Shown here piece by piece: positions 1 to 64,000 of a stretch of 64,000 nt of DNA. Positions within the stretch are counted from its first letter, which is position 1, and the number at the start of each line of letters is the position of its first letter. The stretch spans positions 64,001 through 128,000 of the forward strand of contig CM000432.1 of the NCBI GenBank assembly GCA_000165345.1, written 5' to 3'. The translations under genes were made by a program, and so were the position numbers. Below the pieces are notes generated by a model. It worked only from the letters and a program-made list of their open reading frames with translations. It was not told the DNA's origin and did not search any database.

Positions 1-800
1 AGTACGTTCCAGATACATTGCACAAAGTATTAAAGTCATTCATACGTTCTGGAAGATCTATACCAATGAATTTGATTAGCATTTATATCTATCAACTATT
101 TAGAGCAGTTGGATTTATTCATTCATTAGGGATATGCCATAGAGATATCAAACCTCAGAATTTATTAGTTAATTCTAAAGATAACACATTAAAATTATGT
201 GACTTTGGATCAGCTAAAAAATTGATTCCAAGTGAACCAAGCGTTGCATATATATGTAGTCGTTTTTATAGGGCTCCTGAATTAATGTTAGGAGCAACTG
301 AGTATACTCCAAGCATTGATTTATGGAGTATTGGATGTGTTTTTGGTGAACTAATTCTGGGAAAACCATTATTTTCTGGTGAAACATCTATTGATCAGCT
401 AGTGAGAATTATTCAGATTATGGGAACTCCAACAAAGGAACAAATGATTAGGATGAACCCACATTATACAGAAGTTAGATTTCCAACCTTGAAAGCAAAG
501 GACTGGAGAAAGATACTTCCTGAAGGAACTCCTTCATTAGCAATTGATTTATTAGAGCAAATATTAAGATATGAGCCAGATTTGAGAATAAATCCATATG
601 AGGCAATGGCTCATCCATTTTTTGATCATTTAAGGAATTCTTATGAATCAGAAGTAAAGAACAATAGTAATTTTCCACATGGAGTTAATCAGAACATACC
701 ACAATTATTTAATTTCTCACCATATGAATTGTCAATCATTCCTGGGAATGTTTTAAACAGAATACTACCAAAAAATTTTTCTCCGAATTATAAACACTAA
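1..800 (+). CDS. GSK3-family (CMGC) serine/threonine protein kinase, 5'-partial (window starts inside the gene; coding frame begins at nt 3).
   Basis: Translation contains catalytic-loop HRDIKPQNLL, DFG as 'LCDFGSAK', and 'SYICSRFYRAPEL', typical of GSK3. The ORF track starts at a TTG at 18, but the frame is open back to the window edge (YVPDTLHKV...). Stop at 798-800. Confidence 0.8.
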   Translation, partial: YVPDTLHKVLKSFIRSGRSIPMNLISIYIYQLFRAVGFIHSLGICHRDIKPQNLLVNSKDNTLKLCDFGSAKKLIPSEPSVAYICSRFYRAPELMLGATEYTPSIDLWSIGCVFGELILGKPLFSGETSIDQLVRIIQIMGTPTKEQMIRMNPHYTEVRFPTLKAKDWRKILPEGTPSLAIDLLEQILRYEPDLRINPYEAMAHPFFDHLRNSYESEVKNNSNFPHGVNQNIPQLFNFSPYELSIIPGNVLNRILPKNFSPNYKH

Positions 801-1618
801 ATTAATAAATTTTACCATTTTTTTTTTTAACAAGGCAAATCTTAATTAATTGTTTACATTAAAACTGTTGAGGTTTTATTAATTCTAAGATGAATTAAAT
901 ATAAGAGTCTTAGTATTGAAAAAACTAATGAAAATAAGAGGATTTAGATTATCACTCGTAATGTCATTTAAAGTTTGACAAGTAAATTTACTTAAGAATT
1001 CATCTTGAATTTAATTTATACAGTGCGTAATTCACTCTTAATTGATATCCTTAAAGAAATAATGGTAGATAAGTTGTACAAAATAGAGTTATAATTAACT
1101 AATTATTTTATAGATTGTTTAAAATTTATATTGGAAATTAATTTTAGAAAAATATCTGTAATATTTATTCGCTTCGTTTCTAATTAAACGAATTCACTTT
1201 AAATAGATCTAGAAAAGGGCTACAAAGTTTTTAAAAAAAACGCTGTATATTAAAAATTAAATAATTCATTGAAAACTACACTATATATACATACAATTTT
1301 TTGATTCAAAATTAATTGAAGGTGATTTTATTAAATTAGAATAAATATAATGTACACAAAATTCCCGCCTGATGTGGGGCAGAACATGTAAGTTAGGTGT
1401 CAAAATTATTAATAAAAGGAATAGCATGCTGTAAGTAAACTTGATAGTGGATAATCAGAATTAAATAAAATTATTTTTAATTAATATAAAATATATTATT
1501 GTTCAAGTTTGAGCTTGAAATATTCTCAATACAATATTTTTGGGATTGCCAGGAATTCTCATTGAGAAATTACTAATTAAAATTAAATTAGGTTGATTAT
1601 TTAAAAAGAAAAATTAAG

Positions 1619-2108
1619 ATGAGAAGTCCTTATGCTGAAGAAGTAGAATATTCTGAGAAATTTAATATGGATACGCATGAGTACAGGTAAATATAGCAAT
1701 ATCATTTAATTATTGAAAACAGTGATTAATTAAAATGATCTCAGATTTGTGAAGTTAACAAGGCCATTATATAAGAAACTTCAACAATACAGGTAAGTAA
1801 TTTTTATCATTTAATATATTTTAATGAAAATTACAAATGTTTTAGAGCAACAAGAGGGAATGGACCATTGATTTCAGAGGAAGAATGGCGACATGTATTA
1901 GGTAAGTTATTTACTTATTTAACCATTTGAATAATTTAAAAAATTTTTCTAAAAATCTTCAGGACTACAAATGAGCAGAGGATGGGTACACTTTTTGGAT
2001 TGGAAAAAGGAACCTTGGGTTTTATGTTTCAGAAGACCACAGGGAACAAATCCTCAAACAGGAAAAGTAGACAAATCTATGGAAAACATAAATCAAATGA
2101 ACAAATAA
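1619..2108 (+). CDS. CKS1: Cyclin-dependent kinase regulatory subunit CKS1, 4 exons: join(1619..1686,1745..1792,1846..1901,1963..2108). Absent from the ORF track.
   Basis: Spliced translation MRSPYAEEVEYSEKFNMDTHEYR|FVKLTRPLYKKLQQYR|ATRGNGPLISEEEWRHVLG|LQMSRGWVHFLDWKKEPWVLCFRRPQGT... matches the CKS consensus (Y-S-x-K-F...H-E-Y-R-x-V, EEEWRxLG, GWVH, EP..L.FRRP). All three introns have GTAAAT/GTAAGT donors and (T)nAG acceptors and are 54-61 nt long. Confidence 0.75.
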
Positions 2109-2691
2109 GTATTTTCAATTATTTATAATTAATATCTAAAATTTAGAGCGACGTTTTGGGTGGTCTGAAATTCCCAATAAATTCGAATTAGAATTATAAT
2201 TAAAAAATATAATTAATTTAAAATCTATAATTAACTTTATAAATAGCTGAGGTTTTTAATTTACGTCATCTTACACCTTTCCTTTTCCCCTCATCTTTTT
2301 TTTTCACTTTGAATTCTTTTAGAAATGTTCATCATAGAGTGTCATCTGGGTAACCCGCCCATAGTGGGCGCCAATTTGCACATATTTAAGGGGGAAGTTG
2401 GGTATCTTTTTAATATATAAAATTTATTAAATAATAAAATTAGCCAAATTATATTATTTGATATTAAGGCAATTTAAAAAGAATTAAAGAATTGTTCAGG
2501 AAATAAAATATTTAGGAGGGGAGAAATTTAGCTGATCAAGTGTTTTTGAATTCAGATAAATATATAAATTGATTATTTATATATTTGTAATATAAATAGC
2601 AGAATAGCTATATTATCAATTAATTGTAGGACAAAGAAAACAGTAGTAACCGAGGAGATAATTCAATTTTGGTAGAGACTTATTAGTAGAA

Positions 2692-3477
2692 ATGTCACGA
2701 AGATACGATTCTAGAACAACAACATTTTCTCCTGAAGGTCGATTATATCAAGTAGAATATGCATTGGAAGCAATTAATAATGCAGCTCCAACAGTTGGGA
2801 TACTTTGTAAAGAAGGAGTAATTCTGGGAGCAGATAAGGCAATAGTATCAAAATTACTTGATCAAGGAAAGTCACTGGAGAAAATTTATACAATAGATCG
2901 TCATATTATAGCTGCTGTAGCTGGTTTGACAGCTGATGCAAATATTTTGATTGCCCAAGCACGTATAGACTCTCAAAGATATCAATATACATATGGCGAG
3001 GAACAGCCAGTAGAACAATTAGTTACTCAAATATGCGATAGAAAACAAAGTTATACACAATTTGGTGGATTGAGACCATTTGGTGTATCATTTTTATTTG
3101 CTGGATATGATAAGAATTATGGATACCAGTTATATCAGTCTGATCCATCTGGTAATTTCTCGGGATGGAAGGCTACTGCGATTGGTCAAAATAACCAAAC
3201 TGCTACATCTTTATTGAAACAAGAATGGAACGAGGACTTAACATTAGAACAAGGTCTTCACTTAGTTGCAAAAGTTTTAACCAAGACTATGGATACAACT
3301 TCTCCTACAGCAGATAAATTTGAGTTTTCTATTTTGACTCACAATAATGAATCTAATAAGTGCAGCCAGAAAATTTTGTCTGAAAAAGAAATTGGGGAAT
3401 TGTTGGAAAAAGTCCAAAAAGAAATTGCTTCTGAAAATAATGCTAAGAATAACTCTGAAACTAATAACCAGAGTTAA
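2692..3477 (+). CDS. PSMA4: 20S proteasome alpha subunit, type 4 (alpha-3).
   Basis: N-terminus MSRRYDSRTTTFSPEGRLYQVEYALEAI is the canonical PSMA4 start. 261 aa; ATG at 2692. Confidence 0.85.
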   Translation: MSRRYDSRTTTFSPEGRLYQVEYALEAINNAAPTVGILCKEGVILGADKAIVSKLLDQGKSLEKIYTIDRHIIAAVAGLTADANILIAQARIDSQRYQYTYGEEQPVEQLVTQICDRKQSYTQFGGLRPFGVSFLFAGYDKNYGYQLYQSDPSGNFSGWKATAIGQNNQTATSLLKQEWNEDLTLEQGLHLVAKVLTKTMDTTSPTADKFEFSILTHNNESNKCSQKILSEKEIGELLEKVQKEIASENNAKNNSETNNQS

Positions 3478-4296
3478 GTGAATATATATTTATAGATATT
3501 TGTTATTACTCAAATTATTATTCATAATACAATTTCCTAATGTCTTCTGACATTGTATTAGAGAATTTTCCATAGATGTTTCAAATATCTTTATTATTAA
3601 CATTAGATAGGAGTAAATATATTAGTTTTCAATTCAAATTGGTAGTTTTATCTTTATTAGTTGTTTTCTATTCTGTTTGTTTGATGTACGTATTAATTCT
3701 AAAACTTTGTCAAGTATAGTCTAGTTAATATTAAGTTAATAATTCAAAGTATAAGATACACACGTAATCAATTTTCTTTCAAAAAAAGGTCCAGTTGATA
3801 TCGAGAATTCTTATCCTATATATCAGCTCTAAATATAAATATCATTAAAAGTTAAATATTAAAATACTTTATTTAATCAACTTTGTAATCATTTAGTCAT
3901 TGTTTACTATTCATCCTAAAATTCACGGTAACAAACAGCTAAATCATATTGTTTTTATCCTGTCATTTAATATTTAATACATTTGGTAAATTAATTCAGT
4001 TAAATCGAATTAAACAATATAATGTGGAGCCATAAATAAAGACTAAACATGAATATCAGGAATTTATGGCGCCAAAAAGTAATAGTGGGTTCTTTGATTT
4101 TATGTATTACGGTAGGTATAAATATAAGAAAAAATAATCAAATTAAGCGAGAGGAGAGATAAGATTTGCTGGTAAAAAGATTGCAAATCTGAATAATTCA
4201 GGATTAATAATAAAGCAGGCCATAGGTCGAAGTAGGTTTGGAAGGAGTTATACAAAGTAATCCAAGTGAAGGGTATAGAAATTGCACTTTAAAAAG

Positions 4297-4320
4297 AAAT
4301 AATAATAATAATAATAATAA
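4297..4320. repeat. (AAT)8 microsatellite immediately upstream of the Sec31 ATG.
   Basis: aataataataataataataataat read directly. Confidence 0.9.
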
Positions 4321-4335
4321 TTGAAATTTATTTCA

Positions 4336-7300
4336 ATGTTACTTAAAGAAATAGCGTCATCGGCAAAAATTAGTTGGTGTCCAATATCAACTAAGAATAA
4401 GCTGAGTTTGTTAGCTTTAGGAGGTTGTGGGCTAAATCCCTGTTTAAGTGTGGGATTAATTGATATTACCAATAATGGTAAAGATATTCAAAATATAGGA
4501 ACATCTTCTTTGAACTCAAGGTGCACATCAATAGCTTGGGGAAGTTTTAATCCAGAAGAGAATGCTTTGGGTCTTATTTGTACTGGAATGGAAGATGGTA
4601 ACATGAGTTTATTTAAGCCAATATTATCGACTTATGATTCAAATAGAAAAGATGGAGAAATCATGCTTGAAAGAATATGTGAAACAAACATTTATCCTTC
4701 TGCGGTAAGTTGTTTGGAATTCAATAAAACTGACCATCAGTTACTTGCATCTGGAGGAAATGATGGAAAAGTTTATGTTTTAGATTTGAGTGATGGTATA
4801 ACTGGAAATTTGAACTATTATGAGCCAGGAAAGGAAAATAAGCATGGAGATTCTGATGTGACTGCTTTGAAATGGAATCCAAAAGTCCCTCATATTATGT
4901 CATCTTCTTCAAGCAATGGTACTACAGCAATCTGGGATTTAAAGATGAAAAAAAGTGCTATTTCATTTAGAGATCCTGCTCAAAGATCTAGACCTTCGAC
5001 TTTAGCATGGGTTCCAAATCAACCAACACAAATAGTTGTGGGATATGATGATGATAGAAATCCCTCGCTCCAGTTATGGGATTTAAGAAATGTTTCATAT
5101 CCATTTAAAGAAGCTGTCTCTGCTCATCAAAAAGGAGTAATGTCTATAGAGTTTTCTCCAATTGATCCTAATTTATTGCTTTCTTCTGGAAAGGATGGAA
5201 AAACAATATGTTGGACATTATTAAATAACCAGCAGCCAGAAATATTTACAGAAATTCATTCTCAGCAATGGAGTGTTCAAAACCAATGGTCTCCAAATAT
5301 TCCTGGAATATTCGCTACAGCATCTCACAATGACAAGGTTAGTATCTATTCTTTATCATCACATTCCAGTACAACAACTTATATTCCATCTTGGTATCAT
5401 AAACCATGCGGAGTGAATTTCACATTTTCTGGTAAATTAGTTTCATTTTCGAGTAAATCTACTGGTGGAGTACCCCAATTTAACTTATATAGAGTACCTA
5501 CAAATCCTGAAATAACTGCTCATGCTGATATGTTTGATCAGTTACTCAACCAAGGAGACTTCATTGGCTATTGTCAGAAAAAATGTCAGGAATCAGAAAG
5601 TTCCAATGAAAAGCTTGCTTGGAGTCTGGTTGAAAATATGTTTTCTGAAGATTCTGTTGAAAGACGTCTATATATTGCTTCACTTTTGGGATTCGATTTC
5701 AATAATGCAAGTACAACAGCAAACCAGTTTTTAGGGAGAAAGTGTGGAGTAATATCACAGCAAGAAGAACTTCAAAAAGAACTTTCTGCTATTAATCAAC
5801 AAAACAATATCAGCTTAATCCAAGATCCTGCCTCTACTTCATTTACTGGAATGAGCTATCAAAATAGTCCAACTAATATGAATGGTAATAATATTTCTGG
5901 TTTTCAAACTTTATCGGGACAGATGGTATCCAATCAATCTTTGGACCCAGAAAAATTCTTCCAACAATTAGGAGAGAGTGAATCTCCCAATAATAATAAA
6001 GATAAAGAAACTGAATTTAATCAAAAAGATGACGAGCCTTATACATCTGGACAAGATTACTCTAGTGGAACAAGATTTTGTTGCGAAGGCGCTGACAATG
6101 AAATGATTGAAAATCCATTCGCCAGTATTCCTCAGGGTCAAGAAAACCAAACAAGCCATGATTTGTTTAATTCAAGTGGCTTCCCTGGAAGTAGTATGAA
6201 GTGTAATCACGGAGTTTATATACAACAAGGTACTGAGCTTTCTCATTCTAATCTAAGTGTTGGTAAGCTGCACAACTTAAGACAAAATGAATGGACAAAA
6301 CAAGAGGAGGATGTTATTAATGAACTACTTGTAACAGGAAATATTGATTCTGCAATTGATGTTTGTGTGCAAAGAGGATTTTTCGCTGAAGCTTTACTTT
6401 TGGCGGTAAAATTCGGAGGTATTTACCTTGACTATGTACAAAAACAATATTTGAAAAAACACGAATGTCAATATACCCAAAAGGTTTTAGGTCATGTGAT
6501 TATGGATGATCTTGAAGATTTTGTTAAGAGCAGTAACTTGGACCGTTGGAATGAAACTTTAGCAATTATTTCAATCTATACCCAACCTAATGGAATAAGA
6601 CTTGGAGATTATTCTTACCAGTCAAAGTATACAATGGAGAACCTCTCTGAATTGTTAGCTAAGAGATTGCAGGAAGAAAAGTTTGATGTTCGATCTGCAT
6701 TAATTTGCTATCTGTGTGCTCGAAACTTTAGAAATTCTATTGAAATTTGGGGTAACATGGCATCTTGCCAAAGCTCACAAATCATTGGACTTCAAGACTT
6801 TGTCGAAAAAGTAGCAATTCTTCAGGCAGCAACAAGATTTAATGGTAACGACGAGAATATTACAAAACAGGTTGTCCAATATGCTGAAATCCTTGCTAAT
6901 TCTGGAAGGATTGTAGCAGCAATGAAATTCCTTTCCTCCTTAGCTTCTAATGACTACTCCATTAACTCATCAACTTTAAGAGATAGGATATACAATGCAG
7001 CTCCAGAGCTCATGAGTTCTTTGGGATTTAACAAACCAAATTTCCCTTTCACCATTATCGATGTTGCTCCATTTGTGAATGCTAATGCAAATATTTACCA
7101 GCATCAACAACATCCAAACCAACAGCAACATGGTATGTTTGGAGTTAACAACTCGTTCCAATCAAATTTGAATATTGGCATGAATTCCTATCCAATGATG
7201 AATAATGGTAACAACAATACCGGTATGGGTATGGTGGGACAAATGATGCAACCTCCTCCTCTTTCATCTCATGGGGTGCCACCTTCAGGACCTTCTTCAA

Positions 7301-8415
7301 TCCACTCGAACCAGATGCATCCTTCTCCTCCCCCTCCTCCTCCCTCATCCATCCATTCTACAATAAATAATGGAATGCCAGGCGGTATTCAAACTCAATG
7401 TCAGGCATTTAGGCCAGGAATTCCATCTAGCTCGGGACTCCCTCCTCCTCCTCCTCCACCCTCTACTACTTCCTCTATTCCTCAAATGATGAGGCCATCT
7501 TCATCCTTACCATCAACTGGTAATGGGATGATGTCAAATCAGCTACCTCCGCCTCCTTCACAAAATATGGCTGCTCTAACTCGTCCAAGTTCTCCAAATG
7601 TAGCATATTCTCAGAACAATGTCGCACTTGGAGTTGGATCAGGATTGTCTTCCACAAACCAAGGTGTAAAACAATTCTTACCTCAGTCGGCTCAGCCTCC
7701 ACCAGTAAATCCTCCTAATTCTTTTATGAACAGCTTAAACAAGAACAATTTTGGTACTAACAATGTCCCTCCTGCTCCTATACCTACATCTATTCCAGCA
7801 CCTTCTCAAATCCCATCTTCAGTTCCTCCTGTGGCTCCTCCTCCAATGCCAAATTCAAATAATAGCAGTATTATTGGAGGAGGAATGCAAGGAGTCTTGA
7901 ATCAAGGAATCAGTCAAGTCGCTCCTCCATCAAACAGATCATCAATTACTACTGCCCCTCATAGTGGAGCTACACCACCAATACCAGGAATGCCAGTACC
8001 ATGGCCACTACCAACAGCAACACAACAATTGAATTCAACAACATCAACAACAGCAAACGCAAATAAACAGATTCAGGAAGCATCTAAAAAGAATAATTCC
8101 CAGATAGTGGGAAAACCTTTATCTGGTCAACTATTGGATATGGTAACAAATGTGGTGAATTCTAATTTGAATAGCATTTTTGCAAATGACCCAAGAAAGA
8201 AGATGGATGCTCAGAAAAGATTTGATGAGCTTTTTGAAAATCTAAGAGTTGGAAATATTTCAGAAACTGTTTCATCCAAAGTTGTTAATCTTTGCCAAGC
8301 CTTGCAAACAGGGGATTACTTGACTGCAAATAAAATCCATATTGATTTGAGTTCAACAGAGTGGGAGAATAATAAAAACTGGCTGATGGCTTTTAAGAGA
8401 ATTATTCCCAAATAA
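4336..8415 (+). CDS. SEC31: COPII outer-coat subunit Sec31. The ORF-track TTG start at 4321 is replaced by the first ATG at 4336.
   Basis: N-terminal WD40 beta-propeller repeats (WD dipeptides, 'GGNDGKVYVLDL'), a central alpha-solenoid, a long Pro-rich linker (PPPPPP runs encoded by CCT repeats ~7250-7470) and a conserved C-terminal domain. This architecture and length (~1360 aa) are typical of Sec31. Confidence 0.7.
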   Translation: MLLKEIASSAKISWCPISTKNKLSLLALGGCGLNPCLSVGLIDITNNGKDIQNIGTSSLNSRCTSIAWGSFNPEENALGLICTGMEDGNMSLFKPILSTYDSNRKDGEIMLERICETNIYPSAVSCLEFNKTDHQLLASGGNDGKVYVLDLSDGITGNLNYYEPGKENKHGDSDVTALKWNPKVPHIMSSSSSNGTTAIWDLKMKKSAISFRDPAQRSRPSTLAWVPNQPTQIVVGYDDDRNPSLQLWDLRNVSYPFKEAVSAHQKGVMSIEFSPIDPNLLLSSGKDGKTICWTLLNNQQPEIFTEIHSQQWSVQNQWSPNIPGIFATASHNDKVSIYSLSSHSSTTTYIPSWYHKPCGVNFTFSGKLVSFSSKSTGGVPQFNLYRVPTNPEITAHADMFDQLLNQGDFIGYCQKKCQESESSNEKLAWSLVENMFSEDSVERRLYIASLLGFDFNNASTTANQFLGRKCGVISQQEELQKELSAINQQNNISLIQDPASTSFTGMSYQNSPTNMNGNNISGFQTLSGQMVSNQSLDPEKFFQQLGESESPNNNKDKETEFNQKDDEPYTSGQDYSSGTRFCCEGADNEMIENPFASIPQGQENQTSHDLFNSSGFPGSSMKCNHGVYIQQGTELSHSNLSVGKLHNLRQNEWTKQEEDVINELLVTGNIDSAIDVCVQRGFFAEALLLAVKFGGIYLDYVQKQYLKKHECQYTQKVLGHVIMDDLEDFVKSSNLDRWNETLAIISIYTQPNGIRLGDYSYQSKYTMENLSELLAKRLQEEKFDVRSALICYLCARNFRNSIEIWGNMASCQSSQIIGLQDFVEKVAILQAATRFNGNDENITKQVVQYAEILANSGRIVAAMKFLSSLASNDYSINSSTLRDRIYNAAPELMSSLGFNKPNFPFTIIDVAPFVNANANIYQHQQHPNQQQHGMFGVNNSFQSNLNIGMNSYPMMNNGNNNTGMGMVGQMMQPPPLSSHGVPPSGPSSIHSNQMHPSPPPPPPSSIHSTINNGMPGGIQTQCQAFRPGIPSSSGLPPPPPPPSTTSSIPQMMRPSSSLPSTGNGMMSNQLPPPPSQNMAALTRPSSPNVAYSQNNVALGVGSGLSSTNQGVKQFLPQSAQPPPVNPPNSFMNSLNKNNFGTNNVPPAPIPTSIPAPSQIPSSVPPVAPPPMPNSNNSSIIGGGMQGVLNQGISQVAPPSNRSSITTAPHSGATPPIPGMPVPWPLPTATQQLNSTTSTTANANKQIQEASKKNNSQIVGKPLSGQLLDMVTNVVNSNLNSIFANDPRKKMDAQKRFDELFENLRVGNISETVSSKVVNLCQALQTGDYLTANKIHIDLSSTEWENNKNWLMAFKRIIPK

Positions 8416-8891
8416 TTACGTAATCTTATTATATTTAATTACAAGTTTATCAGTATTGAAACATTATTTATCTATATATGGATATAATAAGACTGCAATA
8501 CGCTTTAGTAACTTTACTAGTAATCAAGGTCATTTAAAGTACTGTTCCACTAGAAAATTACGATATTAAGTTGAAATTTGTCTTGTTTTTGCTTTCTTTC
8601 TTTTACAATTTATATTTATATTTATTTTTATTCAAAGGAATTTAGTAATACTTTTGATCAGCTTGTCTAAAGTTGGTGAACGTTTCCGATTTTGTGAACT
8701 GAATATGAAGATTGAAAATGGAGAACATATGATTAGTTTATATTAATTTTAAAATTCATTTAATCATTATGTAGTTTTAATCGTTTAATTCTCACTAGAA
8801 TTGAGTGGAACAGTGGTATAAGGGGAAAAAAAATAATAGGCATAAAAAAAGAAACGAAGTTTATTCTATAGAAAAAAAAAAATGTAGTAAT

Positions 8892-9749
8892 TTAAATGAT
8901 TTTACTATTCTTTTGAAATTTACTGATATGATTCTTCCAAGATTGTTGTTTCTGTTTTGCTTGAGTTTCAAATATTTCATTTTTTTGTTGTTTTTTAATA
9001 ACCGAAATTTTTTTCTTCTTTTCAAGTTTAGTCTTTTCTGTGTCGTAAGACTTAATTAAAAGATTTTCAGGTATTTTATATCCAGCAGGAGTGGTAATAA
9101 TTGATGTGGAATCCAACGAATCGATAGTTTTATCGTGATTTAAATTGTTTCTAGAACTTTTACTAATCATTCTGACCCTATCATATGTAACATTTTCTTC
9201 TTGATTATAATCCAAGTATTTAATATTATATCCATTTTTAGTTAAACCAACAATTACAGAATTGTACCAATTACCATCTTCTTCAAATAAAACTTGAACC
9301 TTTTCTCCTACAGATAATCCCTTAAATTGTGGTAAAAGCTTTAAATCCTGAAATTGCAAACTAATTGTTTCTGGAATTTGACCAAATATCGAAATTAAAT
9401 AATAATCATTTATAGTGTTAGAAGCTGATTTTGGGTCTTTTGATTTAATTCTCCCAAATCTTTTGTTTCCTTTATAAAAAACTTCAACAATTTTTCCAAT
9501 ATTTACATCTTCAGGATTTTCATCACTGTTTTTCCTTTTATTATCAATAAGTTCCTCCACTAGTTGTATAACTTGTATTAAATCATCTCTAACTTCTTTA
9601 AGAATATCATAATTTGGGTCATCAGTCGTTAGTTTTAGAAGTTGTTCATCTATCTTTCTTAGTTGTTCCTGATTATCTTCAAATCTTTTTAACAATTCCT
9701 CATATGTTTCTTGAAAAATCTCCATTAATTTACTATTGACACGTGTCAT
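8892..9749 (-). CDS. SPF30/SMN-like Tudor-domain splicing factor.
   Basis: N-terminal coiled segment (EELLKRFEDNQEQLRKIDEQLLKL...DDLIQVIQLVEELI) resembles the SMN/SPF30 N-terminus. A central Tudor-like fold follows (GEKVQVLFEEDGNWYNSVIVGLTKNGYNIKYLDYNQEENV). ATG at 9749-9747 lies inside the palindrome TGACACGTGTCA. Confidence 0.5.
   Translation of the reverse strand: MTRVNSKLMEIFQETYEELLKRFEDNQEQLRKIDEQLLKLTTDDPNYDILKEVRDDLIQVIQLVEELIDNKRKNSDENPEDVNIGKIVEVFYKGNKRFGRIKSKDPKSASNTINDYYLISIFGQIPETISLQFQDLKLLPQFKGLSVGEKVQVLFEEDGNWYNSVIVGLTKNGYNIKYLDYNQEENVTYDRVRMISKSSRNNLNHDKTIDSLDSTSIITTPAGYKIPENLLIKSYDTEKTKLEKKKKISVIKKQQKNEIFETQAKQKQQSWKNHISKFQKNSKII
9737..9748. promoter_or_regulatory. Perfect 12-bp palindrome TGACACGTGTCA (E-box/G-box core CACGTG) overlapping the start codon of the SPF30-like gene; a second identical copy lies at 16008..16019.
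   Basis: Read directly. The reverse complement encodes ATG ACA CGT GTC A = MTRV at both loci. Confidence 0.5.
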
Positions 9750-9922
9750 CCCGCCACATGATTAATTATATGTAGTGGGAAAATTTTAATAAAAATAATG
9801 AAAAATTATCGCAAATATTAAAGATTCAAATATATCTTTTGGTTGATATACAATATTAGAAACCAAGTTTGAAATCGACTTTAACAAATTTTTTTTTGTT
9901 TTAATTAATTTAGGAAGTGAAA

Positions 9923-11710
9923 ATGGATGTAGAGCTCAATGACTTATTTAAGGAGCTAGAAAGAGTACAAAAACGTGAGATAAATAAGAACAAAATAAAT
10001 GAGAGAACATGTATTGAAATTTTATATAAGCTAATAAAGAAGAAAGGTCTAAATTTAATTACTAGCTTAGATGGGGAAACTTTTTACACACATAAATATT
10101 TGCTCAATAATATCCAAAATTTATTGGAGTCTAAGGGAAGAATTTCAATACATGATATTTCAAAAACAATGAAAATTTCAATAGAAGTAATATTAAAGCT
10201 AGTAAAAGATATGGAAAAAGATAATAACTACATTTTTTACAAGAGTGATATAATGACAAGAAAATATGTTGATGATATTTTTTATGATTTAAATCAAGAG
10301 TTACAAGATTTGCATATAGTGGGTTTAATGAAAATTTCAGAAAAAACGGATCTTTCTATTGAATTTATTAAAGAAGAAATTAAGAAAAGAGTGAATAATG
10401 GAGAGTCTGAGATTAAAGGTAATATAGTTTTTGAAACTAATAATAATCCATTGATAATTTCTAATACATATTATAAAATTATTGAATATATGATTAAAGG
10501 TGCATTATTAGTAGCTAAAAAGCCACTATATTTTGATGAAATTATAGATATAAAAATTCAAGATATCTCAATAATAATACAATCAACAAAAAATCTTATA
10601 GAAAAGAACTGGATTAAAGGCTTTATTTACGAAAATAAAATGTATATTCCCGACATTTTTATTAAAGAAGAAATATTATTTTTAATAAATTATTTTAAAA
10701 ATAATGGTTTTTTAGAAATTGAAAAAATTAAAGGTATTTTGAGATATTCTAATTCAAATTTGGAAATTAAAAATCAAAGAATTATTGAATGGTCAAAATT
10801 ACATTTAAGTGATAATATTATAATAATTGATGATTTATTTATTATTAATACTAATAAGGTAGAAATTATAAGGGATAATATTTTACACTCGTGTTTTGAG
10901 CTGAATCCTGGATACATTTACATTAATCACCTTCTTCCATACATTTTAACGAGTGAAATTAACAAAAATTACCATTTTGATATAATAAAACTAATTTATA
11001 AACTAAATAATCACCCAGCTGAAATACAAAGCAATGATTGGCTTTTCGTAACTTATGATGGACCTGAGTCATTATATATAACAAACCTTGACCGTTCTTA
11101 CTTTAAAATTCAATTTGAATTCGAAAGTAATGATATTAAAAATGACTTTGAAGAATTACAAGATATTTCAATCAAAAAATTTCAATTTAATTCAAGAAAA
11201 CATATTTTTAATAATAATTTTAACGCACTTTTATTTATCACAAACTTTAACTTAATTATTAATTCAAGAATAATTTGTAAATTCCAAGATTTTGTTTTTA
11301 GTAAACTAGAAAATACTATAAACAGTATGATTCTCCCTTATTTTCAACTTCTCCCAATCCCAAGTTCTGAGTTTAAGCCTATTAAGTCAAATGAAAAACA
11401 AAAAAACAAACAAATTCATAATTTCATTAATGAATTAGTTTCCAAAAATAATATAAAGGAACTTTTCCTTTCTGAGTTCAAGCAAGATTGGAATGAAATT
11501 ATTAATGATAACCCAAATAATATAGAAATTTTCTCATCAATAAGTTCTTCAAACAATATTCAAGCTAATGAAGATGATTTTCAAGATTTATTATGGCATC
11601 TAATTATTTACTCAATCGCACCATTTATTGTATATATCTATAATAGACGAATGAAATTTGTCTATGATCCCTCCAATGTTTCAAGAACCTTCCATATTGA
11701 AAAAGATTAA
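9923..11710 (+). CDS. UFL1: E3 UFM1-protein ligase 1 (UFL1)-like protein. The ORF-track GTG start at 9917 is replaced by ATG at 9923.
   Basis: N-terminus ...ERTCIEILYKLIKKKGLNLITSLDGETFYTHKYL...KGRISIHDISKTM... aligns with the conserved UFL1 N-terminal domain (ERNCIEIVNKLI...LDGKEYIT...RGGRVNIVDL). Further downstream, FIYENKMYIPDIFIK / NYFKNNGFLEIEKI match UFL1 blocks, as recalled from memory. Confidence 0.6.
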   Translation: MDVELNDLFKELERVQKREINKNKINERTCIEILYKLIKKKGLNLITSLDGETFYTHKYLLNNIQNLLESKGRISIHDISKTMKISIEVILKLVKDMEKDNNYIFYKSDIMTRKYVDDIFYDLNQELQDLHIVGLMKISEKTDLSIEFIKEEIKKRVNNGESEIKGNIVFETNNNPLIISNTYYKIIEYMIKGALLVAKKPLYFDEIIDIKIQDISIIIQSTKNLIEKNWIKGFIYENKMYIPDIFIKEEILFLINYFKNNGFLEIEKIKGILRYSNSNLEIKNQRIIEWSKLHLSDNIIIIDDLFIINTNKVEIIRDNILHSCFELNPGYIYINHLLPYILTSEINKNYHFDIIKLIYKLNNHPAEIQSNDWLFVTYDGPESLYITNLDRSYFKIQFEFESNDIKNDFEELQDISIKKFQFNSRKHIFNNNFNALLFITNFNLIINSRIICKFQDFVFSKLENTINSMILPYFQLLPIPSSEFKPIKSNEKQKNKQIHNFINELVSKNNIKELFLSEFKQDWNEIINDNPNNIEIFSSISSSNNIQANEDDFQDLLWHLIIYSIAPFIVYIYNRRMKFVYDPSNVSRTFHIEKD

Positions 11711-11995
11711 TAACTAGGGCAATAGGATATATTTTAATTTATATTTTTTCCGGGGTTTAAAGCTTTCAACCTGCATTTTTTTTATTTGTTAATTTTGGCG
11801 CGTAAATCCTATTTTTACACAAACTTTTTTTTGAATTAATCTTAACCAGAAAAATTTACTAAATACATTAATAAATCATAAAGTAGTGAAATAAATTGAG
11901 CATTTAAGATTAATTAACTTAATTGATTAAATTCATTAATATCTATAATGTTTCTTAATTTCTAATTATTAATATTGGAATATTATGTTGCTCAA

Positions 11996-14197
11996 ATGAA
12001 CAGGTAAGTATTAAATATCTTTCTTATCCAATAAATACATTACACATTATTTATATATTATAAATAACACTAATAATACCCATAATTAGTTGTGTGTTAG
12101 TGTATTATTGCTTATTTGTGAATCTTTCTAACCAACCATTATAGGGTTTTTCAATCATTACGTAGAAGAGTTTCAAGCTCAGAAGCTAGTAATACTCAAA
12201 ATTCCACTGATTGTAGTACTGACAATTGTAATAATTCTCAAGGTACAAAGAATAAGTCAGATTCGAAAAATACAAAAAATATCAGTAAATCATCAAATTC
12301 TTGTAATACTTCCTCAAAGCCAAGCAGTGATTCAAATAGTGTAAATGATGATCCAAGCTTATCCAAAAATAATGAAATTCAAAGTACAATATCTTCTGGT
12401 ACTGATCCTCCTTCAAACAATGATAACTCTTCGTCAAATTTAAATACATTTCTAAATGTTGATTTAAGTAACAATATAAAACCAAAAGAAATTTTAAATG
12501 ATAAATACAATAATTCATTTCAAAGTATTCAGATTAATAAGTCAGATTCAATTAATGGTGATATCAACATTTCTTTTCCTCCAATAGAATTTATTAAAAA
12601 TGAAAAATTTGCCTTCCTTCAAGCTTATTCTTTAGATTATGAAGATGGAACAAATAGGTCTTCTGATGAAGATTATAATGATAAAAAGGAGTCTAATCAC
12701 GAAATCTCTAACAAAAATAATGATCTAAACAATTATCATTCTCCTGAAGAATCCAATTTTTTAAGCAATACTAATCTTTTATTACCAATTGGAATTGTTG
12801 AAACAAATCATGGAATTTCACTTACTGATGATCCATTCTCTGCACTTGCTCTATTGCAAAATATGAAATCTCCTAATGAAATTCTATTACTTATTAAGAA
12901 AAAACTTATTGCATGTTGTATTACATTCAACTTTACTAACAACACTTATTCAAATCTTAAAGAGAAGAAAAGAGAAACCTTATTAGAGCTTGTTGAATAT
13001 ATTAACAATAATGACCATATTTTTCAAGAAGAAATTATCCCAGATGTACTCTTAATGATCACAAGTAATATATTTAGGCCATTTAATCAATGCCATGCTA
13101 ATCTTAATACAGGAAATTCTTTCTTACAATCTAACAATGCTTCTGGTAATTCAAGCATTCAGTCATCTAATTCTAATAATAATGGCTCATCATTAAACGG
13201 TTCTGTTGGTAATTCATTATCAGATTCAAAAGATGACGAACAACTTTTAGAACCTAGTTGGCCACATTTGCTTGTTATTTATGAGTTCTTTCTTAGATTT
13301 GTTATTAGTCCCCAATTCAGTACAAAAGTTGCAAAAAAATATATTGATAATACTTTCATACTTAAACTTATTGATTTATTTCAAAGTTTTGATCCTAGAG
13401 AAAGGGATTATCTTAAAACTATTCTACATCGAATCTATGGTAAAATTATGCCAAGAAGAAGTTGTATTAGAAAAGCTATGAAACATATCTTTTTGAGAGT
13501 TATTATTGACGGCGAACCTTATAATGGGATTGCTGAATTACTTGAAATTTTTGTCTCAATTGTCAATGGCTTTACAATTCCTCTTAAAGAAGAACATAAA
13601 ATATTTCTTGAAACTGCACTAATACCCTTACATAAAGCAAAATATATTTCTTCTTTCCACCAACAATTGATATATTGCTTAATACAATACATTGAAAAAG
13701 ATACAAAATTGTCTGTACCAATTATTGAAGGTGTTCTAAAGTATTGGCCAATTACTAACTCATCCAAACAAATTTTATTTTTAAATGAACTTGAAGAACT
13801 TTTTGAAATTACTCCTACAAATTACATTGAACCAATTCTAATTCCAATTTTTGAAAGACTTGCAAGTTGTATTCAAAGTCCACATTTTCATGTTGCTGAA
13901 AGAGTTTTATATCTTTGGAACAATGATATAATTGTTAATCTTATTAATGAATATAAATATGAAATATATCCTGTATTGATTAAGGCACTATCATGCAATG
14001 GAAAAAAACTACATTGGAATCCCACTGTACATGGGTTATCTTTTGTTGTTAATAAAGTTTTATCAGATACTGATCCTGAATTATTTTCACAAATTATTGA
14101 GCAATATAATGACGATAGTGCTAATATTGAAATTCAAAAAAAAGAAAGAGAAGAATACTGGAAGTATATTATTGAGCTTGCAGAAAGTATGGATTAA
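11996..14197 (+). CDS. PP2A regulatory subunit B56 (B'), 2 exons: join(11996..12003,12145..14197), with a 141-nt intron.
   Basis: Core EPSWPHLLVIYEFFLRFVISPQF...FDPRERDYLKTILHRIYGKIMPRRSCIRKAMKHIF is diagnostic for B56. The reading frame is open with no ATG for ~700 nt upstream of the track's start, back to an AG acceptor at 12143-12144. A micro-exon ATGAACAG|GTAAGT at 11996-12003 supplies the start (MNR|VFQSLRRRVSSSEAS...). Confidence 0.75.
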
Positions 14198-14450
14198 ACT
14201 AAGAAATTATTACTTTAAAAATAGCTACTAGTGAAATTATTTTACTAATTTTGAATATGTATAGAATATTCGCTTTTTGAGTAATTTTAAAACTAAAATC
14301 AGTTTTTTTTTGTAAACTGGAAGAAAAAAAATCCAATTATTTTAATTCATTATCTCTGAGATTTCACTATTAATAAATTCCAATGCATTACTTCCACCAG
14401 ATAACCAGTTACTTCCATAAATACCATGGAAACCTAAAGAAATTATTAAA

Positions 14451-15895
14451 TTATATAAAATGAGTTATTTTTTGTTGATTAAGAAAATTAATAAACTCAC
14501 CAGTAAATATTTTCAATTTGACATTTACTTTTAATTTTAATAAAATTTCATACATTAACCTTCCCTCATCATAAAGTATATCACTTTTCATTAACACAAT
14601 ACTTGTTTTTGGGAATTTCCTGAGAATATTTGCAGGAGCTAATAAAGGTTGTGATCTCCAATCAAAATAGTTTTCTATATACTTAGATTGATATTGTTTT
14701 TCAAACCATAATAATGAATTCAAATTTAAAAATCCAAATCTAAAGTTTTTTAATTTAGAATTTGTGATACACTTTTGGCATAGTGCAGGATATATTAATC
14801 CCAAGAATTTAACATGATCAACCCATTTACAATAATTATGATATTTTTTTGTTAAACTATTGTTACGTCTCTTATTTTGATCTTTAATACTCAAACAGGA
14901 TGCAATTGAAGATGTTGCTAAATTACCTCCAGCTGAATCTCCTAAAATAACAAGCTTATTTGGATCTAATCCAAATTTTTCTGCATTACAATGTATCCAT
15001 GAAATAGATGCAATAACATCTTCCAATGGTATTGGATACCTCCATTTTGGTGACTTTCTATATTCAATATAAGCAATAACACTTGGTTTATTTAATTTTC
15101 CTAATTCAATTGCATGCCTTTGTAATGTTCTTTCATATGTATCAAAATCGCCAAATACAAATCCTCCACCATGAACAAATATTACAATTCCTGGAGATTC
15201 TGTTTTGCTATCTATATTATGAGTAGAAATATTATCATTTTCATAAATAATCTTGACTTTTGACTCATTAAAATATAAGTCTGAACAGAATTTTTTTGTA
15301 GAGCATTTTATTGGTCTAGTAAGATTTTGTTTTAATTTATAATTCCTCTCTAATAATTCTTTACTAACTATAAAGTTGACAACAAGATCATCCTTATTTA
15401 TTTGTCTATCCATATCCATTGAAATACCATCAGTTAGTTCGCCAAATTCATCAAATTCAATCCAGTGCCTATTTCCCATAATATTTTCAATCTCTAAAGA
15501 TTCATATTCATCTAAAACGTTCCATTCTTTATTTTCACCATGACCAATATTGTGTTCAACAATAATACCCAAATCATTTTTACTTGAAAAACCAAAGATC
15601 AAATTTTTGTAAATAGAACAATCACCTTTTCTAAACTTTTCTATTTCTTCATAATTATCGAGTGAAACTACATTTCTAAATAATGTATATATATAAATCG
15701 CTCTTCCAACAATATTCTCTGTTAATGTTAGATTATCTTCATTGAATAAATTATATATTATTATTCTAAAAAATTATTATAAATATCTCTTCATTACTTG
15801 TTTAGTTACACCAATTCAATGACTTACCCTATTAATAATACTATAATTACAGTATATTTTCTTTTTAAAATTCTTGTTATATTCATTTGACTCAT
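14451..15895 (-). CDS. Alpha/beta-hydrolase (hormone-sensitive-lipase/arylacetamide-deacetylase family) esterase/lipase, 2 exons: complement(join(14451..15765,15828..15895)).
   Basis: Oxyanion-hole HGGGF and nucleophile elbow GDSAGG are present. The ORF-track start is a TTG, and the frame stays open upstream without ATG to an AG acceptor at 15767-15766. The upstream exon ATG...ATAGG|GTAAGT encodes MSQMNITRILKRKYTVIIVLLI(G), a signal/anchor-like hydrophobic N-terminus. Confidence 0.65.
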
Positions 15896-16007
15896 TTTCC
15901 TAAACTATTAAAATCAACAAAATATTACTAAAAAATTTATAAAAAAAATGTTTTCTATTTATCTTTCATTTCAGTACACAAAAAAAATATTACAGTTTTT
16001 AATTGAC

Positions 16008-16019
16008 ACGTGTCATGTG
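16008..16019. promoter_or_regulatory. Second copy of the palindrome TGACACGTGTCA, ~115 bp upstream of the lipase gene start (minus strand). A further half-site acgtgtca lies at 16065-16072.
   Basis: Read directly. On the minus strand it gives ATGACACGTGTCAATTAA = MTRVN-stop, a 5-codon mini-ORF identical to the first five codons of the SPF30-like gene. Confidence 0.45.
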
Positions 16020-16207
16020 GGGAAGTCTTTTGCATGTATACAATCTAACCGGTATTACGTGTCAAGTGGTCGAAAATTATTAAAAAAAATTAGTATTAAA
16101 AATAAACTTATACAAATTTAAAGTAATTTTTGTACAAATATTAGAGAAATTATGAATCGTTTAAAATAGTTAAATTATAGCGATAAACATTTTCTTCGGT
16201 TAATGGT

Positions 16208-17236
16208 TCAATGATGATAATAACCGTTATAATAATTGATATTATTGCTATTAAATTGATTAATATTGTATTGGGTATGTTGATTAGGAGAAAGATTATA
16301 AGATTTTTGAAATTCTTGATCTATATTATAATTATTGATGTGTCTGTTTATTGATTGCTTATTTATTATATTTTGCTGATTATTTTGTGATCTATTGAAA
16401 TGTTTTGGATATATTTGTGTTGATTGAGTAGTTGAAGTAGGAATTTGCATACTCTGAGGATATATTCCTCCGCTGTAGTAATTTAATATTGGTTTTTTAT
16501 TTTGCCCCAATGATTCATTTTCATATGATATATTTTTTAATTGGCTCTTGCTAGCATATAATAATCTTTTTAGTCTAAAATCCTTACTGGAAACAGATTT
16601 AATATCTTGAACTTGAACTGTTCTTCTCTTAGCTCTTCTAGTAAAATTCCAAGAAAAGCTTGTCAAATCTCTAACAAAAAGTTCGCAAGCAATTGCCAAT
16701 AGTGCAGGAACTTCACTTCCAATCATATGATTTACGGCTCCAGAGCACTTGATTATTTTCTTGATTTTTGTATGAGGAAGACATCGGCTCAAAGTTTTCA
16801 ATTCATCTTTACTAAAAACGGGTATATTTGATTGATTTTCATGTGAAATATATTCTTTTGAAATAATATTAATGTCTTCTCTTGAATATATACTTGAGTT
16901 ACTCACTAAAGAGGATGATGAAATAACGGAATTAGAACTTGATGATGTAGATCTAGATGATGGAGCCATATATGATGCAGAATTTAAGGTAAATGAAGAA
17001 AGTGATGTTTGATTAAGTTGATGTGAGCCAACAAATTCTGAAATTGCAGTATCACTACCAGATTTATATGAATCGTTTATATAATTATCACTCAAATCTA
17101 CCTGGCTTATTGTTTCCATTCCATTATACTGAGGTTCACTTTGAGTAGTTAGCATGCTATCAACATTATAGTCAGCTATTTCCTTATTATTTTGTATTAA
17201 GTAGTCCATTATTCCTTGATTATTTGGAAAGCTCAT
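16208..17236 (-). CDS. Histone-fold protein, NF-YC (CBF-C/HAP5)-like or NC2-alpha-like. Start moved to the first ATG.
   Basis: LPHTKIKKIIKCSGAVNHMIGSEVPALLAIACELFVRDLTSFSWNFTRRAKRRTVQVQDI matches the NF-YC histone-fold signature (LP.ARIKKIMK...EAPV.FAKA.E.FI.ELT..AW.H.E..KRRTLQ..DI). Ser/Asn/Gln-rich flanks. Confidence 0.55.
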   Translation of the reverse strand: MSFPNNQGIMDYLIQNNKEIADYNVDSMLTTQSEPQYNGMETISQVDLSDNYINDSYKSGSDTAISEFVGSHQLNQTSLSSFTLNSASYMAPSSRSTSSSSNSVISSSSLVSNSSIYSREDINIISKEYISHENQSNIPVFSKDELKTLSRCLPHTKIKKIIKCSGAVNHMIGSEVPALLAIACELFVRDLTSFSWNFTRRAKRRTVQVQDIKSVSSKDFRLKRLLYASKSQLKNISYENESLGQNKKPILNYYSGGIYPQSMQIPTSTTQSTQIYPKHFNRSQNNQQNIINKQSINRHINNYNIDQEFQKSYNLSPNQHTQYNINQFNSNNINYYNGYYHH

Positions 17237-17698
17237 AAAAAATAGTGTTGCATATACATAAATCAATGAATTCGAGTTTTGAAACTTTCACAGATATAAT
17301 AATATTACTTTGCACTTGTTCGAATTGATATGTTAGTTAATTTATTTGCAACTTAGCAACTTTTAAAATTTTATCTTTCCAAAATCAGAATTAGATATAA
17401 ATTTTTTGCAAAATACTAAATTATATTTTCAGAAATCAATTTCTATAAATATTTACTCAAAGAAATAGAAATTATCCAACTTTTCCACTACAAAGATCTT
17501 ATAGCTCACTTTTTCACCTAGGCCGACATAAATTTAATAATGATCAGTTTTAGCGCCAATGAAATTTCTTTTTCCATTGAAATTCTTAAATATTAAAGCA
17601 AGCAGTTAAATAGTCAAAAAAGCCCCATGGCGGGAATTTTTAAAATATTAAAATAAGAAAAATGCAAAACAAAAGTTATAGAATGTTCTAAAAAAAAC

Positions 17699-18487
17699 CT
17701 AGCAGCAGGACCTTTTTTTACTTCCTTTAGAGTTAAGATCAATCCTGATTGGGTCAACACGTACTCCTTGAGTACCTAAAGGAAGAGTTGCTTTATTTAA
17801 ATCATGTTGATTTGCTGTGAGTTGTCTTTCACTTCTTAATGTATAAATTTCAGATAGAATACGGTGAAATGCTTCGTCAACATTTGACGAATTTAGGGCA
17901 GAAGCCTCCATGCATGCCATACCTTCTCTTTCTGAAAAAGCACATGCTTCTTCTTGAGTTACTGTTCTAAGATTCCTAAGATCTGATTTATTACCAACAA
18001 GTAAAACAACAATGTTGGGATCAGCATGATCTCTCAGTTCTTTGAGCCATCTTTCAACATTCTCAAAAGATGATCTTTTTGAAATATCATAGACTAGTAG
18101 TGCTCCTACTGCTCCTCTATAGTATGCAGATGTAATTGCTCTATATCTTTCTTGCCCAGCCGTATCCCATATCTGAGCCTTGATGACTTTCCCTTCAGTA
18201 ATTATGCTTTTTGTAGCGAACTCCACTCCAATTGTGGATTTTGACTCTAAATTGAATTCATCTCGGGTAAATCTATTAAGATAACACAAATATTAAAATT
18301 TTTTAATCACTATTTCATTAACTCACCTTGAAAGTAAATTAGATTTCCCTACTCCGGAATCGCCAATTAGAACAACTTTTTTAAAAAAAAAAAGAGTAAT
18401 AAGATATTAGTAGTTTCCAGATAAAATTCTTGATAATAAAAACTTACTTTTGTACAGATAATCATAATGCTCATCTTTTGAACTCAT
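17699..18487 (-). CDS. RAB11: Rab11-family small GTPase, 3 exons: complement(join(17699..18272,18327..18375,18448..18487)).
   Basis: Exon 1 [13 protein letters not shown]|GTAAGT. Exon 2 (I)[16 protein letters not shown] (P-loop)|GTGAGT. Exon 3 [20 protein letters not shown]...[29 protein letters not shown]...GNKSDL...C-terminal CC. Reading frames join cleanly (AAA-A|TT -> ATT; AG|A -> AGA). Confidence 0.8.
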
Positions 18488-19058
18488 TTTTATATATAAA
18501 AATTTTTAATAAATCGCCCTTCGGCCTTGCTAATTTCAATATCAAATATAGAAACTTTCAGAATATCAATTTAAACAAATTTTTTTGCAATTCTATTAAT
18601 TCCCTAGTATTATCTGAACTCTTTATTGAAACTTGAGTTAATAAATTCTTCTTTTATCAAGCCTGCCGAGTCTCGAATGATATAATACCAATCCAAGCGA
18701 GACCTCGACTGGACTAAATAGTGACAAATTCTATAAGAAGCAATTACAAATAAAGAATTCTTCACTTTACTTTTATTCACAACTTAATCCTTTTTCGACT
18801 TTTGTCCTCACAAAAATATTACAAAGCTATGAGGGGAATTACTTTGGGCGCCGAAAAAGCTTATGTCTAATTTATAGCATGCAGAATTAGAAACATTTAT
18901 AACTTAAGAAAAAGTAATCGAGGAGAAGATAGAAAGCGAAGTTAAGGAAGTATGTAGCAATATATAATACAATTTATAAATTTGTCGATAATTGGCATAC
19001 TATATGTAATACTATTAGTAATCAATCGGAAAATATTAAAAGAAATAATAAAGTTGAA

Positions 19059-19517
19059 CTATTTCACATTCCTCAAATCAATTTTCTTTGCTATTCTACG
19101 TTTGCAACTTCTTTCATTCCTTGCAAATATTTCACAAAAGTCTGTGTAATTTATCTCAATATTTCTGAGAGATTCTAAATCATTTGAAGCCTCTGAATCT
19201 GACTCTACTTTGGAGTCATGTTCACTGCCTTGTAAATTAGAAGAGCCTGTTTGGATTTCAAGCCAAGAGTTTTGAATTTTTTTAAAATCCTTGTTATTAC
19301 CGTATTTTCCCCAAAACAACATCGAATTTATTTCTTCTTCACACAAATTGAGTCCTAAAGCCTCACTAAGTTTCTCCAATTCACTAAAGGAAATAGTCTT
19401 ATTCTTATCACCTCCTGAAATTAATACCCAAATTTGATCCTTTACTTCTTGTTCTTGCAATGCAAGCTCAACTAAATGGGTTGGAAATTGTATCTCCTTT
19501 TCTTCGTGTTCCTGCAT
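19059..19517 (-). CDS. Hypothetical acidic protein (152 aa).
   Basis: ATG-initiated ORF with a GGCGCC motif ~145 bp upstream. No confident family assignment (weak EF-hand-like stretch only). Confidence 0.4.
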   Translation of the reverse strand: MQEHEEKEIQFPTHLVELALQEQEVKDQIWVLISGGDKNKTISFSELEKLSEALGLNLCEEEINSMLFWGKYGNNKDFKKIQNSWLEIQTGSSNLQGSEHDSKVESDSEASNDLESLRNIEINYTDFCEIFARNERSCKRRIAKKIDLRNVK

Positions 19518-19691
19518 ATTCTTCTGAATTAAGAAGCCTATCTCATAAGTTAGTTAATATAAACCATTCAAATCACTTTTTCTAAATAATTAACTTTAAC
19601 AATAATAATTAAGCATAATAAATGACTTGTCCTTTGAAAATAATTCTTCTAAAAAATGGGCGCCAAAATGTTGTGGCGATGGATTTTAATG

Positions 19692-21515
19692 TTAATTATT
19701 GCATATCCAAGAAACAAACTGTTTAACGATTTCTTCTTGAGATGAGGGCTCGAGATTTCGAACAAGTTCTAGGAACTGTAGTCTGTTAGTGAAATTCTCA
19801 TAATAATCGGAAGGAAGTGGGAATTTTGGTAATTCACCACTATTCATTGTAATAATTTCATGTTTCGTATCAAATAATTCTACCATATAAAGCTTTTCTG
19901 GTTTAACCATATTAAAGCTGGATGAAAAACTTATTGGGAATCTCCAGCTTTCTGTTAACAAATTATTTTCGTAAGATAATATATAGGATGTCTTTCTATT
20001 TATACAGTGTATGTTGTATGGTCCAATTGAAATATCATTTGAGTTCCTAAGTAGAGGCGAAAACTGAGAGTGAAGAAAAATACTAACTTTTTCACAATTA
20101 ACTAAAGTTGCAAACATACAATCAACATGTATAAATATTTCCTGGCAATTTTCGATGTGGATGTTTGAAATTAAATCTAAGCAGTAAATATTACATTGAT
20201 TACAGTCTCGGATGAATAAGTATTCAACTGGCCTTGTAAAATATAAGTTTAGATTACTTGAGTTTGAAATTATTATATTTCGTGCTTCTTCAGAATTTAC
20301 TATCTCCTCTCTCTCTGAAATAATTTCAAAAATATCACCTTTTACATCGTTTATGGAATTCGCTAACTCACTCTGGTCAAAATAAATTGAATGGATTATT
20401 TTGTTTGAAAGATAGTATGAAATTCTTTCAGAAGCACCATTTCCATGAGTATTGTTCACCAAATAGTAATCATCTAAAACATTGTGATTGATTATTGTTG
20501 AACCAGAATTAAGTAAAATACATAATTGGATTTCTCCTGAATTATCCGTAACAACATGGTAATTGAATGCATTTATTGTGAATTCTGAAAGTGCTATGCT
20601 ATTTCCTTTCATTTTCTTCTCATCCTGACCATTTTCATCTTTGGAACTAAAATATTTCTCCAATTTTTTTGTATTTAAGTCAAAATTCTTATTTTCATCT
20701 TCATCTTGTTCCATATCATTGCTATAAATAAATACTTTGTCAAAAAACATCTCAAATGGAACTGGTACATTCATTGAGTTATAATCAGAGTTGCTTTTTT
20801 CGTTTGCCAATAATGATAGAATCCTTATCAATGTGGCTGAGTTCCTCTGGAAAAACTTTGCAATTGTTATATAGCTCTCCTTGGAATATAGGCTTGAAGA
20901 CAGTTCAGTGTTACTCGTAGATTGATTTGAAAAAATAAATTGAGTTAAAATGAACAGAGATACCATTTCAAAGCATATACTTAAATTTTCAGCCATTCTG
21001 TATTCTTTAAATTTTCCTCCTTGATGCTTTTCGTAAATCTCAGGGTAGCTTTCCCCATCAATCCACTTATAAATTGGGTCTCTTTTTTCTCTATTTATTT
21101 TATCAATTACTCTCATAGAATGCTCAAATCCTCTCAAAAGCACTGTACTTGATAGATTCATCCAGTAAAAATTCAGACTATCCGAAGTAAAAAGATATAA
21201 TTTTTCTATTTCAGATTGTCCCAATAATTTTTTTTTCAATGTCCAAAAAGCAATACTTAAATTACTTGCTTTTTTTAATAGTGCATTTGAACTATCTAAT
21301 CTAAAAAGGCATTTATTGCCAAGTATATGTTCTTGGCCAAAAATGAAGTCTCTCCATTGAAAGTAACTTAGAAACTTTGACAATCCAATAAACTCCCTCA
21401 GTAAAGATATATAAAGAAATAATATTTCTTCATCCCAAATTTTTGCTTCAGTAAACTCCAACCCCACATATAATTGAGACACTATCTCGAAATTCGGGAG
21501 TAATATAAAGTTCAT
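19692..21515 (-). CDS. Hypothetical protein (~607 aa from the first ATG; the ORF track starts at a GTG at 21542).
   Basis: Long uninterrupted ORF, divergently arranged with the downstream membrane-protein gene. No recognisable motifs. Confidence 0.45.
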   Translation of the reverse strand: MNFILLPNFEIVSQLYVGLEFTEAKIWDEEILFLYISLLREFIGLSKFLSYFQWRDFIFGQEHILGNKCLFRLDSSNALLKKASNLSIAFWTLKKKLLGQSEIEKLYLFTSDSLNFYWMNLSSTVLLRGFEHSMRVIDKINREKRDPIYKWIDGESYPEIYEKHQGGKFKEYRMAENLSICFEMVSLFILTQFIFSNQSTSNTELSSSLYSKESYITIAKFFQRNSATLIRILSLLANEKSNSDYNSMNVPVPFEMFFDKVFIYSNDMEQDEDENKNFDLNTKKLEKYFSSKDENGQDEKKMKGNSIALSEFTINAFNYHVVTDNSGEIQLCILLNSGSTIINHNVLDDYYLVNNTHGNGASERISYYLSNKIIHSIYFDQSELANSINDVKGDIFEIISEREEIVNSEEARNIIISNSSNLNLYFTRPVEYLFIRDCNQCNIYCLDLISNIHIENCQEIFIHVDCMFATLVNCEKVSIFLHSQFSPLLRNSNDISIGPYNIHCINRKTSYILSYENNLLTESWRFPISFSSSFNMVKPEKLYMVELFDTKHEIITMNSGELPKFPLPSDYYENFTNRLQFLELVRNLEPSSQEEIVKQFVSWICNN

Positions 21516-21917
21516 CGATGCAAGGCTTTCCCACCCTATCACACTTAATGTATTCTAGCTCTAATTTGCAGGATCTCCTGCAAATAATTTATTTGGAATC
21601 TTTTTTCCGCTTAGCTGCTAATAAATTATTATTCCTAAAGTTAATATTTTTTTTTAGCGTTCATAGTTACTATTGACCCTCCTTTAACTAAAATAAGCCC
21701 GCCAACACCCGGTTAATATGTTTGAATAATTTCAGATCGCACCTAAAGGAATATTCATATTTGCTAATAAACGAACAAGAAATAAATTAGAAACAAAATT
21801 CAAGTATAAAAAACTTATGAATAAATTTGGAAACTTTTAATTCATTTCTTTTTTGAATTTCATTTTTCAAACGTAGAAAAAATCTGAAAGTTTAATTAAT
21901 TATATTACTCTTATAAA

Positions 21918-22763
21918 ATGGAGTCTTCACTAACTAGAATTCTAATAGCTTTGGCATTCCCATTTACACAGGAATTCTGGAAAGTTCATGGTGTTAGTTT
22001 CACCTTATCAAGTACCTTCATTGTACTACTCTGGTACTATTTAGTAAACAAACATAATACAGATCAAAATAAAATGAGATGTGTTTTCCAGTATATATCA
22101 TCTGCCATTATATCTTTCATATGTTGGCCTGTTGTAATTGATCTCTGGTTTAAATATTTCCAATTTGAAATGGATATGTTAAAATGGCTTCAATATGATT
22201 CCTATGGATATTATAAATTCATGTTAAATTTATTCTTATCTTCACTTTTATTTGACCTTATTTTTGGAGTCTTGTATTTCAGAAAGCAAATGTTCATTTT
22301 AAATGGTTGGATTCACCATACTGCTTATATCATCTTAACCTTATATATTATGCGTTGGAAGTCTTATAATATATTGCTTGTTGCTCTACCTGAGGAAATT
22401 CCAACTTATTTTATATCTATTTACGTAATTTTTCCACATAACAACAGGAAATTCTCCCAAAAGATGTTCTTTATAACGTTCTTCATTTTCAGAATTTCGT
22501 ATCATATAATAGGCTATTCATTGTTATTCCTTCGTGCTAGTAATAGAGAAGCTACCCAACTTTGGATACCTACATCACTTACTATTTTTGCACATTGTTA
22601 TTGGTATCTTCTCTGGCTTAGAAAGCATTGGAGATCTCTATTCCATTCCGAAGAAATTCCATATTCTAAAGAAAATATAAGCACTGCTAAGAGCAACCCC
22701 GATAAAGAATACAATTGTATTGACTACTTTGATCACTACAGTAATATTGAACGAGAAATTTGA
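21918..22763 (+). CDS. Multi-pass membrane protein, possibly TLC-domain (TRAM/LAG1/CLN8-like).
   Basis: 6-7 hydrophobic segments. 'WIHHTAYIILTLYIMRWKSY' resembles the HH-x-ATIIL...SY block of TLC/Lag1-motif proteins, but the RKD part of a true ceramide-synthase motif is absent. Confidence 0.4.
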   Translation: MESSLTRILIALAFPFTQEFWKVHGVSFTLSSTFIVLLWYYLVNKHNTDQNKMRCVFQYISSAIISFICWPVVIDLWFKYFQFEMDMLKWLQYDSYGYYKFMLNLFLSSLLFDLIFGVLYFRKQMFILNGWIHHTAYIILTLYIMRWKSYNILLVALPEEIPTYFISIYVIFPHNNRKFSQKMFFITFFIFRISYHIIGYSLLFLRASNREATQLWIPTSLTIFAHCYWYLLWLRKHWRSLFHSEEIPYSKENISTAKSNPDKEYNCIDYFDHYSNIEREI

Positions 22764-23282
22764 ACAAGTATTTATGTAACTTTTTTATTATCACATTGTT
22801 ATTATTTTTATTGATTTTTTTCAGAATTAACTAAGATTGGTATATTCATGATTATAACATAAAATTGAATTGTTTTATATTGGCTATTTCCCTTATTTAT
22901 AAAATACATATATTACAAATGGATTTTTTTTTCGTTTAGTTTTTCAAATGCATTATTGCTTTTCAATAAGTCATATTAATTAATTATCTTTTTTCATTAA
23001 ATGTTATCCGATTCTCAAACCTAAATCAATAATTAAATATTTCTTCTATTCATATTTATTTATATATTTTTTCTTTTCTTAATATTAAGTTACCAGCCCA
23101 GATTAAAAGGCGGGAACTATGTGAGTCTCATAAAAATTTGGAATGTTTTTCTAGAGTGAGGTTACCTAACTTAGTGGAAAAAAAAAATTAAAAAAAAGAA
23201 AGGAAATACAAAATAAAAAAATTCAGTTAATAAATGAGCCATTTTTTTCAAAGAAGCAATCTTGTTGAATGAATGGGAGAAT

Positions 23283-25964
23283 ATGTCAAGCATGGATGAA
23301 TTGAGTGTGCAAGACTACATAGAAATTTGCAAGGAAGCTGGTAATTATAAGCAGGCAATATTTTGGTGTGATTTAGCATCAGCTCAAGAATCTGAAGACA
23401 CAGGAAACGACATTCATGTTGAAAATGGTTCAATAGCTGATATGATTGATCTTAATGGTGAGAATACAGAAATTCCCCAAGTAAGAGGAGCAAAGTCTGT
23501 TGAGTATTTATTAGAAATGGCAGCTCTATATATGTTAGATGGAAAAGAAGTTTGTGTGGAATCTGTATTGAAAAGAATTAATCCAGATGATTTGGAGAGA
23601 GTTGAACAAAGTACAAATGATGAGAATATTTCAGGTTTTTCTGAAAACAAGACAAAACAATATTCTACTGAACTTTCTGAAGGTTTCAACCAAATTAAAT
23701 TAATGGATAATATAGAAGAAGATGTTATTACGGAAAATGAAGCTAACTCTTTACTTTCTAAGAAGCTCTTTTTGGAAGCACAATACTTATACTCGGTACA
23801 TAGATATGAAGAATGTCTATCTCTAATAGAATCGAGTATTGATCTTTCTAATTTTGATACATTTGTTTCTTCCTCGATACATACTATGGCAGCAGATTCA
23901 TTCTCCTCAATTGGAAATATTGAATATGCAACTATGCTATATGAAACAGCTTTATATGAATCTCACCATGCAGTGGAAGCCTTAGATTATTTACTAGAGC
24001 TTCCATATTGTTCTGACTCGACCAAACAGACTTTATTAACAAATATAATAGGGTCTCCGATAGGAGAAGTTGATAAAGCTTGGATAAGGAATTACCTTCA
24101 TCCTTTCCAAAATGTAGAAAAGAATAGCTCAGAAAATGGAGCTTCTATATTTAGATCAGCATCTCCATCAATTTCACCAAATAGAAGAAAGGAAAAACGG
24201 CTCCTTCCAACATCACCAATAAATGTAGCATCTAGAATTTCAGTGGATAACCCTGATAAGATTGCATTTAGAAATAATTATATTGAGACATCAGAGAACA
24301 AAATGATTCAAGATGACTTGATGATTCTAGATAATATTGCAAGAGGAGCAAAAGGTGAAGTTGGACTTAGATTAGCTGCTATTTATATGTATAGATTTAT
24401 TTGCCAAAGTAATTTGGTTTGTGGTTATATTCTTGGCTGTAATATCTGGGTACAGCTTTTCAGAAAGGAAGAAGAAAGCAATGAGAAATACTATTATAAT
24501 TTTGGAGATCCGCTCCCAGCAGTTTTTAATGATAGCTATAAATCTTTCAAATATTCAACAGCAGCATTTTGTGAATTTATTAATATGTTTAGTTTATGTA
24601 TTGTTTGTAAATTATACACAGAGATTAGTATTTGTCAGGCATCAACTCCTAATGATTTAAATGACTATATTACTTTACTGGAATGCTTTATTGTAATATT
24701 GGACCATTACGGAGGAAATTTGGAAACTATTAAAAAAACTTCAAAAGATGGGAGTTTAACATTCTCCACTAAACTTTTCAATTCAAAACTTTTTGGAAAG
24801 AACTCGGATGATATTTGTTGTGGGATAAACTTTAACGGCAATAATCTTGGAAATGATTTGAACTATGGAAATGATAATAATGCAACAACATCTGCAAGCT
24901 CTTGGTATAAGAAACTTTTCCCTAATAATATTTTAGTTAGTAGTTTCTTCTTTGTAAAAGCTTGTTTCTTGTTTGTATCTGCAATTGGTAGAGTTCACTC
25001 CCGTTCAGAAAACTCAATACAAACAGTTAGAAGCTTATTAAGAACATCAATGTATTTTCTAAAAAGAAGTATAAATTTCAATTACATTATGTTGCCTTCC
25101 TACTACTTATGGGGGAATATTTACTCTATTCTTGGACAATGGGATGATGCTGTAGTAATTTTCAGAAGAATTATCAGACTATTTCCATCAACCAATTTAT
25201 CAATAACATCAGCTACTTCTCTATTGCTTCAAAGAGTTCAGATTGAGAAAGATCTCCGAATCACAGATTTGCTAAATCAATGTATTGGATGGGCGTCTAA
25301 AGGGCTTCAAATTAATAAAGACACTCCTTCTATTCACAATTCTTTGGGAATTTGTGCCTATTATGAAAAGAAGTATGACATTGCTATTGGTTACTTCCAG
25401 AAAGCATTCAATTGCTTGTCAAGCCAAAATCAAGATGGGACAGAAAATATTCCCATAAATAATTCATTTTCCACATCCATATTTAATAAAACTTTATTTA
25501 AAAACCCGGGAAACCCAAACTTCAACTCATCTCTCTTTTCATTTAATCCTCTACCATTTATTATTTCCGTTAATCTCGCTCTTTCATATTTAATGGGAGG
25601 ACATTATCAGAATGCAATCGATAGCTTATCTGTATTATTTACCTCAAAGAAGTATTTTCATCGTGCCCTCTTTGACCCTACATTCCTTCAATACATTTAT
25701 ATGATTCTTGGAATTTCCTATCATTTGCTCGATAATACTAAGGAAGCATGTAACTACTACGAGCTTTTTCTTTCTCTTCCAACTGAAGATGAAATACTTG
25801 ATGAACTAGAGGAATATCCAAACACAGAAACCATGAATTCTATTAAAATTCCGGGAAATGACGCAATTCAAATGATCATTTCTGGAGACCAGAACAAGTA
25901 TCTTTCAAAAGTGTTCATTAAGAGCATTTCTGAGCTTTACAACTCCTTGATGCAAAATATCTAA
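23283..25964 (+). CDS. TPR-like repeat protein (~894 aa), function unknown. Start moved from TTG at 23262 to ATG at 23283.
   Basis: Several TPR-like helical pairs (e.g. GNIEYATMLYETALYES; GQWDDAVVIFRRIIRLFP; GICAYYEKKYDIAIGYFQKAF; GGHYQNAIDSLSVLF; GISYHLLDNTKEACNYYELFL). Confidence 0.45.
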   Translation: MSSMDELSVQDYIEICKEAGNYKQAIFWCDLASAQESEDTGNDIHVENGSIADMIDLNGENTEIPQVRGAKSVEYLLEMAALYMLDGKEVCVESVLKRINPDDLERVEQSTNDENISGFSENKTKQYSTELSEGFNQIKLMDNIEEDVITENEANSLLSKKLFLEAQYLYSVHRYEECLSLIESSIDLSNFDTFVSSSIHTMAADSFSSIGNIEYATMLYETALYESHHAVEALDYLLELPYCSDSTKQTLLTNIIGSPIGEVDKAWIRNYLHPFQNVEKNSSENGASIFRSASPSISPNRRKEKRLLPTSPINVASRISVDNPDKIAFRNNYIETSENKMIQDDLMILDNIARGAKGEVGLRLAAIYMYRFICQSNLVCGYILGCNIWVQLFRKEEESNEKYYYNFGDPLPAVFNDSYKSFKYSTAAFCEFINMFSLCIVCKLYTEISICQASTPNDLNDYITLLECFIVILDHYGGNLETIKKTSKDGSLTFSTKLFNSKLFGKNSDDICCGINFNGNNLGNDLNYGNDNNATTSASSWYKKLFPNNILVSSFFFVKACFLFVSAIGRVHSRSENSIQTVRSLLRTSMYFLKRSINFNYIMLPSYYLWGNIYSILGQWDDAVVIFRRIIRLFPSTNLSITSATSLLLQRVQIEKDLRITDLLNQCIGWASKGLQINKDTPSIHNSLGICAYYEKKYDIAIGYFQKAFNCLSSQNQDGTENIPINNSFSTSIFNKTLFKNPGNPNFNSSLFSFNPLPFIISVNLALSYLMGGHYQNAIDSLSVLFTSKKYFHRALFDPTFLQYIYMILGISYHLLDNTKEACNYYELFLSLPTEDEILDELEEYPNTETMNSIKIPGNDAIQMIISGDQNKYLSKVFIKSISELYNSLMQNI

Positions 25965-26499
25965 TGAACAGATTGAACAAAAAAGTTATTTTGTTCTTAA
26001 ACATATCTAATATTGACCTTACTGCTATTAACTTGTTTTTAATATACTAATATCGTTCAAAATCAATATCTATATAAAAATCAATTTTATTTTTCTTTGC
26101 CTTCTGCCTAATTGTTTATTTGCCAATTTAACTAATTGGGCTTGGCGCCATACGTGTTCTGCATGCAATATTTTTATTAATAGGAAATTAACTTGGAATG
26201 GTTATAAGGAGAAATTATTGCAAATCTTTTAATTATTAAGTTTATTTTAAATATATAACAAAATTGATTTTCAGCTAATAACAAGAGTCACTATAATATA
26301 AAGAAGAATTAAAAATAAATAATAAATAGCCATTTGAGGGGGAAAGTGGGGGGTTGGTGGAGCAGAAAACACTAATAAATTAGAAGAGAATTTAGAGAAT
26401 TGAAACTAGATAAAAGCTAATTCAGATGATAGTCTAGTATATCATTAATGGAATCTGTGTGAAACGTAAAAAGTAACTAAGGGATCAGATGAGGCAATT

Positions 26500-28170
26500 A
26501 TGAAGGAAAATAGATTACAAGAAATCATTGAAAAGAAAAAAATTTTCAAGATGAAATGTACAACATCCTTGGACAACGAGGATAAGTCTCAAGTTAAGAT
26601 TTTAAATTCAAGGAATAAGTACTGGAAATATGAGCAGGATGACTTTCATGAGGAAGGATGGGATGAGGAACTTGGAATCCCAATAGTAATTAGAAGTGAG
26701 GTAGAAAATCTTATGCAAGGAAGAGCATTATATATAAGAAATGCGAGTCATTATGGGCAAAGAAGATTGGATTCAACACTTAGTAAATCAATCATTATGA
26801 AAAAGGGAGAAGTTGATATTGACTCATTCGACTTTAAAGTAAGCCTAGTAACAAGAACTCATAACTTTGAAAATATTAAAAATGAAAATTCTAAAATAAA
26901 TTTAAGTAAAGAATTATTGAATTTAAACACTAAAGACCTTCCTAAACACTCAGATGAGTCCCTTGCTGCTTTAACTGACGAGGTTTTACAAGAGGAATCC
27001 ATTTGCACAGCTTTATATCCTTCAGAGTATTCTGGAAAATGGGAAGTTGAATATTTTCAGGTATTTCATTTCATTACATTAAAGAAATCTCTGAATTGTT
27101 TACTCAATCTATCAAAATCTGAAAAATTATTTGTTTCCTACTTTTCAGACGTTAAAATTTCTCAATACTGTCCGACTATTTTCTGGAATATTGTTCGTAT
27201 ATTTCATGGAGAAATAGATCTTGGGATTATTGAGATCTTCTCTTCAATACCTCCAGCTCTATTAAAAAGGAGAAGAAACACTTTTGAGACTAAATTTAAT
27301 TTAAATCAAAATTTAAGATCGTCTTTAACTAAGAAATCAAACAAAAATCACCAAAAACTTAAAGAAAATAAAGACATCTTCTATGAACTGAGTCAAAAAC
27401 TTATTCAGGACTTGTATAGTAAAATTCCATACTTTGAGAGAAATGGAATCGAATATTTTACAGACTCCAAATTTTTAGATCTTAAACACAAAAACAAAGA
27501 ATTTTCAAATAATTCTGAACTTGAAATCAATTTTACACCAAACAATGAAATTGAGCAGTCTAATATTGAAAACCAAATAACTAGAAGATCTAGCAAAAGA
27601 GTCTCTTTTGGTGCTAATAGCGAAATATCAATCATTGAAGCAACAATAGATATGAACTACAAAGTTATTCACCTCCCAATATATAATTATTCAGAAAAAT
27701 GGAAGAAGATTATCTACAAATATTGTATCTTAAATGAAATTCACTCATGCACTTTGATTAAAAAAGATGCATTTAAAGGAAGATGTGTAATCGCCGGATC
27801 TCTTATTAGAAAAGATGACTTTGTTCTTGAATATAAAGGAAATCTAATAACTCAGCTTAACGAGGCCAAAGAGCTGGAAGAGAAGTATGCTCTTAGTAAT
27901 AGGGGGTGTTATATGTATTACTTCAAAGCTAACGATAAGAATTATTGTATTGATGCTACCGAAGAATGTTTAGAATTTGGACCAGGGAGACTAATTAATC
28001 ATTCTAGAAAAAATCCTAACATTATCACAAAAGTACTAATGATAGAAAATACTCCAAGATTGTTTTTCGTCTCAAAAAGGGATATTATATGCGGCGAAGA
28101 GCTGCTTTTCGATTATGGCGATAACAATCCCATCTCTACTCTACACAATCCCTGGCTTGTAAATTCATAA
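26500..28170 (+). CDS. SET-domain lysine methyltransferase, SET8/PR-Set7 (KMT5A)-like.
   Basis: C-terminal SET domain GRCVIAGSLIRKDDFVLEYKGNLI...GCYMYYFKANDKNYCIDATEECLEFGPGRLINHSRKNPNIITKV...GEELLFDYGD closely follows the KMT5A pattern (GCYMYYF...YC.DAT.E....GRLINHS...GEELLYDYGD). Confidence 0.65.
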   Translation: MKENRLQEIIEKKKIFKMKCTTSLDNEDKSQVKILNSRNKYWKYEQDDFHEEGWDEELGIPIVIRSEVENLMQGRALYIRNASHYGQRRLDSTLSKSIIMKKGEVDIDSFDFKVSLVTRTHNFENIKNENSKINLSKELLNLNTKDLPKHSDESLAALTDEVLQEESICTALYPSEYSGKWEVEYFQVFHFITLKKSLNCLLNLSKSEKLFVSYFSDVKISQYCPTIFWNIVRIFHGEIDLGIIEIFSSIPPALLKRRRNTFETKFNLNQNLRSSLTKKSNKNHQKLKENKDIFYELSQKLIQDLYSKIPYFERNGIEYFTDSKFLDLKHKNKEFSNNSELEINFTPNNEIEQSNIENQITRRSSKRVSFGANSEISIIEATIDMNYKVIHLPIYNYSEKWKKIIYKYCILNEIHSCTLIKKDAFKGRCVIAGSLIRKDDFVLEYKGNLITQLNEAKELEEKYALSNRGCYMYYFKANDKNYCIDATEECLEFGPGRLINHSRKNPNIITKVLMIENTPRLFFVSKRDIICGEELLFDYGDNNPISTLHNPWLVNS

Positions 28171-28999
28171 TGTCACATTCTTTCTGTAAAGAGGATCTTT
28201 AACAAGTCTTAGACAGAGATAGGAAAAAAAACATCTCAAATAAACATTCATCATTTAACTTTTGACAACTTGCCATTAAATTCAGAAGAAAAACATCTCA
28301 TTTTTAAATCATCTACAATAGAAAAAGAGAAATTTTATACCTGTAAAATCCCTCTTCTCTAATATACTAGGAAAAATTAAATTTAAATTAATCAGGTATT
28401 TGTTTCTCACAATATTTGCTAAATTTCAAAAAATAATTAATTTAATGGCGGGAAATTTCCCAAAAGGTTTTAAATTATAAATATATATTTTTTGGTTCTT
28501 TAAGAACCGAATTTGGAAATTGGAAATACCAGGAATTTTTTTTAAACTTAGTAAAATCATATCTTGAAAATTAGATTTGGTAACCTTTGAATCCCATCTT
28601 CCCTTGCTTAATAGTATTTAGAAAATTATTGCTACTTTTAGACTCCAGAGCTTTATTGCGCCAAAGACACATAGGAATTAAAGTCAAGAAAGGAATCATC
28701 CATATCTAAAAGTCTCTGTTTATTCTTACTATAAATCAATGGAAATAACTGCAAATTCTTCAGATTCAGAACATAAAAGTGATCATTTGAATATTTAATA
28801 TATTAATTGTTAATATTTATTTCAAGTTTTTAAATATTTTATTACTATTTGGGCGAATTTATATATATGCGGAACTTATTTGTTTAGGAAGAAAAAATTA
28901 GAAAAAGATAAATAGCTAATAAATATGATGATTCAACTGAGCAGAAAATTGTTTTAATTTTAAAAAAACAAAGAATTAGCAGTCACTTGATCGAGTAAA

Positions 29000-30733
29000 A
29001 TGGTCAATTCAATTATCAAAATAGCATCCCTTTTGGGTGGCTTATCTTTAAATATTGCACTTGGAATGGTATACTCTATGAGTAATTCATCCATTTATGT
29101 TGCATCTTATATGAGATGGGTAGCAAAACAAGAATTAAAGCCAGTAACTTTAGCAGATGTTTCTTGGGTATATACTTTAAATGTTTTTTTTCTCGGCTTG
29201 ATTCTCCCCATTGGAGGTTATATTAATAAAAGGATTGGTGTACGAAAGTCTTTATACTTGGCATCTACCTTATTTTCAGCCTCAACATTTGTATCTTATT
29301 GGTTTGTTTCATCATATTATTGGTTTCTTATAATTTTTGGTTGTATACTTGGAATTGCCGATGGTATTGCCTTTAATATTCCCCAATATTGTGCCTATAA
29401 ACATTTTCCAAATAATATTGGACTTGCTTCAAGTGTAGTAATTTCTGGATTGGCTTTGAGCCCAATACTATTTTCACCATTACAAACATGGATTGTGAAT
29501 CCTAATAACAAAATGCCAGAATTAAAAGTAGGAAATGAATTATATTTCTCTGATGAAGAAATTTTAATGAGGGTTCCTAAAATGTTCATAGCCATGGGGT
29601 TATTTATTACATTATTATGTGTATTTTCTATAATGACATTGCATGAACCAAAAGAAGAAACAGATACTCATATATTGCCTTTGAACTTAAATAATAAAAC
29701 TTCAAGGCTTGATGACTCAATCTCAGAATCTGAAAAAGATGCTTTGGTTTTAATTCCAAATACAGAATCCAAATCTTTGGTTGAATTTTATTTAAATTTT
29801 GAACAGGGGATGAAATATGATAACTTGACTTGTAATAATGCTAACTCTGAATCAGTTTCGACTGCTATTACTCCAATAGAAAAACTTGGATCTTTTGATT
29901 TTAATATTGATAACATTAAATTAGAACTAGAGCTAGAGTTGGATAAAGATGAAGGAAATAATGAAGAAAATAATGAAGAAAATAAAAAAAGTGATAAAAA
30001 TGAATATAAGGAAAAAGTGAATGAGAATATAGAAAAAACAAAATATGAAGGTAATGTAGACTTAAAGTTTAAAAGTGATAATCTTACTTCAAATAGAAAT
30101 GCAGAATTAGATATGATATCTCGACTTTTAAAAGAAAAACAGTTTTGGTTAATATTTTGGCTGCTTTTCTTATTTTCACAATATGTCCACTTTATTGCCT
30201 CATGGTGGAAGAATATTGGAATAATTTACATAAATATTTCTGATGAAATGCTTGCAACAATAGGTACATTTATTACATCAGGAAACAATGTTTTTGGACG
30301 ATGTTTCTTTGGATCTTGGATAGATAAATTTGGAGGGAGAATTTGTTTTATATCAATTTCTCTATCTTGTCTTTTTTCAGTTTTAATATTCCAACTTTCA
30401 TTAATGTTAAATTCGCAAATATTTTATTTGATTTGTATTGGATTCATATTCTTCAATATGGGAGCGGGATTCGTCTTATTTCCTCCAATTGTAGCCATTC
30501 ACTTTGGAGTTGAGTATTATGCCTTAATATATGGATTAATATATATTGGAAGGTCTTTGGGAGTATTCTTTAATTCTTTTTTGACTTGGTTATTAATCGG
30601 ATCGTTAGATATTCAATATATATGTTTGATTATTGGAGCATTCACTTTTTCATTTTTCTTACTATCTACCAGATTTTATAATCATACTAAATTTTCAGAT
30701 CATACTTTACATAAGAAACTATTTCTTAAATAA
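29000..30733 (+). CDS. Major-facilitator-superfamily transporter (monocarboxylate/oxalate-formate antiporter-like) with a large low-complexity central loop.
   Basis: Two sets of ~6 hydrophobic helices separated by an acidic/Asn-rich loop (EGNNEENNEENKKSDKNEYKEK...). Gly-rich MFS-type helix spacing. Confidence 0.55.
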   Translation: MVNSIIKIASLLGGLSLNIALGMVYSMSNSSIYVASYMRWVAKQELKPVTLADVSWVYTLNVFFLGLILPIGGYINKRIGVRKSLYLASTLFSASTFVSYWFVSSYYWFLIIFGCILGIADGIAFNIPQYCAYKHFPNNIGLASSVVISGLALSPILFSPLQTWIVNPNNKMPELKVGNELYFSDEEILMRVPKMFIAMGLFITLLCVFSIMTLHEPKEETDTHILPLNLNNKTSRLDDSISESEKDALVLIPNTESKSLVEFYLNFEQGMKYDNLTCNNANSESVSTAITPIEKLGSFDFNIDNIKLELELELDKDEGNNEENNEENKKSDKNEYKEKVNENIEKTKYEGNVDLKFKSDNLTSNRNAELDMISRLLKEKQFWLIFWLLFLFSQYVHFIASWWKNIGIIYINISDEMLATIGTFITSGNNVFGRCFFGSWIDKFGGRICFISISLSCLFSVLIFQLSLMLNSQIFYLICIGFIFFNMGAGFVLFPPIVAIHFGVEYYALIYGLIYIGRSLGVFFNSFLTWLLIGSLDIQYICLIIGAFTFSFFLLSTRFYNHTKFSDHTLHKKLFLK

Positions 30734-31183
30734 AACATTAATAATTACATAAATTAATATTTTTTATTTACAATGGAGACTTGAAAAGGTTTGGAAGTTG
30801 ATTTTTTCAAGAAGATTTGATGTCTAATTTTGATTGAAATTACTTGTATTAGTATTTTGCCTTGATTTATCTTAATTTCATTATTTAAATTATTCATTGA
30901 TTGTTTATAATGCATTTGATATTAATGAATCATTTACCAATTTTGAAATAGTATTATTTGAATTTGAATTAGTGGGAGGTTTGGTCTAATTCAATAGTCT
31001 TTCTATTCTATTCTGTTTTTCTATAACCTCATTTTTTTTTATAATTACTGACCACTCGGCTTCTTTGAATCAATATTTAACTCCTTTTTATCCCATTACA
31101 AATATACGTGTGTGGCGCCAAATTTGAAAAAAAAAAATGAATTAAATTAATAAGAGAATAAAGTAATTAGTGTGCCTATAAAA

Positions 31184-32257
31184 ATGAAGGAAACAGGGGT
31201 TGAGTCAAAGAATGTTTCTGGAAAACATGAAGAGTATAAATATGTTCAACCAATGACATCACCTTTATACAATAATGTGATCTCTCCTGTATGCGATAAA
31301 ATTGTGGGATTTCTTCCAAAATACCTTTCACCAAACTTACTGACAATTATTGGGTTAATTTCTATTTCAACTTCGTTTATTATGTTAATTTCTATAGGGG
31401 AGAATTCAAAAAAGCTATATTTTGTTTCTGCAGCATTATGGTTTTTATATGGCATTATTGATAATTTAGATGGAAAACAAGCAAGAAGATTAGGAGTTTC
31501 ATCCAATAGTGGGGAGTTCATTGATCATGCAATAGACTCAGTAGTTACTTCATTTGTAGGCCTTGCATTCCAATATATGCATAACAGATATCTTGAATTA
31601 GATTTACTTGTAGTATTGTCATATCAGTTACCCTTTTATTTTGCATGTTGGTTTCACTTCAAATATGGAAAATTAATAATTGGCAATTCCGTTTCAAAAA
31701 CTCCATATTTCACAGTGGATGAGCTTAATCTAGTTTTTGTACCACTTTTTATCTTATTCGAATACCTTTTCCCTGGGCTTTGGAATTTAGATATACCTCT
31801 TTATGGTGGTTATATAATAAAGAGTTGGGGGATTCCTTTTAATTATTGTTGTTTTATTTATTCAATATTCACACTTTTAAGCTGCTTACATTACTGCTTA
31901 TCAAAGTCCTTAACAAATGCTCATTTATTATTCATTCCTCTAACTATACATGTAACTTCCAAGGAATTGGCAAAATTAAGCATGTATAATACGATTCTCC
32001 CATTTTCAATTCTTTGTATTACTTTTATTTTCCTTAAGATTTCAAAATTACTCATTAAGAAGCCAACTCGCTCTTTCATCACGCTTATTGGTGCTTCCTT
32101 AATTCCAAATATAACAACTAAACTTTTAGTTTCTGTATTTGAAATTAACCAAAATTTGACTATTTTTATTCAATTCTTAATATGGGCTTTACTTGTCTAT
32201 GAATTTGCTAATTATCTTGATAGCCCATGCGAAGATGCTGAGGACAAGAAAAAATAA
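31184..32257 (+). CDS. CDP-alcohol phosphatidyltransferase (choline/ethanolamine phosphotransferase-like). Start moved from GTG at 31172 to ATG at 31184.
   Basis: Signature D-G-x2-A-R-x8-G-x3-G-x3-D is present as DNLDGKQARRLGVSSNSGEFIDHAIDS. Multiple transmembrane helices. Confidence 0.7.
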   Translation: MKETGVESKNVSGKHEEYKYVQPMTSPLYNNVISPVCDKIVGFLPKYLSPNLLTIIGLISISTSFIMLISIGENSKKLYFVSAALWFLYGIIDNLDGKQARRLGVSSNSGEFIDHAIDSVVTSFVGLAFQYMHNRYLELDLLVVLSYQLPFYFACWFHFKYGKLIIGNSVSKTPYFTVDELNLVFVPLFILFEYLFPGLWNLDIPLYGGYIIKSWGIPFNYCCFIYSIFTLLSCLHYCLSKSLTNAHLLFIPLTIHVTSKELAKLSMYNTILPFSILCITFIFLKISKLLIKKPTRSFITLIGASLIPNITTKLLVSVFEINQNLTIFIQFLIWALLVYEFANYLDSPCEDAEDKKK

Positions 32258-32310
32258 TTTCTTATATTAACACTGCTTGACTATATACATATATTGAAAA
32301 GAGAAAAAGG

Positions 32311-32331
32311 AGAGAGAGAGAGAGAGAAAAT
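32311..32331. repeat. (GA)10 dinucleotide microsatellite in the 5' region of the TPR gene.
   Basis: gagagagagagagagagagag read directly. It generates the spurious ORF 32294..32518. Confidence 0.9.
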
Positions 32332-32777
32332 AAGTGAGGAAGAGCTTAGTAACAAAAATAGTGAACAAACTCAATTACATACTTTAATTTTTATCATTTT
32401 CCTACTCTGCTTCTATCTTCTTACTCTATTGCATTATTTCCCCCCTGCATTACACTCCGGTACCGATATTTGGCGCCTAGTGCATTTAACATTTTGTGAG
32501 GTGAAAATAGCAACTTAAAAGCAAAAAAGGTATGAAATAAATTGCATTTTACTTGTAATTTGACAATGGATAAATAATATTTTGAAATATTCGTGGGGGA
32601 TTCTTTAATTAATTTTTTATTACAAAAATAACAAATAATATTGCAAAGAATCAAACAACTTTTATTCTCTTTAAATTAAAATTACTAGAAATACATAGAA
32701 ATAGTAATCGAATTAAAAACTTAATTTAATGTTAATTAAGTGCAAAATCTATAACCTGAAAAGAACTGAATAATAAA

Positions 32778-34277
32778 ATGATTGAAAGTACAGAATTTTA
32801 CACTGAAGTTATTCAAGGAATTGATACTAAACTTGCTGTAATAGCAGAAAATGAAACTATATTAACCGAGCAAGCTATACTACTAAGAAAAGAGTATGAA
32901 GCTAGGAAGAAAGAAATTGACCGAATAATATCTGAGATTTGCGATGATCGAGTGAAAAAAATATATGAAAAGGTTGGGTCAATGATTACAACTCAAAGGA
33001 AGTTATGGAGTATTTTGGTCAACACAAAGATTTCTACTCAAGAACAAGAAGAAAATATATTAACAGAAAAAAAACAAATTAATGAATTAATTCTAAAGGA
33101 GCTTAACAATATTGAAAAAATGTATTGCGAGAATTCTGAATATATTAATAAAATAGAAGAAGATTGGAAAGATGTAAAAAAAGCATCTATTGATGGAGTT
33201 AAATTATCAAGAGAAATTGACTGGGATAGTATTCCTGAAGAAGAATTAGGAAAAAGATTAAGAGGAGGTGAAGTATTACATAGGGATGAATGGATACCTA
33301 CTCAAGATAATAATACTGGCCGTAAATTATCTCCTGCTGAATTTAAATCTCACTTAGAATTTGGAGAAATGATTCTTAAAGAAGGTAAAGATCAATTTGA
33401 AAAACAAGATTTTGAATTATCTTATACTAGATATACTCAAGGAGTAGAATTATTATGTTGGGTTAGAGGATCTGATCAAGAATCTGAAACACTTAGAATT
33501 GAAATGTATAAGAAATTTTTAAAGAATCAGGCATTATTAGCACTTAAACTTGGAAAATATAATGATTCTATACAATCATGTAATAAAGTCTTAAAAATTG
33601 ATGAATGTGATGAAAAATCTATCTTTAGAAGAGGAGAATGCTACATGATGTTGGGACGATTTGAAGAAGCAAAAAAAGACTTTAGATATATTTGTGAATT
33701 TGATTACTTTTCTAGAGATGCTAAATTACAATCTAGAAAGAAGCTTGTAGAAATGATGAAAAAATCCAAATCTAACAATTATGTTAATAAAACCATTATT
33801 AATAATTTGGATGGTTTAATGCAAAATAATAGACAAGAAGAAGATAAAAAAAAGGTTCAAATTCAAGATCATTATTCTCCTGCTATTCATCATTTTAGCT
33901 CTGATTATCAAGAAAATCAAACTCATTCTACTAGAAATGAAATTCAACCCCATTTTGATTTAGATACTACAAAAGACATTCTTGATGAGATGCTTTTTAA
34001 ATACTCATCTGAAGAGTTCGAAAAACAACTATTTGAACTTAGAAAGCTTTCAGATTACGATGAAAAGAGATTCTTAAGAAGGATTAGAAATGTTCTCCCA
34101 GGAATCAACACTCCAATCTACGAAAAATACGGTCTAGATCTACAATCTATGAGTTATGACAAAGCAAAACGTATTATAGAGGAAAGTGTATCGTATTGGA
34201 GAACTAAAGATGATCAAGTAAAGACATTATCTAAAGAGATTTATAAATATATCATGGGAGACACCATTGCTGAGTAA
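32778..34277 (+). CDS. TPR-domain protein (499 aa), function unknown.
   Basis: Three-TPR module (GKDQFEKQDFELSYTRYTQGVELL...ALLALKLGKYNDSIQSCNKVLKID...RGECYMMLGRFEEAKKDFRYI), of the type seen in co-chaperone and FKBP-like proteins. Confidence 0.45.
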   Translation: MIESTEFYTEVIQGIDTKLAVIAENETILTEQAILLRKEYEARKKEIDRIISEICDDRVKKIYEKVGSMITTQRKLWSILVNTKISTQEQEENILTEKKQINELILKELNNIEKMYCENSEYINKIEEDWKDVKKASIDGVKLSREIDWDSIPEEELGKRLRGGEVLHRDEWIPTQDNNTGRKLSPAEFKSHLEFGEMILKEGKDQFEKQDFELSYTRYTQGVELLCWVRGSDQESETLRIEMYKKFLKNQALLALKLGKYNDSIQSCNKVLKIDECDEKSIFRRGECYMMLGRFEEAKKDFRYICEFDYFSRDAKLQSRKKLVEMMKKSKSNNYVNKTIINNLDGLMQNNRQEEDKKKVQIQDHYSPAIHHFSSDYQENQTHSTRNEIQPHFDLDTTKDILDEMLFKYSSEEFEKQLFELRKLSDYDEKRFLRRIRNVLPGINTPIYEKYGLDLQSMSYDKAKRIIEESVSYWRTKDDQVKTLSKEIYKYIMGDTIAE

Positions 34278-34929
34278 TCAAAAGAATCAGATATATCAAA
34301 TGAGGAAATTCTACATTTTTTTTTTGGAAAAAAATATATCCGATACCTTTTGATACCATATAATACTTTTTTAAAATTTTATCCATGAATTTATTATTCA
34401 AATTTAGAAATAATATCCTACTTAAATGGATAATATGTCATAAAGACACTAAAGTCTCTCTCATATTATATGGAAGTCAGTAGGTGAATCATTAATTACA
34501 ACAATTCCTTTATTATATGTCCAATGCCATCATTCCAAGTTATTACTTTCCTTAAACTAAGAATTTTGTAAATTGGACAATACAATTTTTCTCTTCAAAT
34601 GATTAATTCATTAAATATATAATTCCATTCAGAAAGTTAATGAACTCAGATAATGGCAAAATAAGTATCAACACTGGATTTACAATAATTTCAGAAGCCA
34701 AGCGTTAATTGGAAGTTTATCATCATAGTAATTAACTTTCTGAATTATGAGATTTGAACTCCATAATAATTTGTATTCACTTTCCAAAAAAAAAAGAAAT
34801 AGTTTACATTTAGGATTGATAATTTAAAAATATAACTAATAATTTACTTGATGTCAAAGTGTAATGTACTTATGTATATATATATATAAATATATATAAA
34901 GTTAATTAATATTAATTAATTCTTTATAT

Positions 34930-36087
34930 TTATTCCAATAAAATATCCAAAGATCCTGTCTCATCCATAATAGTTTGTAATCCAACAATACAAGATTCTG
35001 CTACAATAATATCGAGATCATTGGAGTACTTTAAAAGTGTTTCAATGGATAATTTTCTAACTCTATCTAATTCTTTCTTTGTACATAATTTATCCATTTT
35101 CTCCAAATTCTCACTGCATCTAGGATCATTAGAACCAACAGATCCAAGTGCAAAAGCTGCTTCATGTCTAACCATTGATTCCTCTGATTGATTTGATAAA
35201 ACTCTAGAAAGTGTATCAGCAGTTGAAATTACTTGGATTTGACCCAAAACAAATGCACATTCATGCCTAAATACTGCCGAAGATTTATCAATTTCCATAG
35301 CTTTAGCAATTTCTCCTGCGATAAAATGAACCTTATCATTGTCAATTTGCTGATCATACTGATCACTAAGGCTTTTTCTTTGATTTGAATCAATGATACC
35401 TGTTAAAATGTTTCTTAAAGCAAATAAAGCAGCATATCTCTTTTCCAATTGAAGGTCTTCATTTAAAAGATCGGAAGCTAATGATTCTATATGAGAAACT
35501 TCACATGAAGATTTTGGTGGAGTTGGATCTCTTGTATTAAAAGCATTAATATTTGATATATTTGTATCTATGTCTTGCTTATTACTTTCCTTCAATCTCT
35601 TTTCTCTTTTAAGTCTAAGAGAGTGAGCAGCTAAATAACATGTCTCTCTCACAGCTGGAGAATTATCGTTTAAGTACTTCTCTACAATCTCCAAACTTTC
35701 ATCGTCTCCAATAGCTGCAATAGCCTCTCCAGCTTCGTGTCTAACCATAGGATGCTCGGTCTCATCAGCCAAAATTTCATAAAGACGGGTTAATGGGCTT
35801 TTCAAACCCATTTGTCCAAGAACATAAAGGACTTCATGACGAAATAATACGCTTTCTGAATAATCCAATGACTTTGATAACATCTCTGCCGATTCCTCGT
35901 CTCCATGAAACCTTCCAAAAAATAAGCATCTAATTTTACTTGAAATATCAGTATCATGACTTAATAATAATTCCCTTATTTTTTCCTTTGAGTATATATT
36001 AAAGGATGAAAATTCCCCTCCGCCTAAAGGCTTTACAGGGCATCCTGGTAGCATTGCCTTGGGAGTGATTTCATTTATAACTACCAT
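34930..36087 (-). CDS. DOHH: Deoxyhypusine hydroxylase (DOHH), HEAT-repeat di-iron enzyme.
   Basis: Four His-Glu motifs in HEAT hairpins (FRHEVLYVLGQMG; MVRHEAGEAIAAIG; FRHECAFVLGQIQ; MVRHEAAFALGSVG), characteristic of DOHH. Confidence 0.7.
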   Translation of the reverse strand: MVVINEITPKAMLPGCPVKPLGGGEFSSFNIYSKEKIRELLLSHDTDISSKIRCLFFGRFHGDEESAEMLSKSLDYSESVLFRHEVLYVLGQMGLKSPLTRLYEILADETEHPMVRHEAGEAIAAIGDDESLEIVEKYLNDNSPAVRETCYLAAHSLRLKREKRLKESNKQDIDTNISNINAFNTRDPTPPKSSCEVSHIESLASDLLNEDLQLEKRYAALFALRNILTGIIDSNQRKSLSDQYDQQIDNDKVHFIAGEIAKAMEIDKSSAVFRHECAFVLGQIQVISTADTLSRVLSNQSEESMVRHEAAFALGSVGSNDPRCSENLEKMDKLCTKKELDRVRKLSIETLLKYSNDLDIIVAESCIVGLQTIMDETGSLDILLE

Positions 36088-36263
36088 CTCTTCTAGTCAG
36101 TAAATAGTGACAAGGGTTGATGAAAAAAAGACTTTAAGTAGATTATCACTTTAAAGTATATATTTTGATTCCAAAAAAACAGTCAATTAAAATTTTCTTC
36201 GAGATATTTTACATTTTCATTTTTGACATTAAACTTTGTCAATGGATACCCAATAAAAAATTA

Positions 36264-36288
36264 CACGTGGCGCCGTTTCTTGGCGCCA
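36264..36288. promoter_or_regulatory. Tandem GGCGCC-core motifs (cacgtGGCGCCg ... tTGGCGCCAcc) in the DOHH/GDT1 divergent promoter.
   Basis: Two copies 12 bp apart, the first fused to a CACGTG E-box. The same TGGCGCCA-type palindrome lies 100-400 bp upstream of most genes in the window. Confidence 0.45.
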
Positions 36289-36625
36289 CCACTGTGTTTT
36301 TTTTTTATGAAGCCACTCATTAAGTAAAACGGAGATTTTTGTCATCCATAATTCTGGTAAATCAAATTACTGATACTTGGTTAAAAAGAGAGATTTTTTA
36401 GTATAATTAGGCAAGGAAACTTATGATATTTGTGATAACTTGAAACTGTGATAGTTTTTCTTTGAGTTGTATGGCTAATTTATAATTGAGAATTTGATAA
36501 AAAAGAATTTGTAAGATTAAAAGTTGACTTCAAAGTGAATTTGAGTGTTTAGCCTTGTTATATATTGATTAATAACCAAATAAAATTAATTGCCACTTAC
36601 TAAAAGTAAAAATTCTTTGAAAAAA

Positions 36626-37411
36626 ATGGCAAATATAATTAAATCATTTTGGATGTCACTAAGTTCGATATTCCTATCGGAACTAGGGGACAAAACTTTC
36701 TTTATATCAGCAATCTTATCAATGAATAATTCTGCATGGATAATCTTTGCTGGGAGTATGTTTGCATTAGCTGGAATGACCTTATTTGCATGCTTGATAG
36801 GATTTATTTTACCAAATCTATTCACTCCAAAATATACTCATTATGCATCTTGTGTACTATTTTTCATATTTGGACTAAAGAGTCTTTATGAAGGATTGTT
36901 TTTAATTGAGAGTGGAAATGCAAACAATGAATTTTTGGAGGTAAAAGCTGAGTTAGATAAATCCAGAAAAAAAATGAGTTCAATAACCATAGATAATAAA
37001 TTAGAAGCTCTTGATACTGGAAATATGTTATTTAAAGATGTTGAGCTTTGTAATACCAGAAACAATGAAGAAGATTTAAATGTATCAAGTAGTAAGATCT
37101 GTATGGATGAATGTATCAAGCATAGAGGACTCTTCCGTATAATAAAAAACAAATCCTTTATTCAAGCATTTACTCTTACTGCTTTAGCTGAATGGGGAGA
37201 CAGATCTCAAATTGCTACAATACTCTTATCAGCTTACAATGATCCATTTTCAGTATTTTTTGGATCAATTATTGGACACTCAATTTGTACAGGCTTGGCT
37301 TGTTACGGTGGTAAATATCTAAGTAAATTTATTTCCCCTAGGATGGTTACAATTTCTGGAGGAATCTTATTTTTTGCATTTGCTATTGGGGGAATTGTAA
37401 TGGGGCCATAA
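36626..37411 (+). CDS. GDT1/TMEM165 (UPF0016) family cation (Ca2+/Mn2+) transporter. Start moved from TTG at 36590 to ATG at 36626.
   Basis: Two copies of the E-x-G-D-[KR]-[TS] motif (ELGDKT, EWGDRS), each at the start of a 3-helix repeat. Confidence 0.75.
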   Translation: MANIIKSFWMSLSSIFLSELGDKTFFISAILSMNNSAWIIFAGSMFALAGMTLFACLIGFILPNLFTPKYTHYASCVLFFIFGLKSLYEGLFLIESGNANNEFLEVKAELDKSRKKMSSITIDNKLEALDTGNMLFKDVELCNTRNNEEDLNVSSSKICMDECIKHRGLFRIIKNKSFIQAFTLTALAEWGDRSQIATILLSAYNDPFSVFFGSIIGHSICTGLACYGGKYLSKFISPRMVTISGGILFFAFAIGGIVMGP

Positions 37412-37523
37412 TTTAATTTATTATATACTGAAAATAAATTTTTTTTTTTACTTTGTTTTGTTTACCCCCAAGTTATTTTCCTTAATATTTAGGTTATTTT
37501 AGAAAATGTTCCCTAGTGAAAAA

Positions 37524-39743
37524 TCAATTTTCTGGAATAATTTCCTTGAGAACTACACCAATTTCTATTGAAAATGTTTCAATCATCTCGCTTGGAGCTT
37601 GCATTATATATAATGCTCGTGGATCTTCCATATTTATGGGGGATTCCAAATATGTTAACTTCAAATTGTTTGTAGAAGCTGGGTTAGACGAGCCGTTGAG
37701 TCCAGAACAATAATTAAATCCAGCATTCCCCTGTTTAAACATTGCAACTTCAAGCCCAATATTTTGGCCAAGAGTTAAATCTTGAAGAGGTGAAATGTTG
37801 AATAATGGTCCACCAACATCTCCTTTTGCTAATACTAACTGGCTCCACTTTCCTGAAACAGGAATTACTAGCCCAAGCCTAACAATATCATTTATCTGCT
37901 CAAGTATAGGTACTGATAATTCTATCCCTTGTTTGCCAGTAATGTGCAAAGCAATACAATCAGCTATTGCAATCCAACGAATTAATGAAAATGCTTCCTT
38001 GTTTCTAGATTTAACTTTTTCCGAACTTTGTTTATTAATTTTTCTTCTACCTCTTTTTGATTTGAGTTTTGAAGATACCAAATTATGAAAAAGTGTTTTG
38101 TCATCCTTCTTTGAAACCTTTGAAGCAACATATGCAGAAACAAGTAGTAATTTAGTGAAATAAGGCATATTGATTTGAGAAACATTTTTCAAGAATTCAT
38201 AGTTTAATATCCCATTAGTATTAATATTACTTGAGATTAAATCTCCTTGAAATAACTCTGGTAAAAAGTGAGAATATATATTCTTTGTTAAAGTACCATA
38301 ATGCCTTTTAAACCTATTTAATAATGTTTGTACAATAGAATACACTTCATCTTCATAGTTTTCATTGATTGTGAAGAATAATTCACCAGAAACAAGTGGA
38401 AGTAAGAATACTGGCCATAAACATTGAACTTTAAAGATAATTTCTCTAAAATCTGATCTTAAATATGGATGTAAAATAGTGATAATTTCTGCGATAAATT
38501 CTGTCCATATTGAGTAAAGTATATCAATTGGGATAAAGCTTTGTTTATTTGTATCATCTTTTAATAAATTTAGTTTTATCCCATTTGAATTTGTATCAGT
38601 TTTGGGAATGAAATCTACTGAGCCCTTAATATATGAATTTAGTAGTGTATTTACTAAAAATGATTGCGAACTTTTTCTGTCATAAACTTTTAATATTTCA
38701 TAATTTAGATCTATATTTTTGATATCAGTATTTAATCTTAAATTTGCCATAATGTCAAAACTTTGTATATCATCATAATTTGAAAACCATATTACTGGAA
38801 AAGGAGAGTGAGAACAGAAAAAATCTTCTGGAATTCCATAATTATCTATAAATATCAAAGAAAAATTTATATTTATTATAAATTTTTCTTTTTTAGCTGG
38901 AAGTATTAATACATCTCTCAAATGTTCATGTAATTTTATTAGTGTTAATAGTAAGTCTGGCCTATTTTTTGAAATAGTTGTTACATCTTTTACAATCAAA
39001 AAAATACTTCTCGATTTCACCTTATCAACTTCTTCAATCTCTCCATCATATGTACTTCCTCCACTATTTAAATCATCATCTAGGTCACTATCCCCCTTAC
39101 TGTTATGCTTTTGCAAATACTCAGTATATTCTTTTTTAATTAATCTTAATTCGTCTATAAATTCAATAATATTGTTCGCTGATGAAGAGCTCTCTAATTC
39201 GCTCTCAAACAAACCAATTCTGGATCTTCTTTTTTTACTATTAAAAATCCCTTTTTTAATTAATTTCTTTCTAATTTGTTCGACTGGCCTTACAAATAAG
39301 TTTTCGATAGAAATTTTATTAATACATCCTCCTTTTGAATTACATAACCACTTTGTGTAAGCTCCATTCATATACCCAAAAATAGAGTCATTTTTTTTAA
39401 GCATATCCTTTACAAGTGAATATTTTCCTGTTCCTGGCATTCCTATAACTTGTAAATATGGAATTGAATTAGTATTACTTCCTATTGTATTTGCCAGTTG
39501 GAAAATTTCTTGAAATCTTGAATTTCCATATTTTCTACATAATGAATGTATTGTGGGCTGAATTTCTTCTGGATAATATTTGAGTAAATCTTGAATCAAT
39601 TGTTCACTTGCATCAATATTTCCTAAATCTTCTTTACTTGACTCTATACTATGTATTCTACGAATATTTCCCGTAAATTCATTTTCATTATTTTCATAAT
39701 CAGTTTCAACTTGGCTTGTTCGCTTCCTTTTTTCACCACCCAT
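37524..39743 (-). CDS. AAA+ ATPase of the ORC/Cdc6 family (possibly ORC5- or ORC4-like).
   Basis: Walker-A-like 'IGMPGTGKYSLVKDML' followed by 'FGYMNGAYT' (ORC5-like ...F.NC.EC..). Basic N-terminus with KRKR. Divergently paired with the XPG gene across an intergenic region containing TTTCCGC motifs. Confidence 0.35.
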   Translation of the reverse strand: MGGEKRKRTSQVETDYENNENEFTGNIRRIHSIESSKEDLGNIDASEQLIQDLLKYYPEEIQPTIHSLCRKYGNSRFQEIFQLANTIGSNTNSIPYLQVIGMPGTGKYSLVKDMLKKNDSIFGYMNGAYTKWLCNSKGGCINKISIENLFVRPVEQIRKKLIKKGIFNSKKRRSRIGLFESELESSSSANNIIEFIDELRLIKKEYTEYLQKHNSKGDSDLDDDLNSGGSTYDGEIEEVDKVKSRSIFLIVKDVTTISKNRPDLLLTLIKLHEHLRDVLILPAKKEKFIININFSLIFIDNYGIPEDFFCSHSPFPVIWFSNYDDIQSFDIMANLRLNTDIKNIDLNYEILKVYDRKSSQSFLVNTLLNSYIKGSVDFIPKTDTNSNGIKLNLLKDDTNKQSFIPIDILYSIWTEFIAEIITILHPYLRSDFREIIFKVQCLWPVFLLPLVSGELFFTINENYEDEVYSIVQTLLNRFKRHYGTLTKNIYSHFLPELFQGDLISSNINTNGILNYEFLKNVSQINMPYFTKLLLVSAYVASKVSKKDDKTLFHNLVSSKLKSKRGRRKINKQSSEKVKSRNKEAFSLIRWIAIADCIALHITGKQGIELSVPILEQINDIVRLGLVIPVSGKWSQLVLAKGDVGGPLFNISPLQDLTLGQNIGLEVAMFKQGNAGFNYCSGLNGSSNPASTNNLKLTYLESPINMEDPRALYIMQAPSEMIETFSIEIGVVLKEIIPEN

Positions 39744-39833
39744 TTCTACGTTATCAATATATAAATATTGTTAAATAAATATATATTTATATATTTATTT
39801 ATATAAATTTTCATGCTTTTCAAAATTATTTTA

Positions 39834-39870
39834 TTTTTTCCGCTAACTTTCCCCCGAAATAACTTTCCGC
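39834..39870. promoter_or_regulatory. Cluster of E2F-like TTTCCGC / TTTCCCCCGAAA motifs in the 672-bp divergent promoter between the ORC-like ATPase and XPG nuclease genes.
   Basis: ttttttccgc (39834-39843), tttcccccgaaa (39848-39859) and tttccgc (39864-39870). The canonical E2F site is TTTSSCGC, and both flanking genes are classical E2F-type replication/repair targets. Confidence 0.45.
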
Positions 39871-40415
39871 TTAATTAATATATTTTTATTTTACATTTGA
39901 TAAATCTTAAATATTAAAAAAAAGAGTTTGAATAGTTTGCCTAATTAGAAATTACAACAAAACTCTATTATATCTTTGTCCTTAACTTTTTATTATTTAT
40001 CTGTTCACCATTTTCTTCTTTCTTATGAAATATCTTTAAAAATTCATATTTATTATATTTATATTTGTAAATATACTTTTCTTTTTTTTAAAAAAAAAAA
40101 AAGTCATTCTTAAAATTGTAATGCAACTTTAACTTCATGTGGATGAGCACCGGTATATGATTTTTTTTTTCAACAAAATGTAAAAATGTTAGAGCATGTC
40201 AAAATTAGTCATTTAGGCGGTAATAATTTTGTCATTTGGACAAAAGAATCCAATAATAAAAAAAGTCAAATAATAATTACAATTAATTGATAAATAAATA
40301 AATATGAAGAATGAAACAACAAAAGTTTATTGATTAAGTTTATTAAGTTGATTTGAGTAAAATTGTTTGAAAATATTCTTAAGAAGCTGATAATTTTGCA
40401 AGTTTAATAAACAAA

Positions 40416-43400
40416 ATGGGGGTTAAAGGTTTGTGGGACATTGTTGCTCCATCTGGAATAAGAGTTAAGCCAGAAACTTTAGAGGGACAAATATTGGCTA
40501 TAGATGCAAGTATTTGGCTAAAGCAATTTTTGATGGGATTAAAGGACAAAGAAGGAAAAATACCTCAAGGTGCGCATTTATTGGGTTTTTTTAAGAGACT
40601 ATGTAAACTATTATACTATGGTATATTACCAGTAATAGTTTTTGATGGAACTCCTCCAGATATTAAGAAGAGAACTTTGGAGTTAAGAAGAATGCAACGA
40701 GAAATGTCAGAAATTAATATGAGAAGAGTAGCAAATAAATTATTATTAAATACAATAAGACTAAGAGTTGCTAAAAAGGTTAAAGATAAGGTAAGAAAGA
40801 GGAAAGATAAAAAGCTCTCAGATGAAGAATATAAAAACCAAATTGATAATGGTGAGAGTGAGGAAGAAAAAGAAGAAGAACAAGTACAAGAACAAGAGGA
40901 AAGTGAGAGCGAGGAAATTAATCAATCAGCTACAATAAATGATAAAAATAAAGTTGAATACAAGAGTAAAAGAAAAGCTCACCATTCAATTCAAGAAAAA
41001 ATTAGTTTAACTCCCAAATTATTTTCTTCAGAAGATGAGAATAATATTACTGATGATGATGAAGATGTATATAATAGACCAAATCGTAAATTTAAGAAAT
41101 ATGGAAGATACCAACAAGTTCATCACTTAATCAATGAAACAGAAGAAAATTCAGAAGCACCAACAAGTTATTTTCCAGTAATGGGATTTTTGAGTGAGAG
41201 AAGAAGATTAGATGAAATGCCTGAAATAGATACAAATTTATTTTCAATGCCAATTCAAATTAGCTCAAGTCAAAAAATAGCTTCAAAAAAAATGACCAAA
41301 ATTGAAGATTTAAATGCATTTCTCAGAGCAACTGAATCAAGCAATGATGAAAGAAGATTAATGGATCTACCATTAGATACAGAAATAGATCCACAAGTAT
41401 TTGAGCAATTAAACTCAAAACTTCAATATGAAATTTTGATCCAACTTAGAGATGCTTGGATTAATGCATTAAGAAGTAATGCTGTTGATACTAAAGATAA
41501 TATGAGTCAGTTTAGTAATTCTCAGATTGAGTGTTATTTGAGATATTTGAGAATTAATCAAGAAATAGAGAGATTAAAGGTGAGAATGGCTAAAGAATGT
41601 GAAGAAGAGCAAATGGAATCAGTTAATGAAGAAATTAAAGTTGTTGAATATGGTCAAATTTATGATCCTGACAATAATGATTTTAATAATAATATTCAAG
41701 ATTGTTCATCTTCTAGTATATTTGAAGATCAAAGTAAAGAAACTATCAATGAAGAATTTAATATTGATCTTAATATAGATGATTCTACATTTACTGGTAA
41801 AATTATTAACTTTTCAAAGAAAATTGGTATGGATAATAAAGATATTGATACATTTAATCGTAATGATACATTATTAAGTAGTGATACATTATCAATGAAA
41901 GGATATCATAATTTATCTAAAATTACAAAAAAAGAAAGAATTAAATTTCTTCAAAGTACTGATTACACAAAAAATGATAATATTGTATCCAATCCACTAA
42001 ATACTCCATTATTTGAACTTGAGAAACTTTTGAATAACGAAAATATACAAGAAAGTCAAATTCAAAATAAAGTAAACAATACCTTTAATGATATTAATGA
42101 TATTGAAAGACTTGAATTATTAAAAGAAAATGTGGATGAATTGTTTAAAATTAATGAACCAATTCAAAAATTTGAAGAAAAAGATGATGGATTTATTGTA
42201 GATATTGAGAATCGAGTTTATCAAAATGAAGATGATAAAGAAGTGAATAAGAAAGATGATTTTGGTAATGAAGGTTTTGATGATAGTTGTGATGATGATG
42301 ATGATGATGATTGGCAAGACATTGAATGGGAAAGTGCTAACACAATTCTTACTAAACCACAAGAAAATAATTTTGATTCTTTACAAGTTATTAAAAGTAT
42401 TATTCTTTCTAATGATTTAGTTTCCAATATTGAGCCAAAACTCGATAGTATTTTGGGATTAGAAAAGATTGAAGAAAATGATGAATCAAAACAAGAACAA
42501 GTTATTTTAATCGACTCTGAGGAAATTAAAGAACAAAAAAATGATATATATTTGATTGAAGATTCAGGCAAACATGAAGATGGCTTTAAAAAAACGGAAG
42601 TTGGTCAATTCGAAGGTCAAATACAAGATTTGGAACCAGAAAAAGAACAGGAACAAGAGCACCAATCAGAACAGGAACCAGAACAAGAACCAGAACAAGA
42701 ACTAGAACATGAACCTGACCAAGATCAAGATCAAGAACAAAAACCAGAACAAGAACCCGAGCGCCAACCAGAACTTGAGCAAGAACCAGAACCTGATCAA
42801 AAACAAGAACACCAACCAGAACCCGACCTAGAACCAGAACTATTAGACTATTCCTATTTGGAGGATATTAAAGAAATCATCCAAAAGGAAGATGAACAAA
42901 TCATGGACATGAACCTTTTTAGTGACCATTATGCAATATATGACAAAAATTTGGATGAAATTCTTTTTGAATTGGAAAAAGAACAAGAAGAATTAAGCTT
43001 AGAATTTACTAAGCATGATATCATTTTGAATTCTGAAATAACAAAAGAAATGCAATATCAAATATGTCTGCTTTTAAAAGCTCTTGGAATTCCTTGGATT
43101 GATTCACCAGGTGAAGCAGAAGCTCAAGCTTCTATTTTAACTCAATTAAATATTTGTCATGGTGTATTATCTGATGATTCTGATTGCTTAATTTTCGGAG
43201 CAAAAAAAATCTTTCGTAATTTCTTTTCTGGAAATAGTGTTGAAATGTATGATCTAAATCAAGTTAAAAAGTATCTTGGAATTGAAAAACAAGAACAATT
43301 CTATATTCTAGCAATCTTACTTGGTTGTGATTATACTGTTGGAGTTAATGGAATTGGACCAGTTAATGCTGTTGAAGTACTTAAAGCATATCCTGAACTT

Positions 43401-43859
43401 GAAGATATGATTTTATTCCAAAATTGGTCAATGAATAAGTTTCAAGATAAAAGTAATGATCTAATTAATGATACTTTTGAAAGAGCTGAATTTAAAAGAA
43501 ATCATTCCAATTATAGACACTCTTGGGTATTTCCTCCAGATTTCCCATGCTTTGATGCAATTCATGCAATGAAAAATCCAAATATTATTTCAAATTTTAA
43601 ACCAACCTTTGGTAAAATTGATAAAAATTCAACTATTGAATTAATTACAAATAATACAAATCTAACTCATGAAAAAGTATCTCTAATTATTGATCCAATC
43701 ATTAAAAATCAAAATAATAAATACAAACAAACAAAAATTGATGAATTCTTAATTCAAAATCAATCTATTAAATTTAATCATCATCATATTCAAAAAGATG
43801 AAAAAGTTGCATCCATTATTTCTAAAAGAATGAAAAAGGCTCTAAATCATCTCAAGTAA
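40416..43859 (+). CDS. XPG/Rad2 (ERCC5)-family structure-specific nuclease.
   Basis: XPG-N domain at the start (MGVKGLWDIVAPSG...IDASIWLKQF...VFDGTPPDIKKRTLELRR). A long acidic spacer with a tandem EQEPEQEP repeat. XPG-I and H3TH domains near the C-terminus (LLKALGIPWIDSPGEAEAQASILTQ...DSDCLIFGA...ILLGCDYTVGVNGIGPVNAVEVL). Confidence 0.75.
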   Translation: MGVKGLWDIVAPSGIRVKPETLEGQILAIDASIWLKQFLMGLKDKEGKIPQGAHLLGFFKRLCKLLYYGILPVIVFDGTPPDIKKRTLELRRMQREMSEINMRRVANKLLLNTIRLRVAKKVKDKVRKRKDKKLSDEEYKNQIDNGESEEEKEEEQVQEQEESESEEINQSATINDKNKVEYKSKRKAHHSIQEKISLTPKLFSSEDENNITDDDEDVYNRPNRKFKKYGRYQQVHHLINETEENSEAPTSYFPVMGFLSERRRLDEMPEIDTNLFSMPIQISSSQKIASKKMTKIEDLNAFLRATESSNDERRLMDLPLDTEIDPQVFEQLNSKLQYEILIQLRDAWINALRSNAVDTKDNMSQFSNSQIECYLRYLRINQEIERLKVRMAKECEEEQMESVNEEIKVVEYGQIYDPDNNDFNNNIQDCSSSSIFEDQSKETINEEFNIDLNIDDSTFTGKIINFSKKIGMDNKDIDTFNRNDTLLSSDTLSMKGYHNLSKITKKERIKFLQSTDYTKNDNIVSNPLNTPLFELEKLLNNENIQESQIQNKVNNTFNDINDIERLELLKENVDELFKINEPIQKFEEKDDGFIVDIENRVYQNEDDKEVNKKDDFGNEGFDDSCDDDDDDDWQDIEWESANTILTKPQENNFDSLQVIKSIILSNDLVSNIEPKLDSILGLEKIEENDESKQEQVILIDSEEIKEQKNDIYLIEDSGKHEDGFKKTEVGQFEGQIQDLEPEKEQEQEHQSEQEPEQEPEQELEHEPDQDQDQEQKPEQEPERQPELEQEPEPDQKQEHQPEPDLEPELLDYSYLEDIKEIIQKEDEQIMDMNLFSDHYAIYDKNLDEILFELEKEQEELSLEFTKHDIILNSEITKEMQYQICLLLKALGIPWIDSPGEAEAQASILTQLNICHGVLSDDSDCLIFGAKKIFRNFFSGNSVEMYDLNQVKKYLGIEKQEQFYILAILLGCDYTVGVNGIGPVNAVEVLKAYPELEDMILFQNWSMNKFQDKSNDLINDTFERAEFKRNHSNYRHSWVFPPDFPCFDAIHAMKNPNIISNFKPTFGKIDKNSTIELITNNTNLTHEKVSLIIDPIIKNQNNKYKQTKIDEFLIQNQSIKFNHHHIQKDEKVASIISKRMKKALNHLK
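42640..42850 (+). repeat. In-frame tandem hexa/octapeptide repeat (EQEPEQEP / EPEQEL...) inside the XPG spacer region.
   Basis: Repeating gaacaagaaccagaacaa units; translation EQEQEHQSEQEPEQEPEQELEHEPDQDQDQEQKPEQEPERQPELEQEPEPDQ. Confidence 0.85.
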
Positions 43860-46800
43860 AGTAAGTTGGTCTTCCTTTATAAGTATCTAAAATCTCCAAT
43901 TGATACTGATTAAATTTATGTTTATGAATAAAGTTCCACCCATCTTGATGAGTTTTAAAGAATTCTTGAATACATTCCTGAATTTGTTTTTTTAATATTT
44001 GAGAAATATTCCTATTACCACTATAATTTGCTAAGAAAGTTATTGTCTCTGGAAGCCAAAATGGAATATCATATGGATGACTTAATATTATTGAAATAAG
44101 TCCTAGTACTCCAGCTCTATTATATCTTTCATTATTTTTACTAATATTATTCTCACTTGATTGAGATTGAGTTTTATCTTCTATTAAAGAAAATATATCT
44201 TCCAAATTATTGAAATTTATTAATTTCAAAATCTTCATTTCATCAAGATTATTATTATTATTCACTTTTTCCATTCTATTAATCCATATTTTGAACAATC
44301 TAATATAATTAATACATCTTGAATTATTTAAAGCTCTAAATAAAGTGCATAAAGCTAATTTTGAAATATATTTTATTTCTGATTGATCTTCAAATAATCC
44401 ACTTATTATATTATTTATTATATCCAATTCAATTCTTGTTCCATTTAATAATGGAGAATAAAATTCACCAATTATTGTATTTAATCTTATTTTAAATAAT
44501 CTATTCTTATAATTATTGAAATCTAATCCTTTTATATTATTCACAATATTATCCAATCTATCCATTATTGGAATTTCATTATGATTTAATTGAGTAATTA
44601 ATAATGACATTAAAGATCCATAAGAAAGTCCAAGTATATCATTATTATTACCACTAATTATTTGTAATCTATTAATCAAATTTAAAATATCATTAAATGG
44701 AATCATTTCTTCTATTATTAATTCTGATCTTCTACTTGAATATAAATCTCTAAGTAAACAATAATATAATATTACTTCCGAATTTGAAATAATCTTGGAA
44801 TCTATATGGTTATTATTACTCTTTTTATTATGATCTATCATTTCTTCTTCTTTTATTATTATATTATTTAAATTATTTAATTCATTATTTAATTTTAACA
44901 TAATTAATTTAAATTCTTGAATTAAATTATCTCTTAAAGATCTTTCCAAATCATTTCTATATTTTGAATAAATTAAATTACTTGCAATTATTAAAGAATG
45001 AAGCATATTTGACATTTCTTCTCTTAATTGTTTATAATTATTATCCTTTTTTAACATTAAATTAAAAATATTTAAACCATTCTTGAGATAATCTTTAACT
45101 TTCTCTGAAACTTGGAGATTATTATCATTCATTATTAATTCAGTTAAACCACTTTGATAAATTCTTAAATACTTTATCATTTCAAATGTTGATAAATCAT
45201 TATTATCTTCAATAATTATATTATTATCTTCATTATCCACCATTTTTGAATATTTGAATGGATTTAAAATAAAATTTAATAATATATTTAAAGTTGAATT
45301 ATTATCCATCAAATTTGAATTAAAAGATGAATAATATAATAATAAATCATTTTCTAATTCTTTTCTTCTTATTGATTTATTACTACTATTATTACTGTTG
45401 TTATTATTAATATTATTATCATTATCATTATTGTCAAAGTAATAATAATAACTTAAGTTCTGTCTAATTACTGGAGTTAATGAATGCTTAATAAAATCCA
45501 TATAATTGAAAATAAAATCTTGATCACTTTGTTGAAATTCACTATATAAGATTTGTATCAATTTCTTTCTATTCAAATTGTTATTATTTGAAATAAAATT
45601 ATCCATATCTTTTGAAATTGTTGAAATTGAAAAAATTGAAGATAAGATCTCCAATATTAATATATGTTTTTCTTTCTCTAAATTCATTATACTATTATTA
45701 CACCATTCTTGTAATACTTCCAAAATTAATTCAATCTTATTATTACTATAATTCAAATCTTTACTTTCAAATTTTGTTTTTATCATAAATAAAAGTAATT
45801 GGAAAAATATTATACTTACAATTGATAAATTATTTGAATAACATTTAAAACGATGATATGGAAATGAATTCATTATTGATGTATAATTCAAAATCAAATT
45901 ATTGATTGTTATACTAACATTTGTTGAATTCATTATCTTTCTTTCTGTTCTTGAAGTAATAATACTTGTTTGACTTGAATTTGGATGATTATTAGATATT
46001 TGATGACGATAAACTGTAATATTGACCATATTTTCTAATAAATTTCGTATCTTATGATCTTCATCAATAAAATTTGATTCTTTCATAATTAATTCAACAA
46101 GAAATTGTTTATCATTTTCATAAAGTTTCTTAAATAATGTTGTTAAATTAAAGAAAATCATTGAATAAAAGCTAGTATTATTAGATTTATCAATATCCAA
46201 AAATATATCCCATAAGTAATTCCAATAATTTGAAATTAACATTCTGATAGATTTTAATTCATCTTTAAATTCATCTCTTTTGAATTGAGATATAAATGTA
46301 ACTAAAACTCCTTGTATAAATATTAAAGTTATAAGTGATCTTCTTATTAGTGAATTATTAATCAATAATTCATTTCTCATATCATTCAAATTACTTAATA
46401 GAATTTTGATTGAATTAACAATATAATTAATATTGTAATTTTCTGATTCCATATAATTCAAATTAATTCTTGAAATCAGTTCTAAATTATCATCAATATT
46501 ATTATTATTATTATTATTATTTTGGGATTGACTAAACAATTTAATAAGCTTATCAAGTTTAATTTCCAAATTATTTCTGTATTTTTCAACTTTATGATTA
46601 TTTAAACCAATATTATTGGATAAATATTGGAATAATAAATTATCAAAATCTCGATTACTAATTATATGATTTAATCCATTAAATAATCTTACAGGAATAT
46701 TTTCCTTACTTAATTTAAAAGATGATGAGTAAGATATGATATTAATAAATTGAATTAATAAATCAAAATTATTCCATAGAAAACGATGATATGTTGAATT

Positions 46801-49800
46801 ATTAACAATAATATAAGAAAATCCAGATAAATGATTAAATAGAAACTCTTCCATTGGATCAAGCTTATTATCAGAATAGTTCTGAAAAGTTGATTTAACA
46901 TAATCTATGTTAGATCTTAAAATTGTTTCAAAAGTTGGATAATTAAGATCTTCTTGAACAATTTGAATTTGATTCTTTGTAATTTGAGATATAATACAAT
47001 CTGATAATTGATCATATTTCTTATATATAAAGATTGAGAAATATACTTCAAATAAAATGAACTGTAATACATTATTTCTAGAAGAAATATGAGAATTAAT
47101 AGATTCTTTTAAAGTTGTTTGAGCAGATTTTCTAATTACATTATAATTACCCAAACTAAATAATGTAATTAAATAAATCAATTTTCTTCGATATCCATAA
47201 AATCCATATTCATGTCTTCTCATATTAATTCTTTTATTCCAATAATATTGTATATTCTTAAGCCAAAAGATTTTTGGAGAATTTATTAAGCTTGATTGAT
47301 GATATAATCCATTTGTATATGATAACCAAGCTAAAACTGAATCTGAAAAATCAATATTGTAAAGAGAAGATAATGATAAGTTACTAGAAGATGAGTAATA
47401 ATGGTTCAAACATTGATTAATAGTTTTAATAACTTTTGATTTGAATCTGATTTCTTCAGTATTAGTAATATTGACCAAAGGATTTGATAATTTATAATAT
47501 GTATTAGTATTAGTGACTTGTAAATTACTTGACTTGTTTTGATCAATAAGATCAAACATTTCATCTTCTTGTTTCATATTGTATTCAAGATTGGTTACTT
47601 CAAGCATTTGTATACCGGTAAATACTTGTACTAGAAACAGAACTAAACGATAAGTATCAGAATAATACTTTGAAAAGAATGGTTCAAATTCTTGAAAGTT
47701 TTCTTGATTCAAAGTTAATAATAATAATTGTTGATTATTATTAAATTCAGTTTTTTTTTGAAATATTGAAGAATCATTTCTTACAATTGGTAATATATAA
47801 GATACTGATTTATTTAAAATACGAAGATTATTTAAACAAAATGATACAGTACCAATAATATCAAGATTAACTGATTGTTTATTAGTTTCATCATTTCTTT
47901 GAATTATATTAAGTAAAATCTGAAAATTTATTGAATTGTCTTGATCTTTAGGAATCTTTTCATCTTGAGTAAGGAAATTATCAATAGAATCTTTAAAAAT
48001 TTGTAAATATTCCTGATATAAGTTATCCAATAAATTAGAAATCCCAGAACTAGTAGATTCTATTTGAATAATTTTTTTCAAAAGCTTGATAATAAACAAA
48101 TAATTGAAAATGATTAAAGACTTAACTTCAAGTAAACATTTTCTGTGAGGTATAAACCAAATAGGTTTTTGAACATGATTAAGAATAGATTTTTCTTGTA
48201 CATAAAATGGAAGTCCCCAAAGAATTATTCCTTTTACAATAGAATCAGAACTCTTTAAAACTGGAACTAAACATGAATCTTTATAATCAACAATTTGTAT
48301 ATGTATTAAAGATTCAATAAATCTTTGTTCTAATTTAAGTCCAGCTCTCTTAATTTTTCTTCTAGAATCAGAAAGAAGTTCAATAATTAATGAATAGATT
48401 CCAAAATAGTAGACTCTATTTTCGTTCTTTAATAGGTGATTTTGAGTATATCTGATTAAACTTGAAACCAAGTTAATATAATACAATATAAAGGATTCAT
48501 CCTCAGATTCCAAACTATTTTTATTGTTAATGAATTTTATCCCATTAAATTGTTCTTGTATGAAAGAATTATCATGATTGATGTTTTGAGTATATTCTGA
48601 GCCAGCTTTAACCTTTAATAATAATTTTGAAAGAATAAACTCAAAAGAAAGACTTGGATCACATGATCCCATTGCAGAAAGTATCTTAGAAAGATGTTTG
48701 TAGTTGTCAGGAATATAGTTATTAGAAATCCAATTACCAATCATTTCATAACAATCTCTTAAAAGTTGATTATATCCCAGTTGTTTACATTTAGTGAAAA
48801 TACTAATAATTAAAGCTCTTAAAGCATAAGAAATTCCAAGATCAACAGAGGATGAATAACTTGCAGTTTCTGAAGGTTTAACAACATTTTCCAAAAGGTT
48901 TAAAACTCGTTCTAAAAATTCAAAAATCCAATATCCAAAAAATGAATCAATCAAAAGTTTTCTTTGTTCAAATTTTTCCATCAAAGTTTCTTTATCGAAT
49001 TTACCATTAAAAATAAAGTAAAAGTTTTTCTTAATATCCTCATCAAGAAGAAAATTATAATCTCCTTCCATATTATTTTTAAAATAAAAGTTTAAAGGTG
49101 ATTGTCCATAAATATCAGTTTGGTCTAGAATAACTTTTGGAATTTCTTTTCTATTTTGTAAAGATTTGTCAGAAAGTGGAATTATATCTTTTGGATAATT
49201 ATAAAGTGAATAGTAGCTCTTTAAATTTTCAATTTCTTGAGAATTATTTTCCATACATAAGGAAAGTTTCTCGATTGCTTCGTATTCATCAAAATCCAAA
49301 GCTTCAACTTGATAATTTTGTAAGTTATAGAATAAAACTGTTAAGAAAAACAATGTTTGATTGATTTTCATAGGATCAGAAATATCTATTCCTTGTAGTG
49401 AAACTTGCAGAAATTTTGGTAATTCTTGTGGAGTAAATTGGATTACCAATGGAACAATAGTTGCTAAAATTCTAAAAGCAATATAAACTTGGTGAGTTTC
49501 AGTATCTCCTTCTAATGCTGGCATTATTTTAATATTTAATAAAAATGATAATAAAATATCAGGTAGAATGTATGTCCATCTTTTTAGAGAATCTTCATAT
49601 CTGCTTGCAGCCTGAATATCTTTACTATAAATTCCTTGTTCCATTAGTGGAAATAAAATGGTCATCAAATATTCATCATCAAATCTACATAGACTCACTT
49701 TTTGAATATATTCCTTTTCTATTTGACTAATTTTTTCTGATTTAATAATCACTCTTTCTCTGTATATCCTTTTGCAATATTGGTATGTTAAAGCCTGAAC

Positions 49801-51123
49801 AAAAATAGAAATTCCATGTGACCATTTTCCGATATTTGAAGGATGGTTAAGTGGGTAGACAATATTAACCAAATTAATCAAAGAATTTGGGATTAATTTA
49901 ACATGTTCAACAATTTCTTGATTGCAATCTGAAATCTTCTGATTCTCAATATCATGTAAACAATTTAATGATTTAATCAGATGAATGAAAATAATTGCAA
50001 ACTTGTTAAATACATTTACAGGTTTAATTGTTAAAGCTGATAATAATTCGCTTGATATAATTTCTTTAATAATAGATGGAGCTTTAGTCTGTAATACTTG
50101 GGAATTAGATGTTCCAGAAGAAACTGAAGAATTACTAGAAGTTGCACCTGTGTTAATAGAATTTGGCACTACATTATGTAGAATGGGTATTCCCAGATTA
50201 ATATATAATACCTCAAATAAATACGGAATTCTTTTATATAAACCATCTAAACTCTTACCAATTTTCCAAGAGTATCTTACTCCCCTAGAAATGACTGCTA
50301 TCATAGCAGAATCCCAGTGATTTATAAGCTGTCCATTCAAAATTTCCCAAATTTCAAAGATTCTCTCAGAACTCAAAAGTTTATATGAACAATACGGACT
50401 GCAAATTAGGACAAATAATTTTGAATAAACAAAAAATGAAAAATTGCTCGTATTCAAGGATAGCCATTTACTAAGAAATCTTTCCAATTCAACTTCTCCA
50501 ATATAAGGATTATATGCATTCAAAATTCTTGAAAGACTAGAAACATAATTTCTAACCTTTTGAGAATTTGTTATTGGTCCGTCCAAGTAATCCCTAGTGA
50601 ATTCTTCTTCAATTGTATTAATAATATACTCAAAATCGATTAATCCACAGATACAATTTTTATCTTTATTTCTTCCTTGTTCTTCAAGAGCCTCATTTTG
50701 GCAATTGCATTTAAAGTCAGCTTCCGTAGTATTATTTTCAAGATCTATTTGGGAAACAAATTCACTATGCCACCATGGTCTCAAATATAACTTCTTATAA
50801 TAATTAATATGTGAGGCTAAAATATTAGCAAATCTTATTTTTGTGCTCATTGGGACTTGTTCATTCTTTATAATATTCCATATGTTTTGAATAATGTTAA
50901 TTCTTTCGCTTCTTTTAACAAATCTAATAAAAACCAAATCTTCAAATTGATTTAGCTGCTTAATTAATCTTGCTAAACTTTGCATTGAATTAATGCTAAA
51001 TAATTGATCATTCTTAAAAAGTTCGAATATCTCCTCTACTGCCTCCCTAGTTTCTCTCCTTTTTACATCATCGTCAATAAATTCTGGAAAAAAGTCCTTA
51101 TAATCTATAGTTTTCTCAAACAT
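43852..51123 (-). CDS. Proteasome activator PA200/Blm10-like HEAT/ARM-repeat protein (2423 aa).
   Basis: Giant alpha-solenoid protein. Extreme C-terminus ...FFKTHQDGWNFIHKHKFNQYQLEILDTYKGRPTYFT resembles the conserved Blm10/PA200 C-terminal block (F..TH.D.W...K..F...QL..L.DL...YYA) whose last residues insert into the 20S alpha ring. Asn-rich insertions encoded by (AAT)n. Confidence 0.45.
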   Translation of the reverse strand: MFEKTIDYKDFFPEFIDDDVKRRETREAVEEIFELFKNDQLFSINSMQSLARLIKQLNQFEDLVFIRFVKRSERINIIQNIWNIIKNEQVPMSTKIRFANILASHINYYKKLYLRPWWHSEFVSQIDLENNTTEADFKCNCQNEALEEQGRNKDKNCICGLIDFEYIINTIEEEFTRDYLDGPITNSQKVRNYVSSLSRILNAYNPYIGEVELERFLSKWLSLNTSNFSFFVYSKLFVLICSPYCSYKLLSSERIFEIWEILNGQLINHWDSAMIAVISRGVRYSWKIGKSLDGLYKRIPYLFEVLYINLGIPILHNVVPNSINTGATSSNSSVSSGTSNSQVLQTKAPSIIKEIISSELLSALTIKPVNVFNKFAIIFIHLIKSLNCLHDIENQKISDCNQEIVEHVKLIPNSLINLVNIVYPLNHPSNIGKWSHGISIFVQALTYQYCKRIYRERVIIKSEKISQIEKEYIQKVSLCRFDDEYLMTILFPLMEQGIYSKDIQAASRYEDSLKRWTYILPDILLSFLLNIKIMPALEGDTETHQVYIAFRILATIVPLVIQFTPQELPKFLQVSLQGIDISDPMKINQTLFFLTVLFYNLQNYQVEALDFDEYEAIEKLSLCMENNSQEIENLKSYYSLYNYPKDIIPLSDKSLQNRKEIPKVILDQTDIYGQSPLNFYFKNNMEGDYNFLLDEDIKKNFYFIFNGKFDKETLMEKFEQRKLLIDSFFGYWIFEFLERVLNLLENVVKPSETASYSSSVDLGISYALRALIISIFTKCKQLGYNQLLRDCYEMIGNWISNNYIPDNYKHLSKILSAMGSCDPSLSFEFILSKLLLKVKAGSEYTQNINHDNSFIQEQFNGIKFINNKNSLESEDESFILYYINLVSSLIRYTQNHLLKNENRVYYFGIYSLIIELLSDSRRKIKRAGLKLEQRFIESLIHIQIVDYKDSCLVPVLKSSDSIVKGIILWGLPFYVQEKSILNHVQKPIWFIPHRKCLLEVKSLIIFNYLFIIKLLKKIIQIESTSSGISNLLDNLYQEYLQIFKDSIDNFLTQDEKIPKDQDNSINFQILLNIIQRNDETNKQSVNLDIIGTVSFCLNNLRILNKSVSYILPIVRNDSSIFQKKTEFNNNQQLLLLTLNQENFQEFEPFFSKYYSDTYRLVLFLVQVFTGIQMLEVTNLEYNMKQEDEMFDLIDQNKSSNLQVTNTNTYYKLSNPLVNITNTEEIRFKSKVIKTINQCLNHYYSSSSNLSLSSLYNIDFSDSVLAWLSYTNGLYHQSSLINSPKIFWLKNIQYYWNKRINMRRHEYGFYGYRRKLIYLITLFSLGNYNVIRKSAQTTLKESINSHISSRNNVLQFILFEVYFSIFIYKKYDQLSDCIISQITKNQIQIVQEDLNYPTFETILRSNIDYVKSTFQNYSDNKLDPMEEFLFNHLSGFSYIIVNNSTYHRFLWNNFDLLIQFINIISYSSSFKLSKENIPVRLFNGLNHIISNRDFDNLLFQYLSNNIGLNNHKVEKYRNNLEIKLDKLIKLFSQSQNNNNNNNNIDDNLELISRINLNYMESENYNINYIVNSIKILLSNLNDMRNELLINNSLIRRSLITLIFIQGVLVTFISQFKRDEFKDELKSIRMLISNYWNYLWDIFLDIDKSNNTSFYSMIFFNLTTLFKKLYENDKQFLVELIMKESNFIDEDHKIRNLLENMVNITVYRHQISNNHPNSSQTSIITSRTERKIMNSTNVSITINNLILNYTSIMNSFPYHRFKCYSNNLSIVSIIFFQLLLFMIKTKFESKDLNYSNNKIELILEVLQEWCNNSIMNLEKEKHILILEILSSIFSISTISKDMDNFISNNNNLNRKKLIQILYSEFQQSDQDFIFNYMDFIKHSLTPVIRQNLSYYYYFDNNDNDNNINNNNSNNSSNKSIRRKELENDLLLYYSSFNSNLMDNNSTLNILLNFILNPFKYSKMVDNEDNNIIIEDNNDLSTFEMIKYLRIYQSGLTELIMNDNNLQVSEKVKDYLKNGLNIFNLMLKKDNNYKQLREEMSNMLHSLIIASNLIYSKYRNDLERSLRDNLIQEFKLIMLKLNNELNNLNNIIIKEEEMIDHNKKSNNNHIDSKIISNSEVILYYCLLRDLYSSRRSELIIEEMIPFNDILNLINRLQIISGNNNDILGLSYGSLMSLLITQLNHNEIPIMDRLDNIVNNIKGLDFNNYKNRLFKIRLNTIIGEFYSPLLNGTRIELDIINNIISGLFEDQSEIKYISKLALCTLFRALNNSRCINYIRLFKIWINRMEKVNNNNNLDEMKILKLINFNNLEDIFSLIEDKTQSQSSENNISKNNERYNRAGVLGLISIILSHPYDIPFWLPETITFLANYSGNRNISQILKKQIQECIQEFFKTHQDGWNFIHKHKFNQYQLEILDTYKGRPTYFT

Positions 51124-51863
51124 CTTTTCCTTTATTTCTTAAACTAATATTTCTCACTGATTAAATTCTATTTTACTGTAACCTTTTTTATTTATGATAA
51201 TTAAAAACTTTAAAAAGAAAATACATATATGTTTAATAATATATATATTACATACGTAAATACATACTTGTTAGTAAATTATTTCCAAGACAAATTAGAG
51301 AATAAAATCCATTCATCCAATTACTGAATTAATATTCACAAAGTCCCACTTACAATTTACCATATATATCCTGAAAGTCTTCTTTATAAAGAAAATATAT
51401 TATTTATTACTAAATTTCTTTTTTTATTCACACCCCGAGGGTATAAACCTATTAACCGCCTGGCGCCACAGTCTTTAATTATCATTTTTTTTTATTATTT
51501 CTTGATTTTCATTTTTTCTTTCCTTTTTTGGCTTTGTGTCAATTTATCCTTTAATCAATTCAAATTTCTGTATAATGTTGAAAATTGTGCTCTTTATTTA
51601 TTCTATTCTATATTATATTTTCCTTCCAATATTTTTGCATGTGGACAATACTTGCATGCATGTTTGCAGTTAATTTATTGTATAAATTACGTGTCAAAAA
51701 TAGTAATTATATACTTATTTTTCAAATTTATGATTAATTAAGTAGTTAAAAATAATTAATATTATTTTAGTAATAATTCGAAGCATTAATTTTAATTGGG
51801 TTAATATAAATAAAACAAGTATAAATTTTACTTATACTAACTAAAACATTTAACTATGAGATC

Positions 51864-51899
<36 letters not shown>

Positions 51900-52401
51900 T
51901 CATCATTAGGGATGTATAAATAAGTTTTCCTTATTTTAACTTGTGAATCTATCTATATTATTAATTCATATTTTTGCTCTTTCAAAATATTTTTTTCTTT
52001 TTGCGGCTAATATTTTATTTTAGCTGAAAAATTTACTATTTTTTTAATTTATTTTAAATATTTACTATAAAAAAAAATTAATCATAAAAGTAACCAATTT
52101 TTTGGCGGGAAATTGACTTAATCTTAATGCCTAATTAACTAAATGAAGGGAAAAAAAAAAGAGAATATATAAGACAAAGAAAAAAGGCTAGTGATAATTT
52201 ATCACTTCAGTAAATTATTTTGATTGTTGGATTTATATAGAACAGTATTGGATTTTCATGCAGTCTGTTGCTTTCGAAGTTTCGAAATAATAATCAACAA
52301 AGAAGCCACTTTGTTTTATTTAGTAGTCATTTAAACAAAAAAAAAAGTGTGTAAAGATATTCTTAATACTTAAAGTTCAATTCACCTACTACTAAGAATA
52401 T

Positions 52402-53709
52402 ATGTCGTTTTTTAATAACCTTTCTACTAGTGGAGGGCAAGGACTCGGGTTTGGTGGAGGAACTACAAGTAACTTCAGTTTTGGAAATCCCTCATCTACA
52501 AGTACTAATTTATTTGATAACAAGTCCTCCTTATTTCCAACACAATCAACACTTAATAGCTCAAATAATGCTTTATCTACTAGCTTTCTAAATTCTAATT
52601 CAACAGGTACCAATTTATTTGGTACGTCAAATTCAAATCAAAGTCAAGGAACTGGATTAAATTTAGGAACAAATTCGTTTTCAATGAATAACACACAGTT
52701 TAGTAGCCAAACTCAATCAGCTACTTTGAATATGATGAATTTGCCACTCCAACAAAGACAAGAACTTGAGAGAATAGAGAAACGAAAAGTGTCTTTACAA
52801 AAAGGACTCTCTTTACAAATGAATCCTACTATGACAGCATTGACATACCAATTGGATGAAAAGGCTCCAGAAAAACAGCAAGAAGTGGATAATTACATAT
52901 ATTATAATTTAAATGACGAAGGAATTATTAAGAACTTAAACGATGCGAAAAAACTCAACCCGAATCCAAGTAAGTGTTATACTCTCCCAATTAAGGGATT
53001 TGGAGAATTAGTGCAAAGAGAACAACAACAAAGAAAAGAGTTAGAAAACTTATTATGTGAAATGAAATCTGTTAAGGATGAAAATGTTAAAATTCTTCAG
53101 ACATTGAATACCAGTACAATTAAAAGAGTCGAAGAATGTAAAAAACGTCATCAAAGTATAATTCACCAACTTGTTCATATTTCATGTATGATTGAAGAAT
53201 ATGGTGAGAAAAACCATTTTGCCCAAGTTAACTACCAACTTGACAATCAATTGAACCAAGTTTTACATCAAATTCAAGAAAACCATATGAAGCTTGGAGC
53301 TTGGCAATCTTCAATTAACCAAATTGAAACTAATATCAAGTATATTGATGAGCAATTGAATGATAATGACTCAAAAAATTGTAACGATCTAAAGAATCTT
53401 CTTGAGAGTTCTCCTAATAAGTCGGGTAATAATTCTTTTTCTGATCATCTTAATTCTTCTGATCAAAAAGGATCTGAAAATAATCATTCAATTTCTGACT
53501 TAAACAACAGATTACAACAGAATCAGCAATTATCTTCCACAAATGGAATATATTCTGATATCTCAAAGAACTCAAGGGAGACCTCAACTAACTCTCCAAG
53601 TAATGTAGAAGCCATTTTTGAAACTCTCGATAGTCAGCAACAACTATTAGAGTCCTTAAGTGATACTGTCAGAAATGACTCTCTATTAATTCAACAATTC
53701 ATTTCTTAG
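52402..53709 (+). CDS. FG-repeat nucleoporin with C-terminal coiled coil (Nup62/Nup54/Nup58 central-channel type).
   Basis: N-terminal GLGFGGG, FSFG, LFD and LFG repeats in a Ser/Thr/Asn-rich region, followed by a heptad-repeat coiled-coil region. Confidence 0.45.
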   Translation: MSFFNNLSTSGGQGLGFGGGTTSNFSFGNPSSTSTNLFDNKSSLFPTQSTLNSSNNALSTSFLNSNSTGTNLFGTSNSNQSQGTGLNLGTNSFSMNNTQFSSQTQSATLNMMNLPLQQRQELERIEKRKVSLQKGLSLQMNPTMTALTYQLDEKAPEKQQEVDNYIYYNLNDEGIIKNLNDAKKLNPNPSKCYTLPIKGFGELVQREQQQRKELENLLCEMKSVKDENVKILQTLNTSTIKRVEECKKRHQSIIHQLVHISCMIEEYGEKNHFAQVNYQLDNQLNQVLHQIQENHMKLGAWQSSINQIETNIKYIDEQLNDNDSKNCNDLKNLLESSPNKSGNNSFSDHLNSSDQKGSENNHSISDLNNRLQQNQQLSSTNGIYSDISKNSRETSTNSPSNVEAIFETLDSQQQLLESLSDTVRNDSLLIQQFIS

Positions 53710-53990
53710 GTTTATTTATAAATTCACCTAATAACAAAATACCCTATATAGGAATTCCAATAGTTATATTCATATATACATTAATTAACTAATTCTACTA
53801 CCTCTTAATCTCCTCTGTCTCACTAGCAATAAACTAATTTCAATTAATTAAAATACCCCATATATTCAAAGATAACAACTAAATAATTAAATATAAAAAT
53901 TTAATCTGACTACCTATTAATAATACTAATATTATTATTGAGATGTTACACTTAAACTGCAAGGAATAAGAAAAGATGAAATCTACATGC

Positions 53991-54554
53991 TTATGCCTTG
54001 TATGCTCTAGAGGCTCTTCTACCTCTTGCCTTCTCGAACTTGCGTCCCTTTGATTGTACGCGAGGTCTTGATGTGCTCTTTGGCAAACCTGGAGCTCTAC
54101 CGAAGTATTTCTCCTGAATTCTAGCCTTTGTCTTTCCTCTGAGTAAGACAACATTTGAACCCTTTGGAGCTCTTAAGGCGAGCTGATCAAAAGTCAAGCA
54201 TTCACCACCATACTTCTCAATATGTTTTCTAGCTGTCTCAGTAAATCTCAAAGCGCATACTGTCAACTTTGGGATCTTTAAGACTCTAGTATCATCAGTA
54301 ACAGTACCAACAACTGCTGCGATCTTGCCTTCTTTTCCGTTCATGAATTGAACAAGACGAGATACAGAGATTGGTGCTTGGAATCTTCTAGCCATCTTCA
54401 AACGATGGAGAACAGTGTCATTGAAAGATGAGTCTGTTCTACGACCCAAGAATGTATAGAGTTTTGACAACAATATACGATATGGGTTTGTCGAACGAGT
54501 TCTCTTAGACTGAGTCTTCTTGACACGACCACCTGCCTTTAAATCAATACCCAT
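53991..54554 (-). CDS. RPL18: 60S ribosomal protein L18 (eL18).
   Basis: [29 protein letters not shown]...[42 protein letters not shown] is a near-canonical eL18. Confidence 0.85.
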
Positions 54555-54738
54555 GTTTAATTCCTAGCAACAAAGAAAGTTCTTATTTAGACTTTAGTCG
54601 AAAAAAATCAAATCTAGTTTCCTTAAAGAAACTTTTTCCTTTTTACTATGAAAAAAAAATTTACTACTCCCACGCTTAATTTAATTAATTATATTTGCCT
54701 TTTTGTCTCCATTATTTAATTATATATTATTTTTAGAG

Positions 54739-54780
54739 ACGCCAATTATTTACATCAAGGCGCCACAACTATGGCGCCTT
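54739..54780. promoter_or_regulatory. Triple GCGCC-core motif cluster upstream of the ribosomal protein L18 gene.
   Basis: gacGCCAAtt, aaGGCGCCAca and atGGCGCCtt within 42 bp, ~190-230 bp upstream of the eL18 ATG (minus strand). Confidence 0.4.
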
Positions 54781-55045
54781 GCTCGGTATTTAATTTGATC
54801 TGCAGTAGTAATTAAAAGAAAAGGTAACTGAAATAGACGTATAATTACTTTAAACTAGAATATAAAATGAGAATATACTTAGAATGTACATGTTGTGTTA
54901 TTTTTGACTATAATATTTTTCTTTTTAATTAATATAACAGAAACTAGCTTTTTTGGTGTCTTAGATACTAAAACACAACACTATCGGAGAATTTATAAAG
55001 TTCTTTTAGATTTTCGTTGCTATATAAAGTAAAATCCTGATATTG

Positions 55046-58000
55046 TTATTTTTGTAAAGCAGCAGATATTCTCCTCTCTAATTTTTTAGCAATAACTTGC
55101 ATCTGCTGATCTAGGAATTGTTTCCAAGCGATTGCCTCTTCCTGTTTATTGTGGGAAGATGCTGAGAATTCTGAGTCCCATTGCTTCATTCCTTTCTTCC
55201 ATTGCCTTAAACTATGGAGTTCGTGTTCCAGTAACTTTCTGGCAATATCCTTGTTTGGCACAACAGAATTGCTTGTGACCGACCCACTATTTGGACGCAA
55301 ACTTTGGAGAATTGATGCAATCTTGGAAGCTTGAGCGTTAATTTGGTTTTGCTCATGAACGCTACCTCCCATAACTGATGATGAAATGGATGGGTAATGT
55401 AAGTTTGTATTGTTCATAAGTGAGCCTGGTGGTGGAGGATTAATACTGGAAGAGGCTGGAAGATTGTTGGTGTTCATATTGGGGCCATAACCATTTGATA
55501 TACAGTAATCCATATTTAAGTTATTGTCATATATTTGAGAAGAATTCGTATTCGTTACTGCATTGTTATGAGCTGGTTGGATGAAGCTAATCCCAGTTAC
55601 GCCATTAGTTTTCTCTCCTGGTCTTGAAATGTTTCCATTAAACTTTTCATCAGTTTGAACGGTTCTGTTTATATTTGATTCATTACTCCTCTTTAATTCA
55701 TTCAATTCGTTCTTAATGTCCGTAAGTAGTGGCATTAAGACCATAGGTGACTCTGGATACATTATAGGGGAGTTGTTTGTTAATGTTGGGAGGATTTGCT
55801 GATTTGAAGAGGAGTCACTTGTTGATATGTAGGTAGACTTTAAGAGTGTTGGTACTCTTGCATCCTGTGGTTTTGACATTTCAGGAACTACTTGAACTTC
55901 ATTTGGATAACCTGGCAGAGCTGAAGAGTCACAGGCATGCTCTCCTACATCAGACCCTCCCATATTTTTAACTGCAGGAGAAGTAGAACTTGCTCTTATC
56001 CTAGAGCTCTTACTCTTTTCTGTGAATTGCCTTAGCTCCTTTAAAAGATTCTTCTCTCGGCTTTCTGTGGCCTGGAGCTTCTCATATAGCTTCTTCATGG
56101 TTTTTTCCAAAGAACCGATTACATCACTGTTCTTTTTATATACTTCTGAAATTTTTGCCTCGTTTATATTTTCGTTTGCGGTTGAACCCTTATTCGACTC
56201 TCCCCCATTCATGCAGGGTGTCTGAACGCTGGCAGTATTCTGTCTTATATCCCTACTATCATGTGGCCCAGCTCCGTCTGATGAGCCACAACCAAGAGAG
56301 CTTCCAATACTATTAATTTGCTTATGGAGATGCAAGATTGTATAAAGGAGTTCTTCTTTTTGTTTCATCTCTTCTTGAATTTGCTGTTGGAGAACTTGGC
56401 AAGTCTTCTGAGTTTCTCTTTCAATATCCCGGTTCCTCAATTCTAAGTCTTCAATCATTCTGCGTAGCTCACAAATTTCCTTATCCTTATTGGAAAAGCT
56501 CTTTCCTTCATATAACTCTTTTTCACGACTCTTTATCACCCCCTCCATCTCTTGTAAAAGGTCCTCACTTCTTTGAATAGCCAGCTCTCGCTCAAAAAGT
56601 TGTTTATCTCTTTCTTCAATCCTAATCAACTCATCAAGGAGAGGTTTTCTCTCCAACTGGAGTTGTCTCTCCTTCTCATCCAACTCTCTCTCGCGATCTT
56701 TAAGCTCCAAATCTCTCTCCTTCAAATCTGCCTCTCTACGATCCATGGAACGCTCTCTCTCGATCAATATAGCCTCTCTTCTACCTAAATTGGACTCTTT
56801 AGTTCTATGTGTGCTCTCTTTCTCCTCTATTTTTACCTCCCTTGCAAGGAGACTTTCCTCAACAAGCTTGGTTCTCTGCCCTAAACTGCTCATTTCTCTC
56901 TCCAAATCATTCAAACCCATCTCCCTCTCTAGTAAGCCCTTCTCCTTCTCCATTAACTTATTCTCACGGTCAATTAACTTATTTTCTTTTTCAACCAACT
57001 TACTCTCACGCTCTATAAACTTCCCTTCCCTATCTTTAAGTCTGCTTTCCTTTTCATACAACTGTCCTTCTCTCTCCTCAAGAGATCTTCTCTCAGACTC
57101 GCTCAGAGCAGCTCTCTGACTATTCAATAGAGCCTCTCTGCCATCCAGCTCTTTTTCTCTTGTTGAAATATTCTTCTGACGCTTATCCAACTCAAACCAA
57201 AACTCTTCAAACTCCTTTTGGCGGCTCTCAAGCTCATTAATATAAACATCAAATTCCTTTTGCTTATTCTCCAAATCCACCTTCTGTGAGCTTAACAAGC
57301 TCTCCAAATCTTTTACTGATTTTTCTCTCTCCTCAAGCTCTCTTAGACGAGACTCCTGATGAGCCACTTGAGACCTCCTTGCATCTTGGCTTTCTCGCTC
57401 CTCCTTTAATGCTTTTCTGCTTTCATCCAACTCCTTTCTGATATCTCTCAATTCCATTTCCAAACTTCTAAGTTGTGATTCATATTGCAGGCTCATCTTC
57501 TGTAAACTATCATTATTTGCATGCTCCAACTTTACATATATTTGGCGCTCATCCTCTTCAATCTGTTTTGACTTTACCGCCAAAGCCTTCTCCAGGCTTA
57601 CAAGCTCGTCCTTGAGTGAATCTAGGGACTTCTTTTTTTCGTTAAGTTCAAGTTTCTGAGACCTAAGTTCAATACCTTGTTTATCTAGTTCGTCTTTTTG
57701 AGAGTTAAGCTCTGCTCTGAGTTTCTCTGTTTCAGCTTTTCCGGCATCAACCTCTTTCATTTTGTGTTCCAATTCACTCTTAATTTGCTCCAAGTTTCTT
57801 CTTTCAGCCTCTATTTCGCCACGATTTTTCTTTACCTCCTTCTTCAATCGATCATATTCAGCCTTACCATTCTCCAGCTCTAATTTTGCATTTTCGATTT
57901 CAGCTAGCCTCTTTTTATAGTCTGAATCCTGTTCTAACTGAACCTTTTCCATATTCATTGAATAATCTTCAACCATCCTGTTGAAACTTTGTTCTCTTAA

Positions 58001-59077
58001 ATTTAGATCATCAACATATGACTCAAATTCCTTCTGCTTTTCCATAATTTCTTTCTCTAGGTTGGAGACTGTTAAGGATCTTTGGTCGAGATCTTTAGCT
58101 TTGTCATTCAGATTCTGCTCCTGGAGCTTCAGTTTTTCTTCCAGATTAGATAGAGATGCTTCTTTTCCATCTAAGTATCCTTCTTTAGATACAATTGAGA
58201 TTTCTCTCTCGTGCAGCTCTATTTCTTTTTCACTGGTAACTCCTGCTGTAGACTCTAAATTATGAAACCTATTCTTCCATGATTCAATTTCTTTACACTT
58301 AATTTGAACAGTATCAATTAGCTCTTCCAAGGAAGAGTACTCATTTGATTGCAAAGTTTTGTTCATCTCAGCCAAGCTCGTCTTTACGTTAGTATACTGC
58401 TCTAAAAGTGATTCATGTTCAATCTTTTCAATCGCCAGCTTTTCATTCAAATCCTGAATCACCTCATCATATTCTTTCTTAACATTTTGTAAATCGCTGA
58501 CACCCAGATCTCTAGCTTCCTTTAGAGAATTAATTTCATTAATTAACTTTTGTTTATCAGACTTATATTCTGAAATCACATCCTTGTAACTATCCAGCTC
58601 GTTTTCTAGTTGTGTTTTTTCTAACTCAAGTTCTTCAGCACGTTTATTATTTTGTATTGAGCTTTCTAATTCATCTATTCTATTCAGTGCTTCCTTATAT
58701 AAATTCCAGTAATTATCAGCTTCTTCAGAATTAACTGTATTGTTGATATCAGTCTGCTCAGAAAGCAATTTTTCTAGCCTATCCAATTCCTGAATAAGCT
58801 GGGAATTTCTTTCTTTCTCTAAATTTAGTTCAGTCTCAAACCTTCTACTTTGAGATTCTGCCACTGATAATTCATCCCTACTTTTGTGATACAATGAGCG
58901 CTCAGTTTCTACTTGGTGTTGTAAATCTTCCATAGCATTTCTAATCAATATCATAAACCTAGCACTATCAGGGTCATTCTCATCCAGTACCCCCTGTGAA
59001 AGCTTTATATCCGGCGCATTAGTGCCAGTCTTCAGACTGTCATGTTCCATCTCCTTTATATCCTGATTAATAGGCAT
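55046..59077 (-). CDS. Large coiled-coil protein (1343 aa), function unknown.
   Basis: About 900 residues of uninterrupted E/K/R/L heptad-type sequence with internal quasi-repeats (ERE.KL.DRE.KL.EKE...). Ser/Asn-rich, non-coiled C-terminal third. Confidence 0.5.
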   Translation of the reverse strand: MPINQDIKEMEHDSLKTGTNAPDIKLSQGVLDENDPDSARFMILIRNAMEDLQHQVETERSLYHKSRDELSVAESQSRRFETELNLEKERNSQLIQELDRLEKLLSEQTDINNTVNSEEADNYWNLYKEALNRIDELESSIQNNKRAEELELEKTQLENELDSYKDVISEYKSDKQKLINEINSLKEARDLGVSDLQNVKKEYDEVIQDLNEKLAIEKIEHESLLEQYTNVKTSLAEMNKTLQSNEYSSLEELIDTVQIKCKEIESWKNRFHNLESTAGVTSEKEIELHEREISIVSKEGYLDGKEASLSNLEEKLKLQEQNLNDKAKDLDQRSLTVSNLEKEIMEKQKEFESYVDDLNLREQSFNRMVEDYSMNMEKVQLEQDSDYKKRLAEIENAKLELENGKAEYDRLKKEVKKNRGEIEAERRNLEQIKSELEHKMKEVDAGKAETEKLRAELNSQKDELDKQGIELRSQKLELNEKKKSLDSLKDELVSLEKALAVKSKQIEEDERQIYVKLEHANNDSLQKMSLQYESQLRSLEMELRDIRKELDESRKALKEERESQDARRSQVAHQESRLRELEEREKSVKDLESLLSSQKVDLENKQKEFDVYINELESRQKEFEEFWFELDKRQKNISTREKELDGREALLNSQRAALSESERRSLEEREGQLYEKESRLKDREGKFIERESKLVEKENKLIDRENKLMEKEKGLLEREMGLNDLEREMSSLGQRTKLVEESLLAREVKIEEKESTHRTKESNLGRREAILIERERSMDRREADLKERDLELKDRERELDEKERQLQLERKPLLDELIRIEERDKQLFERELAIQRSEDLLQEMEGVIKSREKELYEGKSFSNKDKEICELRRMIEDLELRNRDIERETQKTCQVLQQQIQEEMKQKEELLYTILHLHKQINSIGSSLGCGSSDGAGPHDSRDIRQNTASVQTPCMNGGESNKGSTANENINEAKISEVYKKNSDVIGSLEKTMKKLYEKLQATESREKNLLKELRQFTEKSKSSRIRASSTSPAVKNMGGSDVGEHACDSSALPGYPNEVQVVPEMSKPQDARVPTLLKSTYISTSDSSSNQQILPTLTNNSPIMYPESPMVLMPLLTDIKNELNELKRSNESNINRTVQTDEKFNGNISRPGEKTNGVTGISFIQPAHNNAVTNTNSSQIYDNNLNMDYCISNGYGPNMNTNNLPASSSINPPPPGSLMNNTNLHYPSISSSVMGGSVHEQNQINAQASKIASILQSLRPNSGSVTSNSVVPNKDIARKLLEHELHSLRQWKKGMKQWDSEFSASSHNKQEEAIAWKQFLDQQMQVIAKKLERRISAALQK

Positions 59078-59317
59078 GGAGTATTCTGCTATTTAATACT
59101 TGACCATCCGAAACAGGTTTCTTGTTTATTCTAATACTTGAAAAAAAAATTTGGGTAAGATAAGGATTTTCTTACCCTTCAGGTTAGAAGAATTTATTAT
59201 TATTAATGTTTCTTCTCTACCTAATTTTTATATTTAAATATATTTTCCCTCTTGCTCCTTTTCGTTTTTATTAGCTATTACCCCACACTGTATGTCTATA
59301 TTGGAGTTAAATCAGTT

Positions 59318-59340
59318 CAGCGCCAAATTTTGCATGCATG
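59318..59340. promoter_or_regulatory. Composite cagCGCCAAattt + TGCATGCATG element upstream of the coiled-coil gene; a similar TGCATGCATG lies at 51654..51663 upstream of PA200.
   Basis: TGCATGCA is the widely conserved apicomplexan AP2-type promoter motif, seen here at both loci within ~250-550 bp of minus-strand ATGs. Confidence 0.4.
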
Positions 59341-61282
59341 TGATGCCCGCCTTAAATTAGGGCAACTTTGCATATAATTAGGGAGCAAGAATATTAATTT
59401 AAGATTAAACAGATAATACTAAAAAATAAATTAAGCATATGAAAATGTGTTGGAATATTTAAATAAAAAGGATTCAATATATTAGAATGTTTTTCTGAAA
59501 AAATGAGTTGGGTATATTGGCCTTGATTAAAATAAGAAAGTATCTACTCTGAAAGAATAAGTTGTTAAAACTGCATCTACGAAATTGAATAAACTTTTGG
59601 AATAAAAACTAGCTATTTTAATTAAACAAGAAACCCCCACAAAAAATATATGTGGAACTCACATGCACTAAAAAGGATAAGTTGCAGGTACCGTTGTAAT
59701 AATTTGCATGGAACTGTGTAGGTATCGAAACAATTGTGGTATCTTATTAAAAGCGCAATTGATCAGTGTGAAAGAGCTTAACACCCACTATTATGCTTAA
59801 TGCACAACCCCCTAAAAGCTAGAAAACGAGCAATACCAAATAAATCATGATATCTAACACAAATAAAAAAGGTTTGTCAAGTTAGACGTTACGTCTTGTA
59901 GAGCATTGCACCTATACAGGACGTTACGATGACGTCGTCCCAAAGAGACAGAGACAAAATAAGATGCAGCTTCCTGATGTAAGAATCTTTCCAACTCCGT
60001 TGTCCATCTAAGAGCGAAATCATGAATCACAATCTCAATTTTTTCTGAAAAAAATCAATGTTTGGATGATATGCAATAAATTTTATTTGATCAGTAATTT
60101 TATATTTAGCGCTTCATTTTCGTGAGATTTGTGTTGCGCTATTATTTCTTGATCCAAATTCATGCCCTCCAGTAATGCTGATTTTAAATATGTTTGTCAA
60201 CTATGTCCAATAAATTTGGTTTGTTACCTTAATTTTGAAGCTATCTATATCAATAAAACTGAGTAAAGGTAAATGATGTGAATATATTAACATTTACAAC
60301 AGTTCAAAAATGTTTTAACTATGAAGAAACGATACAAAGATATTATGGGTTTATTAATTAATTCAAGGTGTTTTTCCAATTTTACTTATCGCAATATTTG
60401 ATAATTTAATATCATTAAATCAATTGTAAATCATCAAATTTGAAACTAAAGTTTGGCGCCAATTGATTTTTTTTGCCACCATTTTTTAGAGGTTACAGGT
60501 GAAATTGGAGGATGAAGTGAACCATATAACACCGAATATTGAGGGATTGTAGAATCTTATTTGCTATATTCTCAATTTGTTACAATTACTGCTTCCCTAT
60601 TCATCCAGCCTAGCCTTTCTTTTGTTTATAATCATACCTCTTTAACAATCCACATGGTTGCCGCCAAGCATGTTCCGATATTGCCAATAGTGCAAACTTC
60701 CACATACCCATGGCGGCACATTTGTTTACGTTGTGTCTACATGTGGCGCGCCAGCGGTTGTATTGTTATTAGAATTAATTGAATTAGCAAGGGAATCTTA
60801 ATAATATTTTGAAAATAAAATCAAAGTAGAATAGGAAGTGTTTGTGGGCAAGGTAAGGATATTGAAACTGGAATATATTCATATTTTGGAGAGTGATCAA
60901 ATCCTGAGCACTTCCCCACCTGTGCATTTGAACAGCATAGAGCATATTTTTGTATTATCTATAATATCAAGTTGCTGAGGTGAAAATTAAGTGGTAGCAT
61001 AATAGGAAGAAGTGATCGTTTCATTATACTTAATCTTTTCTAATACAACAACTATTCTTTATATCAGTTTATGCAAGAATTCTTGGTTTTCTTCTGAAAC
61101 GGACTATTTTGTGTATTATAAATACAAATCAACTCGATGATTTATTGTTGAAGCAACTATCTGTGGTAATAAGTATAATATATGTTTTGATTAACCCGAT
61201 CAATTAGGGGTTTTGCTTTAAACTTTAGAAATAATCCTTGATTGAGAAATCAGGCGAGGATAAGAATTTTTACATTACTATA

Positions 61283-64000
61283 ATGAATGGTGGTAATAAC
61301 ATCCTACCAACAATGTCAACTTATGGAAGGGAAATGGACCACCACCACTACAATGGAGTTCCTTCATCAGGGAATTCTAATATGTTAACAGGCTATCCTA
61401 TTTTATACCAAAACAACCACCACAATCACCCGGCAGGAGACTTGCTTACATTGCAAATGCAGCTTCAGGGAAATCCATCAAATAACGAAAATGAAAACAC
61501 TTTAGCAGCCTTACAGAGAAACTGGATCGCCTTGCAGCAGAATAATGGTAATGTTGGTGGAACAGGAACTGGGACCAATAATGGTATGTTGCATTCATCA
61601 ATTCATCACCCATCTGCTATGACATTACAAAATGACGATATGGGATATATGAGGAATTTGATTCCAATTGGTGGAAGCAACTCATCCCCGCTCCATTCTA
61701 ACCAATCTACTCTTTTGGATTCATTAAAGTTTGGAGGTGGTTTGGAGCCCCCACAAGTTTCTCAATATGGCCATCATCATCATTTGGCAAACGGGAACTT
61801 GCAGCCAAGTATTTTGGACAATGGAATATTAGGGAACAACGTGGGAATTCCAGGTATATGCCGTAATAATCCAATGAATGTTGGAACATCTCCTAATGGT
61901 AGATTACAGATGCAAATGAATCCTAATAACGGTCTGGGTGTGAATGTAGATATGGTTCCAAACAATGGAATGCTCCCAATGAATTGTAATAATTCCATTG
62001 GTGGAAATGTAATTGTAAATACAAATCCAAACAATAATATTGAATGGCAAGGAGGAATACCAATTCGTAACATTCCTGATCTAATGACAATGTTGGATCT
62101 TTCTGATATACCACCTCATGTACAAATTCCGAAATACTACGAGGGCATTAAAATATCTCTAGGAGAGGCAGGGCGTGAAATTTTAAGATGTTATATTAAT
62201 CAAAGGGGTATTAGGGGAAAGTTTATGAGTTCTAGTAATCTTCAGCAATTATTGAGAGTTGCACATCAATGTGGACTATGGAATGCAGCAGTAAGGTTGC
62301 ATTTGGAGTTTATTGGAGAGATTCCTATGACAGCTAGTCATGCTGAAATGAGGAAGTATAAGAGCCTTCAGACAAAGCGTAGGTTATCAAAAAGAATCTC
62401 AGTTTTGTCTAAGTTTGGTGCTCCTGTTGTTCGTAGAGCTGATGGAGAGGAAACTATTGAATATAGAGATGGTATGAAGCTTTCTCTTGGGGTTGATGGG
62501 AGGAAATTACTATTAAAACGAATTAGAGAAACCAGAAGTTCAAGAGAAAATGAGATAAATAATCTGTTTTCCAAATATGGATTAAAATATAGTCAACTTA
62601 GAAATGCTACTATCCATGAGTTGTGTAGAATGGCTTATGTTTGTGGTCTTTGGGAAGAGGCTGTTAAGCTCCATTTTCAACATATTAGGAAGAAAGCCCA
62701 TGAAAATACCTCAAATCAGCAGGAATCTGGAAGTGATCTTGATAGTGAAATGGACTTGAATAAGGATAGAGGAGACGACGAAATGATATCTAACAACTTT
62801 TTGCAGCAGCTTCATACTCCTGGTATTGATATATTAAATGTGAATGGTGCAAGTAACCCTGGAGGTATGGCAGGAGGTAATGCAGGAGGGATTTCTCAAA
62901 ATCCTGTCATGGGAGCTATGGGTGCTGATCCTGTTCATGTTGGAAATTCTGCTCCACCAAATGCAGCTCATCATGTGCATCAGCATCCCTCAATACATCC
63001 AGTTTCACATATTCAGTCTGGATTGGGTCGCTTTGGTATGTCGTCTGTTGGAGGATCTGTTCCAAATGGTGCTGGAAATAAGTCTGGTAGTGAGGGTGGA
63101 AATGCAAATTCGAATGTTAATACTAATAGAGGCATATCTGGTGCGAATTCAATGATTGGAATTGTAGATAATAATGGTGGTATTCATCCATCAATTGTAC
63201 TATCTAATAATGGGGGGTCAGCTGGTAATAATGCTGATACTCATGCATTAACAGGAGACCATTTGAATTATGATGATTATAGGAATTATATTCTAGATGG
63301 AGGAAATAATGCTGGAAATATTGATAATACTGGTTTGTCATCTATGAGAAGTGGAGCAATGACAAATATAAGTAGTCGTATTATTAGGCATGATGCAAGA
63401 GGAGGTAATATGGGAACGTCTTCAAATGGTATTGATAAGGTATTGGGTAGTAACCCTAATGCTGTGAATGGGACAGGAGGTAATAGCTCTGGAAATGGCG
63501 TTAAGAGTGTTGGTGGAAATAATCCAGATGTGGATGATTTGAATAGAAATAATATCTTAACCGGTATTGAAAATGATGGTCTAATCGGTATGTCATCAAC
63601 AGGTGCTTTAGGAGCTTTTGTTGGTTCGAGTTCTTCAGGAACAAGAAATGGTCTTTCAAATTATGATAGTATTGGTGTTCCAACAACATCAAGTACAGGA
63701 TATGATGATTATTCATTATTATCTGCGTCATTAAGAAAGAGAGGAAAGGTTAATAATATGGTTTCAGGTCTTGGAGGAGTAGATGACTCTAATTCTAGTG
63801 ACTTGACAACTCATAATATTGTCTCACACCCTAATACATCTTCATTTGTTATGGAGACAATATCAGGTATTCTAGGAGATGAACCTTTAGGTAACAATAA
63901 TATTGGTGATAAAGTGAATAATTATAAAGGTAACAATTTGTCCTCAGTCCTGGGAAATGATATTGGGATTTGTCAAAACAATGAAGCTCCTCAATTATCA
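61283..64000 (+). CDS. Large N/G/S-rich protein with a twice-repeated 'CGLW' motif core. 3'-partial (no stop before the window end) and absent from the ORF track.
   Basis: Translated codon-by-codon from ATG 61283 to 64000 without a stop (≥906 aa); the in-frame stop upstream is at 61232-61234. The core (aa ~290-470) contains two related ~35-aa motifs: ...NLQQLLRVAHQCGLWNAAVRLHLEFIGE... and ...IHELCRMAYVCGLWEEAVKLHFQHIRK..., separated by a basic stretch (KRRLSKRISVLSKFGAPVVRRADGEETIEYRDGMKLSLGVDGRKLLLKRIRETR). Confidence 0.6.
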   Translation, partial: MNGGNNILPTMSTYGREMDHHHYNGVPSSGNSNMLTGYPILYQNNHHNHPAGDLLTLQMQLQGNPSNNENENTLAALQRNWIALQQNNGNVGGTGTGTNNGMLHSSIHHPSAMTLQNDDMGYMRNLIPIGGSNSSPLHSNQSTLLDSLKFGGGLEPPQVSQYGHHHHLANGNLQPSILDNGILGNNVGIPGICRNNPMNVGTSPNGRLQMQMNPNNGLGVNVDMVPNNGMLPMNCNNSIGGNVIVNTNPNNNIEWQGGIPIRNIPDLMTMLDLSDIPPHVQIPKYYEGIKISLGEAGREILRCYINQRGIRGKFMSSSNLQQLLRVAHQCGLWNAAVRLHLEFIGEIPMTASHAEMRKYKSLQTKRRLSKRISVLSKFGAPVVRRADGEETIEYRDGMKLSLGVDGRKLLLKRIRETRSSRENEINNLFSKYGLKYSQLRNATIHELCRMAYVCGLWEEAVKLHFQHIRKKAHENTSNQQESGSDLDSEMDLNKDRGDDEMISNNFLQQLHTPGIDILNVNGASNPGGMAGGNAGGISQNPVMGAMGADPVHVGNSAPPNAAHHVHQHPSIHPVSHIQSGLGRFGMSSVGGSVPNGAGNKSGSEGGNANSNVNTNRGISGANSMIGIVDNNGGIHPSIVLSNNGGSAGNNADTHALTGDHLNYDDYRNYILDGGNNAGNIDNTGLSSMRSGAMTNISSRIIRHDARGGNMGTSSNGIDKVLGSNPNAVNGTGGNSSGNGVKSVGGNNPDVDDLNRNNILTGIENDGLIGMSSTGALGAFVGSSSSGTRNGLSNYDSIGVPTTSSTGYDDYSLLSASLRKRGKVNNMVSGLGGVDDSNSSDLTTHNIVSHPNTSSFVMETISGILGDEPLGNNNIGDKVNNYKGNNLSSVLGNDIGICQNNEAPQLS

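What the first reader, a model, noticed from the sequence alone, without database searches (positions are those of the whole stretch)
800..60800. A GGCGCC-core palindrome (TGGCGCCA) or GGCGGGAA half-site lies 100-400 bp upstream of almost every gene
Motif instances occur at 1363, 2355/2366, 4066, 11794, 17627, 18844, 19657, 23106, 26143, 28446, 28660, 31113, 32469, 36269+36281, 51461, 52101, 54741-54778, 59318, 60453 and 60744. Read against the gene map, nearly all fall in 5' intergenic regions. They appear once per unidirectional promoter and often twice in bidirectional ones. The sequence resembles the E2F/DP site (TTTSGCGC). Such GC-rich palindromes stand out against ~70% AT background and match the overrepresented E2F-like upstream motif described for Cryptosporidium. 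Here it is not restricted to replication genes: ribosomal, proteasome and trafficking genes carry it too. That suggests a general core-promoter role rather than cell-cycle-specific E2F control.
Basis: partly seen in the sequence, partly recalled or inferred. Interest (0 to 1): 0.55.

Follow-up and report, generated by a model that had tools for sequence, protein, structure and literature searches.

The report
Known Cryptosporidium E2F-like promoter motif
The GC-rich palindrome upstream of nearly every gene in this Cryptosporidium parvum window is real, far beyond chance and conserved across the genus, but it is the E2F-like promoter motif already described for this parasite.

Summary
The window is Cryptosporidium parvum DNA. 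GGCGCC occurs 13 times and GGCGGG 9 times. All 22 lie in the 12.7 kb of intergenic DNA that borders a gene start. None lies in 49.7 kb of genes or in the 3'/3' spacers (shuffle expectation 0.17 and 0.24).

Of 26 gene starts, 25 have at least a 5-base core upstream and 23 have a 6-base core. The median distance to the ATG is about 296 bp.

The motif is kept in orthologous upstream spacers of C. ubiquitum, C. xiaoi and two further species. Those spacers are otherwise barely alignable, yet each gene keeps its own motif-to-ATG distance.

The motif and its genome-wide spread are published, including its presence at ribosomal protein genes and in open chromatin (PMC3734150, PMC4117751, bioRxiv 10.1101/2025.01.17.633476, PMC12246861). 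Binding by E2F/DP is still inferred, not shown. A strict "core promoter" role is not supported, because distance to the ATG varies and orientation is free.

The parts
1362..1369 (-). GGCGGGAA (reads TTCCCGCC on +), 252 bp upstream of the CKS gene ATG
   Evidence: same site kept in C. ubiquitum at 252 bp
2354..2372 (.). Doublet CCCGCC + GGCGCC, centres 13 bp apart, about 330 bp upstream of the proteasome alpha gene
   Evidence: doublet kept in C. ubiquitum
4067..4074 (.). TGGCGCCA, 265 bp upstream of the Sec31-like gene
   Evidence: kept in C. ubiquitum and L020
9750..9755 (-). GGCGGG (CCCGCC on +) in the short Tudor|UFL1 divergent spacer, abutting an ACGTGTCA palindrome
11793..11802 (+). TTTTGGCGCG, 197 bp upstream of the PP2A-B56 gene ATG (11996)
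   Evidence: TTTTGGCGC kept in C. ubiquitum and L020
17553..17559 (.). GCGCCAA, 319 bp upstream of the NF-YB-like gene (minus strand)
17629..17636 (+). GGCGGGAA, 395 bp upstream of the NF-YB-like gene
18847..18852 (.). GGCGCC, 362 bp upstream of the Rab GTPase gene
19659..19664 (.). GGCGCC, 144 bp upstream of the 152-aa gene
21698..21703 (-). GGCGGG (CCCGCC on +), the single site in the TBCC|281-aa divergent spacer
23109..23116 (+). GGCGGGAA, 172 bp upstream of the 893-aa TPR gene
   Evidence: GGCGGGAA kept at 170/199/193 bp in three species
26143..26150 (.). TGGCGCCA, 353 bp upstream of the SET-domain gene
28447..28454 (+). GGCGGGAA, 551 bp upstream of the MFS transporter gene
28658..28664 (.). 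GCGCCAA, 340 bp upstream of the MFS transporter gene
31113..31120 (.). TGGCGCCA, 67 bp upstream of the CDP-alcohol phosphatidyltransferase gene
   Evidence: a site at 58/75/68 bp in three other species
32472..32477 (.). GGCGCC, 303 bp upstream of the 499-aa TPR gene
36269..36288 (.). Doublet GGCGCC + TGGCGCCA, centres 13 bp apart, shared by the divergent HEAT-repeat and GDT1 genes
   Evidence: 13-bp doublet kept in C. ubiquitum
40216..40220 (+). Weak site AGGCGGT in the ORC5|XPG divergent spacer, 198 bp upstream of XPG
   Evidence: AGGCGG is an invariant run in the four-species alignment
51456..51468 (.). CCGCC + TGGCGCCA, about 340 bp upstream of the PSME4 (proteasome activator) gene
52104..52111 (+). 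GGCGGGAA, 296 bp upstream of the Nup54 gene
54759..54778 (.). Doublet GGCGCC + GGCGCC, centres 14 bp apart, about 210 bp upstream of the ribosomal protein L18 gene
59320..59351 (.). GCGCCAAA and CCCGCC, 245-272 bp upstream of the 1343-aa gene (minus strand)
60454..60461 (.). TGGCGCCA in the 2.2-kb divergent spacer, 825 bp upstream of the 1187-aa gene ATG
60661..60752 (.). Cluster CCGCC (60661), GGCGG (60712) and GGCGCGCC (60745-60752), 534-620 bp upstream of the 1187-aa gene ATG

Best explanation
These sites are instances of the published Cryptosporidium 'E2F-like' upstream motif, (T)TTGGCGCCAA(A) and GGCGGGAA. They most likely act as binding sites for the parasite's E2F/DP winged-helix heterodimers.

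Proposed mechanism (inferred):
- One E2F and one DP subunit each contact one half of the GC core. This explains why the preferred form is a palindrome flanked by T on one side and A on the other.
- It also explains why the site works in either orientation and why one site can serve two divergent genes.
- The bound factor marks or activates the promoter from a proximal position, typically 150-400 bp upstream of the ATG.
- It does this for the great majority of genes whatever their function, so in this organism E2F/DP behaves as a near-general promoter factor rather than a cell-cycle-specific one.

Shown here:
- the sequence and its flanks;
- the strong enrichment;
- the strict restriction to spacers that contain a gene 5' end;
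- conservation of presence and of gene-specific distance to the ATG across species.

Taken from the literature:
- C. parvum encodes two E2F and two DP proteins;
- the motif dominates open chromatin in sporozoites.

Inferred and untested:
- that E2F/DP is the binder;
- that binding activates transcription.
For: Organism: searches give exact protein matches to C. parvum assemblies, named by NCBI.

Enrichment and location:
- 22 of 22 six-base cores lie in 5'-containing spacers, against about 0.4 expected. None lies in genes or in 3'/3' spacers.
- E2F-type words are the top-ranked enriched 6-, 7- and 8-mers in 5' spacers.

Form: one search shows T-rich 5' and A-rich 3' flanks, and GGCGGGAA in both orientations relative to the gene.

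Conservation:
- the motif is present in 8/8, 8/8 and 7/7 orthologous 5' spacers of C. ubiquitum, C. xiaoi and GCA_009792415.2, against about 1 by shuffling. It is never found in convergent spacers of any species.
- those spacers are only 38-47% identical between C. parvum and C. xiaoi.
- the motif-to-ATG distance correlates between species (r = 0.85 and 0.92; permutation p = 0.003 and 0.002). It is better kept than the distance to the upstream gene's end (42-48 bp vs 88-92 bp mean difference), which anchors the motif to the downstream gene.
- the motif is kept in a second block of genes, including in a 46%-GC relative.

Literature:
- PMC3734150 names the motif, links it to E2F/DP and reports it upstream of ribosomal protein genes.
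- PMC4117751 finds it upstream of 161 of 200 expression clusters and counts it among the over-represented upstream motifs that are not AP2 binding motifs.
- bioRxiv 10.1101/2025.01.17.633476 finds it to be the most prominent motif in ATAC-seq peaks.
- PMC12246861 lists the E2F and DP genes.
Against: - No experiment has shown that Cryptosporidium E2F/DP binds these sites or that the sites drive transcription. The 2025 review (PMC12246861) states that very few regulatory components are validated.
- No pRb orthologue is known in C. parvum (PMC3734150), so the canonical regulatory circuit is absent.
- No transcription start map was available to me, so the position relative to the start site is inferred from ATG distances and a published mean 5' UTR (PMC2722674).
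- In tandem spacers the motif could in principle also serve the upstream gene's 3' end.
- In C. andersoni only 5 of 8 orthologous 5' spacers have a 5-base core and 1 of 8 a 6-base core, so reliance on the motif is not uniform across the genus.
- The sample is one 64-kb window plus two syntenic blocks.
Confidence: 0.8

Rival explanations
1. The motif is a real promoter element, but it is bound by a factor other than E2F/DP. Candidates are a C2H2 zinc finger, a Myb/SANT protein or a lineage-specific protein that recognises a GC-rich palindrome. The likeness to the E2F consensus would then be coincidental.
For: - Binding has never been tested (PMC12246861).
- The motif's use is far broader than in any canonical E2F regulon: 25 of 26 genes here.
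- The expression profiles of the E2F genes do not track ribosomal protein gene expression (PMC3734150).
- The pRb partner is absent (PMC3734150).
Against: - The match to the E2F consensus extends beyond the GC core to the T/A flanks and includes both classical variants, TTTGGCGC and TTTCCCGCC.
- Cryptosporidium is reported to be the only apicomplexan genus that retains E2F/DP and also the one where this motif dominates upstream regions (PMC3734150, PMC12246861).
- The motif is counted among the over-represented upstream motifs that are not AP2 binding motifs (PMC4117751).
Confidence: 0.12
2. The motif marks transcript 3' ends or boundaries between closely packed genes, acting as a terminator or insulator rather than a promoter. 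It appears 'upstream' only because most spacers are tandem.
For: In the 14 tandem spacers the motif lies between one gene's stop codon and the next gene's start. Some sites are closer to the upstream stop than to the downstream ATG, for example 19659 (32 bp from the TBCC stop) and 11797 (86 bp from the UFL1 stop).
Against: - There are zero sites in all convergent 3'/3' spacers of five species. These total about 5.6 kb in the TBCC-XPG block, and further convergent spacers elsewhere in the window are also empty.
- Sites are present in every divergent 5'/5' spacer.
- Across species, distance to the downstream ATG is conserved about twice as well as distance to the upstream gene's end.
- The motif coincides with ATAC-seq peaks annotated as upstream regulatory regions (bioRxiv 10.1101/2025.01.17.633476).
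Confidence: 0.03
3. The pattern is a by-product of base composition, for example GC-rich words being tolerated in spacers and avoided in AT-biased coding sequence, and has no function.
For: None beyond the a priori possibility. Genes show 0 six-base cores, but only about 1.2 were expected, so there is no measurable avoidance in genes.
Against: - The 5' spacers are more AT-rich than genes (24-26% vs 30% GC) yet carry all the sites.
- Class-specific dinucleotide shuffles expect 0.17 GGCGCC against 13 observed.
- The motif is retained in orthologous spacers that have otherwise diverged to near-random identity.
Confidence: 0.01

Closest known systems
Cryptosporidium parvum 'E2F' upstream motif family (Oberstaller, Joseph & Kissinger 2013, PMC3734150; first noticed on chromosome 6 by Bankier et al. 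2003 as cited there)
   Same: - Same organism and same sequences: 5'-TGGCGCCA-3', [C/G]GCGC[G/C] and GGCGGG.
- Same location in upstream regions and same breadth of target genes, including ribosomal protein genes.
- Later found to dominate sporozoite ATAC-seq peaks (bioRxiv 10.1101/2025.01.17.633476).
   Different: Nothing essential. This window only adds local detail that I did not find stated in the papers I read:
- absence from 3'/3' spacers;
- cross-species retention with gene-specific distance to the ATG;
- 13-14-bp doublets;
- one conserved promoter that lacks the motif.
Canonical E2F/DP binding sites of animals and plants (TTTSSCGC; Zheng et al. 1999 structure and Arabidopsis TTTCCCGCC/TTTGGCGGG sites, as cited in PMC3734150)
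   Same: - GC core with a T-rich flank.
- Palindromic form that fits a heterodimer of two winged-helix domains.
- Promoter-proximal location.
- Function in either orientation.
   Different: - In animals and plants the sites define a cell-cycle/DNA-synthesis regulon controlled through pRb-family pocket proteins.
- Here the motif is upstream of about 25 of 26 genes of all functional classes, and no pRb orthologue is reported (PMC3734150).
- Binding by the parasite proteins is untested.
Promoter-defining general regulatory factor sites in compact genomes (for example Reb1/Abf1/Rap1 sites in budding yeast; comparison from my own knowledge)
   Same: - A short, specific site present at a large fraction of promoters of unrelated genes.
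- Located in nucleosome-depleted DNA upstream of the start site.
- Often shared by divergent gene pairs.
   Different: - Different protein family and different sequence.
- A nucleosome-excluding or pioneer role for the Cryptosporidium motif is only suggested by the ATAC-seq co-occurrence and has not been tested.

Membership tests
Cryptosporidium E2F-like upstream motif (PMC3734150) | Sequence 5'-TGGCGCCA-3' / [C/G]GCGC[G/C] / GGCGGG | tested here: met
   6 TGGCGCCA, 13 GGCGCC, 9 GGCGGG, 16 SGCGCS.
Cryptosporidium E2F-like upstream motif (PMC3734150) | Over-represented in regions upstream of genes | tested here: met
   22 of 22 six-base cores lie in 5'-containing spacers (expected about 0.4). 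They are the top enriched k-mers there.
Cryptosporidium E2F-like upstream motif (PMC3734150) | Source organism is Cryptosporidium | tested here: met
   proteins are 100% identical to C. parvum proteins as named by NCBI, and the locus is found on 1.1-Mb chromosomes of C. parvum assemblies.
Canonical E2F/DP binding site | Consensus TTT[C/G][C/G]CGC with a T-rich flank, often palindromic | tested here: met
   the base 5' of GGCGCC is T in 18 of 26 symmetrised flanks, and positions -2 and -3 are also T-biased. GGCGGGAA is the reverse complement of TTCCCGCC.
Canonical E2F/DP binding site | The organism encodes E2F and DP proteins | not tested
   The genes lie outside this window. The literature lists cgd1_1560 and cgd6_1430 (E2F) and cgd7_3650 and cgd8_1850 (DP) (PMC12246861, PMC3734150).
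Canonical E2F/DP binding site | Physical binding by E2F/DP | not testable with these tools
   I found no published binding assay. PMC12246861 states that most components lack validation.
Canonical E2F/DP binding site | Targets are mainly cell-cycle and DNA-replication genes under pRb control | tested here: not met
   the motif is upstream of ribosomal, proteasome, trafficking, transporter, nucleoporin and lipid-synthesis genes. The ORC5|XPG spacer has only a weak site. No pRb orthologue is reported (PMC3734150).
Core promoter element in the strict sense (TATA, Inr, DPE type) | Fixed distance to the transcription start site | tested here: inconclusive
   No start-site map was available. Distance to the ATG ranges from 67 to 825 bp (median about 296), against a published mean 5' UTR of 137 +/- 116 bp (PMC2722674). 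The distance is nevertheless gene-specific and conserved between species.
Core promoter element in the strict sense (TATA, Inr, DPE type) | Orientation fixed relative to the direction of transcription | tested here: not met
   the main form is a palindrome, the asymmetric GGCGGGAA form occurs in both orientations relative to the downstream gene, and single sites serve divergent pairs.

The most novel reading that the evidence does not exclude
The E2F-like palindrome may be the promoter-defining element of nearly all Cryptosporidium RNA polymerase II promoters, not merely an abundant regulatory site. It would be placed at a gene-specific, evolutionarily fixed distance from the start of each gene. 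An ancient cell-cycle factor (E2F/DP, without Rb) would then have been co-opted as a general or pioneer transcription factor. A small, conserved minority of promoters would lack it and use a different element, ACGTGTCATGTGG, as at the hydrolase gene here.
Probability: 0.35. Interest if true: 0.5.

Novelty: already known. Interest (0 to 1): 0.15.

Why it matters
The motif is of real biological interest. Cryptosporidium is reported to be the only apicomplexan genus that keeps E2F/DP, and it seems to run most of its promoters through one GC-rich palindrome. That bears on how transcription was organised before AP2 factors took over in the phylum, and on how promoters are defined in a very compact genome.

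This is already the stated view of the field (PMC3734150, PMC4117751, PMC12246861, bioRxiv 10.1101/2025.01.17.633476). The window therefore adds a clean local illustration and a few details rather than a discovery:
- strict absence from 3'/3' spacers;
- conserved motif-to-ATG distance across species;
- 13-14-bp doublets;
- a conserved promoter without the motif.

The open question is experimental: who binds the motif, and what happens when it is mutated.

Tried and rejected
- **Composition artefact.** Rejected by class-specific dinucleotide shuffles and by retention in diverged orthologous spacers.
- **3'-end or boundary role.** Rejected because all convergent spacers in five species lack the motif, and because distance to the downstream ATG is conserved better than distance to the upstream stop.
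- **Avoidance of the motif in coding sequence.** Not demonstrable: 0 observed against about 1.2 expected.
- **Orientation bias of GGCGGGAA relative to the gene.** None seen: 3 in one orientation against 4 in the other among unidirectional cases.
- **Rfam scan of the whole window at gathering thresholds.** It found nothing.
- **Bankier et al. 2003 (PMC403770).** I tried to read it for the first report of the motif, but it is not held.
- **Published transcription start map, to place the motif relative to the start.** I found only a mean 5' UTR length.
- **C. felis locus L019.** Its gene calls were too patchy to use for spacer classification.
- **The parasite's E2F/DP proteins.** I did not retrieve them to check their DNA-contact residues. 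They lie outside the window, and a homology search seeded with a metazoan E2F would have been swamped by animal hits.

Full report
**What the window is.** The window is 29% G+C and densely packed with long, mostly intron-free eukaryotic genes. The proteasome alpha, UFL1, MFS and Nup54 proteins encoded here match exactly proteins called on 1.1-Mb chromosomes of several assemblies. NCBI names the 100%-identical proteins Cryptosporidium parvum. I took the gene map from those annotated assemblies. It gives 27 genes, 20 intergenic regions that contain at least one gene 5' end (14 tandem, 6 divergent), 5 convergent 3'/3' spacers and one convergent overlap.

**Check of the observation.**
- Whole-window counts far exceed dinucleotide-shuffle expectation: TGGCGCCA 6 vs 0.10, GGCGGGAA 5 vs 0.17, GGCGCC 13 vs 0.40, GGCGS 55 vs 9.6.
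- All 13 GGCGCC and all 9 GGCGGG/CCCGCC lie in the 12.7 kb of 5'-containing spacers. None lies in 49.7 kb of genes or in 1.7 kb of convergent spacers.
- Shuffling each class on its own expects 0.17 and 0.24 in the 5' spacers. These spacers are more AT-rich than the genes. The binomial p is 3e-16.
- In an unbiased word count, E2F-type words are the top 6-, 7- and 8-mers in the 5' spacers. They are followed by poly(A/T), TGCATGCA, GTGGGG, ACGTGT and GAGAGAGA, most of which correspond to other motif families already published for this genome (PMC3734150).
- Nineteen of 20 5' spacers have a 5-base core and 18 have a 6-base core. That covers 25 of 26 gene starts, 23 of them with a 6-base core.
- Twenty-five of 31 sites lie 100-400 bp from an ATG. 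The median is about 296 bp and the range 67-825 bp.

The statement about one site per unidirectional and two per bidirectional promoter is only partly true. Three of six divergent spacers share one site and a fourth shares one tight doublet.

**Anatomy.** Flanks are T-rich on the 5' side and A-rich on the 3' side of GGCGCC, giving roughly TTTGGCGCCAAA. The asymmetric form is GGCGGGAA(A/T)TT, the reverse complement of TTTCCCGCC. It occurs in both orientations relative to the downstream gene. Three spacers carry two cores 13-14 bp apart (2354/2367, 36269/36282, 54759/54773). The 13-bp spacing recurs in C. ubiquitum.

**Evidence from related genomes.** Orthologues of two proteins led to syntenic loci in other species. 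These were C. ubiquitum, C. xiaoi, the species of assembly GCA_009792415.2, C. andersoni and an unnamed 46%-GC relative.
- In the TBCC-XPG block, every 5' spacer of the three intestinal species keeps the motif (8/8, 8/8, 7/7, against about 1 by shuffling). C. andersoni keeps a 5-base core in 5 of 8 and a 6-base core in only 1 of 8.
- No convergent spacer in any species has a site, and genes have almost none.
- These spacers are only 38-47% identical between C. parvum and C. xiaoi, so the motif stands out against diverged sequence.
- Each gene keeps its own motif-to-ATG distance. Examples are 67/58/75/68 bp for the CDP-alcohol transferase gene and 353/360/367/393 bp for the SET gene.
- Correlation between C. 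parvum and the distant species is r = 0.85 and 0.92 (permutation p = 0.003 and 0.002).
- Distance to the downstream ATG is conserved about twice as well as distance to the upstream gene's end. In tandem spacers this ties the motif to the downstream gene.
- The second block (kinase-TBCC) gives the same picture in C. ubiquitum and in the 46%-GC relative.

**The exception.** The alpha/beta-hydrolase gene (14342-15895, minus strand) has no GC core upstream in C. parvum, C. ubiquitum or the 46%-GC relative. Instead all three keep (TG)ACACGTGTCATGTGG, at 16004-16020 in the window, and C. parvum and the 46%-GC relative also keep a second ACGTGTCA. The same ACGTGTCA palindrome abuts the weak CCCGCC in the short Tudor|UFL1 spacer (9737-9755). 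ACGTGTCA occurs 6 times in the window against 0.21 expected, always in 5' spacers.

**What it is and how it probably works.** This is the motif published as 'E2F (5'-TGGCGCCA-3')', together with [C/G]GCGC[G/C] and GGCGGG, as the most over-represented upstream motif of C. parvum. It is reported upstream of ribosomal protein genes and of clusters peaking at every time point (PMC3734150). It lies upstream of 161 of 200 co-expression clusters and is counted among the over-represented upstream motifs that are not AP2 binding motifs (PMC4117751). It is the most prominent motif in sporozoite ATAC-seq peaks, more than half of which are annotated as bidirectional promoters (bioRxiv 10.1101/2025.01.17.633476). 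Cryptosporidium is reported to be the only apicomplexan genus retaining E2F/DP, with two E2F and two DP genes (PMC12246861).

The best explanation is that an E2F-DP heterodimer binds the palindrome, one winged-helix domain per half-site, and marks or activates the promoter in either direction. Binding and activation remain untested (PMC12246861). No pRb orthologue is known (PMC3734150).

**On the 'core promoter' idea.** The breadth of target genes in this window supports a general rather than cell-cycle-specific role: RPL18, proteasome alpha, PSME4, a Sec31-like gene, a Rab, Nup54, and MFS, SET, GDT1 and B56 genes. The literature had already drawn that conclusion.

A strict core-promoter element is not supported. 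Distances to the ATG vary more than tenfold, orientation is free, and single sites serve two genes. With a published mean 5' UTR of 137 +/- 116 bp (PMC2722674), the motif would sit on average about 150 bp upstream of the start site. The conserved gene-specific spacing does suggest positional constraint, which a start-site map could resolve.

**Rivals.**
- A different binding factor cannot be excluded without binding data (about 0.12).
- A 3'-end or insulator role is contradicted by the empty convergent spacers and by the anchoring to the downstream ATG (about 0.03).
- A composition artefact is excluded.

**Verdict.** The identification as the Cryptosporidium E2F-like motif is correct. The 'general role' reading is right but already published, and the 'core promoter' wording overreaches. 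Novelty is 'already known' and interest is low.

The small additions from this analysis are:
- strict exclusion from 3'/3' spacers;
- positional conservation across the genus;
- the 13-14-bp doublets;
- the weaker form in C. andersoni;
- the conserved promoter that lacks the motif and carries ACGTGTCATGTGG.

Noticed in passing
window 16004-16020 and 16057-16064 (hydrolase 5' spacer); 9737-9748 (Tudor|UFL1 spacer); 51689-51696: A second promoter word, ACGTGTCA, occurs 6 times in the window against 0.21 expected, always in 5' spacers. It takes the form of the 12-bp palindrome TGACACGTGTCA at two places. The one promoter that lacks the E2F-like motif (alpha/beta-hydrolase gene) carries ACGTGTCATGTGG, and this is conserved in C. 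ubiquitum and in a 46%-GC relative. I did not find the word in the text of PMC3734150.
   Followed up: partly
window 34639-34731, minus strand (convergent spacer between the 499-aa TPR gene and the HEAT-repeat gene): An unannotated box C/D snoRNA. It has a C box (UGAUGA), a guide AAUUAACGCUUGGCUU followed by a D' box (CUGA), a C' box (UGUUGAUA) and a D box (CUGA). All of these are conserved in five Cryptosporidium species. The best Rfam match is snR61/Z1/Z11 at 29.8 bits, E = 0.018, below the gathering score. It lies downstream of the HEAT-repeat gene on the same strand and has no E2F-like motif of its own, so it may be co-transcribed with that gene.
   Followed up: partly
window 34412-34487: A second conserved block lies in the same convergent spacer. 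Two near-invariant 20-25-nt arms (CCTACTTAAATGGATAATATG ... CATATTATATGGAAGTCAGTAGG) can form a hairpin around a variable loop. There is a compensatory C-G to U-A change in C. andersoni. No Rfam family matches it, and its class is unknown.
   Followed up: partly
window 59078-61282: An unusually long (2.2 kb) divergent spacer with no called gene, no ORF above 73 aa and no Rfam hit. It holds three separate groups of E2F-like sites (59320-59351, 60454-60461, 60661-60752). The sites nearest the 1187-aa gene are 534-825 bp from its ATG, which suggests an unannotated transcript, a long 5' UTR or an upstream exon.
   Followed up: no
L016 (C. andersoni), orthologous block TBCC-XPG: In the gastric species C. 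andersoni the six-base palindrome is nearly absent: 1 of 8 5' spacers, against 5-7 of 7-8 in the intestinal species. Only CCGCC/GGCGG cores remain, in 5 of 8 spacers. Motif use may differ between the gastric and intestinal lineages.
   Followed up: no
L020 (Logan run SRR31860986, 16-kb contig): A contig with 46% G+C encodes orthologues at about 62% protein identity in the same gene order as C. parvum. It keeps the same E2F-like sites (for example TTTTGGCGCGCGAATCC against TTTTGGCGCGTAAATCC). It appears to come from an unnamed, unusually GC-rich Cryptosporidium-like organism.
   Followed up: no
window 2354-2372, 36269-36288, 54759-54778: Where two cores occur together, their centres are 13-14 bp apart. 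The 13-bp spacing is kept in C. ubiquitum at two loci. This may reflect two dimers bound side by side. The sample is too small for a statistical test.
   Followed up: no
window 43852-43859: The stop-proximal ends of the convergent XPG-like gene (+) and the PSME4 gene (-) overlap by 8 bp in the long-ORF reading. Annotated assemblies differ on the PSME4 3' end (2423 aa against 2396-2397 aa), so there may be a terminal intron or an annotation discrepancy.
   Followed up: no

Follow-up and report, generated by a model that had tools for sequence, protein, structure and literature searches.

The gene at positions 9923 to 11710 on the plus strand of the analysed window (a 64-kb stretch of DNA) was confirmed as the orthologue, in Cryptosporidium, of UFL1, a scaffold-type E3 ligase that couples the ubiquitin-like modifier UFM1 to ribosomes. 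A shorter part, confined to this genus, stands in place of its ribosome-probing C-terminal half. The explanation that best accounts for the observations is that the protein probably acts as the E3 in UFM1 conjugation, with a remodelled C-terminus. The identification itself is already public in UniRef and in newer NCBI records, and published work already covers which apicomplexans have UFMylation, so that our finding, which concerns an annotated orthologue of a well-studied enzyme, is confirmatory and not surprising. No earlier description of the reduced, genus-specific C-terminal module seems to exist.

Identification of the gene as UFL1

The open reading frame was intact and complete, from the ATG at 9923 to the stop codon at 11708-11710, and encoded 595 amino acids plus stop; the product was 100% identical to the C. 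parvum Iowa II protein XP_625636.1 (CPATCC_001503). A shorter gene model of 549 aa was rejected, because it would delete conserved residues that can be aligned with the human protein. The UniRef name is 'E3 UFM1-protein ligase 1(-like N-terminal domain-containing protein)', and the NCBI records for C. parvum (WRK32111.1), C. tyzzeri and C. felis read 'E3 UFM1-protein ligase 1', whereas other NCBI records are labelled 'hypothetical' (Iowa II among them) or 'transmembrane domain-containing protein'.

The search with the UFL1 family profile, which the earlier note had proposed as its check, gave a highly significant match to the Pfam domain PF09743 (E3_UFM1_ligase; E=6.2e-43, 147.8 bits, against a gathering threshold of 23.2 bits), covering residues 4-271 of the protein (9932..10735, plus strand) and positions 1-262 of the 272 in the profile. 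The N-terminal likeness to UFL1 that had been noticed from the sequence was therefore borne out, and it proved longer than the roughly 150 aa originally claimed. Human UFL1 chains in the PDB were recovered with the single C. parvum sequence (E=2e-16) and with a profile built from ten orthologues of the genus (E=1e-21), the alignment spanning residues 3-269 of C. parvum UFL1 and 6-272 of human UFL1. The claim that the protein is about 200 aa shorter than metazoan UFL1 also held, as its 595 aa are 199 fewer than the 794 aa of human UFL1.

Structural comparison pointed to the same family. A full-length AlphaFold2 model of moderate confidence (pLDDT 59.8; 63 for another AlphaFold2 model) was compared with the PDB using Foldseek, and all seven significant matches were human UFL1 chains, one of them in a UFL1-DDRGK1 fusion construct. 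The best match was 8qfc_B (E=3.8e-12, 357 columns), with 8ohd_A at E=5.2e-11, and the structural likeness of the model to human UFL1 extended to about residue 390. The protein thus carried the Pfam domain, the helix alpha1 with its UFC1-contact residues and the winged-helix (WH) array of the family, features of sequence and model from which a ligase function is predicted. The only feature absent is the loop that reaches the peptidyl-transferase centre (PTC) together with the canonical C-terminal domain (CTD), which were described in the human protein and lie outside the Pfam definition.

Genomic context and selection

The region around the gene was AT-rich (GC 22-27%), with densely packed and mostly intron-less ORFs. 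Upstream, on the minus strand, lies a divergent gene (8892..9749) for a Tudor-domain protein of 285 aa (PF00567, E=7e-7), XP_625635.1, whose public name is '30 kDa splicing factor, SPF 30'; both the domain and the name support the SPF30-like neighbour that had been proposed, and a sequence search of this protein against the PDB gave no match at E<0.01. The spacer between the two genes (9750..9922) measures exactly the 173 bp given in the earlier note, and the divergent arrangement of the genes suggests that it may act as a bidirectional promoter.

Ten or more Cryptosporidium species proved to have a UFL1 orthologue, among them the gastric C. andersoni, whose protein of 562 aa matched PF09743 with E=2.8e-47 (162 bits). 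The lowest identity to C. parvum UFL1 that was noted was 48%, for C. felis, and the mean identity over eight non-redundant orthologues was 0.63. For the pair C. parvum and C. meleagridis, dN/dS (Nei-Gojobori) was 0.169 for the whole gene; residues 1-271 gave 0.166 and residues 272-595 gave 0.171, values similar to the 0.122 of the Tudor neighbour. UFL1 is a real working gene, selectively maintained by purifying selection throughout the genus, and a pseudogene reading was ruled out by dN/dS. That the ORF might be a decaying relic or a mis-annotation without function, as could be suspected from the 'hypothetical protein' label in Iowa II and from a C-terminal half with no homologues outside Cryptosporidium, is hardly credible given an ORF preserved whole in no fewer than 10 species, even in C. 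andersoni, which is deeply diverged, dN/dS values of 0.17 in both halves, and the synteny kept in C. meleagridis, where the gene order (WD40 protein, Tudor, UFL1, B56 and abhydrolase) is the same as in C. parvum.

Conservation of the predicted N-terminal partner-binding elements

Helix alpha1 (aa 3-18; 9929..9976, plus strand), predicted as a helix by AlphaFold2, is by alignment the equivalent of the UFC1-binding helix of human UFL1. In the human protein alpha1 binds UFC1, and each of the substitutions I8R, F15R and Q19R abolishes the binding (Makhlouf et al. 2024). These three human positions aligned with L5, L12 and Q16 of C. parvum. Both L12 and Q16 were invariant in 11/11 aligned orthologues (ten plus C. 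andersoni), and L5 was replaced only by Ile and only in C. felis and C. andersoni, giving the combination I/L/Q in these two species, whereas the residues of alpha1 beside the contact positions varied among orthologues. The UFC1-contact positions are conserved genus-wide, and on the strength of this alignment UFC1 binding is predicted.

The next element (aa 27-56; 10001..10090, plus strand) was predicted by AlphaFold2 as an incomplete or partial winged helix (pWH), consisting of one helix (residues 27-41) and a beta-hairpin (strands 45-47 and 54-56). Human pWH folds only together with DDRGK1/UFBP1, which completes the half-domain (Makhlouf et al. 2024). This was the most conserved segment of the Cryptosporidium protein, with a mean identity of 0.89 among the eight non-redundant orthologues, a degree of conservation that fits an obligate partner. 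The earlier note had placed the DDRGK1 and CDK5RAP3 interfaces in the missing C-terminus and had supposed that they may be reduced in this parasite. The placement was wrong: in the human protein DDRGK1 binds the N-terminal pWH, while what lies C-terminal makes up the module for the ribosomal PTC and tRNA sites. The supposed reduction is the opposite of what was observed, since the pWH is the best conserved part in Cryptosporidium and the PTC module is the part reduced.

The winged-helix array followed (aa 57 to about 388; 10091..11086, plus strand), delimited by the AlphaFold2 secondary structure and the Foldseek alignment with human UFL1. Repeated helix and strand patterns extended to about residue 388, consistent with the domains WH1-WH5, although the count of five is approximate because residues 157-215 were modelled with low confidence.

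A C-terminal region confined to the genus

After its WH array, human UFL1 has a PTC module with two parts (Makhlouf et al. 2024). One is an 88-residue protrusion (388-476), whose loop at 436-448 reaches the peptidyl-transferase centre with its GGN apex; the other is a CTD (515-786) occupying the tRNA sites A, P and E. The corresponding part of the Cryptosporidium protein, after residue 388 or so, has about 207 aa, compared with about 406 in human. It contains a variable acidic loop (aa 397-432; 11111..11218, plus strand) with pLDDT below 50, located roughly where the human protrusion is found; this loop was the least conserved segment (0.37) and was nearly deleted in C. andersoni, and a conserved GG[N/Q] apex was absent from every Cryptosporidium orthologue aligned.

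The remainder is a helical domain specific to the genus (aa 433-595; 11219..11707, plus strand). A profile of residues 272-595 retrieved nothing relevant from the PDB. In an exhaustive HMMER comparison with 1.84 billion representative proteins, the C-terminal half matched only the Cryptosporidium cluster and C. andersoni, with none outside the genus, and the C-terminal model had no Foldseek match in the PDB. A separate AlphaFold2 model of residues 330-595 was of better quality (pTM 0.65) and showed three long helices, with pLDDT values of 80-93. The domain ends in the genus-wide signature D-L-x-W ... I-Y-N-x-R ... S-N-x-S-x-T-F-H-I, which includes the tail motif N-x-R-[ML]...S-N-x-S-x-T-F-H-[IV] (aa 575-591; 11645..11695, plus strand; mean identity 0.80); the N, R, S, N, S, T, F and H of this motif were invariant, even in C. 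andersoni, and it includes an N-x-S sequon.

We tentatively raise the possibility that Cryptosporidium UFL1 is a natural 'minimal' UFM1 E3, in which alpha1, the pWH and the WH array were kept and the whole PTC module was swapped for a genus-specific domain of about 200 aa with its own conserved hydrophobic helix and N-x-S tail. If so, PTC probing would be dispensable for ribosome UFMylation in Cryptosporidium, or would be replaced by a different contact with the ribosome or the membrane. The replaced module would offer a natural experiment on whether the PTC-binding region of UFL1 is needed for its core function.

The hydrophobic helix near the C-terminus

The 'transmembrane domain-containing protein' label originated in a hydrophobic helix segment (aa 556-574; 11588..11644, plus strand) that ends 21-26 aa before the C-terminus. 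On the Kyte-Doolittle scale it scored 1.52 both in C. parvum and in C. hominis; the remaining close species gave values of 1.46-1.56, and the divergent ones 1.1-1.3, with about 1.1 in C. felis and P0010. A summed insertion energy, obtained with approximate values of a Hessa-type scale, was +4.3 to +8.4 kcal/mol in 9/9 species. In the AlphaFold2 model the segment lies within a confidently predicted long helix.

A ligase that anchors itself, using this helix, 21 residues from the C-terminus, as an ER tail anchor in place of DDRGK1 tethering, would explain the two NCBI records with the transmembrane label, and the segment is the most hydrophobic 19-mer of C. parvum UFL1, is placed like a tail anchor and has a motif conserved genus-wide. 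A tail anchor consists of one transmembrane helix that is hydrophobic enough and lies near the C-terminus, and here the position fits but the hydrophobicity falls short: it is marginal, it falls further in C. felis and P0010, and the insertion energy was unfavourable in every species. In addition, W, H/N, S, P and Y are conserved within the helix, and the tail behind it, which would be 'luminal', is unusually conserved (0.80 identity). The segment is confidently modelled as belonging to a long helix (pTM of the domain 0.65), and no segment of the protein is better conserved than the pWH, for which DDRGK1 would be required. Self-anchoring is on these grounds quite improbable, and the segment is probably a buried helix.

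Probable presence of a UFM1 pathway

If Cryptosporidium UFL1 acts as the E3 in UFM1 conjugation, alpha1 would recruit UFM1-charged UFC1, the pWH would be completed by a DDRGK1/UFBP1-like partner tethering the complex to the ER, and the WH array would sit on the 60S subunit so that UFM1 could be passed to RPL26, by analogy with animals and plants. Since the helical domain of about 200 aa has no PTC loop, PTC probing or blocking would be either lost or done differently. That a UFM1 pathway is present in Cryptosporidium we consider a good deal more probable than its absence.

Human UFM1, used as a probe on a protein collection, had 1,663 matches, and the best 120 of these were all metazoan, with no UFM1, UFC1 or UBA5 of Cryptosporidium among them. 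UFM1 genes from metagenome contigs were 85-92% identical to human UFM1, even those from AT-rich protists; protist UFM1 is so near to the human protein that any probe would be swamped by hundreds of near-identical clusters. The 64-kb window contained no other gene of the pathway, DDRGK1 and CDK5RAP3 included (tblastn with UFM1 and UFC1, and a Pfam scan of 23 ORFs), and the PDB contained no apicomplexan UFM1 or UFC1. Literature searches brought up no publication on UFMylation in Cryptosporidium, and the gene tables searched were without UFM names.

Gregarina is a close relative of Cryptosporidium. UFMylation has been lost in fungi, Plasmodium, Gregarina, Perkinsus and Vitrella, and UFM1 is kept in Toxoplasma 'and other apicomplexan parasites', that is, others than Plasmodium and Gregarina (Picchianti 2023), in agreement with the earlier note, which described the pathway as missing from fungi and unevenly distributed among protists. 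In Plasmodium and Gregarina the C-terminal extension of RPL26/uL24, which bears the lysines modified by UFM1, is truncated (Picchianti 2023). An older survey had reported no UFM1 in any of the apicomplexans studied (Ponts 2008), a result contradicted for Toxoplasma by later work. UFL1 persists in some lineages without UFM1, namely Albugo and the Neocallimastigomycetes (Picchianti 2023). UFL1 can accordingly outlast UFM1, and a UFL1 gene alone is no proof of the pathway.

Cryptosporidium could be a further case of this kind, with UFM1, UBA5 and UFC1 lost and UFL1, perhaps with DDRGK1, kept for a job independent of UFM1, such as 60S binding at the ER. Besides the precedent of the UFM1-less lineages and the older survey, the lack of Cryptosporidium UFM1, UFC1 and UBA5 among the best 120 of the 1,663 matches and in the window would fit such a loss, and the remodelled C-terminal module could mark a changed function. 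What would be hard to explain without UFC1 is the conservation of the three alpha1 contact positions throughout the genus while their neighbours drift, as seen when the Cryptosporidium orthologues were compared with each other and with human UFL1. The peptidases also bear on the question. Family C78 of MEROPS takes in ZUFSP/ZUP1-type deubiquitinases too, and for this reason a C78 entry is no proof of a UFM1 protease. In a MEROPS-derived table this UFM1-protease family has one member each in C. parvum, C. muris, T. gondii, both Theileria and kinetoplastids, and none in five Plasmodium species, Entamoeba, Trichomonas and Giardia (Katrib et al. 2012), a phyletic pattern that matches that of UFM1 and speaks against the loss of the pathway in Cryptosporidium. 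Furthermore, across Alveolata UFL1 co-varies with UFM1, UFC1, UBA5, UFSP1/2 and CDK5RAP3, and CladeOScope, from which this result comes, calls the pathway's losses 'concordant loss events'. An orphaned UFL1 is therefore an unlikely reading, and the alpha1 contacts, the conservation of the pWH, the dN/dS of 0.17, the C78 listing and the concordant alveolate losses plausibly favour a UFM1 pathway.

The uneven occurrence of UFMylation in parasites has been raised as a potential weak point: a lineage that lacks it may deal with stalled ER ribosomes in another way (Picchianti 2023). Few drug targets are available in Cryptosporidium, which keeps UFL1, unlike Plasmodium and Gregarina, and UFM1-based ER-ribosome quality control is therefore a testable hypothesis in this genus.

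Comparison with known UFL1 systems

Human UFL1 (PDB 8ohd, 8qfc and 8c0d) is the catalytic scaffold of the UFL1-UFBP1(DDRGK1)-CDK5RAP3 'UREL' complex and was the best structural match in the PDB to Cryptosporidium UFL1. Both proteins have the PF09743 domain, the UFC1-contact positions of alpha1 and the WH array, and an N-terminal pWH like the human one is predicted in Cryptosporidium, whereas the human C-terminal module of about 400 aa, with the PTC protrusion and the CTD, has as its counterpart in Cryptosporidium a genus-specific helical domain of about 200 aa with no PTC loop. Apicomplexans that retain UFM1, such as Toxoplasma gondii, presumably share the pathway context of Cryptosporidium UFL1; their C53/CDK5RAP3 is without shuffled ATG8-interacting motifs (sAIMs) (Picchianti 2023), and no relative of the C-terminal half of the Cryptosporidium protein was detectable with HMMER in other apicomplexans. 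Albugo and the Neocallimastigomycetes represent the orphan UFL1/DDRGK1 situation, in which UFL1 is kept without UFM1. Unlike in these orphans, the conservation of alpha1, the C78 listing and the concordant alveolate profiles argue that in Cryptosporidium UFL1 is accompanied by UFM1.

Gene model and C-terminal tail of UFL1

NCBI also has a shorter model of the UFL1 gene (WRK32111.1, 549 aa, annotated as 'E3 UFM1-protein ligase 1'), in which residues 241-286 of the 595-aa protein are omitted as a putative in-frame intron of 138 nt, located inside the UFL1 ORF at 10643-10780 on the forward strand. As these residues can be aligned to human UFL1 and were kept in all the other species, the 549-aa model is probably a mis-splice, judging from the sequence comparison, although this form could also represent a minor isoform of UFL1. 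An N-x-S sequon was detected in the C-terminal tail (aa 585-587; 11675-11683, forward strand) and was present in all of the orthologues (n = 11/11), as N-V-S, N-I-S or N-T-S. This sequon would be relevant only if the tail were luminal, a position that the hydrophobicity analysis of the helix at aa 556-574 argues against.

Genes and motifs flanking UFL1

The PP2A B56 gene lies downstream of UFL1 (11996-14197, forward strand), with 285 bp between the UFL1 stop and the B56 ATG. Its first exon comprises only 8 nt (ATGAACAG, 11996-12003, forward strand) and is followed by a 141-nt intron (GTAAGT...TATAG, 12004-12144, forward strand); the spliced product has 686 aa, versus 447 aa from the raw ORF, and includes a long Ser/Asn-rich N-terminal extension lacking an in-frame start codon. 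The C. meleagridis model has the identical layout of an 8-nt exon plus a 141-nt intron, and its 684-aa product is 95% identical to that of C. parvum.

Just upstream of the SPF30-like gene, an arrangement that is syntenic in C. meleagridis, a 1364-aa protein is encoded at 4321-8415 (forward strand). It combines a WD40 propeller at its N-terminus with an ancestral-coatomer domain of the Sec16/Sec31 type (PF12931, E=5e-5). Given the COPII architecture, this pairing suggests a Sec31-like coat subunit.

An E2F-like motif has been reported upstream of many Cryptosporidium genes. We take two spacer sequences to be candidates resembling it: TTTGGCGCG at 11794-11802, between UFL1 and B56, and CCCGCCA (TGGCGGG on the opposite strand) at 9750-9756, immediately adjoining the SPF30-like start codon.

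A divergent metagenomic UFM1

An intron-less UFM1 was located at positions 1501-1746 of L050 (Ga0247837_1000681, 73 kb), a long, eukaryotic metagenome contig with 53% GC. Its sequence, which includes ASD-ERLPFREIQ... and AGAVFLKHGADLK, is unusually divergent, with 72% identity to human UFM1, whereas the remaining protist UFM1s recovered showed 81-92%.

Follow-up and report, generated by a model that had tools for sequence, protein, structure and literature searches.

A conserved ORC5-proximal block in the ORC5/XPG spacer of Cryptosporidium and the case for two gene-specific promoters

The spacer between the divergent ORC5 and XPG genes of Cryptosporidium is best read as two separate, gene-specific promoters, with a weakly E2F-like block, here called Module A, placed proximal to ORC5; we give this reading a probability of about 55%. 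It builds on the coordinates and conservation of the sequence blocks, their asymmetric placement, the missing canonical core of Module A and the published difference in expression of the two genes. A first, sequence-only reading had described a promoter shared by both genes and carrying canonical E2F sites. Here, the element appears to be ORC5-specific, non-canonical and not shared, and a better E2F-like site had been overlooked.

The locus and its two genes

The window, that is the whole 64-kb stretch of DNA that was analysed, belongs to chromosome 4 of the Cryptosporidium parvum group. The two genes are the following:

37524..39743, minus strand: ORC5 (cgd4_430), 739 aa; Pfam PF14630 ORC5_C, E=1.7e-15
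40416..43859, plus strand: XPG/Rad2 nuclease (cgd4_440), 1147 aa; Pfam XPG_N at residues 1-96, XPG_I at residues 891-972

The ORC5 assignment agrees with both the C-terminal domain and orthology, the orthologues of cgd4_430 in nine Cryptosporidium species being annotated as ORC5 or ORC5-like AAA+ ATPase, and the second product displays the XPG_N and XPG_I domains with a long spacer between them, as an XPG/Rad2 nuclease should. RT-PCR primers from the literature match both ORFs exactly (cgd4_430 at 39195-39294 and cgd4_440 at 43356-43539). Coordinates and Pfam domains thus agree with the initial description of an ORC/Cdc6-like ATPase gene and an XPG gene lying head-to-head, 672 bp apart. The spacer (39744-40415) is below the 1 kb taken as the limit for a bidirectional promoter; it measures 467-694 bp in eight other species, and the head-to-head order is kept in 9/9 species.

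Module A, a conserved block next to ORC5

The following features of the ORC5 side are considered:

39804..39824, minus strand: conserved block with a GCATG core, between Module A and the ORC5 ATG; the ORC5 sense strand reads TTTGAAAAGCATGAAAATTTA; 19/21 columns invariant in a 4-species alignment
39834..39843, minus strand: Module A site 1, 91-100 bp upstream of the ORC5 ATG; the ORC5 sense strand reads GCGGAAAAAA, the plus strand TTTTTTCCGC
39848..39859, minus strand: Module A middle unit, invariant in the four intestinal-clade species; the ORC5 sense strand reads TTTCGGGGGAAA, the plus strand TTTCCCCCGAAA
39864..39870, minus strand: Module A site 2, 121-127 bp upstream of the ORC5 ATG; the ORC5 sense strand reads GCGGAAA, the plus strand TTTCCGC

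The three motifs of the block had already been picked out, correctly, by the sequence-only reading. Site 1 corresponds to (GTTA)GCGGAAAA in C. tyzzeri, chipmunk genotype I, C. ubiquitum, the lineage L008, C. bovis and C. ryanae, and to the variants GGGCGGACAAA in C. canis and ACCGGAAAG in C. felis. Site 2 is TTAAGCGGAAAA in C. tyzzeri, chipmunk genotype I and C. ubiquitum, and GGGCGGAAAA in C. canis. The middle unit, degenerate in C. canis and L008, forms with the next unit a 16-nt direct repeat, TAACTTTCC..., and the spacing between sites 1 and 2 varies from 27 to 45 bp among the intestinal-clade species and C. canis. The block at 39804..39824 reads GGCATGAC in C. canis and ACATGAA in C. felis and L008.

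Since the window count is uninformative, the significance of TTTCCGC was judged by conservation. Indeed, three copies were observed in the 64-kb window versus 1.72 expected and 30/100 shuffles reach three, so enrichment is not significant. TTTCCGC is, however, found in 8/10 Cryptosporidium sequences, in the same orientation and 50-125 bp upstream of the ORC5 ATG, whereas Markov-model simulation puts the chance of meeting it within 150 bp of this ATG at 0.003-0.02 per species. The lineages that carry it include C. canis, C. bovis/C. ryanae and L008, whose spacers otherwise hardly align, and the ORC5-proximal copies are the only ones, on both strands, in four 12-kb orthologous loci. In the 4-species alignment, 39835-39859 is the longest near-invariant block of the spacer, with 23/26 invariant columns versus 49% overall. 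At ORC5, the motif was not found in C. muris, which has TTTGGCGGTA on the ORC5 sense strand in its place, 211 bp upstream, and only degenerate versions were found in C. felis. Such conservation bears out the earlier view that the block is a selectively maintained promoter-region element beside a replication gene and not a product of chance. Since Module A lies inside the largest phylogenetic footprint of the spacer, it should be functional DNA, and we regard it with high confidence as a functional ORC5-proximal cis element.

The third window copy, at 21604-21610, precedes the TBCC ATG by 89 bp and is oriented like the ORC5 copies. Comparison with the orthologous promoters of C. ubiquitum and one further species (L014, L015) showed that its position is occupied by GCGTGGGAAAAGG in C. 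ubiquitum and GTGTGGGGAAAG in L015; this copy is not strictly conserved and seems, therefore, to have drifted toward a G-box-like sequence. A GCGGAAA upstream of Rab in C. ubiquitum was set aside as a chance or unconserved occurrence, which aligns to TTTGTTTAAA in C. parvum.

In metazoans and plants, replication genes (ORC1, CDC6, the MCMs and PCNA, for instance) have E2F sites, TTTSSCGC, in their promoters. The spacer (39744-40415) contains no TTTSSCGC, versus 11 in the window, and no [CG]GCGC[CG] or GGCGGG core, versus 25 in the other intergenic regions of the window. Module A reads TTTTCCGC, with one mismatch to TTTSSCGC, and CTTTCCGC, with two, and its core AGCGGA fits at 4/6 positions, both outer G/C of GGCGGG being missing. 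With a crude E2F PWM, built from nine window sites only, sites 1 and 2 score 6.3 and 7.1 bits, versus 14.5-18.6 bits for the training sites. The spacer holds the TTTCCGC 7-mer only, and the description of these sites as canonical has to be abandoned. Nor do they resemble the metazoan consensus more than the GGCGCC palindromes elsewhere in the window do, as had been proposed: these palindromes (13 found versus 0.4 expected) have for the most part the sequence TTTGGCGC(C)AAA, which agrees exactly with the consensus, and TTTGGCGCC, also elsewhere in the window, fits better than Module A.

On the other hand, Module A has the T-rich 5' and A-rich 3' flanks of an E2F-like site (GTTA-GCGG-AAAAAA and TTAA-GCGG-AAAG on the ORC5 sense strand), and its C. 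canis versions, GGGCGGAAAA and GGGCGGACAAA, match 5/6 core positions. Cryptosporidium is, furthermore, the only apicomplexan genus known to retain E2F/DP. Its E2F genes are cgd1_1570 and cgd6_1430, given as cpbgf_1001560 and cpbgf_6001430 by the newer annotation, and cpbgf_7003650 and cpbgf_8001850 encode the DP partners. Thus, the idea of an E2F-type element survives for the architecture (T-rich flank, GCGG, A-rich flank) and fails for the core. The assignment of GCGGAAA(A) to E2F, made from sequence, is weak, and we see slightly less than an even chance that Module A is bound by E2F/DP.

In the arrangement that we propose, two GCGGAAA(A) sites flank CGGGGGAAA on the ORC5 sense strand, followed by the conserved AAGCATGAAAA block and, 60-90 bp on, by the ATG. 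Module A would act as DNA, with a sequence-specific activator driving periodic ORC5 transcription (6, 24 and 48 h). The likeliest factor would be an E2F/DP dimer on low-affinity, non-canonical sites made of a T-rich flank, GCGG and an A-rich flank, and two or three such weak sites in tandem could restrict the response of the promoter to high E2F/DP activity.

The GCGGAAA(A) repeats could also be a distinct cis-element for a non-E2F factor (ApiAP2, Myb or zinc-finger), controlling a small regulon, possibly of pre-RC genes, missed by motif catalogues; we consider this unlikely. The exact 7-mer is strictly conserved while the outer G/C of E2F sites are consistently A in AT-rich species, but in the GC-rich spacer of C. 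canis the sequence GGGCGGA(A/C)AA shifts toward the E2F core, and the TTTGGCGGTA of C. muris also speaks against a separate factor. The 25 over-represented motifs published for C. parvum do not include the 7-mer, yet three copies per 64 kb give no enrichment signal and the text of the PBM study mentions no AP2 of such specificity. All three window copies are intergenic, sense-oriented, 89-127 bp from an ATG and embedded in common flanks, TA(A)GCGGAAAA, although the TBCC copy is unconserved. The unusual cyclic expression common to ORC5 and ORC2 would also suit a small regulon. A related idea, which we hold for improbable, is that tandem sense GCGGAAAA at ~50-125 bp from the ATG constitutes an uncatalogued cis-element, apart from the GGCGCC/GGCGGG motifs, that is read by a specific E2F/DP pairing or another factor and confers the cell-cycle-like periodicity by which ORC5 and ORC2 stand apart from most genes with E2F motifs. 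If true, it would represent a genuine S-phase or pre-RC switch in a parasite whose E2F-like motifs have otherwise the look of general promoter elements.

Module B and the discordant expression of the two genes

The middle and the XPG side of the spacer contain the following features:

40082..40102, no strand: T8A13 homopolymer junction in mid-spacer; the tract is kept in related species, with variable length
40138..40158, plus strand: conserved block TGTGGATGAGCACCGGTATAT on the XPG side; TGTGG and ACCGGTATA invariant in four species, TGTGG and ACCGGT also in C. felis
40194..40199, plus strand: Module B part 1, GCATGT, an ApiAP2-type TGCAT / ACATGY motif; TGCATGT in eight other species
40212..40226, plus strand: Module B part 2, TTTAGGCGGTAATAA; distance to the downstream XPG ATG 200 bp

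The best E2F-like site of the spacer, overlooked in the sequence-only reading, is TTTAGGCGGTAA at 40212-40226 in Module B. Its score of 12.2 bits is intermediate (rank 12 of ~128,000 window positions), and its core GGCGGT fits the E2F core at 5/6 positions. Part 2 has 16/18 invariant columns in the 4-species alignment, and GGCGG(T/G/C)AA is present in 9/9 species, as a canonical GGGCGGGAAAAG in C. canis, where the module is a perfect GGGCGGGAAA, and in inverted form in C. muris. This XPG module is kept in 9/9 species at 75-213 bp from the XPG ATG, and 300-380 bp separate it from Module A. The latter lies 91-127 bp from the ORC5 ATG versus 546-582 bp from the XPG ATG; measured from the ATGs, it is not placed to serve both start sites. 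Since a separate conserved XPG element exists besides the ORC5-side element, the spacer looks like an ordinary pair of gene-specific promoters. We consider it likely that the two promoters are separate and that the Module A block is not shared. The T8A13 junction could form a nucleosome-excluding boundary between them, and in C. parvum ATAC-seq peaks a poly-T motif ranked second in enrichment.

In the two-promoter arrangement, XPG would be driven independently by (T)GCATGT and, ~17 bp later, GGCGGTAA, i.e. by an ApiAP2-type motif and a near-canonical E2F site of the motif 4 type. In C. parvum, TGCAT has been verified by PBM as a site bound by ApiAP2. Since GCGG(N)AA occurs in both modules, one factor could nevertheless act on both genes from separate sites.

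The published RT-PCR data also separate the two genes. cgd4_430 belongs to cluster 37 (motifs 3 and 14), and cgd4_440 to cluster 69, together with DNA polymerase alpha and epsilon subunits and cgd4_450; motif 4 of the latter cluster, TTTGGCGGGAAV, is of the same type as Module B. The median time-course profiles, in % of maximum, are 0/91/18/100/44/72/12 for ORC5, described as cyclic with peaks at 6, 24 and 48 h, in an unusual profile common to ORC5 and ORC2, and 3/16/6/11/96/100/87 for XPG, which peaks at 36-72 h. Their correlation is not significant (Spearman 0.32). Abundance ratios of ORC5 to XPG range from 150 to 18,000, XPG being the lower, with different primer pairs and noise between replicates. 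The proposed co-expression is therefore not supported by the clusters, by the time courses or by levels ~10^2-10^4-fold apart. A small 6 h > 12 h < 24 h pattern is nevertheless seen in both, and ORC5 and XPG may have some regulatory input in common. In our literature search for locus-specific data, cgd4_430 and cgd4_440 were found in no main text.

One bidirectional promoter, with E2F sites at 39834-39870 that control ORC5 and XPG together within an S-phase replication/repair regulon, is very unlikely. The head-to-head order in nine species suits it, as do the GCGG(N)AA-type elements of both genes, their weak common rise at 6 h and 24 h and the annotation of more than half of the C. parvum ATAC-seq regulatory peaks as bidirectional and rich in E2F motif. 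But the block is strongly asymmetric, with ~100 bp to the ORC5 ATG as against ~560 bp to that of XPG, and a separate module, deeply conserved in nine species, stands before XPG; the sites are non-canonical, and expression clusters and levels diverge. The E2F-like motifs of this genome are, moreover, not specific to replication genes. Indeed, the canonical cores of the window lie upstream of proteasome, Rab, TBCC, transporter, ribosomal and other housekeeping genes, mostly ~30-360 bp from the nearest downstream ATG. In the literature, the E2F-like motif is the most common upstream motif genome-wide, and such motifs dominate Cryptosporidium promoters and open chromatin. These data do not support the notion of an E2F regulon specific to replication and repair, and the motifs are so widespread that they explain little of expression timing.

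There is likewise little probability that the block belongs to the core promoter, TSS or 5' UTR of ORC5, where it could for instance be initiator-like, serve for positioning or act as a signal in the mRNA leader, and that it is not an upstream activator site. The fixed orientation and the narrow distance to the ATG (50-127 bp across species), together with the short, often overlapping UTRs of Cryptosporidium transcripts, would be compatible with such a role, but RNA structure is not significant and repeated copies with variable spacing are typical of factor-binding sites. An RNA-structure explanation of the ORC5 leader was rejected (fold z = -1.6, block unpaired in the centroid structure), as was an RNA or coding origin of Module A, given the variable site spacing, no Rfam match at E<=1 and no tRNA in the spacer, where small ORFs wholly inside are low-complexity only and <=45 aa.

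Several other motif readings were also discarded. STAT/GAS-like TTCN4GAA and HSE-like readings of TTTCCCCCGAAA have the wrong spacing, and to our knowledge these factor families are not expected in Apicomplexa. No CHR adjoins GCGG as a CDE/CHR reading would have it, CGGGGGAAA is no exact fit to the G-box G.GGGG or KKGRGGGGRR, and the TAGTTT at ~39935, a candidate for motif 14 (MAACTA), is unconserved.

Comparison with known systems

The locus does not amount to a new kind of system. It offers, rather, a small and defined test case: a deeply conserved non-canonical element at a periodic replication-initiation gene and, ~350 bp from Module A, a separately conserved near-canonical site before a differently expressed repair gene. 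Separate mutation of Modules A and B would test whether the expression programme encoded by an E2F-like site depends on its being weak or strong, and GTTAGCGGAAAAAA, TTTAGGCGGTAATA and TTTGGCGGGAAA could serve as probes for an E2F/DP binding comparison.

The ORC5 side resembles metazoan and plant E2F targets in its replication-initiation gene, its tandem E2F-like elements ~100 bp upstream and its periodic expression. It differs in that the TTTSSCGC 8-mer is unmatched by Module A, that C. parvum is reported to be without pRb-family partners and that its E2F-like motifs are found at most housekeeping promoters and do not single out a dedicated group of S-phase genes. Closer relatives are the E2F-like motifs 3 (DTTGSCGCCH) and 4 (TTTGGCGGGAAV) of C. 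parvum (Oberstaller et al. 2013, PMC3734150; Mullapudi et al. 2007, PMC1779779), promoter-proximal and intergenic with T-/A-rich flanks round a GCGG core, as here. Module B (TTTAGGCGGTAA) differs by one mismatch from motif 4, which is over-represented in the cluster 69 of XPG, whereas the Module A sites (AGCGGAAA) are without the outer G/C, score far lower with the PWM and show no window enrichment. Both published motifs are putative CpE2F/DP sites, and our literature search found no functional E2F binding study in Cryptosporidium.

A likeness to the ApiAP2 motifs TGCAT(GCA) / ACATGY (Oberstaller 2013, 2014) is seen in TGCATGT in Module B of 8/9 species and in GCATGA on the ORC5 side, whereas Module B of the window itself has lost the T (AGCATGT) and the full TGCAT is absent from the ORC5-side block; a pairing of E2F and AP2_1 has been reported for a 12-h-specific cluster. 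Finally, the spacer is like the divergent pairs with bidirectional promoters of compact genomes in its head-to-head genes less than 1 kb apart and its mid-spacer poly(dT:dA) tract, but differs from them in its two separately conserved modules and in the discordant published expression of its genes.

Conserved elements between ORC5 and XPG

The window is AT-rich (GC 19-40%) and its open reading frames (ORFs) are long and uninterrupted. As the sequence-only reading had described, two of them lie head-to-head, 672 bp apart, and leave a spacer at 39744-40415:

37524-39743, minus strand: ORC5 ORF, 739 aa; Pfam ORC5_C, E=1.7e-15
40416-43859, plus strand: XPG ORF, 1147 aa; Pfam XPG_N at residues 1-96 and XPG_I at 891-972, an XPG/Rad2 architecture

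Supplementary tables list cgd4_430 as 'ORC5 like AAA+ ATPase' and cgd4_440 as 'XPG' (Oberstaller et al. 2013, PMC3734150). Since, in addition, published RT-PCR primers of cgd4_420, cgd4_430, cgd4_440 and cgd4_450 fall at exact positions inside the matching ORFs, the window belongs to chromosome 4 of the C. parvum group and the published expression data are usable. Identical copies of the ORC5 protein occur in public assemblies, on chromosomes of ~1.1 Mb, ~95-110 kb from one end. Its nearest named relatives are the ORC5 proteins of C. tyzzeri (98% identity), chipmunk genotype I, C. ubiquitum, C. canis, C. felis, C. bovis, C. ryanae and C. muris. The Cryptosporidium of Logan run SRR31860986 encodes an ORC5 (L008) and a TBCC (L015) that are 69% and 61% identical to the window proteins, neither matching any named species among the matches. 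The orthologous locus was taken from nine other Cryptosporidium sequences; the head-to-head order is kept in all nine sequences covering the spacer, whose length is 467-694 bp. On its far side, the XPG ORF shares 8 bp (43852-43859) of 3' end with the convergent 2423-aa PSME4/Blm10-like ORF cgd4_450; since both belong to published expression cluster 69, antisense transcript overlap must occur.

When the spacers of the parvum group, tyzzeri, chipmunk genotype I and ubiquitum were aligned, 49% of all columns were invariant. The near-invariant blocks, given as plus-strand sequence, and the adjoining features are:

39804-39824: block among the four longest, TAAATTTTCATGCTTTTCAAA
39835-39859: block among the four longest, lying in the ORC5-proximal TTTCCGC cluster (Module A, 39834-39870), TTTTTCCGCTAACTTTCCCCCGAAA
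40039-40052: block among the four longest, AAAATTCATATTTA
40082-40102: T8A13 tract between Modules A and B
40194-40226, plus strand: Module B, (T)GCATGT(C/A), ~17 bp, then (A/G)GGCGG(T/G/C)AA
40209-40226: block among the four longest, TCATTTAGGCGGTAATAA

The motifs of Module A stand where they had been placed: TTTTTTCCGC at 39834-39843, TTTCCCCCGAAA at 39848-39859 and TTTCCGC (GCGGAAA on the ORC5 sense strand) at 39864-39870. Its units repeat directly over short distances, TAACTTTCC... every 16 nt and TTTCCGCT(A/T)A at a 27-nt spacing, and the spacing differs between species; such an arrangement is typical of protein-binding DNA. The second TTTCCGC is kept, at variable spacing, in all four aligned species. 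In more distant species the spacers are hardly alignable (mean column identity of 48% across the ORC5-proximal 160 bp). Canis, bovis, ryanae and L008 nevertheless keep a TTTCCGC of the same orientation at a distance of 50-125 bp to the ORC5 ATG; felis has only degenerate versions (TTTCCGG, TTTTTCGC) and the muris spacer has no copy. With both strands counted, the ORC5-upstream copies are the sole ones within 12 kb of sequence from tyzzeri, chipmunk genotype I, ubiquitum and bovis. According to a first-order Markov simulation trained separately on each species' spacer, the chance of at least one TTTCCGC in 150 bp is 0.003-0.02 per species, and the joint chance over three poorly alignable lineages is ~10^-6, which argues strongly that the block is functional DNA under purifying selection.

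Module B, overlooked in the sequence-only reading, is found in 9/9 species at a distance of 75-213 bp to the XPG start codon. C. canis has a perfect GGGCGGGAAAAG there, and C. muris carries the module inverted, with AAATGGCGGTAAC adjoining TGCATGCATGCA. At 40193-40199 the window reads AGCATGT versus TGCATGT in 8/8 other species; the ApiAP2-type TGCAT core is therefore missing its initial base in the parvum-group sequence. TGCAT is an ApiAP2 site verified by PBM (Oberstaller 2013, 2014). Both modules outlast a shift of spacer GC from 19-21% in the parvum group to 44% in canis (L009) and 40% in felis (L010), and the canis versions approach the canonical GGCGGG core. An ncRNA or coding role of the spacer was rejected: searches for Rfam families, tRNAs and meaningful ORFs found none.

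E2F-like sites across the window

The TTTCCGC sites had been called canonical E2F sites, closer to the metazoan consensus than the GGCGCC palindromes. This label proved wrong. The consensus TTTSSCGC is an 8-mer, found 11 times in the window (0.86 expected) and absent from the ORC5-XPG spacer. GGCGCC is indeed plentiful elsewhere (13 found, 0.4 expected), and these sites mostly read TTTGGCGCCAAA, so that the reverse of the proposed ranking holds. TTTCCGC itself is not enriched by count in the window (3 copies, 1.72 expected). The window has 25 cores of the form [CG]GCGC[CG] or GGCGGG, each of them intergenic, and the ORC5-XPG spacer holds none; elsewhere the next ATG downstream of a core is mostly ~30-360 bp away. 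By sequence, the ORC5-XPG element is thus outside the canonical class, but it could function in the manner of a weak E2F site. The nine GGCGGG-type sites of the window served to build a PWM, under which they score 14.5-18.6 bits; it gave the following values.

PWM scores of spacer sites (rank among ~128,000 positions)
TTTAGGCGGTAATA, 40212-40225: 12.2 bits, rank 12
TTTCCGC site, 39864-39870: 7.1 bits, rank 119
TTTCCGC site, 39834-39843: 6.3 bits, rank 181
TTTCCCCCGAAA, 39848-39859: 5.3 bits, rank 252

The best E2F-like site of the spacer is thus XPG-proximal, in Module B, and the Module A sites, with a core AGCGGA and not GGCGGG, are weak as E2F sites.

The intergenic position of all the canonical cores is seen although ~75% of the window is ORF. 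Examples are 2367, 4068, 17629, 19659, 23109, 28447, 31114, 32472, 36269/36282, 52104 and 54759/54773, in front of all sorts of housekeeping genes (proteasome alpha, WD40, Rab, TBCC, SET, MFS transporter, CDP-OH transferase, TPR, HEAT/GDT1, Nup54, RPL18); the ORC5-XPG spacer is among the few promoter-containing spacers devoid of one. Near-perfect E2F-like sites also occur within a 1364-aa WD40 ORF (6398-6412, TTTTGGCGGTAAAAT) and a 1343-aa unannotated ORF (57537-57585, TTTGGCGC and TTTGGCGGTAAAG); candidate explanations are internal promoters, introns or gene boundaries that went unrecognised, and chance.

The sole other TTTCCGC of the window precedes the TBCC ATG by 89 bp, sense-oriented and with flanks CTAAGCGGAAAAAAG, a setting that suggested a recurring element. 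Its position, however, reads GCGTGGGAAAAGG in ubiquitum and GTGTGGGGAAAG in L015, and therefore drifts toward a G-box-like sequence. Three blocks upstream of TBCC (minus strand; 21566-21583, 21660-21685, 21727-21743) are near-identical in parvum, ubiquitum and the more distant L015: a perfect palindrome TTGCAGGAnATCCTGCA ~50 bp from the ATG, the 26-mer AAAGGAGGGTCAATAGTAACTATGAA, and GGTGCGATCTGAAATTA adjoining a canonical TTGGCGGGC site. None of the three matches any nameable motif. Upstream of Rab, 18665-18709 (minus strand; ~180-220 bp before the first exon, ATG 18487) is strongly conserved between parvum and ubiquitum and holds an inverted repeat GTCGAGGTCTCG...CGAGACTCG, which has no Rfam match at the gathering threshold. 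Possible identities are a 5' leader with structure, a small RNA and a palindrome bound by protein.

Differing expression of ORC5 and XPG

The distance of Module A is 91-127 bp to the start codon of ORC5 and 546-582 bp to that of XPG, Module B lies 200 bp from the XPG ATG, and 300-380 bp separate the two modules across species. ORC5 (cgd4_430) groups with housekeeping genes in cluster 37 (membership 0.92), where motifs 3 and 14 are over-represented (Oberstaller et al. 2013, PMC3734150). XPG (cgd4_440) belongs to cluster 69 (membership 0.98), together with DNA polymerase alpha cgd3_4290, a DNA polymerase epsilon subunit, cgd2_2500, and the XPG neighbour cgd4_450; the motif over-represented there is motif 4, TTTGGCGGGAAV (PMC3734150), and Module B is of the same type. 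Expression of ORC5 is cyclic, with peaks at 6, 24 and 48 h (Mauzy et al. 2012).

Expression as % of own maximum (medians from Mauzy et al. 2012 Table S1)
ORC5: 2 h 0, 6 h 91, 12 h 18, 24 h 100, 36 h 44, 48 h 72, 72 h 12
XPG: 2 h 3, 6 h 16, 12 h 6, 24 h 11, 36 h 96, 48 h 100, 72 h 87

XPG shows a faint rise at 6 h and 24 h as well. The ORC5/XPG abundance ratio is 150-18,000, with primer pairs that differ between the genes and noisy replicates. With the same caveats, the different clusters (37 versus 69) and a Spearman coefficient of 0.32 (not significant) speak against the expected co-expression, and the published data argue against co-regulation. A shared bidirectional E2F promoter is thus not borne out: the canonical site is lacking, each gene has its own nearby module, and expression is discordant.

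Factors that may read the two modules

E2F/DP is retained in Cryptosporidium alone among apicomplexans. No upstream motifs are more over-represented than the E2F-like TGGCGCCA and TTTGGCGGGAA, found in 161/200 expression clusters; such motifs are over-represented upstream of replication, glycolysis and other genes, and they dominate sporozoite ATAC-seq peaks; in the literature we found no demonstration of binding to them. We put the probability that E2F/DP reads Module A at about 0.45. This reading is favoured by the layout of T-rich stretch, GCGG and A-rich stretch, by the canis versions GGGCGGAAAA and GGGCGGACAAA, and by the TTTGGCGGTA carried on the ORC5 sense strand by C. muris, which has no GCGGAAA sites; however, A consistently occupies the two outer G/C positions, PWM scores are low and the 7-mer shows no enrichment. 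GCGGAAA is not among the 25 catalogued C. parvum motifs. Binding by another factor is somewhat improbable. It is distinctly unlikely that GCGGAAAA is a separate element that makes pre-RC genes periodic. Module A is highly improbable as part of a core promoter or leader; as a structured ORC5 leader, the sequence folded no better than shuffled (z = -1.6), with the block unpaired in the centroid structure.

We infer that the spacer acts at the DNA level as two divergent gene-specific promoters. That of ORC5 would combine tandem low-affinity GCGGAAA(A) sites with a GCATGA block, within ~130 bp of the ATG, and these weak sites could drive periodic, relatively high expression. The XPG promoter would consist of an ApiAP2-type TGCATGT and a near-canonical GGCGGTAA, and may confer low, late-peaking expression alongside polymerase genes. 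E2F-like motifs in Cryptosporidium promoters, replication genes included, and many bidirectional regulatory regions have already been described. What is new at this locus is a deeply conserved non-canonical variant by ORC5 and a separately conserved motif-4-like site by XPG, neither individually described.

What the first reader, a model, noticed from the sequence alone, without database searches (positions are those of the whole stretch)
61283..64000. Unlisted ≥906-aa open reading frame with an internally duplicated 'CGLW' motif: candidate novel regulatory protein
The ORF track omits this frame because it has no stop inside the window. Codon-by-codon translation from ATG 61283 to 64000 shows no stop. 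The protein is mostly Asn/Gly/Ser-rich low complexity but has a compact basic core. That core holds two related ~35-aa motifs (LLRVAHQCGLWNAAVRLHLEFI / ELCRMAYVCGLWEEAVKLHFQHI), each predicted helix-turn-helix-like, flanking a Lys/Arg-rich beta-like stretch. I cannot match the duplicated motif to any domain family I know (not AP2, Myb/SANT, zinc finger or SWIRM by eye). Low-complexity flanks plus a duplicated small basic domain, preceded by an unusually long (2.2 kb) motif-rich upstream region, fit an apicomplexan nucleic-acid-binding regulator. It may be an undescribed DNA- or RNA-binding fold.
Basis: partly seen in the sequence, partly recalled or inferred. Interest (0 to 1): 0.75.

Follow-up and report, generated by a model that had tools for sequence, protein, structure and literature searches.

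The report
Undescribed tandem helical domain, Cryptosporidium regulator
The open frame is a real Cryptosporidium parvum gene, already annotated as a "hypothetical protein"; its small basic core is a duplicated all-helical domain found in no domain or structure library, is almost unchanged across the genus, and is most likely a new nucleic-acid-binding regulator domain, though binding is untested.

Summary
ATG 61283 to 64000 is open for 906 codons. It is the 5' three-quarters of a 1187-aa C. parvum chromosome 4 gene (EAK87676.1/Q5CQJ3, "hypothetical protein", probably cgd4_490).

The "CGLW" duplication is real but larger than described. There are two homologous modules of about 95 aa (BLASTP E=3e-11). 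Together they form a basic core, aa 265-480 (pI 9.9), between Asn/Gly/Ser-rich acidic flanks.

The core matches nothing in Pfam or in PDB sequences, and Foldseek finds nothing. An exhaustive HMMER search found 64 relatives. They come from Cryptosporidium, gregarines, coccidia (Eimeria, Neospora; a follow-up search added Toxoplasma and Cystoisospora), the chromerids Chromera and Vitrella, and unidentified protists. All named ones are uncharacterised.

Between C. parvum and C. muris the core differs at 5 of 223 residues, while 117 of 223 codons carry synonymous changes. The neighbouring ribosomal protein L18 is only 83% identical.

Best reading: a lineage-specific nuclear regulator with a new tandem HTH-like domain. 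DNA binding is inferred, not shown. An 86-nt ultraconserved structured element lies 1.3 kb upstream.

The parts
61283..64000 (+). First 906 codons of a 1187-codon intronless gene (C. parvum chr 4 hypothetical protein EAK87676.1/Q5CQJ3, probably cgd4_490). The stop lies 846 nt beyond the window end.
   Evidence: Exact protein identity to public C. parvum gene calls.
61283..62074 (+). N-terminal region, aa 1-264. It is Asn/Gly/Ser/His-rich but holds genus-conserved motifs, e.g. NHPAGDLLTLQMQLQ...TLAALQRNWIALQQN. Function unknown; possibly a partner-binding or coiled segment.
   Evidence: C. parvum versus C. muris alignment; composition.
62075..62722 (+). Basic core domain, aa 265-480 (pI 9.9, net charge +15). 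It is a tandem of two homologous all-alpha modules and is the only part conserved outside the genus.
62132..62413 (+). Module 1, aa 284-377. It holds an extended Y-Y-E-G-I-K-I-S-L-G segment and helices at aa 294-307, 313-316, 320-329 and 333-344. It ends in a long basic helix, aa 351-377 (nt 62333-62413, K/R 9 of 27), which may act as a nuclear localisation signal or contact nucleic acid.
62270..62281 (+). First CGLW motif, aa 330-333. It forms the 3-residue turn between helix 320-329 and helix 333-344. W333 is at least 80% conserved across the family.
62414..62722 (+). Module 2, aa 378-480. It holds a beta-hairpin (aa 382-392) and helices at aa 403-420, 422-431, 444-453 and 457-483. Between helices it carries the most conserved polar motif, G-L-K-Y-S-x-L-R-N-A-T (aa 433-443).
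62642..62653 (+). Second CGLW motif, aa 454-457. It forms the turn between helix 444-453 and helix 457-483. W457 is invariant in alignment A2.
62723..64000 (+). Start of the acidic Asn/Gly/Ser-rich C-terminal region, aa 481-1187 (pI 4.7, net charge -40). It is not alignable to C. muris except for the last ~40 residues, which lie outside the window. Candidate activation or interaction region.
59078..61282 (.). Intergenic region of 2.2 kb, shared divergently with the 1343-aa gene on the minus strand. It is the longest gap between ORFs of at least 150 aa in the window. It contains E2F-like GGCGCC / TGGCGC sites (59320, 60454-60456, 60744-60748) and one TGCATGCA (59331).
59874..59959 (+). An 86-nt ultraconserved block, 94-96% identical in C. 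felis, C. muris and C. andersoni, with unalignable flanks. It contains GACGTTACG twice and folds into a closed stem-loop on the + strand. Candidate structured RNA, 5'UTR element or composite cis-element.
   Evidence: No Rfam match.

Best explanation
The gene encodes a lineage-specific nuclear regulator, present in apicomplexans and chromerids. Its working part is a previously undescribed basic domain of about 215 aa, made of two tandem homologous all-helical modules joined by a long Lys/Arg-rich helix and a beta-hairpin.

Proposed mechanism (inferred):
- Each module is a compact 4-5-helix bundle of helix-turn-helix type.
- The two modules and the basic linker grip nucleic acid, most likely double-stranded DNA, as a bipartite reading head. 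This would work like POU or tandem Myb domains.
- The acidic low-complexity tails recruit partners.

Shown here: the gene is real; the duplication is real; the domain family exists and is absent from Pfam and PDB; the fold is confidently predicted and helical; the domain is basic throughout the family; it is under extreme protein-level purifying selection.

Inferred only: nuclear location, nucleic-acid binding, which helices do the reading, and any regulatory role.
For: - Real gene with conserved synteny (PSME4-Nup54-RPL18-1343aa-gene) in C. muris.
- Family of 64 relatives at E<1e-3 in an exhaustive HMMER scan. Named members are from Vitrella, Chromera, C. andersoni, C. muris, C. felis, Gregarina, Filipodium, Eimeria and Neospora, plus Toxoplasma (TGDOM2_263390) and Cystoisospora from a follow-up search. 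All are 'hypothetical'.
- No Pfam family on any member over this region.
- AlphaFold2: pLDDT 92.1 for the tandem and 87.5 for module 2 alone, with the same helices in both models.
- Both CGLW segments fit the classical HTH pattern of Ala5, Gly9, hydrophobic 10 and hydrophobic 15 (read directly from the sequence).
- Core pI is 9.9, and 8.9-10.4 in all 21 aligned homologues. The flanks are acidic. K/R is at least 75% conserved at ten columns.
- Constraint: 5 of 223 amino-acid differences against 117 of 223 synonymously changed codons between C. parvum and C. muris. The neighbours RPL18, Nup54 and the 1343-aa protein are 83%, 56% and 34% identical.
- A small conserved domain island inside a long low-complexity protein is the usual build of apicomplexan transcription factors such as ApiAP2 proteins (established knowledge).
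Against: - Foldseek against the PDB gives nothing below E=3.8.
- hhalign of the module 2 profile against an XRE/POU-specific profile gives probability 0.3%. That profile was checked against the PDB.
- Under the lambda-like helix mapping, module 1 lacks the helix that would be HTH helix 2 (a 15-residue gap).
- Module 2 has two Glu at the start of the helix after CGLW.
- No localisation, expression or binding data were found. The Toxoplasma orthologue number is absent from the held hyperLOPIT supplements, and no paper mentions any orthologue identifier.
- No informative domain co-occurrence.
Confidence: 0.5

Rival explanations
1. The tandem helical domain is a protein-protein interaction or scaffolding module, for instance a death-fold-like or other helical bundle that docks the protein into a chromatin or other multiprotein complex. 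It would have no direct nucleic-acid contact. Its basic charge would serve as a nuclear localisation signal or bind acidic partners such as histone chaperones or its own acidic tails.
For: - Extreme conservation is also typical of hub proteins with many partners.
- There is no sequence link to any DNA-binding family.
- The conserved Trp, Leu and Ala of the CGLW segment look like core-packing residues rather than base-reading residues.
Against: - Death folds are six-helix bundles and score below the HTH domains.
- The domain is uniformly basic across very divergent homologues (pI 8.9-10.4), with conserved Arg and Lys.
- No partner-type domains co-occur.
Confidence: 0.25
2. The domain binds RNA rather than DNA, and the protein is a post-transcriptional regulator of mRNA stability or translation. 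The conserved structured 86-nt element upstream could be a cognate RNA.
For: - The domain is basic and helical, with a long Arg/Lys helix that resembles arginine-rich RNA-binding helices.
- Weak scattered Pfam hits to KH_2 and Nop16 occur in 3 of 21 members, all insignificant.
- Translational control is prominent in Cryptosporidium female stages (title of PMC11078545, listed).
- A structured conserved element lies on the same strand upstream.
Against: - The Pfam hits are noise.
- The link to the upstream element is pure speculation.
Confidence: 0.15
3. The frame is an artefact: a chance long ORF or a low-complexity pseudo-gene with no functional product.
For: - The composition of the flanks is low-complexity.
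- One C. hominis orthologue was automatically mis-named 'PE_PGRS'.
Against: - 1187 codons are open in DNA of about 35% G+C.
- Orthologues are syntenic in four other species.
- 5 of 223 amino-acid changes against 117 of 223 synonymous codon changes.
- Homologues exist in chromerids and coccidia.
Confidence: 0.01

Closest known systems
Lambda-repressor-like (Cro/C1, XRE) helix-turn-helix DNA-binding domains, including the POU-specific domain and the HNF1 N-terminal domain
   Same: - Small all-alpha bundle of 4-5 short helices with a 3-residue Gly-containing turn.
- The domain is basic.
   Different: - No sequence-profile similarity (Pfam none at E<=10; hhalign probability 0.3%).
- Extra features: an N-terminal extended Y-x-E-G-x-x-L-x-L-G segment or beta-hairpin, and a very long last helix.
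- Module 1 lacks one helix.
Bipartite or tandem eukaryotic DNA-binding domains (POU, paired, tandem Myb R2R3)
   Same: Two helical sub-domains in tandem on one chain, joined by a basic linker. This suggests a two-headed grip on nucleic acid.
   Different: - Here the two heads are homologous to each other but to neither a homeodomain nor a Myb repeat.
- No Pfam Homeodomain, Pou, PAX or Myb hit.
ApiAP2 transcription factors of Apicomplexa
   Same: - Same protein build: a short, highly conserved basic domain island in a long low-complexity protein whose flanks are poorly conserved.
- Same phyletic range (apicomplexans and chromerids).
- Long upstream regions.
   Different: The AP2 domain is a three-stranded sheet packed on one helix, whereas this domain is all-helical. 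There is no AP2 Pfam hit.
Death-fold domains (PYD, CARD, DED)
   Different: The scores are lower than for HTH domains. Death folds have a six-helix Greek-key topology and are not typically strongly basic. There is no sequence similarity.

Membership tests
Lambda-repressor-like / XRE (Cro/C1-type) HTH domain | Sequence-profile match to HTH_3/XRE-type profiles | tested here: not met
   No HTH family in Pfam scans of 21 domain sequences at E<=10. hhalign of the module 2 profile (A3) against an XRE/POU-specific profile (A4) gives probability 0.3%. A4 was validated against 434 Cro, 434 and P22 repressors, HipB, SinR, lambda cI and Oct-1 PDB chains.
Lambda-repressor-like / XRE (Cro/C1-type) HTH domain | Five-helix globular fold superimposable on known members | tested here: inconclusive
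Lambda-repressor-like / XRE (Cro/C1-type) HTH domain | Binds DNA through the second helix of the HTH in the major groove | not testable with these tools
   Needs EMSA, PBM, SELEX or a complex structure.
POU-type bipartite domain | POU-specific domain followed by a homeodomain | tested here: not met
   No Pou or Homeodomain Pfam hit. The two modules are paralogous to each other, not two different folds.
ApiAP2 | AP2 domain (about 60 aa, three beta-strands plus one helix; Pfam AP2) | tested here: not met
   No AP2 hit on the protein or on any of 64 homologues. The model is all-alpha apart from one short hairpin.
Myb/SANT | Tri-helical repeats of about 50 aa with regularly spaced Trp; Pfam Myb_DNA-binding or SANT | tested here: not met
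Death fold (PYD/CARD/DED) | Six-helix antiparallel bundle | tested here: inconclusive
TPR repeat | Pfam TPR profile above the gathering score; repeated 34-aa helix pairs | tested here: not met
   A single TPR_7 fragment at aa 454-470 scores 13-17.7 bits against a cut-off of 27.9. It appears in 1 of 21 homologues only.
PE_PGRS (name attached to C. hominis XP_666663.1) | Mycobacterial PE domain plus Gly-Ala repeats | tested here: not met
   No PE Pfam hit. The name is an automatic artefact of Gly/Asn-rich composition.

The most novel reading that the evidence does not exclude
The tandem 'CGLW' domain defines a second lineage-specific family of sequence-specific DNA-binding transcription factors, alongside ApiAP2. 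The family would be shared by chromerids and apicomplexans, and cgd4_490 would be a core developmental or cell-cycle regulator of Cryptosporidium. The 86-nt ultraconserved structured element in its own upstream region would be part of its control, either as an autoregulatory site cluster (two GACGTTACG copies) or as a regulatory RNA.
Probability: 0.25. Interest if true: 0.85.

Novelty: new variant of a known kind. Interest (0 to 1): 0.62.

Why it matters
Apicomplexan parasites are known for having very few recognised transcription-factor families. The 2025 review of Cryptosporidium gene regulation (PMC12246861) treats ApiAP2, E2F/DP, Myb and C2H2 zinc-finger proteins, and none of its eight cgd4 gene mentions is this gene.

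This domain is confidently folded and basic. It is more conserved across the genus than the neighbouring ribosomal protein L18 and is shared with coccidia, gregarines and free-living chromerids. That makes it a concrete, testable candidate for a missing regulator class.

It also gives a defined construct (aa 265-489) for binding assays and a tractable Toxoplasma orthologue (locus-tag number 263390) for genetics. If it proves to be a protein-interaction module instead, it still marks an essential-looking, unstudied, parasite-lineage protein.

Tried and rejected
- Word-indexed homologue search with the core alone found nothing. The exhaustive HMMER scan was needed.
- Pfam gave nothing on the protein, on 64 full-length homologues, on 21 domain segments at E<=10, or on 9 long homologues. 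The only hits were noise: TPR_7, F-box-like, Nop16, KH_2, and one TLDc in a Vitrella paralogue.
- A PDB sequence-profile search gave one insignificant hit, 7bpn at E=0.24.
- Foldseek against the PDB gave nothing below E=3.8.
- The AFDB50 library was not available.
- hhalign against the XRE profile was negative.
- Full-text literature searches for cgd4_490, cpbgf_400490, CPATCC_001528, Q5CQJ3, CMU_012600, cand_010520, NCLIV/BN1204_024540 and TGME49/TGGT1/TGVEG_263390 found no papers. A search for '263390' plus 'Toxoplasma' listed papers that look unrelated by title.
- Supplements of Oberstaller 2013 and of the Toxoplasma hyperLOPIT paper do not contain the identifiers. No supplements are held for the SWI/SNF paper.
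- Rfam and tRNA scans of the window found nothing.
- A coding reading of the 86-nt upstream element was rejected. The short ATG frame in C. parvum is cut by a stop in C. muris.
- Covariation in that element could not be tested, because all predicted paired positions are invariant in the four species.
- The 'PE_PGRS' name of a C. hominis orthologue was rejected as an artefact of composition.
Full report
**1. The observation**

Translating window 61283-64000 on the + strand gives 906 codons with no stop. The ORF lister leaves it out only because the frame runs off the window.

The window is Cryptosporidium parvum chromosome 4.
- The neighbouring genes encode RPL18, a Nup54-like protein, a PSME4/Blm10-like protein and a 1343-aa protein.
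- The RPL18 and 1343-aa proteins occur with exactly these sequences on 1.1-Mb C. parvum chromosomes.
- On those contigs the frame continues to 1187 aa and a stop.
- That exact protein is EAK87676.1 / Q5CQJ3 / QOY41938.1, "hypothetical protein" of C. parvum. Orthologues 1182-1186 aa long are called in C. hominis and C. tyzzeri.
- The C. hominis tag CHM_4g490 suggests the classical identifier cgd4_490. This is an inference.

So the gene is real and publicly annotated, but uncharacterised. No paper in the searchable library mentions any of its identifiers.

**2. Anatomy**

The duplication is larger than described. Each repeat starts with an extended Y-x-[ED]-G-[IM]-K-[IL]-S-L-G-x-x-G-R segment and ends after the helix that follows CGLW.
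- The two halves align at E=3e-11, 31% identity over 75 columns, with one 15-residue gap.
- HMMs of either module find the other module in the same proteins across the family, at about 1e-10 for the Cryptosporidium orthologues.

Composition:

| Region | pI | Net charge | Asn+Gly+Ser |
|---|---|---|---|
| Core, aa 265-480 | 9.9 | +15 | 18% |
| N-terminal flank, aa 1-264 | 6.2 | -5 | 39% |
| C-terminal flank, aa 481-1187 | 4.7 | -40 | 41% |

**3. Relatives**

A word-indexed search found nothing. An exhaustive HMMER scan of 1.84 billion representatives found 64 proteins at E<1e-3 and 10 at E<1e-30.

Named members:
- Cryptosporidium: C. felis, C. muris and C. andersoni orthologues, plus a second C. 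andersoni paralogue (cand_001380).
- Chromerids: at least four Vitrella brassicaformis proteins and one Chromera velia protein.
- Gregarines: Gregarina and Filipodium.
- Coccidia: Eimeria flavescens and Neospora caninum BN1204_024540. A follow-up search with the Neospora protein added Cystoisospora suis and Toxoplasma gondii (TGDOM2_263390).

Other observations on the family:
- A set of ~350-400-aa proteins comes from very compact, unidentified eukaryotic genomes in metagenomes.
- A single-module form sits at a syntenic locus (tRNA synthetase - X - DHHC) in three compact assemblies. The one profiled has about 33% G+C. I suspect these are Cryptosporidium but could not confirm it.
- Every named member is "hypothetical".
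- No member has a Pfam domain over this region, and there is no informative co-occurring domain.
- I did not see Plasmodium or piroplasm names, but only about 20 of the hits could be named, so absence there is not established.

**4. Constraint**

Between C. parvum and C. muris, aa 255-477 differ at 5 of 223 positions, while 117 of the 223 codons carry synonymous changes. C. felis differs at 1 of 223.

In the same syntenic block the neighbours are much less conserved: RPL18 83%, Nup54 56% and the 1343-aa protein 34% identical. The domain is therefore under stronger protein-level purifying selection than the adjacent ribosomal protein.

The N-terminal 264 residues are low-complexity in composition but also align well, with 72% identity over aa 1-519. 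The C-terminal 700 residues do not align, except for a short tail.

**5. Fold**

With only 21 aligned sequences AlphaFold2 gives mean pLDDT 92.1 (pTM 0.63) for aa 265-489.
- Module 1: helices at aa 294-307, 313-316, 320-329 and 333-344.
- Linker: a long basic helix, aa 351-377, then a beta-hairpin, aa 382-392.
- Module 2: helices at aa 403-420, 422-431, 444-453 and 457-483.

Module 2 modelled alone with 37 sequences gives the same elements, plus a 4-residue helix in the G-L-K-Y-S-Q-L-R-N-A-T segment (pLDDT 87.5, pTM 0.75). The "Lys/Arg-rich beta-like stretch" is thus mainly a helix.

Fold searches:
- Foldseek against the PDB finds nothing (best E=3.8).

This is a recurrent hint, not proof. A profile-profile comparison of module 2 with an XRE/POU-specific profile is flatly negative, with probability 0.3%. 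I wrote the sequences for that profile from memory and then checked them against the PDB.

Read directly from the sequence, both CGLW segments fit the textbook HTH pattern of Ala5, Gly9, hydrophobic 10 and hydrophobic 15. However, the same pattern also describes the helix 4-turn-helix 5 hairpin of XRE domains. In that alternative mapping the reading element would be the highly conserved G-L-K-Y-S-E-L-R-N-A-T segment. Module 1, which lacks the preceding helix, would then be a reduced copy. I cannot decide between the two mappings without residue-level superpositions.

**6. Interpretation**

Several facts together best fit a nucleic-acid-binding nuclear regulator with a two-headed HTH-like domain (confidence about 0.5):
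- a basic, tandem, helical domain;
- conserved Arg/Lys columns: R298, R302, K313, R338, K360, R367, the column aligned with L368, R384, R407 and R440;
- acidic low-complexity tails;
- extreme constraint;
- a long, partly conserved upstream region.

The build (a small conserved domain island inside a long, poorly conserved, low-complexity protein) is the one familiar from ApiAP2 factors. That comparison rests on established knowledge.

Rivals:
- a protein-protein docking module (0.25);
- an RNA-binding domain (0.15);
- an artefact reading, which the conservation pattern excludes.

I would not file the domain as a member of the XRE/lambda-repressor family. The sequence criterion was tested and failed, and the structural criterion is inconclusive. 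AP2, Myb/SANT, POU, TPR and the stray "PE_PGRS" label are all rejected.

**7. Upstream region**

The 2.2-kb gap to the divergently transcribed 1343-aa gene is the longest gap between ORFs of at least 150 aa in the window. It is also long in C. muris, at 1.7 kb.
- E2F-like TGGCGC/GCGCCA sites are about 5 times denser here than in the window as a whole, but the counts are small: 5 sites.
- There is one TGCATGCA.

The striking feature is an 86-nt block, 59874-59959.
- It is 94-96% identical in C. felis, C. muris and C. andersoni, while its flanks are unalignable between C. parvum and C. muris. For comparison, about half of the codons in the adjacent coding core carry synonymous changes.
- It contains GACGTTACG twice. 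Counting one-mismatch copies, the window has 4 matches against 0.83 expected.
- It folds into the same closed stem-loop on the + strand in C. parvum and C. muris, with z about -3.1 in both.
- In the C. parvum-C. muris comparison the substitutions fall in predicted loops. Paired positions never vary in the four species, so covariation gives no evidence either way.
- It matches no Rfam family and is not a conserved ORF.

It could be a small RNA, a 5'UTR element or a composite cis-element. Any link to the protein is speculation.

**8. Verdict**

The gene is not unannotated, but its domain appears to be undescribed. It is absent from the 2025 Pfam copy, from PDB sequences and from the searched literature. 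It defines a conserved family of apicomplexans and chromerids.

I rate it a new variant of a known kind, namely an HTH-like basic helical regulator domain, and give it interest 0.62. The main uncertainty is that nucleic-acid binding is inferred rather than shown.

Noticed in passing
window 59874-59959 (+): An 86-nt ultraconserved intergenic block, 94-96% identical in C. felis, C. muris and C. andersoni, with unalignable flanks. It has two GACGTTACG copies and the same stable + strand stem-loop (z about -3.1) in C. parvum and C. muris. No Rfam match and not a conserved ORF. Candidate small RNA, 5'UTR element or cis-element.
   Followed up: partly
window 59320, 60454-60456, 60744-60748; 59331: E2F-like GCGCCA / TGGCGC / TGGCGCGCCA sites are about 5 times denser in the 2.2-kb upstream region than in the window overall (5 sites). 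There is one palindromic TGCATGCA (AP2-type motif). The numbers are too small for statistics.
   Followed up: partly
L010, L011, L012, L013 (loci of P0049, P0051, P0046): A single-module relative of the domain (Y-Y-E-G-F-K-L-P-L-G-D-L-G-R ... Y-V-C-D-V-F instead of CGLW) sits between a class II tRNA synthetase gene and a DHHC gene in three compact assemblies. The one profiled (L013) has about 33% G+C. It is probably a second Cryptosporidium paralogue lineage, but the species were not confirmed.
   Followed up: partly
L009 and L014 (ENA metagenome contigs): Family members of about 350-400 aa, with R-E-R-D-T in place of G-x-E-G-R, lie in extremely compact eukaryotic genomes. L009 has about 44% G+C. 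L014 has intergenic gaps under 100 bp and carries actin and CFAP58 genes. The organisms are unidentified, so the family may reach beyond known apicomplexans and chromerids.
   Followed up: no
window 55046-59077 (-): The divergently transcribed 1343-aa neighbour has no Pfam domain, apart from a faint CRWN_N note on record. It is only 34% identical to its C. muris orthologue, which contrasts sharply with the near-invariant core of the gene under study.
   Followed up: no
C. hominis XP_666663.1 (cluster): One orthologue carries the name 'PE_PGRS', a mycobacterial family. This is evidently an automatic mis-annotation caused by the Gly/Asn-rich composition.
   Followed up: yes
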